Assembly (NCBI GenBank): GCA_019057385.1
Contig: JAHQJS010000007.1
Span: 683,685-747,684 of the forward strand
Origin: Candidatus Borrarchaeum weybense
GTDB lineage: Archaea; Asgardarchaeota; Sifarchaeia; Borrarchaeales; Borrarchaeaceae
Reading direction: 5' to 3'
Length of the DNA stretch: 64,000 nucleotides
Part shown: positions 1-64,000 of the stretch, piece by piece
How positions within the stretch are numbered: the stretch's first letter is position 1
Layout: the number at the start of each line of letters is the position of its first letter
Notes under the pieces: generated by a model
The model's database searches: none
The model's input: only the letters and a program-made list of their open reading frames with translations
What the model was told of the DNA's origin: nothing
Position numbers and translations under genes: made by a program

Positions 1-195
1 CCTTGAAGATAAACTTGAAAATTGTTTGGATATTTATGATAAAATAAATATCCAAAGTAATAGTTGCGTGAAATTCTGGTTTCATGTAACTCATTTATAA
101 ATAAACAGTTGATGAGTAATACTCAAAATTCAAAATATAGAGTTTTAGGAAGGGTAACTTTAGGGTATCTTGCCCAAATTTTGGAGGAGGAGACT

Positions 196-1176
196 GTGGC
201 TAAGGAATTGGTGATACCTTGGGAATTCAAATATAAATGGACCATGGGAGGTTGGACAACCTGGCTCAAAGCATACCATTATGCTATCCGCGAGAAATAT
301 GGTCCAGAAGCAGCACTTGAAATCTATGAAAGAACTTGCAAAATGGATGATAGAATAAAGAATATGACGGAAACAGTTCTAAAGGTCTTTAAACTGGAGG
401 GAAACGATGCTGAAACAATAGGGACGTGGTGGAACATCTGGCATGAACTCACGGGGACGAGAGGTACTATAATTGAGTGGTCTAAAACAGCCTATAGATT
501 TAAAGTCACTAAGTGTCCGACTAAAACAGAGACCAAAGATATCAGCGGTTGGTCGATAATACGTGCAAATCATATTACTAACGCCATAAATCCAAAAGCT
601 GTCTTTGAACGACCTAAAGCAATGTGTGCAGGAGATTCATATTGCGAATATGTTTGGAAAATAGAAGAAAGTACCCCGATTAAGGGCGCTGAGGAGATTA
701 TGGCTAAGAAAGTAGTGATACCTTGGGAACTAAAATACAAATTTGCTATGGGAGGTTGGGCATCCTACCTAAAAGCCTATCATTATGCTATCCGCGAGAA
801 ATATGGTCCAAAAGCAGCACTTGAAATGTATGAAAGAATTAGCACTATGGATGACAGAGTAAAGAATGGTACAAAAACACTTCAACAGATCTTCAATCTA
901 GAGGGAAACGATATTGAAACTATTAGGAAATGGTGGGAAATCTGGGCTGAACTTGTTGGGCAGGAAATTATTATACTTGAGCGGTCTAAAACCATCAATA
1001 GAACTAAATACACTAAGTGTCCGTACAAAACAGAGCCCAAAGATATCAGCGATTGGTGCACAATATTCGGTAATATTGTTAATAAGACCATAAATCCAAA
1101 GGCTACCACTGAACGACCTAAAGGGATGTGTGCTGGAGATCCTTATTGTGAATTCATTTGGAAAATAGAAGAGTGA
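196..1176 (+). CDS. Tandem-duplicated V4R / L-2-amino-thiazoline-4-carboxylate hydrolase-like protein (two ~155 aa copies fused)
   Basis: Two similar halves (VIPWE..KCP..KD..RPK.MCAGD.YCE..W). GGAGGAGG precedes GTG at 196, a likelier start than TTG at 64. Confidence 0.75.
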   Translation: MAKELVIPWEFKYKWTMGGWTTWLKAYHYAIREKYGPEAALEIYERTCKMDDRIKNMTETVLKVFKLEGNDAETIGTWWNIWHELTGTRGTIIEWSKTAYRFKVTKCPTKTETKDISGWSIIRANHITNAINPKAVFERPKAMCAGDSYCEYVWKIEESTPIKGAEEIMAKKVVIPWELKYKFAMGGWASYLKAYHYAIREKYGPKAALEMYERISTMDDRVKNGTKTLQQIFNLEGNDIETIRKWWEIWAELVGQEIIILERSKTINRTKYTKCPYKTEPKDISDWCTIFGNIVNKTINPKATTERPKGMCAGDPYCEFIWKIEE

Positions 1177-1257
1177 ACCTTGTCTTCAAAATTCTTCACT
1201 TCGAGTTAAATTCTCACTCTATTCATTTAAAAAACAAAGGACTGGAAATAATCTATT

Positions 1258-2070
1258 TTAAAACATAACAAATCGACTTAGTCTTTCTAATTTTTGATAG
1301 AAGGGTTCTCGTTCTTTTAATCTGATAATTTGAGCATATTTATCAGAAAGAGCGACAGACAAACTATCTCCTGCCTTTATTTCAAGATGTACCATATGAT
1401 CGTACTCTAAATAGCCCCTATTTTTTGTTATTTTTACAAAAAACCTATCACTTGTAACTATCGGTGGTACACGAGCTGAGATGGGGGATATTACCATTAC
1501 GTCTCCTTTGTGTATGATAGGACCATAAACATTGAAGTTATATGCAGTAGATCCCACTGGTGTTGCGAAAATTAATCCATCAGCTTTTACATCGCGAGGA
1601 TAGAATCTTTCAGTTGTACCTTCGTTCTTTACATAGAGACCGAAATGTATGCTGGAGGGACTATCTCCCCTAAAGAGTCGAACTTCATTCAGAGCGTGAT
1701 ATGTTTCGCCTTTAAATTCAAATCCTATTTTTCGATATTCTTCGATGGTATGATCTTGAAGAAGTTGTTCTAATGCGATATCCAAGTCCTGCACTCTAAA
1801 ATCAGCGTAAAATCCTAAACTTTTTTCTGATCTCCCTCCAATTGGAAGAACAGGTCCATCGAATTCATTCACCGCTTTTAGAAGTGTACCATCACCACCA
1901 ACTGAGATACAAATATCAGCATTTGTATCCACTACATCAAATAGCTGATACACTTTCTCTAATTCTGGATAATTCTGTTTAATCACTAGTTTTACTTTTT
2001 TTATATCTTCGAGACGCTGCATGTCGTCTATAACAGGGGGAGCCACTCTTCTTGAAGAGTGGTAGTTCAT
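1258..2070 (-). CDS. nadK: NAD(+) kinase
   Basis: GGDGT, LNE and ADG..ATPVGSTAY motifs; GAGGTGA RBS. Confidence 0.9.
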   Translation of the reverse strand: MNYHSSRRVAPPVIDDMQRLEDIKKVKLVIKQNYPELEKVYQLFDVVDTNADICISVGGDGTLLKAVNEFDGPVLPIGGRSEKSLGFYADFRVQDLDIALEQLLQDHTIEEYRKIGFEFKGETYHALNEVRLFRGDSPSSIHFGLYVKNEGTTERFYPRDVKADGLIFATPVGSTAYNFNVYGPIIHKGDVMVISPISARVPPIVTSDRFFVKITKNRGYLEYDHMVHLEIKAGDSLSVALSDKYAQIIRLKEREPFYQKLERLSRFVMF

Positions 2071-2121
2071 AGAATCACCTCAAGAAATCCACTCACCTAA
2101 GTTATGGACGGTTCACCCTAT

Positions 2122-3063
2122 TTAATCATCCTCTTCATAATCTTTCCAATACTTTTCACCATAAAAGGATTCTGCTTTTGGAACGACCATTTCAACAACA
2201 TAATAATGGTCAGCCTTTCTAAATATATCGTTAAAGAAGTCTACATAGGGACTTTTGCAGTATGGACAAAGGCAGTTTGCCAAATACTTGAATTGACCTC
2301 CACAAGTACATGGAACGAAGTGATCTTCAATTAGCTGATAATTCTCAAGATTGAGCTGAATATCATAATCTGAAAAATCATAGGGTTGACTGAAAGGTGA
2401 AATTCGCTTCGCAGATAACTTATCTAACAATCTATCATACTTTTGATCGAATAAGGACACAGCCAGATAATTAGTACAGCGATCACAGTAGTAATAATCG
2501 ACATCTGAAAAGCCGACATGAAACATCCGAAACATGAAGAATTTGCCACAGAAATCACATGAACTGATAAATCGATTGTTTCCTGGTGTTACCCTTCCCG
2601 ATGTCACAAAACCACGTTCAAAAACTGTAGCACCTTTCTCTACCTCTATGACGTGATCATTCTTTTCAGAGGGTATCTGGAAGTGATCAAATCGATACAT
2701 GATTGTTGAGTATTCAACTTCCTGGTTTAATTCACCTTCTATAATAGTTAGGAATAAGATCCGATATAGATTGATATCAAGATAAATGCTTAAGGTTTTG
2801 CCAGCTAAATCATCCATATTTTGGAGGAAAAACTCATATCGCTTGATTAGCACTTCTTTTCCTAATTCATGGGTCATAAAATCGAGATAAAGTCTCTTTT
2901 CCTGATAATCTTCGTCAACAGTATATTGGATCGCTTCTGAAATACTTAAAGGAGTATTACTTGCAAACGCGCAAACAATTTTATTATTTATTTTTAGTGA
3001 AATTGTTTTATCCAAAACTTCATTTTCTTCTATCGAATTTAATTCATCTTGCATTTGCATCAC
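2122..3063 (-). CDS. Hypothetical protein with C-terminal multi-Cys (Zn-binding) region
   Basis: 313 aa ORF with CDFC, CDRC, CTC and CPYC; AGGTGA RBS. Confidence 0.7.
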   Translation of the reverse strand: MMQMQDELNSIEENEVLDKTISLKINNKIVCAFASNTPLSISEAIQYTVDEDYQEKRLYLDFMTHELGKEVLIKRYEFFLQNMDDLAGKTLSIYLDINLYRILFLTIIEGELNQEVEYSTIMYRFDHFQIPSEKNDHVIEVEKGATVFERGFVTSGRVTPGNNRFISSCDFCGKFFMFRMFHVGFSDVDYYYCDRCTNYLAVSLFDQKYDRLLDKLSAKRISPFSQPYDFSDYDIQLNLENYQLIEDHFVPCTCGGQFKYLANCLCPYCKSPYVDFFNDIFRKADHYYVVEMVVPKAESFYGEKYWKDYEEDD

Positions 3064-3217
3064 CTAAAAATACTATACTTGTACATATTAATCTGGGCTT
3101 TCATTTAGGTGATTTTTGCAACCTCAGAAAAATCTCAGGCGTTTTTTGCCTAATTTCTACTTTTCTTACTAGATTTGAAAAACTCAAATTCCAAAAAAAA
3201 TAGACTTTCATACCTTA

Positions 3218-3646
3218 TTATTCATCGTAAGGTTTTCTTAAAGAAATCAAATATCTACGGATCTTTGTAGCGATTCTTTCCATCGTATCTAGAGCCACAC
3301 CAAGCATATAAGTACGAATTCTGACTTGACGTTCTTGTTTCGGTTTTGGAATGTAACAACAAAGCATTATTTCATCAATAATATCCCGGATAAGCACCGT
3401 TCCTTTGCTACTTTCAATTATTGAGGTTTGATGATAACCTGCATGTAGTTCTTCTATTGCTTTATTCGCTGTCGCATGAATAACAGCAGCTAGAGGAGTA
3501 AGTAGATCGATATCAGGTGCCTTTTCCGCATTGATTGAATATGCTATAGCAAATCCCTCTTTGGTGCATAAAACACTGATTGCAATTTCAGAGGATTCAT
3601 CTATTTCTGAAAGAACTTGCATAAGAGCTTTATCTCGAACAAGCAA
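3218..3646 (-). CDS. Roadblock/LC7 domain protein
   Basis: SVLCTKEGFAIA, helix LAAVIHATANKAIEEL and IIESSKGTVLI fit the roadblock pattern. Confidence 0.85.
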   Translation of the reverse strand: MLVRDKALMQVLSEIDESSEIAISVLCTKEGFAIAYSINAEKAPDIDLLTPLAAVIHATANKAIEELHAGYHQTSIIESSKGTVLIRDIIDEIMLCCYIPKPKQERQVRIRTYMLGVALDTMERIATKIRRYLISLRKPYDE

Positions 3647-3831
3647 AATAGCATCAACACCAGTGTTGCAATAAACTGAAATCTTATACTTGGTTGCTCG
3701 TTATCAAATCTTTCCAATGATGTTTCATAAATTTTGTGAATAAATGGTACGGCAAAATAGCTTTATTGCTAACAAAGTTTTATAAACGGGATTGTTGAGA
3801 TAGCGAATTGTCACATTCGGAGGTAGAAAAA

Positions 3832-4080
3832 ATGACGATAAATGTACTAAAATTAGCAAGAAGATCACGAAAAGGATCTGAGTTTCGACATGGGAGAGGA
3901 AAAGAAACTATTTCCCCTAAAAGGGATATCAGGGCGATATTACAGCTAATCTTATCAATTGTAGTTTTCTTTGTGAGTCTTTACATCATTTTTATTGGAT
4001 CGTTCTCGGATAATGCAGAAAAACTGGCGTTCAGTATGCTTGGTGCAGTTATTGCCTTCTGGCTGACACCAGTCGGCTAA
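3832..4080 (+). CDS. Small two-TM membrane protein
   Basis: GGAGGT RBS before ATG 3832; basic N-terminus followed by two hydrophobic helices. Confidence 0.6.
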   Translation: MTINVLKLARRSRKGSEFRHGRGKETISPKRDIRAILQLILSIVVFFVSLYIIFIGSFSDNAEKLAFSMLGAVIAFWLTPVG

Positions 4081-4082
4081 CT

Positions 4083-5498
4083 TCAATCTATTTTAAGCAA
4101 TCGCTTAGTTTCGTTAATTTTTTTTCTTAATTGGGGTGTAATTTCCTGTTCTTTTTTGATAACACGAAGTAAGTTTTTAATGTTCTCTACTTGTTGAGTC
4201 TGACCTGTCTGGATGTCTAGTCCTGTATAAAGTTCATAAGATTTTTTAAAACAGTCTAAAGACTTATTATAATCACCTAATTCCTGAGTTAGTAGACCTA
4301 TATCCTGCAAATCTTGCGCTTGATGTTTTTTATCATTGGTTTCTAAATCAATTTTATAGACTTCTTGAAAAATTCCTAGTGCCTTTGATAAGTCGCCATT
4401 CTTTTTGTACAACAAACCTAGATTCGCGAGACCATCTGATAGTTTTGATATATCGTTTAGTTCTTTAAATAATTTAGTAGCTTCGTGAAATTCGAAAATA
4501 GCTTCGTTAACTTTATTTAATCGAAAATAAAGAAACCCTGAATTATGAGATGTTTCAGCCATACCAGGTCTATGATCAATCTGAGAATATATCTCATGTG
4601 CATCTTGATTATATTTCAAGGATTCTGCCCAGTCCCCTTGATTTTTAAAAATCAATCCTAAATAACGTAAGGCATATGCCTGTCCTGTAAGACTATTTAT
4701 TTCTTTGTATATTTCAAGTGCTTTTTTAAAATGTTCCGTTGCATTATTGTAATCCCTCTCGTTTAAGCAAGAGATACCTAAGTGAATTGCTTCATTAGCA
4801 ATCTTGCCCTTACCAGCAGATTCTACACCTATTTCCGCAATTTCTTTATCGACCTCTAGCTGTCGAAGACGAGATTGAATCCGCTCATTACTTGGATTAA
4901 TTTCCAAAGCTTTCTTTATGCAATCTATTGCTTCTCGGTAAGAAGTTAGGTTTTCATAACAAATACTCATATTATGATATGCGTCAAAGTCCTGTGGATT
5001 GATGCTAATTGCCCTCTCATACGCTTTTATTGCGTTTTCAAACTGATTCAGGTATCTATACGCATTACCAAGGTCAAACCAAGCGTCTCCGTCCTCTTGA
5101 TCAATATTGATTGCCTCTTTATAGCATTGTAATGATTTTTTAAAAAGATCAACTCTTCTATCCTCTTCTCTTGTCCAATGTGCTAATCGTTCAGCACAAT
5201 ACCCACAATGAATCCATGCCACTTTATGTAATGGATCAAGTTTTGTCACTTCTTTAAAGGCTTGAATAGCATCTTTATAAAAATCTTGTCTTGCCATTAT
5301 ACCTGGTGGGTTGTCTCCTAATTTTTCTTTGGCAGCACCAAGATAAAACCAACCATTAACATAACTACCGTCTATCTTAATAGCTTTTTCAAAGCAATCT
5401 ACTGCCTCCAGATAGTCAAATGAATTTCCTGTACTAGCTTTATCAAATCCTATTTTTGCCCACTCAGCTGCTGTTTTTCCATCAATTTTTTCTGTGAT
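4083..5498 (-). CDS. Tetratricopeptide repeat protein (probable ATC start, 67 codons upstream of the ORF-track ATG)
   Basis: Many TPRs. The frame stays open upstream of 5297 with another TPR (YLEAVDCFEKAIKIDGSYVNGWFYLG) up to ATC at 5498, 6 nt after GGTGGGTGA. Confidence 0.85.
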   Translation of the reverse strand: MTEKIDGKTAAEWAKIGFDKASTGNSFDYLEAVDCFEKAIKIDGSYVNGWFYLGAAKEKLGDNPPGIMARQDFYKDAIQAFKEVTKLDPLHKVAWIHCGYCAERLAHWTREEDRRVDLFKKSLQCYKEAINIDQEDGDAWFDLGNAYRYLNQFENAIKAYERAISINPQDFDAYHNMSICYENLTSYREAIDCIKKALEINPSNERIQSRLRQLEVDKEIAEIGVESAGKGKIANEAIHLGISCLNERDYNNATEHFKKALEIYKEINSLTGQAYALRYLGLIFKNQGDWAESLKYNQDAHEIYSQIDHRPGMAETSHNSGFLYFRLNKVNEAIFEFHEATKLFKELNDISKLSDGLANLGLLYKKNGDLSKALGIFQEVYKIDLETNDKKHQAQDLQDIGLLTQELGDYNKSLDCFKKSYELYTGLDIQTGQTQQVENIKNLLRVIKKEQEITPQLRKKINETKRLLKID

Positions 5499-5689
5499 TT
5501 TGATTCACCCACCTTACTTTTTCCTATTCTGTTTTGATACGTTTTTAGGCTAAATGAAAATATCGAGCAAAGAACAAATAATAATAGAAGGAGAACTCGA
5601 ATATAAAGTAATAACGTTCGTTGGACCAAAAAAACTATTTCTGTTCCTTATTATTGAGTTCGAAAGTTCGATGAAAATTTAGTTTCAAT

Positions 5690-8600
5690 TTAATTTGTTT
5701 TAGGAAGAATCACGTGAAATGTACTTCCCTCTCCAACCTTACTTTCTACCCATATACTGCCACCATGCAATTTCACATATTCTTTTGAAATCGCAAGCCC
5801 TAATCCAGTGCGTGCGAATTCAGATTGAAAACGAGAAGATTCAGAGAAATCAGTTACATGGAAAGGTTGGAAAATCTTTTCAAACTCATTTTCTGGAATG
5901 CCAATTCCAGTATCTTTCACAGAAACATGGAGATTGAATTCTTCTTCTAGAATCTTAACTTCAATCATACCGCCATCAGGCGTATACTTTATAGCATTTG
6001 AAAGTAAATTTGTGAATACACTCCGGATCATGTCTTCATCGATTTGGATCTGAGGTAATTGATTTGGAGAATGAAGTTCAAGTTTATGACCATGAATTTT
6101 TGCAATTGGTAAGACTTCATTAATAACCTGACCGATGATTGTGTCAAGTGAGCCTGATTCCTGCTTTATTTTTCTTGTACCTGCTTCGAGCCGTGTATAA
6201 TCAAGAAGGTTATTAATAAGAGCCGCCAATCTATCTGCATTACGTGTTATAATCTTTATCTTATCGTGGACTTCATTAGGCAGTTCCCAATATCCATGTT
6301 CACTTTTTATTTTAAGAAGCTCTACATGTGCTTTCATCGCGCTTAAAGGGGTTCGAAGTTCATGTGCTGCTAAATTAATGAACTGAGATTTTATTTTTTC
6401 CACTTTCTTCTTTTCAGTGATATCACGAACAATACCCCACATTCCCGTTGCTTTACCTTCTTGGTCTTTTATGACCCAGCTCCTTGTTGAGACCGGGAAG
6501 ATTTTTCCATCATTCCTAATCCCTTCTGCTTCAAATTCATCTGAATAGCCTCGTTGAATTATTTGATTTGTAATAATCTTTGAAATCTTAGCATTCCATT
6601 TTTTAGGTGTGAGTTCAAAGAAGTTCATTTTATTGAGATCTTGCTTAGTGTATCCAATCATATCTACTAAAGCTTGATTACAGTCTATAATGTTTCCTTC
6701 TAGGTCAATGGAAACGATGCCATCTATTGAAGATTCATACAAACCTCTATAGCGCTCCTTTGAGTCCTTGAGATCTGAGGTCCTCTGTTCAACTATTCGT
6801 TCAAGATTTTCTGTATATTCCTTAATCTTTTCCTCTGCTTGCTTCTGAGCAGTAATATCTCGAATAATACCCCAAATTCCAATTATTTCGCCTTCCTGAT
6901 TTTTTATGGGCCATCCTCTGATAGCAACTGGGACAGTTGTCCCATCTTTTTGGATATATTCTTTTTCGAATTCTTCTGCATAGCCTAATTCAAGTAATTG
7001 GCGATGATTTTCTTTACTGGCCTTATACCATCTTTTAGGCGTGATGTTGAAGATGTTAATGTCACGTAGTTCTTCCTTGCGATAACCGAGCATTTCTGCA
7101 AATGCCTGATTGCATTCAATTATATGTCCTTCTGAGTCCAATGAGACTATACCATCAATAGATGAGTCATATAGTCCACGATAACGCTCTTCTGAATCTT
7201 TTAGAGCATTTTCTAGTTCTTTTCGTCCTGTGATATCCTTAATAGTTTCTACAACTGCTACTACGTTTCCTTCAGCGTCTTTCATTGGAGAACTTGTAAC
7301 CAAAGTATTCATCCAACTTCCGTCTAAGCGTCTGACTGTTTGTTCCGAAGCAAATCTTTGTCCTTCAGTAAACACTGTTTCGACGGTACATTCAGGGCAT
7401 GGTTTATCAAAACCTTTATACGTTTTATAGCATTTTTTACCTATGACGTCTCCCCATATATCTTGTGTAGATTCATTTGCCCAGATTATGTCTAATTCCT
7501 CATTTTGGATCGTGATAAGATCTCCTATACCCGCTAAAATTGCTTTTTGTTTTTCTTCAGAGTCACTTAAGGCTTTTGTCCTTTCCTCGACAAGATTTTC
7601 GAGGTTTTCTGTATAATCTTTAAGTTGCTTTTCCAAATTCTTTAATTCAGTTATATCCTTAGCGACCTCTACAACCGCAAAAATATTTCCCTCAGCATTT
7701 CGTACAGGAGAACTGGTAACTAAAACGTTGCTAATTGTTCCATTTGTATTCATATGAGATTGCTCTGTTACTACTGTTTTCCCTTCATTGAATACTGCTT
7801 CAACAGTACATTCGGGGCAAGGTTTAGTTAAGCCCTTATATGCCCTATAACACTTTCTTCCAACAATATCTCCATAACGATCTCTCACTGCTTGATTTAT
7901 CCAGATGACGTCCAAATCTTTGTTATGAATTCCAACAAGATCTCCTATTCCAGTTAATATTGCTGTTAATCTTTCTTCTGATTCTTTAAAGGCCTTTGTT
8001 CTTTCTTCGACGAGTTTTTCAAGGTTTTCAGTATAGCTTGTTATTTTTTTCTCCATCTGTTTACGTTCTGTTATATCTCTTCCAATAAGAATAATCCCTG
8101 CTAAATTATCCTCGTTGTCTTGCATTATTGATGACGAGAATGAAATAGGGATAAGATATCCATTCTTCGTTTTAATGTTCATCTCAACATCGTTGACATT
8201 TCCTGCTTTTATTAGATTATCAAATACACAACCTACGGAACCTGGATTATCATTTTTATTAATCAAAATGTTCTCTAAAGGCATCTGAATCATTTCATGT
8301 TCTTTATATTCAAGAAGTTGTAACGAAGCTAGATTAGCTGAAATTATTTTTCCTTCTGGACTAACCAAAAAAAGGGCATCAGACATGGTAGCAATAACAC
8401 TGTCTGCTGCTGTTGATGGTGATAGAATGAACAACTCATGTCTTAGAATTGCATACCCAATGAAAAAACTTCCTAGGACTGCTGAAGATGCGGTAAATTC
8501 TGGAATTCTTATTTGAATTGAAGGTAATAACCATTCAGTAACAATACCAAGAAGTACTGGAAAAGAAATTCCAATCGATACATACTTTGCTTGTTTTTTC

Positions 8601-9115
8601 TTTCTTAGATCAATTGATTTCATGTAATATTGTAGGCAAAGACAAAAAGCAAAAATGCCTAATCCTGCACCCCATGTCCTTGAAACAATGAATAACAGAA
8701 AATTTTCAGGAATATCATAGGTCCAGCCCCAATATGTCCATATTGGTTCTCCCGAGAATGCTGTCAAGTCAAGATAAACAATAATCAAAGCTGGAGCATA
8801 CATTAGTGGGTATGTAAGTTTATTTCTAAGTATTTTTACGTGTTCAGTAAAAACAAGTACAAAATGAAGCAAGAAAACTATCGTGAGAGGCCATAAACTG
8901 TTCATTTTTAACCAAAAAGCTGCAATATGAAATTCTGTTGCACTTCGATAACCAAATTCTGTCATTGCCCAGTAGGCTTGAGAAAGACAGAAGATCATGA
9001 AAAGTCTGTTAATCCAGTTCTTTGAATCTTTTGACAATACAAAACTCCCTAAAAAGATTGACACAACGGCACTTAGTAGAGAGAATAGAGCGAACTCGTT
9101 CATTGTCAGACTCAC
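5690..9115 (-). CDS. 7TM (HisKA_7TM-like) multi-PAS sensor histidine kinase
   Basis: N-terminal TM helices; about five PAS/PAC domains (RDITERK-type ends); H-box AHELRTPL; N-box NLLSNAIKY; G boxes DTGIGI and TGLGL. Confidence 0.95.
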   Translation of the reverse strand: MSLTMNEFALFSLLSAVVSIFLGSFVLSKDSKNWINRLFMIFCLSQAYWAMTEFGYRSATEFHIAAFWLKMNSLWPLTIVFLLHFVLVFTEHVKILRNKLTYPLMYAPALIIVYLDLTAFSGEPIWTYWGWTYDIPENFLLFIVSRTWGAGLGIFAFCLCLQYYMKSIDLRKKKQAKYVSIGISFPVLLGIVTEWLLPSIQIRIPEFTASSAVLGSFFIGYAILRHELFILSPSTAADSVIATMSDALFLVSPEGKIISANLASLQLLEYKEHEMIQMPLENILINKNDNPGSVGCVFDNLIKAGNVNDVEMNIKTKNGYLIPISFSSSIMQDNEDNLAGIILIGRDITERKQMEKKITSYTENLEKLVEERTKAFKESEERLTAILTGIGDLVGIHNKDLDVIWINQAVRDRYGDIVGRKCYRAYKGLTKPCPECTVEAVFNEGKTVVTEQSHMNTNGTISNVLVTSSPVRNAEGNIFAVVEVAKDITELKNLEKQLKDYTENLENLVEERTKALSDSEEKQKAILAGIGDLITIQNEELDIIWANESTQDIWGDVIGKKCYKTYKGFDKPCPECTVETVFTEGQRFASEQTVRRLDGSWMNTLVTSSPMKDAEGNVVAVVETIKDITGRKELENALKDSEERYRGLYDSSIDGIVSLDSEGHIIECNQAFAEMLGYRKEELRDINIFNITPKRWYKASKENHRQLLELGYAEEFEKEYIQKDGTTVPVAIRGWPIKNQEGEIIGIWGIIRDITAQKQAEEKIKEYTENLERIVEQRTSDLKDSKERYRGLYESSIDGIVSIDLEGNIIDCNQALVDMIGYTKQDLNKMNFFELTPKKWNAKISKIITNQIIQRGYSDEFEAEGIRNDGKIFPVSTRSWVIKDQEGKATGMWGIVRDITEKKKVEKIKSQFINLAAHELRTPLSAMKAHVELLKIKSEHGYWELPNEVHDKIKIITRNADRLAALINNLLDYTRLEAGTRKIKQESGSLDTIIGQVINEVLPIAKIHGHKLELHSPNQLPQIQIDEDMIRSVFTNLLSNAIKYTPDGGMIEVKILEEEFNLHVSVKDTGIGIPENEFEKIFQPFHVTDFSESSRFQSEFARTGLGLAISKEYVKLHGGSIWVESKVGEGSTFHVILPKTN

Positions 9116-9384
9116 ACCATCTTTTTAAAGACCCCGAAACAATAGAAGGTTTATGAGAACTAAATTGCTTTTGAGTTATTACACCTCATTTACATTCACT
9201 ATAAAATGACTCTCAATAATTTAATATAAAGTTTCTGACAAGTTAATCGCACATTTAGAGCGCGCCTTTTTACTAAAAAGGTTTTTCAAAACACTTTTTG
9301 ATGATTACATGATTTTAAATACTAAAACAAAGGAAGACTGCTTAAGATACTATTTCGCTCTATTAAGTATTCGAGGACAAAATT

Positions 9385-10524
9385 ATGCAGAATAATCGAA
9401 TTTTCAAGATACTTCAAGAATTAGTAAAGATTCCTTCCCAATACGGTAATGAACAAAAGATTAGTTCGTGGATTTTTGATTTTCTTGCAGATCTAGGTTA
9501 TGAACCATACAAAGTTGAAGTTCCGGATAGTGGACCTGATGTCATTGCGGAATTCCATGTAGATTCAAACAAACCGTGGATTCTCTTGAATTCACATTCG
9601 GATACAGTTGAGGAAATGCGCGGTTGGACTCGGGATCCATATGGAGAAATTGTTGGTGAAAAATTCTATGGTATCGGCGCTTGTGATATGAAATCTGGTT
9701 TAGCTGTCCAACTTGGAATTATGGAAGGCTTACTTAAAGGAGAATTCAAACCTAACCTTAATGTTTTGTTTACGGCGGTTACTGATGAAGAACTTTGGTC
9801 ACGGGGTACTATTACTCTAATTGATAAAAATATCATTTCGCCCGACAAAGTCGCTTATGCAATTGTTGGCGAACCCCATTATTTAGGAAATTTTCTTGTT
9901 GGGAGGCGTGGAAGACTTATTTTGGATATTGTTGTACATGGAAAAGCTGCTCACGGTGCAACTCCAAAGAGAGGAGTCAATGCAATAAATGAGGTTGCTC
10001 GTATCGTTCAAAGTTTAGAAGCTCTAGATGTGGGATGGTTCCCTCAATTCAATATTGAAGGTAGTCAATGCTTCTTAGCTATTAATGGTGGTGTTAATAG
10101 TCTATCAGTACCGGAAACAGTCAAACTAGTATTAGACCGTCATTATCTTCCTATAGAAACTTCTGAAATGGTATTGGACGCAGTTCTTGACATTATTCAC
10201 AATACTGAATTAGATCCAGAGACAAAAGTTGAAGTAAGTATACACCCACGCCCTACACGTCAACCATTACCCTTTTATACTCCGCTAGATAATCCATTAG
10301 TACAAATAACTGCAGAAGAAGTCAAATTACAAACAGATATTGAACCTCGGTTTTTATTAGGTAGAACTGTGGCTGATAGCAATTTCGTTGGAATGTTGGG
10401 GATTCCTACTATTGATTTAGGGCCGTCAGGGAAAAAATCACATTCGGCTGATGAATGGTGCGATATCCCCTCGCTTGAAAAGATTTACAAGGTATATAAG
10501 GGCGTGCTATCAAAACTGCATTAA
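9385..10524 (+). CDS. M20 family metallopeptidase/deacylase (ArgE/DapE-like)
   Basis: HSDTV, GACDMK, DEE, GEP, GKAAHG and H..DE motifs. Confidence 0.9.
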   Translation: MQNNRIFKILQELVKIPSQYGNEQKISSWIFDFLADLGYEPYKVEVPDSGPDVIAEFHVDSNKPWILLNSHSDTVEEMRGWTRDPYGEIVGEKFYGIGACDMKSGLAVQLGIMEGLLKGEFKPNLNVLFTAVTDEELWSRGTITLIDKNIISPDKVAYAIVGEPHYLGNFLVGRRGRLILDIVVHGKAAHGATPKRGVNAINEVARIVQSLEALDVGWFPQFNIEGSQCFLAINGGVNSLSVPETVKLVLDRHYLPIETSEMVLDAVLDIIHNTELDPETKVEVSIHPRPTRQPLPFYTPLDNPLVQITAEEVKLQTDIEPRFLLGRTVADSNFVGMLGIPTIDLGPSGKKSHSADEWCDIPSLEKIYKVYKGVLSKLH

Positions 10525-10637
10525 AACTACTGACATATCTTGTCTTTAACCTCACCTATTCCAAATTCTGAGGCGTAGAACTATTAATGATGACTAGAAT
10601 GCCTAAATTATGAAAAAAAGAGAAAGTGACTGTTTAT

Positions 10638-10889
10638 CACTCCGCCGCAAGAAGACCCCTCAACTTGTAATTGTGTGTTTTAATTGTTTCACTTTCACGA
10701 TACTCCCTAACCTTTAAGTACTGATTCGCATAGATCGTAAGTAGAATTGAGCTGAGGTAACACTCGCCAGTTCTCACCTTAACTTCACATCGCGTTCAGG
10801 ACAGGGACTGCCCGTAGAGCCTGTTTGACATGTCCCGTTGGGGAATGGATGATTCAGGAAGCCAGCCTACTTGTAGGGTGGTAGTTCAC
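10638..10889 (+). mobile_element. ORF-less IS200/IS605-derived element (TTAT-target family) carrying an omegaRNA-like scaffold
   Basis: TTTAT|cactccgccgcaagAAGAcccctcaacttg left end (3' hairpin arm missing); right-end hairpin GAAGccagcctac-tt-gtagggtgg then TAGTTCAC. Confidence 0.8.
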
Positions 10890-10909
10890 TCAGTTAGCCC
10901 TTTGGCAAA
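10743..10909 (+). ncRNA. Putative TnpB omegaRNA (reRNA) plus ~20 nt flank-derived guide
   Basis: TATA-like TTTAAGTA at 10713; 5' hairpin AGAATTG..CAGTTCT; GGACAG-GGA-CTGCC stem; GCCTG..CAGG-AAG pairing; right-end hairpin. Confidence 0.55.
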
Positions 10910-11610
10910 TAGGGCATCAGTAACGTGGCCAGCAGACGCATTTCACGGTTCTGTGTATATATAATTCCAGGACCTGTAAATCGCATAACTATGCCTTCGC
11001 CTCCAAGTAAGAAACTTTTCTTGCCTCCAACTTTTGATGTACGATATTGCATGTTTGCCGGGAACGCCATCATCACTCCAGTGTCAATGACAAATTCTTC
11101 GCCTGGGCCAATCTCGTGTCGTTCAATGTAACCATATCCACCGAGCCAGACATCACCTTCGGCTTCAGCAAAAACTTTTGTTAAAAATAACCCTTCACCA
11201 CCTAACAGGCTTGCAATTTTGCCCACTTGAGTGGTGACTTGAACCGAGGGAGTGCTTGCAATATATGCATCTTTACTTAAAGTCCATTCTTCTCCTTGAT
11301 TAAGATGTATGTGAATAATGTCTCCTGGTGCTCCATGAGCAAAAGCTATCATGCCAGACTTAGTTGAACCTTCTTCAAGTTCGAAGAAGTTCAGAAACAT
11401 TGATTCTCCAGAAAATTTTCTTTTCAAACCTCGTAAGATGCCTCCTGCTGATTTCGTTTTCATATCGACATGCCCATCCATATAAACCATTGCTCCGCCC
11501 TCTGCTACTACTTGTTGTCCTGGTTGGTCTAGATAAATGCGAACTACCGAAAATGCGGGACGTCCAGTAATTTCATATCTTAAAAACGATTTTTCCTTTT
11601 CTTCAGACAT
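10894..11610 (-). CDS. AIM24 / TIGR00266 family protein
   Basis: AEGGAMVY, GESMFLN, PGDI, GGEGLF, IDTG and GGEG..FTGPG motifs. Confidence 0.9.
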   Translation of the reverse strand: MSEEKEKSFLRYEITGRPAFSVVRIYLDQPGQQVVAEGGAMVYMDGHVDMKTKSAGGILRGLKRKFSGESMFLNFFELEEGSTKSGMIAFAHGAPGDIIHIHLNQGEEWTLSKDAYIASTPSVQVTTQVGKIASLLGGEGLFLTKVFAEAEGDVWLGGYGYIERHEIGPGEEFVIDTGVMMAFPANMQYRTSKVGGKKSFLLGGEGIVMRFTGPGIIYTQNREMRLLATLLMPYLPKG

Positions 11611-11738
11611 TTTTCTTTCACCCTTTCAATTTTTTAAACGCTTTTAATTCAATTTATACCATAGTCATTTTCATCCTTTTATAGCTTGGTTTAACAGGCA
11701 GAAATCTTATTATACATTTCTTTATTAAGTTTTGAAAG

Positions 11739-12740
11739 GTGTTTGAAGTGTCTGAAATAATCATTTTATCTCAAGATGATGTAAGATCATGTCTTCCGAT
11801 GAGTGACGCTATTAAAGCGGTTACTGATGCTTACAAGGCTTTCGCACTAGGACAAGTTGAAATGCCTCAGGTTCAACACTTGGATGTGGCAAAATACAGA
11901 GGCGAAGTTGATATTAAATCGGGAGCTGCAGAGAACTTTGGACTAATTGGAACCAAGATTGCATCTGGTTATTATGATAATCCAAAACTAGGTCTACCAC
12001 CAGGATTTGCAGTCATCATCTTACTAGATCTAAAGACAAGCATGCCTCTCGCGATCATGGATGGATCATATGTTACTGCGGTCAGAACTGGTGCTGCGGG
12101 TGCTGTAGCTGCCAGTGTTCTTGCAAGAAAAGATGCTAAACGAGTGGGTGTTATTGGCTCAGGAACACAAGGGCGAATGCAGGTTTTGGCTCTAAATGAA
12201 ATTTTTCCTTTGGAGCAAGTAAAGGTATTCAATATTAACAAGGTTAACAGTGAGAAATATGCAGTTGAGATGAGTGAGCGACTTGGCATCGATGTTCAGG
12301 CTGTTGATACTGCTCAAAATGCTGTGAGTAATGTAGATATCGTTATTACGGCAGTTCCATCCAAAAAAGCTATGGTAATGGATGAATGGATTGAAGATGG
12401 CATGCATATAAATGCATTTGGAGCAGATGGTCCTGGCAAACAAGAACTAGATCCTAATATTATGAAACGAGCACAAGCAAAGATCGTGGTTGACAGCCTT
12501 AAGCAGTGTCGCGTGATCGGTGAAACCCAACATGCTCTTAAACAAGGCTTGATCCAAGAAAGTGATATCTACGCTGAGATTGGAGAGATTTTACTTGGAA
12601 ACAAAAAAGGAAGAGAGACCGAGGAAGAAATAACGGTTTTTGACAGTACAGGGTTAGCCGTTCAAGATATTGCGGCTGCGAATGTCGTGTATCAACTCGC
12701 AAAACAGAAGGATATGGGGAAACGCGTTAAGTTACTTTGA
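11739..12740 (+). CDS. Ornithine cyclodeaminase/mu-crystallin family protein (archaeal alanine dehydrogenase-like)
   Basis: TAVRTGAAGA, GSGTQG, HINAFGAD.PGKQE and FDSTGLAVQD. Confidence 0.9.
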   Translation: MFEVSEIIILSQDDVRSCLPMSDAIKAVTDAYKAFALGQVEMPQVQHLDVAKYRGEVDIKSGAAENFGLIGTKIASGYYDNPKLGLPPGFAVIILLDLKTSMPLAIMDGSYVTAVRTGAAGAVAASVLARKDAKRVGVIGSGTQGRMQVLALNEIFPLEQVKVFNINKVNSEKYAVEMSERLGIDVQAVDTAQNAVSNVDIVITAVPSKKAMVMDEWIEDGMHINAFGADGPGKQELDPNIMKRAQAKIVVDSLKQCRVIGETQHALKQGLIQESDIYAEIGEILLGNKKGRETEEEITVFDSTGLAVQDIAAANVVYQLAKQKDMGKRVKLL

Positions 12741-12779
12741 TTGAAAATATTTGATCTTATAAAGGAGTCCACGAATCGC

Positions 12780-13730
12780 ATGGTAACACTCCAAGATATT
12801 AAAGCAGCGAGGGAAGTCATAAGAACAGGTGTTAAAAAAACCCCTCTAATTCATTCAAAATTTTTAAGCAGTTATTGCGGTGGGACAGTTTACCTTAAGC
12901 TCGAAAACCAACAAATTACAAACTCCTTTAAAATCAGGGGGGCACTAAACCGAATGTCAAAGTTAAACCCTCCTGAAAAAAGACGAGGAGTCGTTACGGC
13001 ATCATCGGGTAATCATGCTCAGGCCGTTGCCCGAGTAGCTGAGCTGATGAATATTTCTGCAAGGATTTTTGTTCCAAAGAATACATCTAAGTCAAAGCTG
13101 GATAAAATTAAGAAATATAATGCCGAAATAGTACTTCACGGCGATTATGACGAAGTCGAGACAAAAGCAAGAGAAGTAGCGATAAAGGAAGGGTTAACAT
13201 ATATTAGTCCATATAACGATGAAAGTATCATCGCTGGCCAAGGAACAGTAGGTTTAGAGATTCTTGAAGATCTACCTAACGTTGATATCATCATTGTAGC
13301 AGTTGGGGGTGGAGGTTTAATTTCGGGTATAGCAATTGCAGCAAAAAGTATTAATCCAAACATCAAAGTTATCGGTGTGCAATCAGAAGCAGCAGCAACT
13401 GTTCACGAATCTTTGAAAGCGGGAAAAATCATTTGGATAAAAGAGGAAGAATCGATTGCAGAGGGATTACTGGGAGGCATTGAACAGGGTGCCATTACCT
13501 TTGAATTGATTAAAAAATATATAGATAATCTTGTGGTCGTTAAAGAAGAGACAATAAAAAATGCCATAAAAATACTATGGGAGAAGGACAAGCAAGTTAC
13601 AGAGGGCGCTGGTGCAATTGCTATTGCGCCCATATTGGAAAATAAAGATGAATTCAAAGAAAAAACTGTTGTTTCAGTAATAAGTGGAGGCAACATTGAA
13701 GAAAATCTCTTTAAGACAATCATAAACTGA
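12780..13730 (+). CDS. Threonine ammonia-lyase (PLP fold II, no ACT domain)
   Basis: KLEN.Q.T.SFKIRGA, SSGNHAQ, VGGGGLISG and SGGN; AAGGAG RBS before ATG 12780. Confidence 0.9.
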   Translation: MVTLQDIKAAREVIRTGVKKTPLIHSKFLSSYCGGTVYLKLENQQITNSFKIRGALNRMSKLNPPEKRRGVVTASSGNHAQAVARVAELMNISARIFVPKNTSKSKLDKIKKYNAEIVLHGDYDEVETKAREVAIKEGLTYISPYNDESIIAGQGTVGLEILEDLPNVDIIIVAVGGGGLISGIAIAAKSINPNIKVIGVQSEAAATVHESLKAGKIIWIKEEESIAEGLLGGIEQGAITFELIKKYIDNLVVVKEETIKNAIKILWEKDKQVTEGAGAIAIAPILENKDEFKEKTVVSVISGGNIEENLFKTIIN

Positions 13731-13740
13731 AGCTGATTCA

Positions 13741-14751
13741 ATGAATTTGCTCGCTTTTGTATTTCTATTTATTGGGGCATATGTTGTAGTTTATTTCGGA
13801 GCTGACGTTTTTATTGACGGATTAAAGGATTTTAGTGAAAAACATCATTTGTCCCCTTTAATCATCGGATTACTGATTCTAGGCGTAGATCCAGAAGAAT
13901 CTGTTGCCTCAATTTTTGCCTCCATAGAAGGTCTTCAACACGTGGCAATTGGGAATGTCATTGGAAATACTATCATTGCAATCACAATAGCATTTGGACT
14001 TCCTGCGTTATTTTTCTCTCTAGATTTCGAAAGGATCCCGAGATTTTACCCTCTTTTGCTATGTCTTCTTACAACAACTGTGATTCTAGGAGTTTATTTG
14101 CCAAAAGGTTTGCTAATTTTTGGTTCGGTCAATTTAGCATTGTTTGGGTGGTACCTACTGCGTAATATTCGCGCATACAAAGTGCGTCATATTACTGAAA
14201 TAATCATTTCTGATGATGATGATGGTGATGAAAATAATAACCAAAGTGATGAAGATGAAGCACATCAAGAGACAAAAGAACTAAAAGAAGATTCTGATGC
14301 TATTATCATCGGAAAATCGCTATTAGGATTCATTCTCATCATTATCGGTGGCTTCTTTCTCATATTTGCTACTGAGAACATTATTATCATTACCGGTTTG
14401 ACTGAATCGTTGTTTGGGTTTTTAATAATAGCTTGGACAACAAACGCAGAAGAATTATTTTTAATCGTTTCAGCTATCAGAAAACACAACCAGGAACTGG
14501 GTATTGGAGCAGAAATCGGAAAAGTTGTATGGAATTTAGGCGTCACTTTTGGAATAAGCGGAATTATTCTTCAGGATTTAACACCTACGCCAATTTATCC
14601 AATTAACCTAGCAATTCTAGTGATAGTAATTTTAATGTTCACAGGAATCTCGATTAAAAATAAATTATCAAGAAGGATGGGGATATTGTTTCTTTTAATT
14701 CTCGTTGTTTTTGTGATTGTCAACAGTGTTTTTGGACTCCCAATAAATTAA
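13741..14751 (+). CDS. Na+/Ca2+ antiporter (CaCA family)
   Basis: Two alpha-repeat-like segments (GVDPEE..GNVIGN; TTNAEE..GAEIG) and an acidic central loop. Confidence 0.8.
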   Translation: MNLLAFVFLFIGAYVVVYFGADVFIDGLKDFSEKHHLSPLIIGLLILGVDPEESVASIFASIEGLQHVAIGNVIGNTIIAITIAFGLPALFFSLDFERIPRFYPLLLCLLTTTVILGVYLPKGLLIFGSVNLALFGWYLLRNIRAYKVRHITEIIISDDDDGDENNNQSDEDEAHQETKELKEDSDAIIIGKSLLGFILIIIGGFFLIFATENIIIITGLTESLFGFLIIAWTTNAEELFLIVSAIRKHNQELGIGAEIGKVVWNLGVTFGISGIILQDLTPTPIYPINLAILVIVILMFTGISIKNKLSRRMGILFLLILVVFVIVNSVFGLPIN

Positions 14752-14837
14752 ATCTATCCAAGGTGCGCTAAACTTCCAGCTGCTAAAATGTTTGAAAATT
14801 AACTGTTAGTTTCAATTTTTCTGCTTAACTACTTTAT

Positions 14838-14882
14838 CATTTCACCGCAAGAAGACCCCTCAACTTGATGGGGGGATGAAAG
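14838..14882 (+). mobile_element. Solo IS200/IS605 left end (TTAT family)
   Basis: TTTAT|catttcaccgcaagAAGAcccctcaacttgatggggggatgaa, near-identical to the left end at 10638. Confidence 0.7.
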
Positions 14883-14896
14883 TGAACACAAATTAC

Positions 14897-14936
14897 CGCC
14901 ATTCATCACCCCGCTGAAGCGGTGGTGCTTTCTTGT
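14897..14936 (-). mobile_element. Solo IS200/IS605 left end (TTAC family), opposite orientation to the previous end
   Basis: Reverse strand caagAAAGcaccaccgc-ttca-gcggggtgatgaat matches the copies at 21060 and 63383. Confidence 0.65.
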
Positions 14937-14966
14937 TCAATCCTTTGGTAAATAGGGCATAAGTAA
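14937..14966 (-). pseudogene. 30-bp remnant of an AIM24 gene 3' end
   Basis: Encodes LLMPYLPKD* versus LLMPYLPKG* at 10894-10923; 25/30 nt identical. Confidence 0.55.
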
Positions 14967-15017
14967 ATAAACAAATAGTTCCAAAAATTCAAAAATCATC
15001 TTTATGGAAGCACGAAA

Positions 15018-15926
15018 ATGTGGACTGATCCCAACTATAGACGTTCTCTTCTCATAACAGCAGCGGCGCCTCTATGTTGGAGCATAGGTGGTCTTGGCAT
15101 AAGGATTGTAACCACCAATATATGGGAAACTGTTTTTTGGCGTGCTTTTTTCATGGGATTAACGGTACTAGTATTTTTAATCTTAAGAGACCAAAGGAGT
15201 TTTTTTAAATCCTTTAAAAGAAGCGGAATCCCAGGTGTGGCGACTGGAGTTTTTCTTGCAATGTCCATGATATTTTATGTGAATTCTCTTGCATATACCA
15301 CAGTGGCAAACGCACTTGTACTACAAGGGACTGCACCATTATTTGCCGCGCTATTTGGTTGGTTCTTACTTCGTGAACGGGTTGGAGTCAGAACAGGTCT
15401 AGCAGTTGTTATTGTGATGATAAGCATGTTTGCTATGGTATCTGACTCCCTGGTAACAGGAACATTGCTAGGAGATGTCTTCGCGTTGGGAAACGCTGTA
15501 TCGCTTGCAAGTTATATTATAGTTGTTAGAAGAACTCGCGAAATCAATTTAATTCCGGCAATATGTCTTGCTGGGTTTATTTCAGCGATTGTAGCTTTGC
15601 CATTGATGACAACCTATATGATCTCAGCACATGATCTCAGCATTTTGGTCACTCTTGGTGCAATTCAAGTAGGACTTGGTTCATGCTTGTTTGTAATAGG
15701 ATCTCGTAATTTGCAACCTGCCCAATCAGGACTTTTAACACTACTTGAAACCATTCTCGGTTCTCTTTGGGTATGGATTTTTATCGGTGAACAACCTACG
15801 ACAATCGCATTAATCAGTGGTGTAATAATAGTAATCACACTTGCTTTACATACGATTTTTGATTCTCGACTTTCTGAGAGTTCTCTCACTACAAGAAACA
15901 AGAAATCTCATCAGGATAATTACTAG
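15018..15926 (+). CDS. DMT/EamA family transporter
   Basis: About 10 TM helices; TAPLFAALFGWFLLRE and LE....W..IGEQP repeats. Confidence 0.9.
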   Translation: MWTDPNYRRSLLITAAAPLCWSIGGLGIRIVTTNIWETVFWRAFFMGLTVLVFLILRDQRSFFKSFKRSGIPGVATGVFLAMSMIFYVNSLAYTTVANALVLQGTAPLFAALFGWFLLRERVGVRTGLAVVIVMISMFAMVSDSLVTGTLLGDVFALGNAVSLASYIIVVRRTREINLIPAICLAGFISAIVALPLMTTYMISAHDLSILVTLGAIQVGLGSCLFVIGSRNLQPAQSGLLTLLETILGSLWVWIFIGEQPTTIALISGVIIVITLALHTIFDSRLSESSLTTRNKKSHQDNY

Positions 15927-16351
15927 TTTATATGTTCATGTTAATATGGCCCTATAAAATACTTGATAACAAACAAGCTAATGTATATTTCTTTTATTGT
16001 CTTAGAAGAGCCAGATCAAGAATTTAAACTCTATACGAATTGGTAAGAATAGATTTTTCACTGAAAAAACTTATACGAGCAAATAATTCTTGGTTTTAAT
16101 CAATTAGATTACTTATTTTTTTGTGATGATAAATCATGTAGAATATCTGTAATAGTAAAATTTATATATAAGTTTAACTTAACCTTTCTGTTTGCAAAGG
16201 TAAACCATAAGATGAGATGCGAGTTTCAGGTTTTCTGAATACCGTTAAAATAATACTCATTAAACTTCGTTTTTGAAAGTATTATCTTAAATCGATACCG
16301 TACACCGTAAACCACCCGTGTCTTTGAGAAATTCAAGGAGAAACACTTTAA

Positions 16352-17317
16352 ATGAATGAATCCATTGATCTAAAGAAAACTCTTTATAAAGATATAGATA
16401 AAGCTTTTTGTCGAGAGGCTTTTTGTGCAGATTGTGGATCTGCGAATGTTGTCTGTGACGATACTCGTGGTGAGATTATTTGCAATGACTGTGGGTTAGT
16501 TATTGAAGAACATATGATGGATCTGGGGCCTGAATGGCGCAGTTACACGGCAGAAGAACGAAAGAAACGAAGTCGTGTAGGAAGCCCCATTAATTATTCA
16601 ATCCATGATAAAGGCTTATCAACTATGATTGGCCGTGAAAATAAAGACATTTATGGAAAAAAACTTGCACCCAGCCGACGTGCTGAAATTTACAGAATGC
16701 GAAAGTGGCAACGACGTACTCGGACGCATAGTTCTCGCGAGCGAAACCTTATTCAAGCGTTAAGTGAGTTAGACCGCTTAGCGAGTCAAATGGGTATTCC
16801 CCGATCAATTAAAGAAGAAGCTGCGATTATCTATCGAAAAGCATTAGAAAAACGCATGAGCCGTGGTACTACCATTGAAGTTATGGTTGCCGCTACCTTG
16901 TATGCGGCCTGTCGTATCAGAAAAATTCCTAGAACCTTAGATGAAACTGCAGAACACTCACGTACTAATAAAAAACAACTAGGACAGTGTTTCAGACAGC
17001 TTGTAAGGCTGGTTGATGTAGCAATCCCCATTAGTACACCAATTGATTTCATATCCCGGTTTTCTAACGAACTTTCACTTACTGGAAAAGCATCAGGACG
17101 CGCTATAAAGATCCTTGAAACAGCTAAAAAAGCAGGGATCACTGCTGGAAAGGATCCAACCGGATTGGCCGCAGCAGCTCTCTATATCTCTGGAATATTA
17201 GAAGATGAACGACGAACACAACGTGAAATCGCACGTGTTGCACGAGTCACAGAAGTTACAGTCAGAAACCGCTACAAAGAGTTAGTTAAAAACTTGCAGA
17301 TTGCAGTAGCAGTTTAA
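16352..17317 (+). CDS. tfb: Transcription initiation factor IIB
   Basis: Zn ribbon CADC..CNDC, GPEWR, HDKGLST, two cyclin repeats, VTEVTVRNRYKEL. Confidence 0.97.
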   Translation: MNESIDLKKTLYKDIDKAFCREAFCADCGSANVVCDDTRGEIICNDCGLVIEEHMMDLGPEWRSYTAEERKKRSRVGSPINYSIHDKGLSTMIGRENKDIYGKKLAPSRRAEIYRMRKWQRRTRTHSSRERNLIQALSELDRLASQMGIPRSIKEEAAIIYRKALEKRMSRGTTIEVMVAATLYAACRIRKIPRTLDETAEHSRTNKKQLGQCFRQLVRLVDVAIPISTPIDFISRFSNELSLTGKASGRAIKILETAKKAGITAGKDPTGLAAAALYISGILEDERRTQREIARVARVTEVTVRNRYKELVKNLQIAVAV

Positions 17318-17333
17318 ATGCCCCAAAAAAGCT

Positions 17334-17357
17334 TCTCTTTTTTTTATTTTTTATTTG
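17334..17357 (+). terminator. Oligo-T archaeal terminator after tfb
   Basis: Long T-rich tract about 20 nt after the stop codon. Confidence 0.5.
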
Positions 17358-17445
17358 ATGATAATAAAAGATTTATAAACACGGTTTTTTACAGAGTTTC
17401 TGTCAGGCTCTTGACTTTCTTGAACTACATATCTTGTTACTATAA

Positions 17446-18144
17446 ATGAAGGTCCCGAAAATGCACGGCGAAGTCGAAACTTCTATGATAACACGTTATT
17501 TCATGCTGATAGTCCACGTTTTTATTATAAATTTTGTTACTTGGGTTTATTTTGGCGGTGGAATAGAGTTAATCGGTAATTTGTTCGGTATCACTTGGCA
17601 ATCAGGTGATGTGACCCGTAGAATTATCCTTCTAATTTTTAGCATTGTTTTTTTCCTCAGACTTAATCTAACATCATTTTATTTGCTTCGGCGCAAAGTA
17701 GATTGGAAAGAAACAGGTGCAATCATTGGCGCAATTGTTTTCTATCAACTCGGATTCGCGTTAAGCGGTGGTGCCCAATCTGCACCCATCGATGTCGTAG
17801 ATTATATTGCTATCATTATTTTCTTTATAGGAAGTTTCCTCAATACAGGATCCGAGTTTCAGCGAAAACGATTCAAAGACCGACCAGAAAATAATGGACA
17901 ACTCTACACTGGCGGTCTATTTGGTTTCGCAAGACATATTAACTATTTTGGTGATACTGTCTGGTTAATTGGCTGGGCGATAATGACTCGCAACTGGTGG
18001 TCCGCCATCATGCCGATATTCTGCACATTAAACTTCGTGTTATTTTTAATTCCAATGCTCTCCAAGTATTTAGAAGAACGTTACAAAGAACAATATCGTA
18101 AATGGGCCAGCAAAACCAAGAAGTTTATCCCGTTTGTATATTGA
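17446..18144 (+). CDS. DUF1295 / steroid 5-alpha-reductase-like membrane protein
   Basis: SEFQRKRFK..P.N.G.LYTGGLF..ARHINYFGD and KFIPFVY end. Confidence 0.85.
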   Translation: MKVPKMHGEVETSMITRYFMLIVHVFIINFVTWVYFGGGIELIGNLFGITWQSGDVTRRIILLIFSIVFFLRLNLTSFYLLRRKVDWKETGAIIGAIVFYQLGFALSGGAQSAPIDVVDYIAIIIFFIGSFLNTGSEFQRKRFKDRPENNGQLYTGGLFGFARHINYFGDTVWLIGWAIMTRNWWSAIMPIFCTLNFVLFLIPMLSKYLEERYKEQYRKWASKTKKFIPFVY

Positions 18145-18204
18145 TTTTTCCTTAAAAACTATGAACGTTTCTTTACTTATTAGGCTTTAATTCAGATTAA
18201 GTAT

Positions 18205-19200
18205 TTAGCGCATAATTGGCGGAGGGGAATTCTTAATGACTTCTACTATCATACGTAAGTTTTCTTCAGGTGTATCAATAGGGATGACACAACCAGGTGC
18301 AAGTAACAAGTGTGGATTGGAAATCTGCATAACTTCTTGCAGTTGCTTAGCTATAGCGAGCGATGTTCCTTTTCTAATTGTTTCAGTTTCGTCAATTCCA
18401 CCAAAGAGGCCTTTATTGAAGATTTTAAGGGCTTCTCTTATTGTTGGAGATGTATGTTGACTATGCCAGTTAATGGCGTCTATGGGATAATTATCAGCGA
18501 TATAATTGAACAAAGGCTTATTTCCATGAACATGAAACACTATAAAGTCAGCATGGGACCTGAGATCATTCAATAATTTAAGTGTATACTTAGCCTCAAA
18601 ATCCAAGAACTGTTGGTTCTTAAGTTTTCCTTCTACACTATGTAGAGAAGCAATAAAGAGGCCATTTGTACCTGCATCTAGGACTGCATGTCCGAATTCG
18701 GTCATAACCCTTGTTATTACTTTAAGGCCTTCTTCAATCTGGGAAGGAGCTTCATAAACATGATTCACGATATTAGGAGCTAGCTGACTTGCTACCATAA
18801 AGGGGCTGAAAACCGTCATCATTAACGGAACATTTCCACTTAGTATTTTCGATACCATCCGAACACCATCTAATTGCCTGCCAAATTCACCATCCGTCGG
18901 ATCCACTTCTTCGATGATCTCAAAGTCCGAAGCATTCTTGATTGGAGAGTTTAACACTGACGGTGAACCATAGATTGGATGAATCGGTCCTACTTCGCAG
19001 CCCCAGTCAACTATGCAATAACTTCCATGTGGAGTAAGTTTCAATACGTCAGAATCATACGTCTTTTGAAACCTCACATGTGCATCTGCAAAGCCCTGTG
19101 GCGTCCTATCATCGCTAGGAAAATGTTTCCATAACGCATACGCCCAACGATCTAAAGAACCGCCTGAGAAAGTTGTCATTAACCTATCCAATTTATCCAT
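18205..19200 (-). CDS. Uroporphyrinogen decarboxylase / cobalamin-independent methyltransferase-like TIM barrel protein
   Basis: TVFSPF, HVHG, INWH, GGID and LAPGCVIP motifs. Confidence 0.85.
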   Translation of the reverse strand: MDKLDRLMTTFSGGSLDRWAYALWKHFPSDDRTPQGFADAHVRFQKTYDSDVLKLTPHGSYCIVDWGCEVGPIHPIYGSPSVLNSPIKNASDFEIIEEVDPTDGEFGRQLDGVRMVSKILSGNVPLMMTVFSPFMVASQLAPNIVNHVYEAPSQIEEGLKVITRVMTEFGHAVLDAGTNGLFIASLHSVEGKLKNQQFLDFEAKYTLKLLNDLRSHADFIVFHVHGNKPLFNYIADNYPIDAINWHSQHTSPTIREALKIFNKGLFGGIDETETIRKGTSLAIAKQLQEVMQISNPHLLLAPGCVIPIDTPEENLRMIVEVIKNSPPPIMR

Positions 19201-19294
19201 ATCATCACTTTTCTACTGTCTTAATCCAATTCTCACGTTGTCTTCAATAAATATATATTAGTGCTAATATCATATATTAAGCTGGAGGACTTCT

Positions 19295-19807
19295 ATGCCT
19301 ACTAACGCTAAGCAACGAACTCTAAAGGACATAAGTGTACGTTATAATCTTCAACCGGGAGATATGGGTAACGTTGTTTATCTTCACGCTATAATTTATG
19401 CTGAGGAATACGGATTTGATCATACATTTGAAGGATACGTTGCATCAGGTCTTGCTGAATTCGCTCAATCATTCAATTCGAACAAAGATCGACTTTGGGT
19501 TGCAGAAATTAAAGGAAAAATTATTGGTTCAATCGCTGTTTTTGGACGTTCTGAATCAGAAGCACAACTTAGATGGTTTCTTGTCATTCCGAATTTCCGT
19601 GGTCTTGGGCTTGGGAAATTGCTTTTTGAGGAATCTATTTTGTTCTGCAAAAAGTGTGGATTCAAGAATGTTTTTCTGTGGACATTCAGGGGCTTAGACG
19701 CAGCAAATTATTTGTATAAATCTGCTGGTTTCGAAAAAACAGAAGAGATAACCCACGAAATTTGGGGCCAAACACTTACGGAAGAGCGATATGAATTAAG
19801 ATTGTAA
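19295..19807 (+). CDS. GNAT N-acetyltransferase
   Basis: AQLRWFLV.P.FRGLGLG and LYKSAGF. Confidence 0.9.
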   Translation: MPTNAKQRTLKDISVRYNLQPGDMGNVVYLHAIIYAEEYGFDHTFEGYVASGLAEFAQSFNSNKDRLWVAEIKGKIIGSIAVFGRSESEAQLRWFLVIPNFRGLGLGKLLFEESILFCKKCGFKNVFLWTFRGLDAANYLYKSAGFEKTEEITHEIWGQTLTEERYELRL

Positions 19808-19815
19808 TTCAACTT

Positions 19816-20382
19816 CTACAATATAGTCTTTAATTTTTTCCAATCTTCCTCGATAGCGCTTCTTAAGCCTGGATTTCTTAATGCTGCTGCGGGATGATAC
19901 ATGGGAATTAGTTTGGCTTTCAAGAACAAGGTTGATAACGAAAAGGGCTTTGTATGTATGTCTCTCATAAGGGCTTTCGGGAGTTTGAATTTCTCAAAAA
20001 TAAATTTGACCGCAACATTACCGAGCAAAATTATTGTTTTTGGTTTGATTAACTCAATTTGTTTTTCCAAATAAGGTGTACATGCTGCTATTTGATCTTT
20101 GGTAACTTTGTTCTCAGGTAAGTAGGATTTTATGATGTTTGCAATGTAGACCTCTTCTCGTTTTAATCCTGCATAACTAAGTAGTTTGTTAAGTAGTTTT
20201 CCTGCAGCACCCACGAAGGGACGTCCTTGTTGATCTTCATTATACCCAGGTCCTAGTCCTATTAACATGATTTTTGCATCTTCAGGTCCTTCCCCAAACA
20301 CCGCGTTTTTTCTTCCTTTCCATAATTCACATTTTTTACAGTTTTCTACTTGCTCTTGTAATTCTAATAATTCATTTTTCAT
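19816..20382 (-). CDS. Family 4 uracil-DNA glycosylase-like protein (variant motifs)
   Basis: CxxC, VFGEG, GRPFVG.AG and YHPAA present. Motif A reads GLGPG and KCRPP reads KSYLP. Confidence 0.85.
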   Translation of the reverse strand: MKNELLELQEQVENCKKCELWKGRKNAVFGEGPEDAKIMLIGLGPGYNEDQQGRPFVGAAGKLLNKLLSYAGLKREEVYIANIIKSYLPENKVTKDQIAACTPYLEKQIELIKPKTIILLGNVAVKFIFEKFKLPKALMRDIHTKPFSLSTLFLKAKLIPMYHPAAALRNPGLRSAIEEDWKKLKTIL

Positions 20383-20453
20383 TTAGATCGCCACAATCTC
20401 CTAAACAAATACATTAGCGAATGTAAAGAATTTTTCTATGATTAAAAATCCAT

Positions 20454-20996
20454 TTAAGGTAGAACGAATTCCCATTTGCACCATAGATCCGATGGATGCT
20501 CATCTGGAGGACATACTAAGCAGTTAACTTCAACACTTGAATTCAATGTTTTTGCAAAATTTTTCAAATAGCCAAATCGAACTTGTTTACATGGAAATTC
20601 TTCTAAATCCTTGTTCAAGCGTGCTTCTTGTGTCCTACATCTTTCAACACGCAGGATTGCACGCTGATCATTTACCTCAATAACTTTAAAGGGTTGATCT
20701 AAAGCCCAGCTTGACTTTTTCAAACAATTCATAATTGTTGGGACATCAGCATTTTCATTTACTTTAAACATTCTTCTTAAGCTTTTGGCTTCGATTTTAG
20801 CCATAATTTGCCAAACCTGACTGTCTATTTCGGTCGCAGCTTGCGTACCAAATTTTTCCTCTATTCCTAGGAAATATAAGCCATCAACACGCCATAAATT
20901 TCTTACTTGAAGAAATAAGAAATCAAGCAATTCTTCAATAGGCATTTCAGCCAATTTTTCACGATCTTTAGTACTTCCAGGGGGATAATCATTCAT
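20454..20996 (-). CDS. DUF6125-like (V4R-related) protein
   Basis: W.VDGLYF.GIEEKFG, CRTQEAR, FPCK and CPPD.HP..WC.WEF. Confidence 0.8.
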   Translation of the reverse strand: MNDYPPGSTKDREKLAEMPIEELLDFLFLQVRNLWRVDGLYFLGIEEKFGTQAATEIDSQVWQIMAKIEAKSLRRMFKVNENADVPTIMNCLKKSSWALDQPFKVIEVNDQRAILRVERCRTQEARLNKDLEEFPCKQVRFGYLKNFAKTLNSSVEVNCLVCPPDEHPSDLWCKWEFVLP

Positions 20997-21059
20997 TTAA
21001 GACACCACTAATTATTCTTAGTTATCCAACAAATGTTTTAAAATTTATCATTTCTTTAC

Positions 21060-21108
21060 TGATAACTAAGCAAGAAAGCACCAATGCGTTAGCGTGGTGA
21101 TGAATTGC
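21060..21108 (+). mobile_element. IS200/IS605 left end (TTAC family)
   Basis: TTAC|tgataactaagcaagAAAGcaccaatgc-gtta-gcgtggtgatgaattgc, nearly identical to the left end at 63383. Confidence 0.75.
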
Positions 21109-21528
21109 ATATATCACTGTTTCAATAGATAGATATTTAATTGTTCATAACATTTTTTGGCAGAATCCGTAAGTCTTAAATATAAACCCTATACTATAGA
21201 GATATATTGGGCTCGTGACAATCCAGTACATGAAGTAGTCATCATGGGACTTAGCCATGAAGCGACTAGTTATCTAGCGTTGAATTTGCTTCGGTACCGG
21301 ATTCGAATGTATTCCCGAGATAAGTATTACATATTGGTGAAGGATAAAAGAAGAATTTCTGTCGTGCACGATAAACAGTTCAGTTTTTAAGAAATGTCGG
21401 GATTGCATAAGCCCCCAGTTCTTTTTATTTAATTCTAAGAATAATGCTTTAAACAGGAATTCGTTTTTTTATCATGCAGAAACTATAATTGCTATTAACT
21501 AACAGATTAAGTGGTCGGGTGCAAGACA

Positions 21529-21942
21529 ATGATGAATCAGATAGATGCCTTCTTAAATAAGAACAATGTTTTTGCTGTTGTTGGAGTCTCAAGAAACCCT
21601 AGCAAATTTGGTTACATTATCTATCAAGATTTAAAACGAAAGGGTTACAAAGTGCTCCCTATTAACCCAAATGCCAAAATAATTAATGGCGATAAGGCTT
21701 ATGCTTCTCTTTCAGAATTACCTATTCAACCAGATGTTGTTGATATAGTAGTTCCACCAAATGTGGCTTTTTATGTTGTAAAAGAATGCAATGCACTTGG
21801 AATTCAAAAAGTATGGTTGCAACCCGGAGCCGAGTCAGATGAAGTGGTTGATTTTTGCTATGACCATGATATTGAAGTTATATACGGGATGTGTGTTTTG
21901 GTCGAATCAAGTAATGTGGGAACGGCTATGAGGCACAAATAA
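21529..21942 (+). CDS. CoA-binding protein (YccU-like)
   Basis: AVVGVS.NP.K.G, PINP, DIVVPP, WLQPGAE and GMC. Confidence 0.9.
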   Translation: MMNQIDAFLNKNNVFAVVGVSRNPSKFGYIIYQDLKRKGYKVLPINPNAKIINGDKAYASLSELPIQPDVVDIVVPPNVAFYVVKECNALGIQKVWLQPGAESDEVVDFCYDHDIEVIYGMCVLVESSNVGTAMRHK

Positions 21943-21977
21943 TGAAGTCCAATAAGCAGCAATACACTTTTGTGATT

Positions 21978-22286
21978 CTAATTTTCAAGGAAACAATGCG
22001 AGATTAAAAGTTCTTCTAAAGCGTCTAGTTCATAATGGCCACACGCTTTCAATTCTTGAAAAATTAACGTCGGAGTTGCTACAATATCATATTTTTCCGC
22101 AACCTCTGGGTATAAAGTAACATCTATTTTAGTGACTTTGATAGGTAATCCTTTATTTGCAATAATTGCTGAAAGGAATGTTTCAACTTTAACTCCATGT
22201 GAAGAATATGGGGATGTAAAAAACAGTAGATCTGACTTTGAGTCTTGTTCATTATTATCCTTTCTGGGATCCTGAAATGCACTTAT
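21978..22286 (-). CDS. Thioredoxin-fold protein lacking CxxC, with KaiB-like C-terminal motif (start uncertain)
   Basis: LFFTSPYSSHG where FTSPxCxxC is expected; IDV..YPEVAEKYDIVATPTL. A TATA box at 22342-22349 lies downstream of the ORF-track start. Confidence 0.65.
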   Translation of the reverse strand: MSAFQDPRKDNNEQDSKSDLLFFTSPYSSHGVKVETFLSAIIANKGLPIKVTKIDVTLYPEVAEKYDIVATPTLIFQELKACGHYELDALEELLISHCFLEN

Positions 22287-22535
22287 CTTAACAAACGCCC
22301 CACTTTTTCTGATATGCTCCAAATAATAACCTGCAATTTGATTATAAAAGTGATTCGGGTGCGCGCAACTGCATAGAGTAATCAAATATTCAAATTGAAA
22401 ATTCAGGAAACAAATAAGGGAAACAAGAAACAGCCACAAAACAAAGGACTAACCTTTTTTCAGAAAGACAAGAGAGAATTTCATTTTAGGTAGAATGCAA
22501 CTGTACAAAGCTTTATTTAATAAATCCAAGCATGC

Positions 22536-24494
22536 TTGCGTATGAAGTTATTTTTTAATACCTGTCCACGAGATTGTTATGATACTTGTAGTATTGTGAC
22601 CGCTGTGGATGAAGGCAAACTAATCGAAGTAAAAGCAAACTCTAATCATCCTATCACACAAGGTTATTTGTGTCCAAAAGGTCAGAACTTGATTAAGTAT
22701 GTCTATCATAAAGATCGCGTGCTTTATCCACTTAGGAGGACTGGTTCAAAAGGTGAGGGTAAATTCAAGAAAATCTCTTGGGATGATGCCCTCAATGAGA
22801 TTGCATCCAGACTGACTAAAGTGATCAACGAAAACGGATCGAAAACTGTGTTACACTACGATTATGGCGGTCATAGCGGATTAATAAGTTTAAATTTTCC
22901 AAAAAGGTTTTTCAATGCTATTGGGAGCGCAGAAACGACATACTCGATCTGTGATACTGCAGGAGAACTTGCTGTAGAATTACACTATGGTAAGAGATAT
23001 GGCAGAAAACCCGAAGAGATGCTTAAGTCAAAGTTAATCGTCTATTGGGGATTTAATGCCGCCGTAAGTAACCTTCATAATTTTGGTTTGGCAAAACAAG
23101 CTAAAGAAAAAGGAACTAAAATATATGTGATTGACCCTATCGCAAATGAAACAACAAGGCTTGGTACACATCTTAGGATACGTCCAGCAACTGATGTAAT
23201 TTTTGCCTTTGGTATCGCAAAATATCTTATCGATAATGAGCTAATTGATTCCGATTTTATAAACGAGCATACACACGGTTTTGAAGATTTTAAAGGATAT
23301 TTATCAAAATATACCACCGAATACGTCTCTAAACATACTGGAATCTCTACTCAAGACATAAAGTCTTTTGCAGTAGATTATGCTGCTCTAAAACCTAACT
23401 TTATAAATATCGGTTATGGATTGCAAAAACAAATTAACGGCGGCGAGATTGTTCGTGCTATATGCCTTCTACCTGCATTAATTGGAGTTCCTCGTGGTTT
23501 TTACTATTGTAATAGCGAAAGAGATTTTGATAAAGCATATTTGAAGGCTACACACTTGAGACCTAATAATCCAGTAAAATATGTGAGTTCACAGCTTGGT
23601 AGAGATTTGATATCAAAAGAAATCAATTTTCTTTTTGTTTACAACGCGAATCCGGCAGCTACATCCCCCAACCAAACTCTTGTCAAAAAAGGGCTTCTAC
23701 ATGAAGATTTGTTTGTTGTAGTACATGATTTGTTTTTAACAGATACCACACTGTATGCGGATATAGTTTTACCCGCGGCTTCATTCTTTGAAACGATGGA
23801 TATTAACATCTCTTATTGGCATTACTATCTCTCATTAAATCAAAAAGCAATTGAACCGATAGATGAGGCAAAAAGCAATTCTGAAGTATTCCGGCTTCTT
23901 GCAAAAAAGATGGGGCTCTCACAGCCGGAACTTTTTGAACCTGATGAAGACGTAATCAAAAAGTTAATTTCAACTTCTAAAACAATTGAAGGACGATATG
24001 AGGATTTACTGCAAAAAGGCTTCTTGCGAATGAAACAACTGCCCTTAATGGAATTCCAAACGAAATCTGGAAAAATAGAATTTAGTTCATCAAGAGCACA
24101 GGAACTTGGACTCTCAAGTTTCCCAATAGTACTGGATGAACACCCCCAATTTCCTCTACGGCTTATTTCTTCTGCACATCCCTTGATCCTACATTCTCAG
24201 TATTTTAACATTCAATCAATAAAACCATATATTCTTGTAAATCCAACTGACGCAATAAAGAGAATGATAAAAAACAAGGATGCTACTCGAATCTTTAATG
24301 AAAGAGGATCATTAGTTTTGCCAGTAAAAATCAGTGAAAACGTACCAGAAGGGGTGATTTGGACTTTTAGATCTCCATGGGTGTCATTATCACATGATAA
24401 AAAAAATGTAAATGTTCTTACTAATGATGATTTTCAAAGGTCAAGCTATGGGTCTACTTTCAATTCCACTTTCGTAGAACTTGAAAAAACATAG
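22536..24494 (+). CDS. Molybdopterin-dependent oxidoreductase (DMSO reductase superfamily)
   Basis: CPRDCYDTC..CPKG Fe-S motif, ISWDDAL, NPA..SPNQ, ADIVLPAA and C-terminal NP.DA..R domain. Confidence 0.92.
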   Translation: MRMKLFFNTCPRDCYDTCSIVTAVDEGKLIEVKANSNHPITQGYLCPKGQNLIKYVYHKDRVLYPLRRTGSKGEGKFKKISWDDALNEIASRLTKVINENGSKTVLHYDYGGHSGLISLNFPKRFFNAIGSAETTYSICDTAGELAVELHYGKRYGRKPEEMLKSKLIVYWGFNAAVSNLHNFGLAKQAKEKGTKIYVIDPIANETTRLGTHLRIRPATDVIFAFGIAKYLIDNELIDSDFINEHTHGFEDFKGYLSKYTTEYVSKHTGISTQDIKSFAVDYAALKPNFINIGYGLQKQINGGEIVRAICLLPALIGVPRGFYYCNSERDFDKAYLKATHLRPNNPVKYVSSQLGRDLISKEINFLFVYNANPAATSPNQTLVKKGLLHEDLFVVVHDLFLTDTTLYADIVLPAASFFETMDINISYWHYYLSLNQKAIEPIDEAKSNSEVFRLLAKKMGLSQPELFEPDEDVIKKLISTSKTIEGRYEDLLQKGFLRMKQLPLMEFQTKSGKIEFSSSRAQELGLSSFPIVLDEHPQFPLRLISSAHPLILHSQYFNIQSIKPYILVNPTDAIKRMIKNKDATRIFNERGSLVLPVKISENVPEGVIWTFRSPWVSLSHDKKNVNVLTNDDFQRSSYGSTFNSTFVELEKT

Positions 24495-24515
24495 TTATCC
24501 TTAGTTTTCATTTAA

Positions 24516-24562
24516 CTTTGTCGGCGGGAAGTCTCCTTCCGAGAGGGAGGGGAGGATGTCAC
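24516..24562 (+). mobile_element. 47-bp single-hairpin IS200/IS605-derived element (PATE/REP-like, TTAA family)
   Basis: TTAA|ctttgtcggcgggAAGT ctccttcc-gaga-gggagggg aggatgTCAC; its left part recurs at 40551. Confidence 0.65.
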
Positions 24563-24659
24563 ATAGATGGTTTCAAATATTTTATCTAATCTTTAGAGTG
24601 ATACCTTATATTGGTTAAAGTGCATTTAATTCTAATAACAACAATGGAGTTAGTAAAAA

Positions 24660-24767
24660 ATGAGTGTTAAAGTTAAAGTCCTTATTATCCTTATCATAAT
24701 TGCCATCGCCATCGCGTTTGGCTACTATATGGTGTTGAGGCTTAGTCAACCACATCAATTATTGTGA
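24660..24767 (+). CDS. Small single-TM peptide (35 aa), below the ORF-track cutoff
   Basis: GGAG RBS, then MSVKVKVLIILIIIAIAIAFGYYMVLRLSQPHQLL. Confidence 0.5.
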   Translation: MSVKVKVLIILIIIAIAIAFGYYMVLRLSQPHQLL

Positions 24768-24790
24768 ATTTGAATTTTTTTTTAACTTAA

Positions 24791-25990
24791 TCATTCAATA
24801 TCTATGTTGAACTGCTCAAATAATTCACCAAAATCTATTCCAGCAACCTTTTTCGTTTTATACTGATTATAAAGAGCATTATGAGCATTAATGAGAATTT
24901 CTGAAGTTATCCCATGCGAAATTGAAAAGTACGTTTCAACATAAGCTGCAAGATCATCGCATATCTTGATTATTTTGCCATCTACTGGAGAATAAGAATC
25001 GCTATTAAACGACTCATTGATCTTTTCCGAACTAACAAGTTTTATTTCATTATTTTCAGTTTTGATCTTGCTTTCAAATTCATCTTCTATGAAATATCTG
25101 AAATCTTTGTGCCAAGCAGAGGGAAGAAGTGGTAGAAGTTTTTCTTCGAGTTGTTCTTTCTCAATCTCTTCAATTATAGCTCTGAGACCCTCAACAGATT
25201 TTTTCACAGGAGAAACAATATCTCTGGTCAAAACTTCGGGAAGATCATGGAAAAGACCTGTAAAATAATTATTAACAATCCTTTTTGAGCAAGCGTTTAA
25301 TTCTATTGAAAACAGGTTTGAGAGCATAGCAACTACTAGCATGTGTCCCATAACCGATGTCTCTGGGAGTCTTGGTGTTTGAGCCCATCGTTGCTGAAAC
25401 CTCAGTTGCCCAACATAATCTATAAACGCGTTTATTTTACCCGATACTAATCTTTGTACACCAATGAGGTCGATGTGTTCTTTAAGCTCGTTTTCGATCG
25501 CTGCTTTGGTACTTTCAAGTCCATACATATCCTTGTTTAAATTATATATAATCCGAAATTCCCAATTAGTTGCCAGATAATGGGCAGCTCTTAATATTTT
25601 CTTCTCCAAGGGGGAAATTGGTAAGAATAAATATTCTCTAAACTCCTTAAAGAATTTCTCTTGAATATCTATCTTATTTTTGAGTTGGTCTAAAACCCAT
25701 TCGTTGAGTTCTTTTCCTTTACGACGCATAAGTTTGTGAAAAATAGGAGGTTTGATATCAGTAAGAATGATTCGATGCAGGAATTCAAAAAGTCCACCTT
25801 CAATTAAGCCTTTCCAATTTATTTCCACCTTTCTTTCAGTTTCCTCAAATTTTGCCAGTACATACGCTATGATCATTTTATGTGCTTGTTTATCAAGTTC
25901 TGTAAAACCGACTCTTGGTCTAATATGATCATTCCATCGCTGGATGTGTGCTGCCTGATAGAAAAGCTCGATTATTGCTTTACTTAGCAT
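24791..25990 (-). CDS. Tandem HD-domain phosphohydrolase (YfbR-like C-terminal domain)
   Basis: RW..ESV.GH..FHDLPE.LTRDI..DDLAA in the second half; the first half is degenerate (HR instead of HD). Confidence 0.85.
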   Translation of the reverse strand: MLSKAIIELFYQAAHIQRWNDHIRPRVGFTELDKQAHKMIIAYVLAKFEETERKVEINWKGLIEGGLFEFLHRIILTDIKPPIFHKLMRRKGKELNEWVLDQLKNKIDIQEKFFKEFREYLFLPISPLEKKILRAAHYLATNWEFRIIYNLNKDMYGLESTKAAIENELKEHIDLIGVQRLVSGKINAFIDYVGQLRFQQRWAQTPRLPETSVMGHMLVVAMLSNLFSIELNACSKRIVNNYFTGLFHDLPEVLTRDIVSPVKKSVEGLRAIIEEIEKEQLEEKLLPLLPSAWHKDFRYFIEDEFESKIKTENNEIKLVSSEKINESFNSDSYSPVDGKIIKICDDLAAYVETYFSISHGITSEILINAHNALYNQYKTKKVAGIDFGELFEQFNIDIE

Positions 25991-26053
25991 ACTAAACTTC
26001 CTCTCATTGTAGGTCCAATATATGTAGAATACCCATAATCATCTGCTGGCAGA

Positions 26054-27508
26054 TCATACATAAGCAAGCAAGTATTTATGTAACTTAACCATCGCTAGTG
26101 TATCTTGTTCGCAATAGGCTAAAAGGTTTCTTCTTACTTTTTCAATATCCTTATCTTCATATTTTTCAAGCGCTAAAAAGGCAAAAGATAACATTGCTGT
26201 ATCGCCGTCTGCAATTTCTAGTGAATCATATGACATGCCAGGCACTAAGGCAGGTAGTACGGTCTTCACTGATGTGCTACCATGAAAATTTGGATGATAA
26301 AAATTCTTTTTTATCATGTGCTCAAGATTTACCAAACGATCAATTAATGAATTCAAATCTTTCGATAGGTCAGGATATACTTCTACAAGATTAGTAATGA
26401 TGGTCTTTTCAAAATTGGAATACACGACGATACTGCCCTTTCCCCTTAGATCTTTGATTAAATGCTCAGCAAATTCCTTTCTAAAATCCCTATGATGATC
26501 TGCTAAGTATTCGAAGTGATCAATAATTTGACCTGGCTCAGAACATTTGTGTATAGAATATTGTGTAGGACTTTGTGTATAAGGAGCAATCTTGGGAAAT
26601 AATGGGACTGGCGTCAAGAACGTCTCGAAATCCAGATAAAAGGTAGGCCATAATATGGATTCTAATTTTACTTTGAGTTGATTGCCAACGATTGGTTGCT
26701 TTAATTGTACACTCTTTTTCACTTTAGCTTGAATTTCAGTCAAAGGAAATCCATTAGGGATATCTTCAATGCGAAAAATGCCCAATTCTTTAAGTTTATC
26801 AAATTTGGATCGACTTAATCGTTGAAGATCGAATATATGATTTTCAATGTCTTTCCCTAAACAATCCTTGAAAATTTCACATTTGCGGCAGTCTAATTCA
26901 AGTTTAGGAGGAGGTTTTGTTTTATTTCTTGTTATTTCTTCGATCTGATGACTCTTAGTTTTAAATTCTTCAACTCGATCCCTAACCTCGTCTGTGTGAT
27001 CGATTTCCAAAAAAAGTTTGTCATTTTCCATTCCTAATCGGAAATCCTTAGAGATCAATATTAATGAGGATTGAGAGATATTGATCTCTGAATACTCAAT
27101 GACCATAGTTGTATAGGCCATATCATCAATAAAGTCCTTCTTATCATTCACACTGGATTTTACTTCAAACAAATGCCAACCTTCGTCATTTCGCTTTAAT
27201 ATATCTGCTCTAGCTACCAATCTGTCAATGAGGAAAGTTGCTTCAAAGAGTATTGAAGTACTGGGACCATCCATCAAACTCTTTGTTTTCTGTGAAGCAG
27301 ATTCCATATTCTCGTCATCAATTAATATTCCCTCTGGATAAAGCTCCCTTGCCCTCCTTCCAATCCCCATCTCTTCTTCCATTATTTTGCTGAATGTTTG
27401 TTTCAAAGAGATTTGTTCTGTCCTCATCAACCAGCCTAACGTAGGACATACTAGAGTATTCAAGAAGATTTCTTTTGTAACATTTTGCAAGCTGTTTCCC
27501 TCAGTCAT
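26054..27508 (-). CDS. DUF2779 protein (Cas4-like PD-(D/E)xK nuclease + RNase H-like domain)
   Basis: RADIL..EVKSS; N-terminal Cys plus CRKC.5.C; LDFET, YSNFEK and YCEQDT. Confidence 0.85.
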   Translation of the reverse strand: MTEGNSLQNVTKEIFLNTLVCPTLGWLMRTEQISLKQTFSKIMEEEMGIGRRARELYPEGILIDDENMESASQKTKSLMDGPSTSILFEATFLIDRLVARADILKRNDEGWHLFEVKSSVNDKKDFIDDMAYTTMVIEYSEINISQSSLILISKDFRLGMENDKLFLEIDHTDEVRDRVEEFKTKSHQIEEITRNKTKPPPKLELDCRKCEIFKDCLGKDIENHIFDLQRLSRSKFDKLKELGIFRIEDIPNGFPLTEIQAKVKKSVQLKQPIVGNQLKVKLESILWPTFYLDFETFLTPVPLFPKIAPYTQSPTQYSIHKCSEPGQIIDHFEYLADHHRDFRKEFAEHLIKDLRGKGSIVVYSNFEKTIITNLVEVYPDLSKDLNSLIDRLVNLEHMIKKNFYHPNFHGSTSVKTVLPALVPGMSYDSLEIADGDTAMLSFAFLALEKYEDKDIEKVRRNLLAYCEQDTLAMVKLHKYLLAYV

Positions 27509-27684
27509 ACTAAGATACCCTGGCTTTAAACAAGTTTTTATGAAATTCTAGCAAACTCTCTTATATTAATTTCAAAATCAAGTGAAGTTCAGAATTACAA
27601 AATTAAAAGAATTATTTCATTAAGAAGCGAACGCTTTTATTTCAAAAGGTTATCAAAAGCTTAATTCAAGGAGGTAAGAACTGC

Positions 27685-29124
27685 ATGCCAATGGTATCGA
27701 TCATTAAGGAAACTGATCCTGAAATCGCTGTTGAAAAGGCAATTAATCTGTTAGGTGGAATAAGAAGTTTTATAAATAAAGGAGAGACCGTCTTTATACA
27801 CCCCAATTGGTGTGGAGGCGTGCCAGGCAAACAAGGGTCATATACTAATCCAAAAGTACTCACTACGTTGATCAAATTAATTGATTCTTGTAATCCTGCA
27901 AAAATTATTGTTGGTGAATCAGAAGCTACAAGTCAACACTTTAACCTTATGTATATGTCTTCAGGCTCGAAAGAAGCCATAGAAGAACTAAAATCAACAA
28001 ATGGAATTGATGTACAGGTCGTCAATTTAAGCGAAGGAGAAATGGTGACTATTGATCATCCAGATGCCTACATCGCAAAAAAGTTAACTGTTTCTAAAGT
28101 TTTAACAAAAGCAGATAAAATAGTCAACGTTCCAGTATTAAAATCTCATGTTTTTTGCGATATAACTGTTAGTTTAAAGAATATGTTTGGTTTACTCCCA
28201 GAACGTAAGAAAGGACGACTTCATTTTAAAGGACTCAATGAAATCATTGTAGATATAAATTCTGCATTTCCTTCCGACTTAATTGTCGTTGACGGTATCA
28301 TCGGTATGGATGGATGGGGTCCGCTCAAAGGTGATCCTAAGGAATTAGGTTTTGTTTTAGCAGGTGATAATCTTTTAGCAGTAGATACTGTCGCGGCTAC
28401 CATCGCTGGATATGATCCTACAAGCATTACACATTTTCAATTAGCTGAACAAAAAAATATTGGTTCACTCAGCATGGAAACCATTGAACTTAAAGGCAAT
28501 TCAATAACTGATGTTAAGCCAACGTCGTTTAAGAAACCGCCTGAAAATGTTGTAGAGGGATACAGAAAACAAGTAAAGGAGTTGCGAGAGGAGTTAGCTG
28601 CCAAATCTATATCTTTTGAAGAAGGTGCTACATTCATCCAAGATGCTATATTTGCTGAATGGCAAGATGCTTTTGAGGGCTGGCAATCCAAAAGTAAACC
28701 ATCCGCTCCGAAAGCCGTTCCAAAACCACCCAGCGAGGTAAAAAGATCGGGAAAGGCTGAAGTAATTGCTAGAATGGAAAAGATAAATCGGAGTGAAAAA
28801 GCCAAAGAAAAAATGAAAAAATGGGCTAAAAAGAAGCCAAAAATTGTTCAATTCATTCTAGACGGAGAACCTGGTCCCTTTTATTGTGTTTTTGAACAAG
28901 ACAAGGTAAATGTCGTCGAAGGTACTTGCGAACAAAAAACGGATGTAATTTTCGAAACAGATACGGAAACATGGACACAACTTCAACTTGGCGAAGTGGA
29001 TGGAGTACAAGCATATTATGATGGAGCTTATAAGATATACGGAGGCAGCGGCATGGGCAAATTCGATGACGCGAAGACCTATACAGCGATTTGTTGGGAG
29101 AGTTACAAAGACTTAGGGGAATGA
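27685..29124 (+). CDS. DUF362 protein fused to C-terminal SCP2-like lipid-binding domain
   Basis: P.LKSH..T.SLKN.FG and VDG..GMDG.GP; Pro/Lys linker; then D.ETW..L..GE.DG..AY..G..KI.G pattern. Confidence 0.8.
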   Translation: MPMVSIIKETDPEIAVEKAINLLGGIRSFINKGETVFIHPNWCGGVPGKQGSYTNPKVLTTLIKLIDSCNPAKIIVGESEATSQHFNLMYMSSGSKEAIEELKSTNGIDVQVVNLSEGEMVTIDHPDAYIAKKLTVSKVLTKADKIVNVPVLKSHVFCDITVSLKNMFGLLPERKKGRLHFKGLNEIIVDINSAFPSDLIVVDGIIGMDGWGPLKGDPKELGFVLAGDNLLAVDTVAATIAGYDPTSITHFQLAEQKNIGSLSMETIELKGNSITDVKPTSFKKPPENVVEGYRKQVKELREELAAKSISFEEGATFIQDAIFAEWQDAFEGWQSKSKPSAPKAVPKPPSEVKRSGKAEVIARMEKINRSEKAKEKMKKWAKKKPKIVQFILDGEPGPFYCVFEQDKVNVVEGTCEQKTDVIFETDTETWTQLQLGEVDGVQAYYDGAYKIYGGSGMGKFDDAKTYTAICWESYKDLGE

Positions 29125-29154
29125 TGGAAAACAACAGATTCTTTCTTTGGATAA

Positions 29155-29583
29155 TCAGTGCTCTGCTAATTTAGGTTTTAAGCTAATCGCTTTTCGATAA
29201 CATTCAAGAGCCTGAATAGGATTATGTGAGCTTATGTAAAGAAGGCCCATGTTATACCATGTTAATGCATGGTCAGGGTTTATTCTTACTGCATTTTGAA
29301 AACACTCATATGCCTTCTTGTTGTCACCTAGCTCGTAATGAGTAGCTCCCAAGTTATTCCAAGTATCTGCTAGTTCAGAATCGATGCTTAATGCTTTTTG
29401 AAAACAATAAATTGCTTTTTCATACTCATGCAATTTGAAAAAGGCATATCCCATATTACTCCATTGCTTGACGAAATTAGGATCTAGTTTTACAGCTTGA
29501 TCGTACTCTTTTATTGCTTCTCTATATTGGCCTTGTGCCAAATATACTGTTCCTTTATCGAAATGACCCTTTGCTGACTCCAT
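29155..29583 (-). CDS. TPR protein
   Basis: Four canonical TPRs. Confidence 0.9.
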   Translation of the reverse strand: MESAKGHFDKGTVYLAQGQYREAIKEYDQAVKLDPNFVKQWSNMGYAFFKLHEYEKAIYCFQKALSIDSELADTWNNLGATHYELGDNKKAYECFQNAVRINPDHALTWYNMGLLYISSHNPIQALECYRKAISLKPKLAEH

Positions 29584-29724
29584 TTTGCCATGCTGCCCCC
29601 TATAAAATAACTAAGCAATTACGAGTCTGCATAGAAAAAATAAATTATCTTTATTAAAAACCTCACTTCTTAGGCAAATAAGATCTCTATCATTCCATAG
29701 CTTAATTGATGATCGAAACGACTT

Positions 29725-30681
29725 TTAGCTCTGTATTTGTTGCCTTAGGAGTTTAAAGAATGCCGTTAGATCTATGTTTCCGCCGCTTATTATCATTCCA
29801 ACTCTTTTGTTCTTAACTTTTAGGTCTCCAAAACGTAAACCAGCTAACGGAACTGCTCCTGATGGTTCTACTACAAGTTTCATTCGTTCCCATAGAAACT
29901 TCATGGCCTTTAGAATTTGTTTCTCGGTTACAGTCAAGATATCAGCAACATTTTCTTGGATAATCTTGAATGTGATGTTACCCAATGATGTCCTAAGTCC
30001 ATCTGCAATAGTATTAGGGTTGACTGAAGGAACAATTTTACCTGTTTTAAAGGATCTGTAAGCATCGTCGGCATTTTTGGGCTCTACTCCTATTACCTTC
30101 GCCTCTGAACAAAGACCTTTAACTGCAATTGACGTGCCACTTATCAATCCTCCACCACCCACTGGTGCTAAAACCATATCAAGCGAACCTACTTCCTCAA
30201 TTAATTCATAAGCAGCGGTACCCGCTCCATAAATGACATTTAAATCGTTGTAAGGATGAATTAACGTATATTCATGTTGTTTAATTAATTCTGCTGTCTT
30301 TTCTGCACGATCTGTAGGTTTAATTCCGCAAAACACAATTTTTGCACCATAACCACGTGTTGCAGCGATTTTCACGTGGGAGGAATTCTCTGGCATAACT
30401 ATAACCGCATTAACATCCAGTAAATTGGCTGCTAGGGCAACAGCTTGAGCATGATTACCAGAAGAATGGGTAATCACTCCTTTTCGCTTTTCTTCAAGAG
30501 GTAATTGACTGATAGCATTATAAGCCCCACGAAATTTGAAGGCACCAATTCGCTGAAAATTCTCGCATTTAAGAAAAATCTGTCCCCCAGTTATAGCATT
30601 AAGGTTACGGCTAGTCATTACTGGTGTGCGATTGGCTATTAGCCTGAGTCTTTCACGTGCTGCCTCAACTTCGTCAAACAT
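29725..30681 (-). CDS. Serine/threonine dehydratase / serine racemase-like PLP enzyme
   Basis: KCENFQR.GAFKFRGA, SSGNHAQ, VEPSGA and SGGN. Confidence 0.92.
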   Translation of the reverse strand: MFDEVEAARERLRLIANRTPVMTSRNLNAITGGQIFLKCENFQRIGAFKFRGAYNAISQLPLEEKRKGVITHSSGNHAQAVALAANLLDVNAVIVMPENSSHVKIAATRGYGAKIVFCGIKPTDRAEKTAELIKQHEYTLIHPYNDLNVIYGAGTAAYELIEEVGSLDMVLAPVGGGGLISGTSIAVKGLCSEAKVIGVEPKNADDAYRSFKTGKIVPSVNPNTIADGLRTSLGNITFKIIQENVADILTVTEKQILKAMKFLWERMKLVVEPSGAVPLAGLRFGDLKVKNKRVGMIISGGNIDLTAFFKLLRQQIQS

Positions 30682-30778
30682 ATTTATCGAGAAAGTAGTG
30701 AAAAGAAGTGTTTAAAAATTCTTCTACCGCCTAAACTTTGAGTATAAGGGTGGTTTTTTTTATTGAAGAAACGATTCA

Positions 30779-40630: not shown

Positions 40631-41197
40631 TTAGCGAGAGATACAACTCTTAGAATTTAAGACCACTACAAGACAGTTTAATTCTTTGTTACCTATACAT
40701 GGCGATACATTAGCTTTGACTTCTGCTATATCACCTGGTTTAGCCCAAAAAACCCATTCAGGTACGTCCATTGTAGCATTCATGTTTAAAGAACGACCAG
40801 CTATGGCATCCGCTGGAAAAGATTTATATCCTTTTAACATTTTCTTGTTAAGATAATAAGAAAACTTCTCTAATTTTCTTCCGCATTTTATACACACATC
40901 TATGATCTCGCCACTTTTTTCGTCATATTGACGTGCGATACCAGCAGGGCATAGTATCTCCATATTGCACGGTTTGCAACGATAACCTAAATTTCGTCCT
41001 GAAGAGTCTTTAGGGGCTGAATTAACAACGCACGCAAAACAATAGTTTTTCAGGTCACAAGCTACGCCATTCGTTGTAAATCTTGGCGTTTTTGATGTTT
41101 TTAATTCATTTTCTGCAACTTTTCGTGAAATTTGTGTATAGAGCATTAAATTAAAAAGAATGATTACCAATGAAAATGTTATTAGTTTTATCATCAT
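40631..41197 (-). CDS. Paralog of 39678-40349 with N-terminal hydrophobic segment; IS-derived element inserted after its original start codon
   Basis: Same CKPC..CIKC and WAKPGDIAEV motifs. Removing 41192-41520 restores GAGGGA-N5-TTG ATA AAA CTA. Confidence 0.65.
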   Translation of the reverse strand: MMIKLITFSLVIILFNLMLYTQISRKVAENELKTSKTPRFTTNGVACDLKNYCFACVVNSAPKDSSGRNLGYRCKPCNMEILCPAGIARQYDEKSGEIIDVCIKCGRKLEKFSYYLNKKMLKGYKSFPADAIAGRSLNMNATMDVPEWVFWAKPGDIAEVKANVSPCIGNKELNCLVVVLNSKSCISR

Positions 41198-41520
41198 CGT
41201 AAGAAAACCCCTCAGCTTGTTGGGGTGATAAATGAATTGCGTCTTTTACGTGTTTCACTTTCACCCAGGTCTCTGTAATTGTTAAATAATGTTCGCATAC
41301 ATATGATATGTGTCTACCTGCAGGCACGAGGTCGGCATGTGAGTACCCTTCTGAACCCTGTATGCCATAAAGCCAAGTGGGTCTGGAAGGGGACACAGTA
41401 GGGCAGGAACTGTCCGATTTAAAGCCTGTGTTAAGCCGATACCCGTTAAAGGTATGGTTGGAGACGCCGTAGGTCGTCTATAAAGCAGGAAGCCATTCAA
41501 CTTGTTGGATGGTAGTTCAC
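41192..41520 (+). mobile_element. ORF-less IS200/IS605-derived element (TTAT family) with omegaRNA-like scaffold
   Basis: TTTAT|catcatcgtaagaaaacccctcagcttgttgggg left end; shares gtttcactttcac and ttcgcata blocks with 10638; right end GAAGccattcaac-tt-gttggatggTAGTTCAC. Confidence 0.82.
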
Positions 41521-41540
41521 CAAATCGCTTCCCTCAACAC
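41309..41540 (+). ncRNA. Putative omegaRNA plus flank-derived guide
   Basis: TATA-like TTAAATA at 41282; long 5' hairpin TGTGTC..GACACA; GGGCAG-GAA-CTGTCC stem; GCCTG..GCAGGAAG. Confidence 0.55.
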
Positions 41541-41703
41541 CACTATGGTGCTTTTTCCTTAAAATACTTAGATATTTTGACACCATTGAGGGTACACAAT
41601 AACTGATGCCAAAGTACTTTTCTATCATTGGAGTTAATCAAAATTCCTTCCAAAATTATCTATAAACGTTAAAATTTTTTATTTAAATAAAAACAATGTA
41701 AAA

Positions 41704-42198
41704 GTGGTTTATTTAGAATCAAAAATAAGAGGGCCAAGCAATTTGAAATTAAACGAATTAGTTAAGAGATTAAAGGACGTTGCTCAAAAGCTGCAATCTT
41801 ATGATGAAACGGTTTATATGATAAATGAGAATTTACAAGTTGGACACGGAGAAGGAATCTACAAGTTTTCATTTGAAACCTATAAAAAAGAAGGTTCAAA
41901 AGCATCGATACCGATGGGGAGGGATTTCTTTCGTGACGAAATAAAAGGAATGGCCAGCCCAGAATTACTTAAAAAAACTCCAAGATTCACCTTGGAACCA
42001 ATTTATGACGAGATGCACGCAAATAAACTCGCAATTATAATAAAAAGCTGGTCTGAGACTATTCCTCAAGGCTTTATTGAAACATTAGGAAGCACATTAG
42101 ATCTCCCAAGAGACGTATCCTTGATCTCAGCGATAAGACTACTAGATGGAGAGATAAGACTAACAATAAATTCTGTTAAGATTCGAGATAAAGTCTAG
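41704..42198 (+). CDS. Hypothetical protein
   Basis: 164 aa ORF with TATA-like upstream sequence; no recognised motif. Confidence 0.6.
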   Translation: MVYLESKIRGPSNLKLNELVKRLKDVAQKLQSYDETVYMINENLQVGHGEGIYKFSFETYKKEGSKASIPMGRDFFRDEIKGMASPELLKKTPRFTLEPIYDEMHANKLAIIIKSWSETIPQGFIETLGSTLDLPRDVSLISAIRLLDGEIRLTINSVKIRDKV

Positions 42199-42267
42199 CA
42201 CTCAAAACTGTGAATCGATGAAAATTACCGTTTTTTAAATATCTCGTTTTAAAAAAAATGGCTAAAT

Positions 42268-42276
42268 TTGCGGAGA
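42268..42276 (+). promoter_or_regulatory. TTGCGGAGA motif upstream of Rab-like gene 1
   Basis: Same 9-mer occurs at 43258 and 43997, each about 14 nt before a TATA-like box. Confidence 0.5.
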
Positions 42277-42430
42277 GTTTTCTCATAACGTTAATAATAG
42301 ACAACTAAGCAAATATATAATATTAGAATCCTCGCGCGCCAGTTAAAAAAATAAGCAATATTTTGATCTTAGTGGCTCAATCTTTTGCTATATAGGTTTT
42401 TTAAATCCTATGCTTCGTTGATAAGCTAAG

Positions 42431-43093
42431 ATGAAACATATTAGTCAAGGGACGCTTTTCGACAAGAAAGAAACAGAAAAACTAAAGAGAGATGTGAGAA
42501 AAATGATGACATCATCAATAATAAATAGCCTTGTGGGCAGAGACGTTCGTAAAGTCAGACAATTTATTTTTAAGATCATTGCAGTTGGGGATGGGACAGC
42601 TGGTAAGACGAGTATTATTAGACGATACGTTCATGAAGAATTCGATTCGAAATACATTAAAACTATCGGCGTGTCTCATGCTTTAAAGAGACTTTGTCTA
42701 AACGATGCTGAAATAACTATAACGATTTGGGATACAGGTGGACAAGAATTATTCGACTGTATAAGACCCCAATACTATAGAGGTGCTCATGGAGTGCTTA
42801 TCGTCTACGACGTGACTAGCCAAGAAAGCTTTGACCATCTTGATAAATGGATAGCTGAATTAGATTTTAACTGCGGAAATGTCCCAAAAATCATTGTTGG
42901 TAATAAAATTGACTTAACAGGTGAAAGGGTCATTCCTCCTGAAGCAGGAGAGAAATATGCGCGTCAAAACTTTGTAAGTCATTCTGAAACCTCTGCAAAA
43001 ACTGGTGAAAATATTGCAGAGGTTATGGAAGAACTCGCTAAATTGATTATCTCAAGAAGCAATAAGTTTAGAGCAGCCCGTGCAAAGAAATAG
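42431..43093 (+). CDS. Rab-like small GTPase 1
   Basis: GDGTAGKT, TIGV, WDTGGQE, YYRGA, NKID and ETSAK. Confidence 0.95.
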   Translation: MKHISQGTLFDKKETEKLKRDVRKMMTSSIINSLVGRDVRKVRQFIFKIIAVGDGTAGKTSIIRRYVHEEFDSKYIKTIGVSHALKRLCLNDAEITITIWDTGGQELFDCIRPQYYRGAHGVLIVYDVTSQESFDHLDKWIAELDFNCGNVPKIIVGNKIDLTGERVIPPEAGEKYARQNFVSHSETSAKTGENIAEVMEELAKLIISRSNKFRAARAKK

Positions 43094-43257
43094 ATTTGAT
43101 TAAATCTTCCTATTGTATATTTCCGAAATACAACCGATATCGACGAAATTATGTTTCTGAATCAAATTCATAATTTTAATTTCCGTATTATTTTACAAAA
43201 AGACCAAAATAACATTTCGATCTCTTTACATTTCCCACAGATCGATTTTGTTTTTTA

Positions 43258-43287
43258 TTGCGGAGAAAACTACTAAAATATTTATAA
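43258..43287 (+). promoter_or_regulatory. TTGCGGAGA + TATA promoter of Rab-like gene 2
   Basis: ttgcggaga aaactactaaaata tttata. Confidence 0.55.
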
Positions 43288-43352
43288 TAAGAAGGACGAA
43301 ATACCATTACTTTCATTGATAATTAACACATTTTTTAATTGAGTGATATTTG

Positions 43353-43889
43353 ATGGCTCATTATATCTTTAAGGTAATTGTCGTAGGTGACGGTTCAGTT
43401 GGCAAAACAAGCATTATAAGGAGATACGTTCACGAAAAATTCGATCCATACTATAAAAAAACTATTGGCGTCGCACACGCTGTAAAGAGAATTAATATTA
43501 AGGATACACAGGTAACACTAACTTTATGGGATACTGGTGGGCAAGAACTATTCGATTGTGTGAGACCACAGTATTATAGAGGGGCAAATGGCGTGTTGGT
43601 TGTCTATGATGTCACAAATAAAGAGAGTTTTGATCATCTTGATAAATGGCTTAATGACATATCTGATCAATGTGAAGAGATTCCAATAATACTTGTTGCC
43701 AATAAAATCGACCTGACAAATAAAAATATCATTCCTCGAGAAGAGGGAGAACGTTATGCGCTTAAGAAGAGCTTAACATTTTATGAAACTTCCGCAAAAA
43801 CGGGTAAAATGGTTGTTGATGTTTTAAAAGAACTCGCTAGACTAATGCTCAAAGTGGCCAAAAAGTTAGAGGCTAAGAAGAATCAATAG
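43353..43889 (+). CDS. Rab-like small GTPase 2
   Basis: GDGSVGKT, WDTGGQE, YYRGA, NKID and ETSAK. Confidence 0.95.
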   Translation: MAHYIFKVIVVGDGSVGKTSIIRRYVHEKFDPYYKKTIGVAHAVKRINIKDTQVTLTLWDTGGQELFDCVRPQYYRGANGVLVVYDVTNKESFDHLDKWLNDISDQCEEIPIILVANKIDLTNKNIIPREEGERYALKKSLTFYETSAKTGKMVVDVLKELARLMLKVAKKLEAKKNQ

Positions 43890-43996
43890 CATCTAAAGAA
43901 TTTCTATAAGCATTAATTCCAGAAGTTAGACATTTTTTATTACGTTTTAGATCTATCAATCATCAGTAGGCTGTAATAACTAATCTATTCATTATA

Positions 43997-44026
43997 TTGC
44001 GGAGAATTTTACTAGAATACTTAAAT
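43997..44026 (+). promoter_or_regulatory. TTGCGGAGA + TATA promoter of Rab-like gene 3
   Basis: ttgcggaga attttactagaata cttaaa. Confidence 0.55.
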
Positions 44027-44129
44027 CAACAAAAATATATAGTAATTTTACAGTAAGGAAATCTTATGCGTGTTTTTTAAAACTTTAAGAATGTTCTAAA
44101 CTATGTCCTCTTGATTGAAAGGGATCTTA

Positions 44130-44687
44130 ATGTCTCAATTTATATTTAAAATCATTGCAATCGGCGATGGAACAGTAGGTAAGACGAGTATTATTAGACG
44201 ATTCGTTCACGAAGAATTCAATCCAAAATATGTTAAGACTATCGGCGTATCTCATGCTTTAAAGAGACTTTTTATCGGAGATAACGATGTAACCCTTACT
44301 ATATGGGACACTGGAGGGCAAGAATTATTTGATTGTGTGAGACCACAGTATTACAGGGGAGCCAGCGGAGGATTTGTTATCTTTGACGTCACCAACAAAG
44401 ATAGTTTTGACCATCTTGACAAATGGTTTAATGACCTTAATAACCAATGCAGTGGGATAACTATCATCGTTATTGGTAATAAAATTGATTTAGAAGCGGA
44501 CCGAGTTATCTCTACAGAAGAGGGAGAACAATACGCATTGCAAAAAGGCGTAAAGTTTTTTGAAACTTCAGCAAAGACCGGCGAAAATGTGATTGATGTC
44601 ATGGAAGAACTCGCTAAATTGATTCTTTCGGAGAGGAAAGTCAAGACATCAGAGAAAACGAAAAAAACAGTTGATAAGGCCACGTAA
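44130..44687 (+). CDS. Rab-like small GTPase 3
   Basis: GDGTVGKT, WDTGGQE, YYRGA, NKID and ETSAK; ATG 44130 follows AAAGGGA. Confidence 0.95.
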   Translation: MSQFIFKIIAIGDGTVGKTSIIRRFVHEEFNPKYVKTIGVSHALKRLFIGDNDVTLTIWDTGGQELFDCVRPQYYRGASGGFVIFDVTNKDSFDHLDKWFNDLNNQCSGITIIVIGNKIDLEADRVISTEEGEQYALQKGVKFFETSAKTGENVIDVMEELAKLILSERKVKTSEKTKKTVDKAT

Positions 44688-44770
44688 AAGGAAAATTTTT
44701 TTATTTTCCGCCTGTTCAAAATCGAAATTAGATTCAACTTAAATTCTTTCGGCGGAGAGTTAATTGAGTT

Positions 44771-45553
44771 TTAAGCCCGAAAAACAACATTATGATGCTC
44801 TAATTCTTCAAGAATTTCTAAAACTTGTTTAGGGGTAATATCTGAAACTATATTTTCCTTTATAGTATCTGCAAAATCATTTACTGTGTAACCTTGATCT
44901 AAATTGAGTAGGATTGCTTGAACTTCCGTCGTTAAGCTGATATTTAAATTCATGTTTTTGATCTTATCAAGGATATTTTCTGTGTTAAATCCATCCAATG
45001 TATTTATTTTGAAAACAATGTTGTATCTTTTTTCTTCTTCCTTTTTTTTCAAAAATTCTGAGAAGCGACTACATAGCACCATTTTATAACAATTACAAAA
45101 AGACTCCCGATAATCGTCAGTAATCTTCTTATAATCGGTTATACACTTAAAACTAAATAATGTTTTTTTTAAATACAGACATGGTAGACGTAAGAGAAGT
45201 TCAGTAAACTGTGGTGTGAGTTCTTTGTACATAGTTACATCTAGTTTTTCCTGGTTAATAATCTCTTTGTATTGAATTAACATTTGTTTAATTGTTTCTA
45301 GAAATTGCTGGATAAATTCTTTTGGTTCATCTCCATCAACAAGTGTAGCAATGAAAGTGGATTCGTTTAGGGGTGTATAGATTAATTTTAAATTGTGGAA
45401 ATTGATAGAATCCATCGAGTCTAAAAGTTTTTGGCTTAATGATTGTATCGCATCGAGAAAACTTGAAAATAAAATCGGGTCAACTTCAACTGTGCTGATT
45501 TTGAAATTGAAAATGCAAACACCATTCTTAATCAAATAAACAGCGCGTATCAT
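44771..45553 (-). CDS. Longin-domain protein with Cys-rich middle and winged-helix-like C-terminus
   Basis: MIRAVYLIKNGVCIF..DPILFSSFLDAIQSLS is the Asgard longin pattern; C..C..CNC..C middle; VLEILEELEHHNVV end. Confidence 0.75.
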   Translation of the reverse strand: MIRAVYLIKNGVCIFNFKISTVEVDPILFSSFLDAIQSLSQKLLDSMDSINFHNLKLIYTPLNESTFIATLVDGDEPKEFIQQFLETIKQMLIQYKEIINQEKLDVTMYKELTPQFTELLLRLPCLYLKKTLFSFKCITDYKKITDDYRESFCNCYKMVLCSRFSEFLKKKEEEKRYNIVFKINTLDGFNTENILDKIKNMNLNISLTTEVQAILLNLDQGYTVNDFADTIKENIVSDITPKQVLEILEELEHHNVVFRA

Positions 45554-45782
45554 GTGGATTCAACTTCACTCAATAGAAATTTTTAGTATTTGTATTAAAC
45601 AATCATTTACAGAATTATTAATTATCGAACAGGTTTTAGAATCATTCATGTCAGTCAAAGTAATGCCCCCTAGTCTCCCAGAGAAATAATTCTTACATGA
45701 AATAAAAAATTTTCGAACAAGTTTGTAAAACTTCAAAAATAGTCGCAAAATAAATCAAATTATTAAACAAGTATGTCAAATT

Positions 45783-46631
45783 CTAAATACGCAGTAAGAA
45801 TTTCCGGCTACGTGCATATCTAAGATAAATAACTGCAACAATGACAAGGGAATAACTTAAAAGCCATAGGAGATCAACAGGATGATAAGTAACATAGGTT
45901 TCTTCCCATAGGATAATACTGAACCACGAATCTGCAAAAACGTCTATTAGAAAAGACAGAGCAAGAATAAACCACGCCCAAGATATCTTTGCCACTCTAA
46001 ATCTCAAGAGAACAAGCATTGCAAATAAGAAGAGTATTATATCCGTTACTGGGTAAATAATACTAGTAACTTTTTCTGAAAAGGCGAAGTCTTCACCGAC
46101 AGGATATGTAGCAATAGGCCATATTACAAGAAGTATAATGGCAAGAATACATACTACAGAAATAATACAATAGGAAACGAGAAGTTTTTTTGTTAACTTA
46201 GGCTTAATTAGCTGATTTGTTTTGAAAAGCGCTACGTATAAAGGAAAGAAGCCAGCAAGCCATAGAATATCGGCGAAACTAGGATAAGGAGTATCAATAC
46301 CTAAGAGTACTTCAAAATAAAACCATCCAAACTCGCCAAGAGCCCAAAATAGATTGCCTAACGCAATCAGAAGCCAAATCTTGCTATTCAAAGTCTTATA
46401 GCCGTAGATCTTAAAGCTCGCAAACAATGATCCTATCGTCGCACCTATGCCAAATAATACGGGCACTATATCTGTAAAAAATATTCCGCCCTCGAACTCG
46501 GGAATAAATTGAGTTAAATATACAATAGTTACAAATAATAAGCTACCAATAACAACTGCAATTAGTCCAATGAGTTCTACTGTTATTTTGGATATAGTAA
46601 AAATGCTTTTTTCTTCCTTAAATGGTGTCAT
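45783..46631 (-). CDS. Stand-alone multi-TM sensor-like membrane protein
   Basis: W..IALG...W.LGE..W..PYPSFAD..WL and YP..D motifs, typical of N-terminal membrane sensor domains; no output domain. Confidence 0.7.
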   Translation of the reverse strand: MTPFKEEKSIFTISKITVELIGLIAVVIGSLLFVTIVYLTQFIPEFEGGIFFTDIVPVLFGIGATIGSLFASFKIYGYKTLNSKIWLLIALGNLFWALGEFGWFYFEVLLGIDTPYPSFADILWLAGFFPLYVALFKTNQLIKPKLTKKLLVSYCIISVVCILAIILLVIWPIATYPVGEDFAFSEKVTSIIYPVTDIILFLFAMLVLLRFRVAKISWAWFILALSFLIDVFADSWFSIILWEETYVTYHPVDLLWLLSYSLVIVAVIYLRYARSRKFLLRI

Positions 46632-46922
46632 TGACAACCTCCTTATGTTAAGATTTTGAAAACTCGCATATAATTTTTCCGACCTATTTTTTAGAAATCA
46701 ATGTTATTTGAATTCTGTAGAGAATTGTTAAATCATTGGTTTATTCTCTCTTTCTGCGCTGCAGATGCTGTAAAATATTAGAATCTTTTACTCTGTTAAT
46801 TACAATTAAAATCTCAAGATTCTCCATAAGAAAATTTAATTTCAGATTGCAAAGGAGGAGTGACAAAATTTAAAATAGAAGAAGTGTTTTTGAAGTCATA
46901 TCTGTAAAAGCGAGGAAACTCT

Positions 46923-47384
46923 ATGATGCACCAAAAGATTTTAATTAAGCAGAAAAAAAATATTGCACTAATTGCTCACGATGAACGAAAACAGGATCTC
47001 CTAGACTGGGTGAAATTCAACAAAGGTACCCTAAGTCAGCATAATTTATTTGGAACTGGAACCACTGGATCGCTTATCGCACAGAACGTAGGACTAAATG
47101 TGACAAGATTCAGAAGTGGTCCTTTGGGTGGCGATCAACAGGTCGGTGCGAAAATTGCTGAAGGAGAAATTGATTTTCTCATCTTCTTTTGGGATCCTCT
47201 CGAATCCCATCCTCACGACCCTGATGTCAAAGCTCTTCTACGGATAGCTGTAGTTTGGAATATTCCGATCGCCTGTAATAGGGCAACAGCGGATTTCCTG
47301 ATCTCTTCACATCTTTTGTCTGAAGAATACGAACGTCTTGTAATTGATTATGAGAAGAGATATAAGAGGGATCAGTTTACCTAA
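46923..47384 (+). CDS. mgsA: Methylglyoxal synthase
   Basis: [21 protein letters not shown] and [11 protein letters not shown]. Confidence 0.97.
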
Positions 47385-47919
47385 TCTGAGTTCTGGAATT
47401 TGTCTTCAAGTCTTCAGTTAAATGCTTTTCTTTTTTTCTTCGCCTTTGCAACCGTATTATACCCATTAAAAGGTTTATTCGTGGCACAGATTCCATATAG
47501 CATTCATAATCGTCCCCAAACTTCTCGATGCAATCCTTATCCGCGTTATGTGTATCTATATAGAATAAAATGGCTGATATAATACCAATAATTACGATTA
47601 TCCAGTTTTGAGCAATGAAAATCAATGCAAGGTTGAAGAAAATCCCAGCTAGATATTGTGGATGTCGAACAATTCCATAGAGTCCGCTGTCAACAAGTTT
47701 TGTAGTATTTATGTGACTTTTTCCTTCAGGAATTCCACCTTCTTTTTGAAGAAAATAGATAGGCAGGCAACCAAAGACTATGCTGAGAGCCCAGAGTATT
47801 CCTCCGACAACTTGAAGTGTCACCAAACCAGTAGAGTTGAAAAAAAAGAAACTCAATATGATTTGTGCTACCGTCAAAATCCCTGCAACTAATCCTAAAA
47901 TATAGACTTTCCATTCAAT
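47377..47919 (-). CDS. Isoprenylcysteine carboxyl methyltransferase / PEMT family membrane protein (probable ATT start)
   Basis: [15 protein letters not shown] and FG..Y..Y...VPR. The frame extends to ATT at 47919 after GAGGAGGGG, completing the first TM helix. Confidence 0.85.
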
Positions 47920-48360
47920 AAGTAAAGCCCCCTCCTCTCTAGTTTGCCAATACTTTCAATTTGTTGCCAACTCAAGTGAATATAATCTAAATATGTATAT
48001 GTACAAAGGTTATACTGTAATATTCCCAATAAAGTTTCAATTTGTAACTGACGATTATAATGAAGGATATTTTGCATTTTCCCTTCTTCTCTCTTGTTTT
48101 AAAATTCTTTGTTGATTTGCTGATCCTTAATGATTCCTGCGTTGTACTCAACCAATTTATTCTTTGTTAATTCGTTAAGGGCTCTTTTAATCGATTTTTT
48201 AGTAAGATGGGTATTGATTCATATTTATTGCCTAATTTGTAACTTTTATAAATATTCTAAACTTTTTTAAAGTAATATTATATTTACTACGTGTAGATTT
48301 CTTACTATGCGTAAATGTAATGAATGATCATTATATTTAGAATTATAAAAGGTGAAATAA

Positions 48361-50379
48361 TTGACAAAAGAACAAATCGAGAAACCATCTATTGATGGAG
48401 GAATAAGCGTTCCTTTCGAAGAACGAATGGAAAGTATACTTACAGAATCGCGTGTGTTCGATCCTGAAGTCCTGAACGAAGAATTCGCAAAAACAGGCAT
48501 CTCAATGAACGAATACAAAAAACTCTATAGAAAAAGCATTGAAGATCCCGATGCATTTTGGAGTGAGCAAGCTCAATTGCTCGATTGGTTTAAACCTTAC
48601 GATAGAGTTTGGACAAAAACTAATTTGTTCCCTGGTAAATGGTTTGATGGGGGAAAACTAAATGTTAGCTACAATTGTATTGATCGTCACGTGAAGAACG
48701 GTAAAGGAGAAAAAATAGCTATAATTTGGGAAGGCGATGAGCCAGGTCATGTAAGACTCATTACTTATGAAGAACTCTTGAAGGAAGTCTCTAAAGTCGC
48801 TAATGCCATGAAAAAGTTAGGGATTAAGAAAGGGGACCGTGTGACATTGTGGTTACCCATGATTCCTGAATTAGCGATTATAATGTTAGCATGCGCACGA
48901 CTTGGCGTAATCCACTCAATCGTCTTCGGAGGATTCTCCAAAGAGGCTGTGAAAGAAAGAATTGAGGATTCTGATAGTCGTCTCTTGTTTACTTCGGATG
49001 AGACATTGCGAGCTGGCAAAGCATATCCTAAAATGAGTGATGTCGTGCAAATCCTGCCCGAATGTCCAACAATTGAACAAGTAATTGTTGTGAAACGAAG
49101 TGGAAATGATGTACCTCACACAGACAAGGATATTTGGTATCACGATTTCATCAGTGATGTCAGTGATAACTGTGAATGTGAAGAAATGGATGCTGAAGAC
49201 ACCCTGTTTATCCTTTACACGAGCGGTACAACTGGTAAGCCAAAAGGTGTGAAGCATACTACCGCAGGATACCTCCTATATACTGGTCTTACACATAAAT
49301 ATGTCTTTAACTACCAGGAAGGAGATATTTGGTTCTGTAGTGCAGATATTGGCTGGATAACTGGACACAGTTACATTGTCTATGGTCCTCTAGCTAACGG
49401 TGCTACTACACTGATGTTTGAAGGTGTGCCAACGTATCCAGATAGAGACAGATACTGGGATATTTGCGAAAGACATAAAGTTACACATTTCTATACCGCG
49501 CCTACCGCGATTAGAGCGCTGATGGGATACGGCGAGAGCTTCGTAAATCGACATGATCTAAGTTCCCTTAAAGTATTAGGGACAGTTGGTGAACCAATTA
49601 ATCCAGAGGCCTGGACATGGTATCATAGAGTTGTTGGAAAAGAAAAATGCCCAATCGTTGACACTTATTGGCAGACGGAAACGGGTGGCTTTGTTATGAC
49701 GCCATTTGCTACAGCAACTCCCACAAAACCAGGATCTTGTTGTTTGCCTTTCTTCGGAATTAAACCAGTAATCTTTGACGAAGCTGGAAGTGAAGTAACA
49801 GAACCTAATGTCGGAGGATACCTTGCATTCGAAATGTCATGGCCGGGAATGCTTCGCGATGTGTGGGGTGATACTGAACGGTTCAAATCTACATATCTAG
49901 AGAGGTTTCCAGGATTTTATTACACAGGTGATGGAGCAAGAAAAGATGAAGATGGCTATTACTGGATATTAGGAAGATTAGATGATGTCATGAAAGTATC
50001 AGGACATAGAATCGGAACGATGGAAGTTGAATCAGCACTTGTTAGCCATCCAAAAATAGCTGAAGCAGCAGTCGCACCATTTCCTCACTCTATCAAAGGC
50101 CAAGCCATTTGGGCGTATGTCACCCTGATGGCAGGAACTGAAAAATCGGACGAACTTAAGAAGGACATTAGAATGCATGTTAGACGGGAAATTGGACCAG
50201 TCTTTCAACCAGATGTCATTCAATTCGCTGATGCTTTGCCCAAAACAAGAAGTGGAAAAATAATGCGTAGAATCCTGAAAGCGATTGCTTGTGGATCCGA
50301 AATCGGAAATGTCACAACATTAGCAGACCCATCGGTAGTACAGACCTTAATAGAGCAAAGACAACGTATAGAGAAATAA
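48361..50379 (+). CDS. acs: Acetyl-CoA synthetase (AMP-forming)
   Basis: YTSGTTGKPKG, DIGWITGHSY, DTYWQTETG and LPKTRSGKIMRR. Confidence 0.97.
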   Translation: MTKEQIEKPSIDGGISVPFEERMESILTESRVFDPEVLNEEFAKTGISMNEYKKLYRKSIEDPDAFWSEQAQLLDWFKPYDRVWTKTNLFPGKWFDGGKLNVSYNCIDRHVKNGKGEKIAIIWEGDEPGHVRLITYEELLKEVSKVANAMKKLGIKKGDRVTLWLPMIPELAIIMLACARLGVIHSIVFGGFSKEAVKERIEDSDSRLLFTSDETLRAGKAYPKMSDVVQILPECPTIEQVIVVKRSGNDVPHTDKDIWYHDFISDVSDNCECEEMDAEDTLFILYTSGTTGKPKGVKHTTAGYLLYTGLTHKYVFNYQEGDIWFCSADIGWITGHSYIVYGPLANGATTLMFEGVPTYPDRDRYWDICERHKVTHFYTAPTAIRALMGYGESFVNRHDLSSLKVLGTVGEPINPEAWTWYHRVVGKEKCPIVDTYWQTETGGFVMTPFATATPTKPGSCCLPFFGIKPVIFDEAGSEVTEPNVGGYLAFEMSWPGMLRDVWGDTERFKSTYLERFPGFYYTGDGARKDEDGYYWILGRLDDVMKVSGHRIGTMEVESALVSHPKIAEAAVAPFPHSIKGQAIWAYVTLMAGTEKSDELKKDIRMHVRREIGPVFQPDVIQFADALPKTRSGKIMRRILKAIACGSEIGNVTTLADPSVVQTLIEQRQRIEK

Positions 50380-50449
50380 ATTTTTGATTTACAATTTCCT
50401 TTTTTCTTTTTTAATTAATTTAAACTGCTTAAGTTTTAAGTTAGTTTCA

Positions 50450-52348
50450 CTATTTACGCCTGAATGTCATTTTAAGCTCAGACATTCCTGCTTCGCTTCT
50501 CTTCTCGGTGTAAAATCCCATTTTTTCGAAAAGTCGAAACATTGGACGATTTTCTACTAACACCTCGGCTGTAAATCCAAGAAGACCTTGTTTTTTTGCC
50601 AATTGAGTTAAATAAGTTAATAACTCCGTGCCCAGGCCTTGACGCTGATAATCATCCCTAACAACTAAAGCAACTTCTGCTGTACGAGTTCCTTCGTTAA
50701 TTCCATATTGTCCTAAACCAAGAATTTCTTCCTTTCCTTCATGCTCTTTCACGGCAAGGATGACCATTTCCTTAGTATAATCAATGATTACAAAATCCTG
50801 TAGCCTTTCATGTGGCATATCTGTTCGAGCGGAGCTAAATCGCCGATAAAGACTTTTATCTGAGAGCGAGTAAAAGAAATCCTTCACTAAAGGTTCATCA
50901 CTTATTTTTACAGGTCTCAAGAGCACTTCTAACCCTGCTTTTGTGGTTCTATAGGTTTCAAGTTCTTCAGGATATTCTCCCCTAACTCCAGGGATAAATT
51001 CCTGATCCTTATAGATCAAATTCTGCTTTTTCGCTTCTTCAATTAACCATGATCTAAATTTCGGATGCGCTATTGAAATTAGTTCCATTGCACGTTCTCT
51101 AATGTTTTTGCCATGTAAATAGGCAATGCCATATTCTGTCACCACATAATGTATATCTCCTCTATTTAGAGTTACGCCAGCACCTTCCTTAATAAATGGC
51201 ATTATCCTTGAAACAGTTTCATTTTCAGCAGTCGATTGTAGAGCAAGAATTGTTTTCCCGTTCTTTGCTAAAACTGAACCACGCATAAAATCAGCTTGTC
51301 CACCAATACCACTATAGAATGTCTTTCCAATCGATTCTGCACTTGCTTGACCGGTCAGATCTATCTCTAATGCACTGTTTATCGCGGTCATATTATCATG
51401 TTGAGCGATAGTCAGTGGATTATTTGTATAGTCGACCGTTCGAAATTCGATAGCAGGATTATCATGAATGTATTCATAGGTTTCTTTATTCCCCATACAG
51501 AATGTTGCGATAGTCTTACCCCGGTTTATACTTTTTTTTGAATTATCAATCACTCCTTTTTTCATCAGTTCAACGAGTCCATCACCTATAAGTTCTGTAT
51601 GCACACCAAGATTTTTTTTGTTATAAAGATTCGATAAAATTGCATTTGGGATGCTACCATATCCAACTTGGATCGTATCCCCATTTTCAATTAGTTGTGA
51701 GACATAATTCCCGATTTTTTGAACAACTTCAGTCTCTGCTTCTTCCTTATATTGTAGAACAGGTTCATCATACGGGATAATAAAATCAACATCCTCGATA
51801 TGGATAAAACCGTCCCCGTGCACCCGAGGACTGTTAGAATTGACCTGGGCAATCACTAACGAAGCATTTTCCGTTGCCGCTTTGACAATATCAACACTGA
51901 CGCCTAAGCTCATGTAGCCGTGACTATCTGGTGGTGAAGTCTGCACAAGAGCGACATCAATCGGTACAACTCCGCTATAGAATAACTCCGGAATCTCGGA
52001 CAAAAAAATAGGAGAATAATCTGCCAAGCCTTTATTGATTGCATCTCTAGTATTGGCACCAATGAAAAACGAATTATGTCGAAAATTGTATTTGAGTTTT
52101 TCATCAGCGTAAGGCGCTACTCCAAGTGTCCATACGTGAAGAACTTCAGCATCAAAAAAGGCTTTTGGATGCGATTGGACATAATTTACAAGAGAACGAA
52201 CAAGATATTGAGGTTCACCACAAGCCGTACCAATAAATATTCGGTCTCCTCTATGAATATGACTAAATACTCTATCTTCTGGCATGAATTTATTGGGATA
52301 GATTTTTTTCATTTCTTCCATCATTCTGCTTTCATTATTGAAAATCAT
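50450..52348 (-). CDS. Acetyl-CoA hydrolase/transferase fused to C-terminal GNAT
   Basis: QVGYGSIPNA, HTE, SGIGGQADF.RG and VVTEYG; then LS..S.YRRF, AEVALVVRDDYQRQGLG and N..M..LFEK.GF. Confidence 0.92.
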   Translation of the reverse strand: MIFNNESRMMEEMKKIYPNKFMPEDRVFSHIHRGDRIFIGTACGEPQYLVRSLVNYVQSHPKAFFDAEVLHVWTLGVAPYADEKLKYNFRHNSFFIGANTRDAINKGLADYSPIFLSEIPELFYSGVVPIDVALVQTSPPDSHGYMSLGVSVDIVKAATENASLVIAQVNSNSPRVHGDGFIHIEDVDFIIPYDEPVLQYKEEAETEVVQKIGNYVSQLIENGDTIQVGYGSIPNAILSNLYNKKNLGVHTELIGDGLVELMKKGVIDNSKKSINRGKTIATFCMGNKETYEYIHDNPAIEFRTVDYTNNPLTIAQHDNMTAINSALEIDLTGQASAESIGKTFYSGIGGQADFMRGSVLAKNGKTILALQSTAENETVSRIMPFIKEGAGVTLNRGDIHYVVTEYGIAYLHGKNIRERAMELISIAHPKFRSWLIEEAKKQNLIYKDQEFIPGVRGEYPEELETYRTTKAGLEVLLRPVKISDEPLVKDFFYSLSDKSLYRRFSSARTDMPHERLQDFVIIDYTKEMVILAVKEHEGKEEILGLGQYGINEGTRTAEVALVVRDDYQRQGLGTELLTYLTQLAKKQGLLGFTAEVLVENRPMFRLFEKMGFYTEKRSEAGMSELKMTFRRK

Positions 52349-52500
52349 AGTTCTCCATCCCTCCGGGAACTAAACAGGGTTCATTTTCAAATAATATATA
52401 AATTCAATTTGGTGGAATTAAAAGTTTGTTGAGTTGTTATTTGTCTAATGTTTCATACAAAGTTTCTAGAAAGAATAGAATTGAGACAATAGTTGATACC

Positions 52501-53079
52501 ATGGCTAAAAAAACTAAAAAAAGGTGTTCTTGGGCAGTAAGCAATTCGTTAATGAAAGGATATCATGATAAAGAATGGGGAACACCCGTACACAATGATA
52601 GACTGCTGTTTGAATTTTTAATATTGGAAGGTATTCAGGCGGGACTAAGTTGGAACATCGTTTTGCAAAAAAGAGAGAATTATAGAAAAGCGTTTGATAA
52701 TTTCGACTACACTAATATTGCTAACTATGGGGAAGAAAAGATCGAGGAATTACTGCAAAATAAAGGTATTATTCGAAACAGAAGAAAAATACAAGCTACT
52801 ATTACAAATGCTAAAGCGTTTGTGGAAATGCAAAAGGAGTTTGGTTCGTTTGATGGATACATCTGGGGGTTCATTGATAAGCCAATTCAAAATGCTTGGA
52901 AATCTTTAGAAGAGATTCCAGCTAAAACTGAGATTTCTGAAACAATAAGTAAAGATTTAAAGAAACGAGGGTTCAAATTTATTGGTCCAACAATTGTTTA
53001 CGCGTTTATGCAAGCAATTGGGATGGTTAATGATCACACAATTGATTGTTTCAGATATACTGAGTTGAAAAACAAATAG
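52501..53079 (+). CDS. tag: DNA-3-methyladenine glycosylase I
   Basis: RCSW, YHD.EWG, QAGLSW, FKFIGPT and NDH..DC. Confidence 0.95.
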   Translation: MAKKTKKRCSWAVSNSLMKGYHDKEWGTPVHNDRLLFEFLILEGIQAGLSWNIVLQKRENYRKAFDNFDYTNIANYGEEKIEELLQNKGIIRNRRKIQATITNAKAFVEMQKEFGSFDGYIWGFIDKPIQNAWKSLEEIPAKTEISETISKDLKKRGFKFIGPTIVYAFMQAIGMVNDHTIDCFRYTELKNK

Positions 53080-53309
53080 TTGATTGTTCGAGACGACATA
53101 ATTTTATTTTGATCTTATCGACTTATTTGGTTTATATTCGTTTTTTAGAAACTCTATCATCTATTATTTGCCAATTTTATAAGTAGGAAATTACTCAAAT
53201 CAAACATAATTATAGATGAAGAGCAAAAATGAGTTTTGCGCATCCCAAAAAAATCACTAAAACTTATTTACTCGAACCAACATACATTTGAGTCAAATTG
53301 ATTTGAATA

Positions 53310-53990
53310 GTGATCAAAAATATGTCATTGGATGAGTATCTAGAAATAGCGAAAGAGTTATTCCGGACAAAAGAATACGATTCAGTTATTGAAACTTTGC
53401 AAGAAGTTGTCCAAGTTGATCCCAAATCACCTGAATCAATATTAGCATGGAGACTTATGGGGGTGTCTTTCGCAGAGCTAGGAAATTACAGAATGGCTTT
53501 TAAATGCTATCAAACTTCTTTGGATTTAGATCCTAATGATTCAGCTACGTGGTATAATATGGGTGTAAGTTACGAAAAACTTAACGATCTTGGCAATGCA
53601 ATTAGATCATATAAGGAAGCTCTAAAAATAGACCCTGAGCTCGAAGATGCATTGATTAATCTTGGAGAAGCATATAGAGAGCTAGGTCAGTATAACAAAT
53701 CTATTAATGGCTATAAGAAAGCAGTGATTATTAATCCTACAGATGAAGCCATATGGTATAACATGGGTTGCGTATACGATAAATTGGGCGAGCATAATAA
53801 GGCGATACATTGCTATCAAACTGCCCTGAAAATATATCCTGAATTTATAGCAGCGCTCAGCAACCTGGGTGCAGCTTATGTTGCTGTAGGAGAAATTGAG
53901 AAAGCTGTTGAGTGTTATCAAAAAGCTGGGGAAATTGATCCTAGGTTTGCAAATACTTTAGAAAACTTAAAACTACTTAAGGAAATTTAA
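53310..53990 (+). CDS. TPR protein
   Basis: About six canonical TPRs. Confidence 0.9.
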   Translation: MIKNMSLDEYLEIAKELFRTKEYDSVIETLQEVVQVDPKSPESILAWRLMGVSFAELGNYRMAFKCYQTSLDLDPNDSATWYNMGVSYEKLNDLGNAIRSYKEALKIDPELEDALINLGEAYRELGQYNKSINGYKKAVIINPTDEAIWYNMGCVYDKLGEHNKAIHCYQTALKIYPEFIAALSNLGAAYVAVGEIEKAVECYQKAGEIDPRFANTLENLKLLKEI

Positions 53991-54085
53991 ACCCACTCTT
54001 TAGTTACCTAGTTTAGTATGTTTCAGCACATTTTCCAAGCACCTTCAAAATACGGTTTTTTTGATATTTTTGAGTGTGGGACTTG

Positions 54086-54388
54086 CTACTCAATGTTGAA
54101 AAATGCCTTGTATTCCTCCACATCAAAGCCAACGAGAAACTTCTTATCATCTGAAATAAGAAACGGATAAGCTACATGTTGACTATCAGATTTTTTCATT
54201 AATTCTTCACGCAGGTCGCCTACAACTTTCTTTTCCAATTTGTCTACAAATACATATTTGAAGTCGATTAAATTCTCCTTCAAAAAAACAAGAGCGCGTT
54301 TACAAAATCCGCATGTTGATAACGCGTACAAGGTCACTTGATGACGTGTATTATTCCCAGACACATGAATGAATTCAATTTCCTTCAT
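54086..54388 (-). CDS. Glutaredoxin (CGFC)
   Basis: YALSTCGFC..YP..VGF. Confidence 0.9.
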   Translation of the reverse strand: MKEIEFIHVSGNNTRHQVTLYALSTCGFCKRALVFLKENLIDFKYVFVDKLEKKVVGDLREELMKKSDSQHVAYPFLISDDKKFLVGFDVEEYKAFFNIE

Positions 54389-54469
54389 TCTTAAAATTTT
54401 CCAAAGATCATTTTAATTAATAACAGAAGCATCGTGAAAATTGTGAACTAAAATTCTCATGCTTTTGAT

Positions 54470-54772
54470 TCATTCGATATTGAACATTTCTCTGTATTTG
54501 GCTTCAATAAAGCCTTGTATATACTTTTTGTCATCAACTACTAAGAATGGGTAAGATACGACACGTCCGAATTTCTCTTGTAAATCGGCTCGTAGTTTTT
54601 TTACAATTTTTCTGTCTAAAGAGTCTACAAAAACATACGAATACTCAATGAAATGTTCCTTCAAATATGACATAACGTGATGACAGTGAGCGCACGTCGA
54701 CAACGCATAGAGCTTAATTTTCCAAGTCTTATTTTTACCAAGAACGCGATTGAATTCTATTTCATATGGCAT
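54470..54772 (-). CDS. Glutaredoxin (CAHC)
   Basis: YALSTCAHC..SYP..GF. Confidence 0.9.
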   Translation of the reverse strand: MPYEIEFNRVLGKNKTWKIKLYALSTCAHCHHVMSYLKEHFIEYSYVFVDSLDRKIVKKLRADLQEKFGRVVSYPFLVVDDKKYIQGFIEAKYREMFNIE

Positions 54773-54840
54773 AATATAAGCCCTAATTATGAATTCTAAA
54801 AATTAAATTGTGCAAACGTCAGATTTTGAGGTCTATCTGC

Positions 54841-55158
54841 TTATACATCGTGTTGATGCGTTTCCATTGTATCTAATAAGTCCTCGTATTTCTCTGTATT
54901 GAATCCAACCATACATTCCTTATCATCGACGATTAAGAAAGGAAACGCCACTCTTCGGTTAAATCTTTCTTTTAATTCCTTAGTAACATTATTTCGTGTT
55001 TCTTTATCTAACTTGTCAACGTAAACGAATTCAAAATCAACAGAATTATCTCGTAAAAACGCTAAGGCACGTTTACAAAATCCACAAGTCGAGAGAGCAT
55101 AAACAGTAATTTTACAACCTTTTTTTTCACCGGCTTCGTGAGTCCATTCAAATGACAT
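54841..55158 (-). CDS. Glutaredoxin (CGFC)
   Basis: YALSTCGFC..AFP..VGF; AGGTGA RBS before ATG 55158. Confidence 0.9.
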   Translation of the reverse strand: MSFEWTHEAGEKKGCKITVYALSTCGFCKRALAFLRDNSVDFEFVYVDKLDKETRNNVTKELKERFNRRVAFPFLIVDDKECMVGFNTEKYEDLLDTMETHQHDV

Positions 55159-55268
55159 GCATTTTTTCACCTTTTTTTTGAGTAAATTCAAATGACAATG
55201 GAGTTAAGCTCTAGTTTTTAAGATTTTTGAATGGGGAAAGTCTATGCAACTGTATAAAGACGATTTAG

Positions 55269-56102
55269 CTAATATTCAAGCCTTATTCCAACTCCTACTT
55301 CATTAAGTTCTATGACTTTAGACATTGCTATTTTTGAGTTTAAATCCGTACAATGACAGGCATGTACTTTTTCAGGTTTCAATTCTTTTAGGTATTCTAA
55401 TGTTCCTTTTAATTGTTCTTCTGAAGGATTAAGTAGATGAAATCCACCTATTATATCAATTACTCTATCTTCTTCACAAATCTTTCTAGCATACTCAATA
55501 ATATTGCAGATTCCGGCATGAGAGCAACCTGTAATAATCACTAAACCTTCTCGTGATTTATAAACTATGGCGGAATCATCCATTAAATAATCGTCTTCTA
55601 GGGAAGATCCTAGAATTCTACCAATTGGGCTTTTCGCTTCAAAATCATTTGTTCGTTCTATCTGTCCAAGAAAAACTATGTTGTCTGTTAACCATACAGG
55701 ACTTTTACTTAATTCAAGATTAAAATGGTTAGCTAATTTTTCTTCAGAAATAATAGATCCAATTTCTTTCAAACCGTTTATTGTTCTCGTTGAAAATGTC
55801 AAAGGATGAGCAACAAGCATTGGCTTTACGTAACTAATATTTTCGATCTCCGCCTCTGTGTAAAGTTGCACGAGAGGAACTAAACCCCAGGTATGATCCA
55901 TATGCCCATGAGAAAGAACTATGAAATCGATGTCCAACAGATCGATTTTCATTTTTTGTGCATTCTTAATAAACGCATCTGAATATCCTACATCAAACAG
56001 AATTTTTTTGTTTCCATCTTCAATAAAATATGATACAGCAGGCTCGCCGTAGAAATATCGATCTATTAAAGTATTATTATCCACAAGAACTGTTAATTTC
56101 AT
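55269..56102 (-). CDS. MBL-fold metallo-hydrolase
   Basis: LFDVG, SHGHMDH, GCSHAG, GGFHL and CHCT; GAGGAG RBS before ATG 56102. Confidence 0.9.
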   Translation of the reverse strand: MKLTVLVDNNTLIDRYFYGEPAVSYFIEDGNKKILFDVGYSDAFIKNAQKMKIDLLDIDFIVLSHGHMDHTWGLVPLVQLYTEAEIENISYVKPMLVAHPLTFSTRTINGLKEIGSIISEEKLANHFNLELSKSPVWLTDNIVFLGQIERTNDFEAKSPIGRILGSSLEDDYLMDDSAIVYKSREGLVIITGCSHAGICNIIEYARKICEEDRVIDIIGGFHLLNPSEEQLKGTLEYLKELKPEKVHACHCTDLNSKIAMSKVIELNEVGVGIRLEY

Positions 56103-56203
56103 TGTGTTCTCCTCAATAGTAACATTGAAATTAACTATATAACTTAAGATCCCTCCCATAGAGAACGATTAAAATATTATAATTAAAAGTAGGCGGAATC
56201 CGA

Positions 56204-59041
56204 ATGAGTGCTGTTTCAGGCGATTCAAAGGGACAGTTATCATATGAAGAATGTCTAGAGGTATTGGGTGAAGATATAAATGGACTCACAGAAACTGAAG
56301 CAGGCTCCCGGCTTGCACAATACGGATTTAATAAATTAACAGAGGAAGAGGAAAAAAATCCGATCTTCATGTTTATTGCGCAGTTTAAGTCGCCCCTCGT
56401 TTACGTATTAATCTTTGCAGCCGTATTATCGCTTTTTATGGAAGAATTAATTGATTTTTTTGTAATTTTGGCTATTTTGTTCGCAAATGCGGTAATTGGA
56501 TTTACACAGGAATGGAAAAGTGAAAAAACCATACGCGCGATCCATTCATTGATTGAGGATAAAGCGATAGTAATTCGAGATGGTGATGAAATAGAAATTC
56601 CTGCAGAAAATGTTGTTCCAGGAGATATAATGCTACTTTCCGCGGGCCAAAAAGTTCCTGCTGATGCAAGAATTCTATTCGAAAGAAATCTGCATGTAGA
56701 CGAGAGTTTGCTGACTGGGGAAAGCGTCCCCATAAAGAAAGATACTGTATGTCTAATCGAGGATCCATACTACTATGAGCAAGTCAACATGGTATTTTCG
56801 GGCTCTTTTGTTACCGAAGGTCGAGCTAGAGTCATCGTTACCGCCACAGGCGATAATACAGAATTAGGGAAGATTCACAAAGAACTTCAGGGAATTCAGG
56901 AGAAACCATCTCCGATGGCAATTCGTACAAAACGCCTTAGTTTATTTTTCCTCGGTCTTGCATTGTCATTTGTCGGTTTAGTAATTGGATTAGGACTCTA
57001 TCGGGGACTTGAGGGGGCAGAACTTGCACTCTTAGCACTCGCTAGTCTCGTGTCAGCGATCCCTGAAGGATTATTAGCGGTTCTCACCATCGTTTTAGCT
57101 ATAGGCATAACTAGACTCGCACGACAAAATGTAATTGTAAGAAACTTAGGAACAGTTGAAACACTCGGCATCACGAATGTAATTTGCTCAGACAAGACTG
57201 GTACACTCACTAAAAACGAGATGATGGTTCGTCGAATTTATACGAAAGGACAAATCTATGAGGCAAACGGAAGCGGATATGACCCACTTAGTGGTGGAAT
57301 TTATCTTGAGGGCTATGGACCAGAAGGATGCCTACGTTCTCCAGGTTTTTGTTACCCTGAAGAAGCAGCGCCTCCAGGGGCATACGAGCCAATTAATAAA
57401 GATACTTTGAAACAATATCCTGACTTAGAAAGATTGTTGATATACATGGCTTTAGCTAACGATGCTGAAGTATATGCCGAATGTGAAGGAGGAGGACGCT
57501 GTACTGTGGTGGAGAAACATGATGCACCACACTTTTGGCGAGTTAAAGGCTCACCTACTGAGGCAGCATTGATTGTAGCACTCGAAAAAATTGGTTTACA
57601 TAAGCATATACTCGACGAAATGTGGCCACGCATTGCTGAAATTCCGTTTTCTAGCGCAAGGAAATACATGTCAACTCTCCATGAGCTTGGCCCTATGATG
57701 TATGATGGGAGAGAAAATGGGAGAGAATTTGAAAACAAGAACCTAGTAATCGTTAAAGGTGCACCTGAAGCCCTACAAAATTTCGCTAAAGAAATGCCAG
57801 CTAAATGCCAAGCTATTGTAGATGAATATGCCTCACAAGGTCTACGAATACTGGCTTGCGCAGCTAAATATGTACCAACCAACGTGCGTCAAATTACAAA
57901 AGATGATCTTGAAGGGATAGAGTTTGTTGGGTTGGTCGGTATAAATGACCCACCACGAGAAGAGGTTCGTGATTACATCGAAAGAAGTAAGCTAGCAGGA
58001 ATTTCTGTTAAGATGATTACTGGTGATAACGAACTAACGGCAAACGCTATCGCTGAAGAGATTGGTCTAATAAATCCAGATTCTGGTGGTAAAGCTTCAT
58101 TCAGAGGCGATAGTTTAGATCAAATGAATGATGAAGAATTGAAACAAGTTGTTACTGAAGCCAAGGTGTTTTCTCGAACGAATCCGATACACAAATTACG
58201 AATTGTTAAAGCACTTCAGGAACAGGGTTCTATCGTTGCAATGACAGGAGATGGAATAAATGACAGTCCAGCGCTAAAACAAGCTGACATAGGAATTGCA
58301 ATGGGGATTACAGGTACCGATATTGCTAAAGAAGCTGCTGATGTCGTTTTGCAAGATGAAAAATTTGAGGCTGTTGTTGACGGCATAGACCAAGGGCGGC
58401 ATATTTTTAATAATTTCAGGCGTGTTGCGCTCTATCTACTTTCGACTAATATAGGAGAACTTTTGCTCCTCATTTTAACTTTAGCGATCTTTCTCCATCC
58501 TGTTTTACTTCTGCCCATTCAAATTCTTTGGATCAACCTTGCGACTGACGGATTTCTGGATATTTCACTTGCTATGGAGCCAAAGGAGGAAGGACTTCTA
58601 GATAGACCGCCAAGATCGCTTGATCAGCGGATATTATCACGGGATACTGTCAAATTGGGAATTTTCTACGCATTAATAATGGTAGTGGGTAGTCTAATGG
58701 TTTATTTTTATCTTATATTCCAAGATACTCCTGCAGCGAAAATAAGAACCGCAATTTTTGTAGTTTTGATTATTTTCCAGTGGTTTAATGCTTTCAATTG
58801 TCGATCGCATAATAAATCGGTATTCTCAGTAGGAGTCTTTAAGAACAAGACGCTGTGGGTTTTTCTGGTTATTGACATACTTCTTGTCGCTATTTTATTC
58901 ATCGTACCTCCATTAACACTTGCATTTGACATAGTACCGCTTGGAATCATGGAGTGGGTTATTATTGCACTTATTGGCTCTAGTATTTGGATCATCGACG
59001 AGATTAGAAAAACGCTTCAATTATTTACAGTGCAAGATTGA
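56204..59041 (+). CDS. P-type cation ATPase (type IIA, Ca2+-like)
   Basis: TGES, IPEGL, CSDKTGTLT, KGAPE, TGDN, TGDGIND and QILWINLATD. Confidence 0.95.
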   Translation: MSAVSGDSKGQLSYEECLEVLGEDINGLTETEAGSRLAQYGFNKLTEEEEKNPIFMFIAQFKSPLVYVLIFAAVLSLFMEELIDFFVILAILFANAVIGFTQEWKSEKTIRAIHSLIEDKAIVIRDGDEIEIPAENVVPGDIMLLSAGQKVPADARILFERNLHVDESLLTGESVPIKKDTVCLIEDPYYYEQVNMVFSGSFVTEGRARVIVTATGDNTELGKIHKELQGIQEKPSPMAIRTKRLSLFFLGLALSFVGLVIGLGLYRGLEGAELALLALASLVSAIPEGLLAVLTIVLAIGITRLARQNVIVRNLGTVETLGITNVICSDKTGTLTKNEMMVRRIYTKGQIYEANGSGYDPLSGGIYLEGYGPEGCLRSPGFCYPEEAAPPGAYEPINKDTLKQYPDLERLLIYMALANDAEVYAECEGGGRCTVVEKHDAPHFWRVKGSPTEAALIVALEKIGLHKHILDEMWPRIAEIPFSSARKYMSTLHELGPMMYDGRENGREFENKNLVIVKGAPEALQNFAKEMPAKCQAIVDEYASQGLRILACAAKYVPTNVRQITKDDLEGIEFVGLVGINDPPREEVRDYIERSKLAGISVKMITGDNELTANAIAEEIGLINPDSGGKASFRGDSLDQMNDEELKQVVTEAKVFSRTNPIHKLRIVKALQEQGSIVAMTGDGINDSPALKQADIGIAMGITGTDIAKEAADVVLQDEKFEAVVDGIDQGRHIFNNFRRVALYLLSTNIGELLLLILTLAIFLHPVLLLPIQILWINLATDGFLDISLAMEPKEEGLLDRPPRSLDQRILSRDTVKLGIFYALIMVVGSLMVYFYLIFQDTPAAKIRTAIFVVLIIFQWFNAFNCRSHNKSVFSVGVFKNKTLWVFLVIDILLVAILFIVPPLTLAFDIVPLGIMEWVIIALIGSSIWIIDEIRKTLQLFTVQD

Positions 59042-59292
59042 TTTTCTAGATGTCTGAAAAAAATATATTTTCAAAGAGTAGTAGTAAATCCATTAGAAGG
59101 AGTTATTTAATGCAATCGAGATTAAATGAACGAATAAGTAAAGTTATCAAAACTGCAATCCTTCATCGTGCTTTTTACTGAAGAAGAGATGTTGAGAAAA
59201 GGTATTGAATTCATAATGTTCGTACTAAATTACCGATAAGGCGTAAGGGTTAAGGATGATCTATACTAGAAACAACTGAAAAGGTGGTATAA

Positions 59293-59697
59293 ATGCAGAT
59301 AAAGATATTCTTCTATGCTTTAGGAATCTGGGTATTGTTACTTTTTCTTGCAATTAGTAACGCGTTAATTAGAGAATCAGTTTATGCGCCTATAGTTGGC
59401 TCATATGGGGGACATGTGATTTCTACAATAATAGCAATATTGTATACTCTGATCATTACATATCTATTCGTTGTATATTTAAGAGCAGACGTAACAAGGA
59501 TCGATCTTTTGTTGATTGGTGCTTTTTGGCTGATTATAACAATTCTATTTGAGCTTAGTTTCGGTCATTATGTAATGGGGCATCCCTGGAGCTATTTATT
59601 TGCAGATTATAACATTCTTAAGGGAAGAGTATGGAGTGTTTATTTATTTGTTGTGTTTACAGCACCATCGTTATGGGGGTTTTTTCTAGGAGTATAA
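59293..59697 (+). CDS. Four-TM hypothetical membrane protein
   Basis: FE..FGHY..DYN..KGRVW pattern; AAGGTGG RBS. Confidence 0.75.
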   Translation: MQIKIFFYALGIWVLLLFLAISNALIRESVYAPIVGSYGGHVISTIIAILYTLIITYLFVVYLRADVTRIDLLLIGAFWLIITILFELSFGHYVMGHPWSYLFADYNILKGRVWSVYLFVVFTAPSLWGFFLGV

Positions 59698-59783
59698 ACT
59701 AATATCTAAGATGAAATAAATTAGTTATAAAAATAAAGATGTCCATATAAAAATCATAAAATAAGTAAATTGGTGATGAAATA

Positions 59784-60134
59784 ATGTTCCAACCTTATTG
59801 GTTTCCGTTTTTCTTTATCCCCTTCATGGCAGCAATTTTCATCGTGGTCATCCTTTTAGCTGTATGGGTGTACAGAGATGCTGAAAAGAGAGGAGAGAGC
59901 GGTATATTGTGGTTAATCATTGTATTAATCACTGGGATAATCGGCTTGATAATTTGGTTGATTGTTCGAGGTGATAAGCCAGTGATTTCATCAGAACCGA
60001 CTACAAAAGTACCTCCACCCCCCCAGGCAGTACAGGCTACTCAGACAACTGGCGCCCAGTTTTGTCCAAATTGTGGCGCAAGTATCCAACCTAATTCGGT
60101 TTTCTGCGCAAACTGCGGGGCAAGTCTAGAGTAG
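59784..60134 (+). CDS. PLDc_N-like two-TM protein with C-terminal zinc ribbon
   Basis: WVYRDA..RG..W..IGLIIWL; CPNCG..CANCG. Confidence 0.85.
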   Translation: MFQPYWFPFFFIPFMAAIFIVVILLAVWVYRDAEKRGESGILWLIIVLITGIIGLIIWLIVRGDKPVISSEPTTKVPPPPQAVQATQTTGAQFCPNCGASIQPNSVFCANCGASLE

Positions 60135-60267
60135 ATAAATAGACTACATGTGTCGCAAACAACAACTTTATATGACATAATCAAGAGATATGTAGCCACA
60201 CACTCCTTTTTATTATTTAAGAGTTTAACTAATCATTTTAACACATGGGAGCTTAGGAGGTATAAGC

Positions 60268-61206
60268 ATGACCGAAGAAATATGGTTTGGATATCATCTA
60301 CCACCTGAGGGGACTGGTTTTGAGGGAATGAAAAATGCCTGCCTAACAGCAGAAAAGATAGGACTTGATCTCTTCACAATTACAGATCACTTTATGAATA
60401 TGGCAAACCCAATGGGAGAAGAGAACCATCCTCTTGAGTGTTGGACTCTGCTCGGAGCACTTGCCGCGATAACTAATAAGATTAGATTAGGCCCCTTAGT
60501 ATCCTGTTATAGTTATAGAGCACCAACATTGTTAGGGAAAATTGCCACTACTGTCGACGTTATCAGCAATGGAAGACTCGTAATGGGACTAGGGGCAGGA
60601 TGGAACGAACCCGAATTCAAAGGGTTTTATGGAAGATTTCCTCCTACGAAAGAACGCCTACAAGGCTTCGAAGACACTCTTGCCATCGTTTATTCAATGT
60701 TTAAAAATAAACACACGACATACAGGGGCAAAGCGTTCTCTACAGAAAATACATTGAACAGTCCACGACCAATTCAAGAACATATACCATTGATGATAGG
60801 TGCTTTTGGGGAGAAAATGATTAGATTAGCGACACAGTACGCCGACATTATTCATTGCATGTTTGATCCAAGCCCAGAATATTTAGCCCAACAAAAGCAA
60901 AAGATAATAACTGGATGTGAAAAAACAGGAAGAAATCCCTAGGAGATTCGAATAGGATCAGGATATACCATCTGGTTGGATCCAACTGAAGAAGAGACCA
61001 ATCAGCGAGTCAAAAGACTGCAAGTAAGGATGAACATACCAGAAGAAACAGCAAGACAAATTGTTGCAAATGCCCCCTCGACACCAGAAGCACATATAGA
61101 AACAATTCAGAAAGCAATTGAGGACGGAATAACAGTTTTCACACTCATGGGGTCACCAACCCTGTTAAAAACATTTGCCGAACAAGTTTTATTAAAACTA
61201 AAATAA
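60268..61206 (+). pseudogene. LLM-class (F420/flavin) oxidoreductase interrupted by one in-frame TAG at 60940-60942
   Basis: DHF, GPLV..YR.P, SNGR..GLGAGW and P.P.Q..IP. The two track ORFs are in the same frame: GRNP*EIRIGSG. Confidence 0.8.
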
Positions 61207-61252
61207 TCATATTCAGCAAAGCGTAGTAGTCCAAACACGAGAAAATAAAATC

Positions 61253-61593
61253 TCAGATAAAACTAACCAATTTCTGTTCTACCATATTTAAATCTCTTTT
61301 TCTCCTATAGACAGGTACATCATTTTCACGGTAAGCTGCTAGGTTTTCCTCAAAAGTTTTTTTCGGATTGATATAGAAAATACCTAAAGGATACTTTCCT
61401 TTTTCTGTTGCTCTTCTAAAAGCCTCTACTCTATCATAAGGGTCATGTGAACCGTTAAGATAATAGGTGTTCTCTTGAAACCATTTATACGCGTTAAGAG
61501 TTGTTCAATAGTAGCAATCCCCTGTCCAGCCGCACCACAGATTACAATTGAAATATCATCCTTTTTATTAACGGAAAAAGAAGAGGTTTTCAT
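61253..61593 (-). pseudogene. Deletion scar fusing the 2-oxoacid:ferredoxin oxidoreductase alpha 5' end to the beta 3' end
   Basis: [35 protein letters not shown], then in another frame [32 protein letters not shown]. Confidence 0.8.
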
Positions 61594-61763
61594 AGAAAAA
61601 TATAACCCATACCTGTGTTTAAAAAAAACTTGTGTTTAAAGAATATTCCTTTTGAATGCTACAGATTTCTAAGAACATACAATTAAATATAAAAACTTTA
61701 TAGAGATGATAATTAATCCTAATGTTCTTTTCACGATTCGTATAAGAAAGAGGAGGTAATTTA

Positions 61764-62909
61764 ATGTTAGATTTATCGGAGTTCCCAGTAATTGACGACC
61801 ATGCTCATATGTTTGGCCCAGATGCTAAAGATGCCAACCCATTAAGAAGTTTTACGATGCTAGAACATCCGAAAGACATAGAACATCAGCTTCTTTATCA
61901 TTGTGCAGCTCGTGCACTCGCGAAATTATATGGATGCACACCTGACGAAGAAGAGATTTTCAAACTTAGGAAAGCGAAAGCTCAAAATAACTTCGAGGAA
62001 TTTGTCGCTGATATTTTCCAGAAAGCAAATATTGAGGCACTTATCGTTGATCCAGGTTATCCACCCACGATTACTGTAGAAGAATTCCAAGAAATCGTTC
62101 CTGTTAAGGTATATTCAGTTCAGCGAATTGATGAACATCTATTTGATGAGGTTATGGAAGAATCCAACACTTTTGATGAGTTATTGGACACCTTCTATGA
62201 ACAATTAGATCAATGGTTTAAGAAAAAAGACGTTGTAGGCTTGAAAACGATCACAGCCTACATAACAGGTCTCAATATCCCAAGAATCGATCGTGATCGT
62301 GCAGAAGAGATTTTCAAAGAGTTCCAGAAAGACAAAAAACGTTGGATTGTCGAATTTGGTTTCGGGCAAAAGCATTATATTGGACCTTTTAAAATGCGGA
62401 TGTTTCTGTTCTGGGAAGCCTTAGCCAAGTGTGCAGAGAAAAATGTACCGTTCCAAATCCATACTGGTGATGGCGATATGGATATGAAGGACATGAAAGA
62501 AGCAAGCGCTCTCCTTCTCCAAAAGAGTGTTTTAAACGACGAAATAGCAAAACAGGTGGAACTTGTCCTAGTCCATAGTAGCTATCCAGAAGTGGAGTTT
62601 GCTAGTTATCTTAGTTATGTATATACGAACGTCCATATCGACCTCTCGCATCTAAACCCTTTTCTGAATGTACTCGTTGGTCGAAAAATTGAGGAAGCAT
62701 TTATGTGGACTCCTTTTAGCCGTATTTTGTTCGGAACGGATGCATATGGTATTCCTGAGTTCTATTGGTTTGGAGTGATGAACTTCAAGAAAGAATTAGA
62801 AAGAGTTCTTGGTTATTTAGTAGCTAGAGATGCACTTGATGAGGACTATGCGTATAAGGCTGCCGGAATGATCCTATCGGAAAACGCGAAAAAACTTTAC
62901 AGTCTATGA
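61764..62909 (+). CDS. Amidohydrolase (FluG/NodGS N-terminal-like)
   Basis: IDDHAH, GLKTI.AY.TGL, QIHTG.GD, LVH..YP and FGTDA..PE. Confidence 0.9.
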   Translation: MLDLSEFPVIDDHAHMFGPDAKDANPLRSFTMLEHPKDIEHQLLYHCAARALAKLYGCTPDEEEIFKLRKAKAQNNFEEFVADIFQKANIEALIVDPGYPPTITVEEFQEIVPVKVYSVQRIDEHLFDEVMEESNTFDELLDTFYEQLDQWFKKKDVVGLKTITAYITGLNIPRIDRDRAEEIFKEFQKDKKRWIVEFGFGQKHYIGPFKMRMFLFWEALAKCAEKNVPFQIHTGDGDMDMKDMKEASALLLQKSVLNDEIAKQVELVLVHSSYPEVEFASYLSYVYTNVHIDLSHLNPFLNVLVGRKIEEAFMWTPFSRILFGTDAYGIPEFYWFGVMNFKKELERVLGYLVARDALDEDYAYKAAGMILSENAKKLYSL

Positions 62910-63161
62910 ATTTTGCATAGGAACTTTGTCAATCAATTTATTTTTTTTCATCTCCTTTGCACTCCTGGAAAAACGCTGGTTTTTGATTAATTGGACCTCA
63001 CTTTGAGCCAGATACAAGTATGACTCTATTTGGAAAGCCTATATCAATGCCAATCTTAGGCTGAAACGGCTAATAAAATCGAAAATGCAATTTCTGCTAC
63101 AATTGCTGAAGGAAAATATGTCACATACGATTAAAAGCCTCCAGAAAAAAAAAGATGAAGC

Positions 63162-63298
63162 AGTGGGCACAAAAGAATACAGTGAGCTACCTCGTGCTAA
63201 AGCCTCGAGGCTTCCTGCTTCAACGACGGACTCGATCCCCTTGTGGGTTACGGAGGTCTTATCTCCACAGGCTTAACATCCCTACGCCCCGTAGGTAC
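63162..63298 (-). ncRNA. Putative omegaRNA plus flank-derived guide
   Basis: TTTATATA begins 30 nt before GTACCTACG-GGG-CGTAGG; GCCTG..GCAGGAAG; right-end hairpin. Confidence 0.62.
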
Positions 63299-63383
63299 TA
63301 TAATTGGTTTCATAAAAAACTATATAAACATCACGCAATTCATCACCACGCTAAAGCAGTGGTGCTTTCTTGCTTGGTTATCA
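63182..63383 (-). mobile_element. ORF-less IS200/IS605-derived element (TTAC family) with promoter and omegaRNA-like scaffold
   Basis: TTAC|tgataaccaagcaagAAAG + hairpin left end; right end GAAGcctcg..cgagg TAGCTCAC. The empty site restores the reading frame, with no target duplication. Confidence 0.88.
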
Positions 63384-63524
63384 GTAATGCAGTGATTTCA
63401 CATATTGATGAACAATAGCAATATGAACAATTCGGAAATAATTGAGTTTACTTCTTCCTTCAAAATGAAAAAAGATAGGTATAAGAAGGATAGTGCGTCA
63501 GATATCAGTGATATATGGAGTTCG

Positions 63525-64000
63525 ATGTCTTTGACGAGCGAGCATGTTATTCATCAGTTATTTAAAACTGCTGCTGATTATGCCAAAAAAGCTGTGGAGC
63601 TTGATCGCGCAAATCAGTTTGAGCAGGCCAAAACGCTGTATATAGCTGCAGCGGAGCATTTACAGCGAATCCTCGACCTAGAACAAAATGAAAAAATGAG
63701 AAACATGTATTTTCGCAAAGCTAAGCTATATCTAATACGAGCAAAAGAAATACGAGAACTATTAAGAGGTCCAATAGAAGAGGAAGAAGAAGCAAAGATA
63801 GATGAAGCAGAAGAGATTTTGCCAAGTGTTACTAAAACGGGCGAAGTCTCGGATGAAATTTTACCAAGTATGAGTGACATAACTGAAGAGAAACCAGCTG
63901 CACCAATCTCTGGTGATGTTCACGTTGACTCTCAAGCTCAGGAAATTAGCGATTTAATCTACGAAGCGTTTGAGATTAAAAAGCAGTTAAAAGAAAAAAT
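63525..64000 (+). CDS. MIT-domain protein (partial; runs off the window, so absent from the ORF track)
   Basis: AADYAKKAVELDRANQFEQAKTLYIAAAEHL..KAKLYLIRAKEIRELL is an MIT three-helix pattern, followed by an acidic linker. Confidence 0.85.
   Translation, partial: MSLTSEHVIHQLFKTAADYAKKAVELDRANQFEQAKTLYIAAAEHLQRILDLEQNEKMRNMYFRKAKLYLIRAKEIRELLRGPIEEEEEAKIDEAEEILPSVTKTGEVSDEILPSMSDITEEKPAAPISGDVHVDSQAQEISDLIYEAFEIKKQLKEK

Follow-up and report, generated by a model that had tools for sequence, protein, structure and literature searches.

The window that we analysed is a 64,000-nt stretch of the genome of an Asgard archaeon, and all coordinates below are positions within it. It holds three short elements, E1, E2, and E3, which are members of three separate repeat families. 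None of them contains an ORF of at least 120 amino acids. Each runs from a left-end hairpin through an archaeal TATA box, a variable 22-nt spacer, and a conserved structured block to a terminal TCAC. The features are:

10633 to 10637, + strand: TTTAT, the TAM of E1, which precedes every E1-type copy
10638 to 10889, + strand: E1, a 252-nt ORF-less IS200/IS605 mini-element (E1 family)
10714 to 10721, + strand: TATA box of E1, TTTAAGTA, the tnpB promoter of the full-length IS
10743 to 10776, + strand: conserved 5' hairpin block of the predicted E1 RNA (identity 0.91 among ORF-less copies)
10797 to 10889, + strand: core scaffold of E1 (P1, GCCTG...CAGG, inner hairpin, AAG, right-end hairpin, TCAC)
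10890 to 10909, + strand: predicted guide of E1, from its position in the flank
41187 to 41191, + strand: TTTAT, the TAM to the left of E2
41192 to 41520, + strand: E2, a 329-nt ORF-less mini-element (E2 family)
41282 to 41289, + strand: TATA box of E2, TTAAATAA, 22 nt before the predicted transcribed block
41311 to 41399, + strand: 5' RNA domain specific to E2 (conserved 87% in genome G005 and 74% in G018)
41400 to 41520, + strand: core scaffold of E2, which is the E1-type scaffold with one additional hairpin (34.9 bits with model R1, below)
41521 to 41540, + strand: predicted guide of E2 (3' flank)
63162 to 63181, - strand: predicted guide of E3 (3' flank)
63182 to 63298, - strand: scaffold of E3 (P1 as CCTACG/CGTAGG, GCCTG...CAGG, shortened inner hairpins, right-end hairpin, TCAC)
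63182 to 63383, - strand: E3, a 202-nt ORF-less mini-element (E3m family, the class of about 204 nt)
63321 to 63328, - strand: TATA box of E3, TTTATATA (conservation 0.79 in 33 copies from 5 genomes)
63384 to 63387, - strand: TTAC, the TAM to the left of E3

In all three elements, the conserved block consists of a 6-bp hairpin (P1), the GCCTG...CAGG helix, inner hairpins, AAG, and the right-end hairpin. It begins 22 nt past the TATA box, at about 10743 in E1, 41311 in E2, and 63298 in E3, which agrees with the start sites that a preliminary description had predicted (near 10743, 41309, and 63298). The single architecture that it gave to the three elements, all ending in TCAC, is also correct at the coordinates above. 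Insertion is directly 3' of TTTAT (E1 and E2) or TTAC (E3), with no duplication of the target, and nearly all copies of the three families are preceded by one of these motifs and end in TCAC. Both ends of each element have subterminal imperfect hairpins, with compensatory changes between families, and a CAGGAAGCC-hairpin-GGTAGTTCAC motif is common to all families, including the tnpA-bearing IS605. Sequence comparison largely supports the view that E1, E2, and E3 are real miniature IS200/IS605 transposons that lost tnpB but retained its promoter and the guide-RNA scaffold.

Relation to tnpB-bearing elements

The last 93 nt of E1 are 93-98% identical to the 3' end of full-length tnpB elements, and E1 retains the final ~10 codons of tnpB plus the stop codon. 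The left end of E1 minis can also be aligned to the left end of the full-length copies, and the box TTTAAGTA aligns with TTAAATAG of those copies, ~60 nt upstream of the tnpB ATG. By these alignments, the TATA box of E1 stems from the tnpB promoter of its parent IS and was brought near the scaffold by an internal deletion. The 5' block of E1 folds into a 12-bp hairpin, and its similarity to the 3' coding region of tnpB was not significant. The core scaffold of E2 aligned to the tnpB 3' ends of L001, L023, and L025, and the scaffold of E3 retains the PTGRRDVKPVE and SVVEAGSL stretches of TnpB. The preliminary description recognized no tnpA or tnpB coding remnant between promoter and scaffold. 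There is indeed no ORF between them, but the scaffold is itself a remnant of the 3' coding region of tnpB. The inner hairpin is a short CCC-GCAA-GGG in E3m, while the full-length type has a long, protein-coding hairpin there. We also note a T-run 8 nt into the flank of E3, which could terminate an archaeal transcript early.

Each element type has dozens of copies in the genome (blastn), and none of the three elements contains a transposase gene. The earlier classification as non-autonomous IS200/IS605 units is borne out. Overall, the genome has ~60 ORF-less copies, ~27 tnpB-bearing elements, and one tnpA. (Among ~99 right-end motifs genome-wide, 63 are in elements with no ORF of at least 120 amino acids and 27 are in elements with a tnpB of at least 300 amino acids.) The ratio of ORF-less to tnpB copies is about 2:1. 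Cognate helper genes are present in this same genome, as the preliminary description had anticipated. The only Y1 TnpA gene (Y1_Tnp) is at C7:194221-194586, and there are 41 matches to the TnpB zinc ribbon, along with 12 intact E1-type and 8 E3F-type tnpB ORFs of 388-445 amino acids. The Pfam domains OrfB_IS605 and TNB were detected in TnpB, and the E1-type TnpB aligns over about its full length to the TnpB of ISDra2 (8h1j, E = 5e-54). As judged by eye, D/E/D-like RuvC motifs are present in the TnpB translations and in their alignment to a solved, ISDra2-like TnpB-type nuclease.

The E1 family has ~12 ORF-less copies and 12 tnpB-bearing copies of ~1.37 kb in this genome. For E2, there are three more full copies, along with two E1-like minis with the E2 right end, and ORF-less copies of the E2 type are also found in genomes G002, G004, and G005. 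A covariance model of the E3 type (R1) identified 37 E3m copies in this genome, and E3m copies without an ORF are present in all four of the same-genus genomes and in G035. Of the four E3m-bearing relatives in which an E3F-type tnpB was sought (G001, G002, G004, and G035), all but G002, whose genome is 77% complete, have one. The search also found none in G005, which has no E3m. In the genomes that we searched, no full-length element has the exact scaffold of E3m or of E2; the partner TnpB of these two families is therefore assigned from similarity and co-occurrence only. The genome also contains ~17 "nano" elements of ~46 nt, with a single hairpin and no scaffold; since these are multi-copy too, a derivative can persist and spread without the scaffold.

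At the E1 locus, metagenome contigs from other samples (four studies) show empty, element-bearing, and remnant states. The precise empty site is found in X7 and as the minor state in X4, a 46-nt remnant is the major state in X4 and is found in X5, and the element is present in X8. In the empty-site contigs, TTTAT is joined straight to the flank, with short contig sides of 29-30 nt. Together, the multi-copy spread and this polymorphism suggest past movement.

Conservation and covariation of promoter and scaffold

Model R1, which was built from E3-type copies only, scores 139 bits on E3. It also matches E2 (34.9 bits, E = 3e-5) and E1 at 10798-10889 (22.9 bits, E = 0.01), and both E1 and E2 were aligned over the whole model. 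By these scores and the dozens of blastn copies, the likeness among E1, E2, and E3 is far beyond chance. Within E3m (33 copies from 5 genomes), conservation was 0.79 for the TATA box, 0.48 for the spacer, 0.86 for the scaffold, and 0.28 for the flanks. Mean pairwise identity among E1 minis was similarly 0.84 for the TATA box, 0.59 for the 22-nt spacer, 0.91 for the 5' block, and 0.94 for the core. The ORF-less copies have kept the promoter and the scaffold while the spacer drifts.

The stems covary both within E3m and across families, as was expected for a structured RNA in the preliminary description. Within E3m, 97.8% of cells are paired, and 24 cells are altered on both sides, versus 11.3 in shuffles (0 of 500 shuffles were as high); the pair 34:78 switches from G-C to C-G. 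The sequences are related, and much of the within-family covariation may come from a few events. In the cross-family alignment (A3), both partners have changed in 22 of 30 pairs and all 6 pairs of P1 covary, but these pairing counts are inflated because A3 was fitted to the model. The cross-family covariation score was 0.416; shuffles gave 0.128, and slid controls did not exceed 0.097. Single-sequence folding energies were no better than for shuffled sequences for E1 (z = -0.05) and E3 (z = -0.03); the whole predicted E2 RNA has an MFE z of -2.2. An Rfam search found no family at the gathering score, and the only sub-threshold match was RAGATH-18 on E3 (24.9 bits, E = 2.8).

Proposed explanation and alternatives

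We propose, with a probability of roughly 60%, that E1, E2, and E3 are gene-less derivatives (MITE/PATE-type) of tnpB-only IS200/IS605 elements and that they produce an omegaRNA matching their own site, which is used by TnpB in trans. Internal deletions would have removed tnpB but spared the left and right ends, the TATA promoter of tnpB, the scaffold, and the cleavage site TCAC. The retained scaffold would be the region that overlaps the 3' end of tnpB in full-length copies. Transcription would start ~22-25 nt past the TATA box, cross the scaffold, and extend into the 3' flank. The resulting omegaRNA would carry a guide that matches the element's own insertion site. TnpB from full-length copies would bind this RNA. 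When TnpA, from the one gene in the genome, excises the element, the donor joint of TAM plus guide would be restored, and TnpB would cut it; because of this cut, the element would be copied back by recombination.

The predicted guides have no second TAM-adjacent match in the genome, so each fits its own donor site only. A genome-wide guide repertoire is not supported in the form suggested earlier. The antisense geometry that was described for two of the guides is correct: the E1 guide is antisense to the final codons and the stop codon of AIM24 (10894-11610, minus strand), and the E2 guide is antisense to the TTG start and the GAGGG ribosome-binding site (41531-41535) of the ORF at 40631-41197 (minus strand). 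This geometry would fit domesticated regulators, that is, antisense RNAs or TnpB-like guides that control the neighbors (AIM24, the ORF at 40631-41197, and a MIT-domain gene), and nuclease-dead TnpB derivatives are known as RNA-guided repressors. We consider such a role very improbable: the E1 locus is polymorphic between strains, insertion sites vary by copy and have unrelated flanks (identity ~0.27), the resident TnpBs retain catalytic motifs, and there is no further TAM-adjacent target for any guide.

It is unlikely, but less so, that these are plain MITEs mobilized by TnpA, with no functional RNA, whose promoter and scaffold are passive leftovers of recent deletions or are kept similar through gene conversion with full-length copies. 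Gene conversion could account for the near identity of the 93-nt block between E1 minis and the full-length copies of this genome; the multi-copy nano elements without a scaffold and the folding z-scores near zero (E1 and E3) also fit. However, for E3m and E2 there is no full-length donor whose scaffold is the same, and both families nonetheless retain TATA box and scaffold across genera while the spacer drifts. Compensatory changes in P1 and the inner helices also speak against this reading, as does the swap of a long coding hairpin for a short capped stem with the architecture preserved. Another idea, which we consider quite improbable, is that the interior is needed as DNA rather than RNA, for example because TnpA or a host factor recognizes it as an extended right end on single-stranded DNA during excision or integration. 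The same hairpins could form in single-stranded DNA, covariation of the right-end hairpin (helix 6) is expected from TnpA recognition alone, and the CAGGAAGCC-hairpin-GGTAGTTCAC motif is shared even with the tnpA-bearing IS605. But the ends that IS608 and ISDra2 need are short subterminal hairpins, and the nano elements (~46 nt, ~17 copies) imply that ends this short suffice here. A need for DNA also gives no role to a conserved TATA box at a fixed distance of 22 nt from the block.

If trans-acting omegaRNAs are indeed made, then E3m and E2 may be independent, long-lived guide-RNA-only lineages that exploit the TnpA and TnpB of others. They would have their own archaeal promoter and a reshaped scaffold, and would have spread across Asgard genera, never with a nuclease gene, while outnumbering their helpers. 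The scaffold would have been reshaped after its release from coding constraint, being shortened in E3m and gaining a hairpin and a 5' domain in E2. This extension is tentative, and we give it somewhat under even odds.

Comparison with known systems

If the RNAs are made and used, these elements would be a natural example from Asgard archaea of the smallest unit still able to profit from RNA-guided homing, consisting of two ends with a promoter and a guide scaffold. The families also provide comparative data on which parts of an omegaRNA are dispensable, as E3m is naturally trimmed and E2 is extended, and such scaffolds are relevant to the engineering of compact TnpB editors. They bear as well on how transposons parasitize the transposase and nuclease of other elements.

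The scaffold shares with the omegaRNA (reRNA) of ISDra2 TnpB (PDB 8h1j, 8exa) its overlap with both the tnpB 3' end and the right end, and here too the guide would derive from the 3' flank. In contrast, the TAM is TTTAT or TTAC instead of TTGAT, and the mini-elements lack any tnpB. Haloarchaeal sotRNAs/omegaRNAs (RF02656, RF02657) are also from archaeal IS200/IS605 elements and overlap the 3' end of tnpB, and they were described as processing products of the tnpB transcript (PMC12558985). E1-E3 differ in that they match no Rfam family at the gathering score and have a promoter directly upstream of the scaffold.

The IS605-family PATE-like elements of Geobacillus stearothermophilus have both ends and no protein gene (Meers et al., 10.1101/2023.03.14.532601), and E1-E3 are minimal in the same way. 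Promoter retention and scaffold evolution in PATE-like elements were not analyzed in that study of a bacterial host; for the Asgard minis, we document that the TATA box is conserved at a constant distance from the block and that a scaffold has been shortened naturally. Stand-alone omegaRNAs (Altae-Tran et al. 2021), as summarized in PMC10691335, are mobilized, lack an effector or transposase, occur in the same genome as effector loci, and are reported to act in trans with compatible effectors. E1-E3 similarly appear to be omegaRNA-type loci without an effector or transposase, in a genome with effector-bearing loci. They differ in their Asgard host, their tnpB-derived archaeal TATA promoter, the ~2:1 ratio of ORF-less to tnpB copies, and the E3m and E2 scaffolds, which none of the tnpB elements of the searched genomes carries. 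Because stand-alone omegaRNAs were already published, the novelty claimed for gene-less omegaRNA units was overstated. As omegaRNA-bearing PATEs are also published, E1-E3 are a well-documented further example rather than a new category.

Anatomy and parentage of the elements

E1, E2 and E3 are ORF-less IS200/IS605 mini-elements that are predicted to carry a TnpB omegaRNA scaffold. They and their putative promoters lie at these window positions:

E1: 10638-10889, + strand; directly after TTTAT, ends TCAC
TATA-like box of E1: 10714-10721, + strand
E2: 41192-41520, + strand; directly after TTTAT, ends TCAC
TATA-like box of E2: 41282-41289, + strand
E3: 63383-63182, - strand; directly after TTAC, ends TCAC
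TATA-like box of E3: 63328-63321, - strand

Each element has a left-end hairpin, and in each the distance from the TATA-like box to the conserved block is 22 nt. The block consists of a 6-bp hairpin (P1), GCCTG...CAGG around inner hairpins, AAG, the right-end hairpin, and TAG(T/C)TCAC. Inspection of the sequence agrees with the preliminary description of three elements with one architecture, and so do the matches to R1, a covariance model that was built from E3-type copies only. R1 gave 139 bits for E3, 34.9 bits for E2 (E = 3e-5), and 22.9 bits for E1 (E = 0.01), with alignments that span the full model. Because an E3-only model recovers all three elements over their full length, the common architecture is real. 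An Rfam search of the elements found no family at the gathering score. (E3 had a sub-threshold match to RAGATH-18, E = 2.8, which we took to be due to chance.)

The E1 minis align to full-length elements of about 1.37 kb in two stretches: from the left end through the TATA box, and across the last 93 nt (93-98% identity), which comprise the last ~10 codons of tnpB, the stop codon, and then the right end. The aligned box precedes the ATG of tnpB by about 60 nt in full-length copies, so the TATA-like box of E1 is, by this alignment, the predicted promoter of the parental tnpB, and an internal deletion has moved it close to the scaffold. A conserved block of 34 nt, which folds into a hairpin of 12 bp, separates the two stretches in the E1 minis. 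We considered whether this 5' block is a diverged copy of the RuvC-III coding region of tnpB, but the alignment lacked significance, as its score was reached by 33, 369, and 780 of 2000 shuffles. The E1-type TnpB aligns to the ISDra2 TnpB over nearly its whole length (E = 5e-54) and retains the catalytic motifs; its closest relatives are from Borrarchaeum, Sifarchaeum, and Promethearchaeota MAGs, which identifies the host as an Asgard archaeon.

Conservation and covariation

We compared mean pairwise identity by segment in the ~204-nt class of E3m (the family of mini-elements to which E3 belongs; 33 copies from 5 genomes) and in 12 E1 minis.

Mean pairwise identity by segment (E3m; E1 minis)
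Flanks: 0.28; 0.19-0.27
Left-end core: 0.79; 0.86
TATA box: 0.79; 0.84
22-nt spacer: 0.48; 0.59
5' block: no such segment; 0.91
Linker: no such segment; 0.67
Scaffold/core: 0.86; 0.94
Right end: 0.85; 0.98

A box and a block that are both kept, with a spacer between them that drifts in sequence but not in length, are what would be expected if an archaeal promoter drives a functional RNA. A signal for DNA transposition only would not give this pattern.

The stem covariation that the preliminary description had called for is present both within E3m and between families, among copies that are related; the alignment between families was fitted to the model. In the E3m helices, 97.8% of cells are paired, and both sides of the pair have changed in 24 cells, as compared to 11.3 in shuffles (0 of 500 shuffles were as high). 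Long-range pair 34:78 switches from G-C to C-G; it belongs to a helix from RNAalifold that replaced an inner helix, GGAG/CTCC, that had been considered for E3. Across families, 22 of 30 pairs have both-side changes, and the covariation score is 0.416, versus 0.128 for shuffles and at most 0.097 for slid controls, with the same limits of relatedness and of fitting to the model. All six pairs of P1 covary across families (CCTACG/CGTAGG, GGTAGG/CCTACC, and GGGCAG/CTGCCC). Folded as single sequences, E1 and E3 have energies close to those of shuffles (z about 0), and E2 is modestly more stable (z = -2.2).

Copies, lineages and mobility

The elements had been proposed to borrow TnpA and TnpB in trans, and the genome (4.18 Mb in 8 contigs, 37% G+C) does contain genes for both: there are 41 matches to the TnpB zinc ribbon and one Y1 TnpA (C7:194221-194586, on the contig that includes the window at C7:683685-747684). 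A scan for right-end motifs gave about 99 sites, of which 27 close a tnpB ORF of at least 300 amino acids and 63 have no ORF of at least 120 amino acids. These include tnpB-bearing sites of the E1 type and of E3F, the full-length E3-type family. R1 counts 37 copies of E3m in the genome.

Right-end hairpin types in the genome (sites; with tnpB; ORF-less)
E1: 26; 12; 12
E2: 6; 0; 6
E3m: 35; 0; 33
E3F: 14; 8; 5

The IS605 element that bears tnpA has a left-end hairpin unlike those of E1 and E3, and the genome's one TnpA stands against several hairpin types and two target motifs, or TAMs (TTTAT and TTAC).

E3 and E2 each represent a lineage of their own without an ORF. Across P1 and the scaffold's first 37 nt, E3m is 97% identical to the tnpB elements of type E3F-A, and the long inner hairpin of E3F-A, which is protein-coding there, is replaced in E3m by a short CCC-GCAA-GGG hairpin. 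A 315-nt class of E3m retains an extra upstream block, which in full-length copies sits ~170 nt upstream of P1, within tnpB. (One full-length E3F-A element, L002 at C6:869115-870825, has an unusually long leader of ~400 nt that contains a second copy of this "U block," a sign that the insertion may be nested or rearranged.) The core of E2 is an E1-type scaffold with one additional 22-nt hairpin, and an 89-nt 5' domain precedes it.

Multiple ORF-less copies of the E3m type occur in each of the 4 genomes from the same genus and in G035, which represents a different family within the phylum. In G002, G004, and G005, the E2-type copies likewise have no ORF. Three genomes with E3m, namely G001, G004, and G035, also have an E3F-type tnpB; a search for it gave nothing in G005, which lacks E3m, or in G002, which has E3m and is 77% complete. 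Among this genome and the 40 relatives that we searched, we found no tnpB-bearing element with an E2 or E3m scaffold.

Contigs from four independent metagenome studies, compared to window 9301-29300, reveal three states of the E1 site. The element is present in X8, where one contig spans the left junction (10395 to 10766). The site is empty in X7, which joins 10638 to 10891 precisely, and in a minor contig of X4, which joins 10637 to 10899 with 9 diverged flank letters in between; these two contigs extend only 29-30 nt on their shorter side. The major contig of X4, and X5, have a 46-nt remnant, with the left-end tip joined to the right-end hairpin. About 17 such single-hairpin "nano" elements, several of them almost identical, are in the genome, including one in the window:

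30779-30824, - strand: nano element, 46 nt; left-end tip (GCAAGAAGAC...) joined to right-end arm and TCAC

As these lack a scaffold, derivatives can persist without one, which tempers the argument for selection.

Other fragments lie nearby. At 14838-14946, a chimera of 109 nt consists of two adjoining left ends placed head to head, one E1-type (+) and one E3-type and inverted (-); it is bordered by TTTAT at one end and by TTAC, as the reverse complement, at the other. These 109 nt are absent from X4 and X8 contigs. The stretch at 21061-21118 is preceded by TTAC, has an E3-type left end, and reaches an ATCAC end after ~58 nt, without a scaffold; X7 has 109 other letters in its place. At 39651-39681, a solo right-end-like hairpin that ends in TTTAC matches R1 weakly (20.8 bits), and a 17-nt tandem duplication (39601-39634) precedes it.

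Predicted guides, mechanism and known systems

The preliminary description saw in these elements a genome-wide guide repertoire, which our data do not bear out. None of 89 predicted guides, taken from the 3' flank, matched the genome next to a TAM at any other site, so each fits its own donor site only. This favors a putative role in homing over a regulatory one or a general repertoire. The antisense arrangement that had been described is correct: the E1 flank overlaps the end of the AIM24 gene (final codons and stop), and the E2 flank lies at the start of ORF 40631-41197 (-). E2 seems to have entered that ORF after its TTG start codon, which follows a GAGGG site, and before codon 2 (41187-41197 and 41521-41535). 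The CATCAT at the left-end tip of E2 now provides ATGATG, and the ORF is still open, 329 nt from its former ribosome-binding site. In the flank of E3 (63162-63181, - strand), a run of four T begins 8 nt in; if it is an archaeal terminator, it could stop the predicted transcript after a very short guide.

Overall, the earlier interpretation is supported in part: the anatomical and comparative evidence is strong, and the RNA and its activity are predicted from it. Most likely, transcription would begin ~22-25 nt past the TATA box and run through the scaffold into the flank, and the TnpB of full-length copies would bind the mini-element's RNA in trans. Excision by TnpA would leave a donor joint of TAM plus guide, which TnpB would cut, and recombination would restore the element. 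This course of events corresponds to Meers et al.'s retention model.

Elements of this kind are already known, as stand-alone omegaRNAs and as PATEs that carry omegaRNAs. Mobilized omegaRNAs that lack both effector and transposase and work in trans are described in the portion of PMC10691335 that summarizes Altae-Tran 2021, and the preprint of Meers et al. (10.1101/2023.03.14.532601) notes that PATEs "often encode omegaRNAs" that are acted on in trans. To these, our analysis adds an Asgard host and the finding, by alignment, that the putative E1 promoter corresponds to the TATA box of the parental tnpB. It also adds measurements of conservation and covariation, two natural scaffold variants (trimmed in E3m, extended in E2) for which the genomes searched have no tnpB-bearing counterpart, and an E1 site that occurs in three states.
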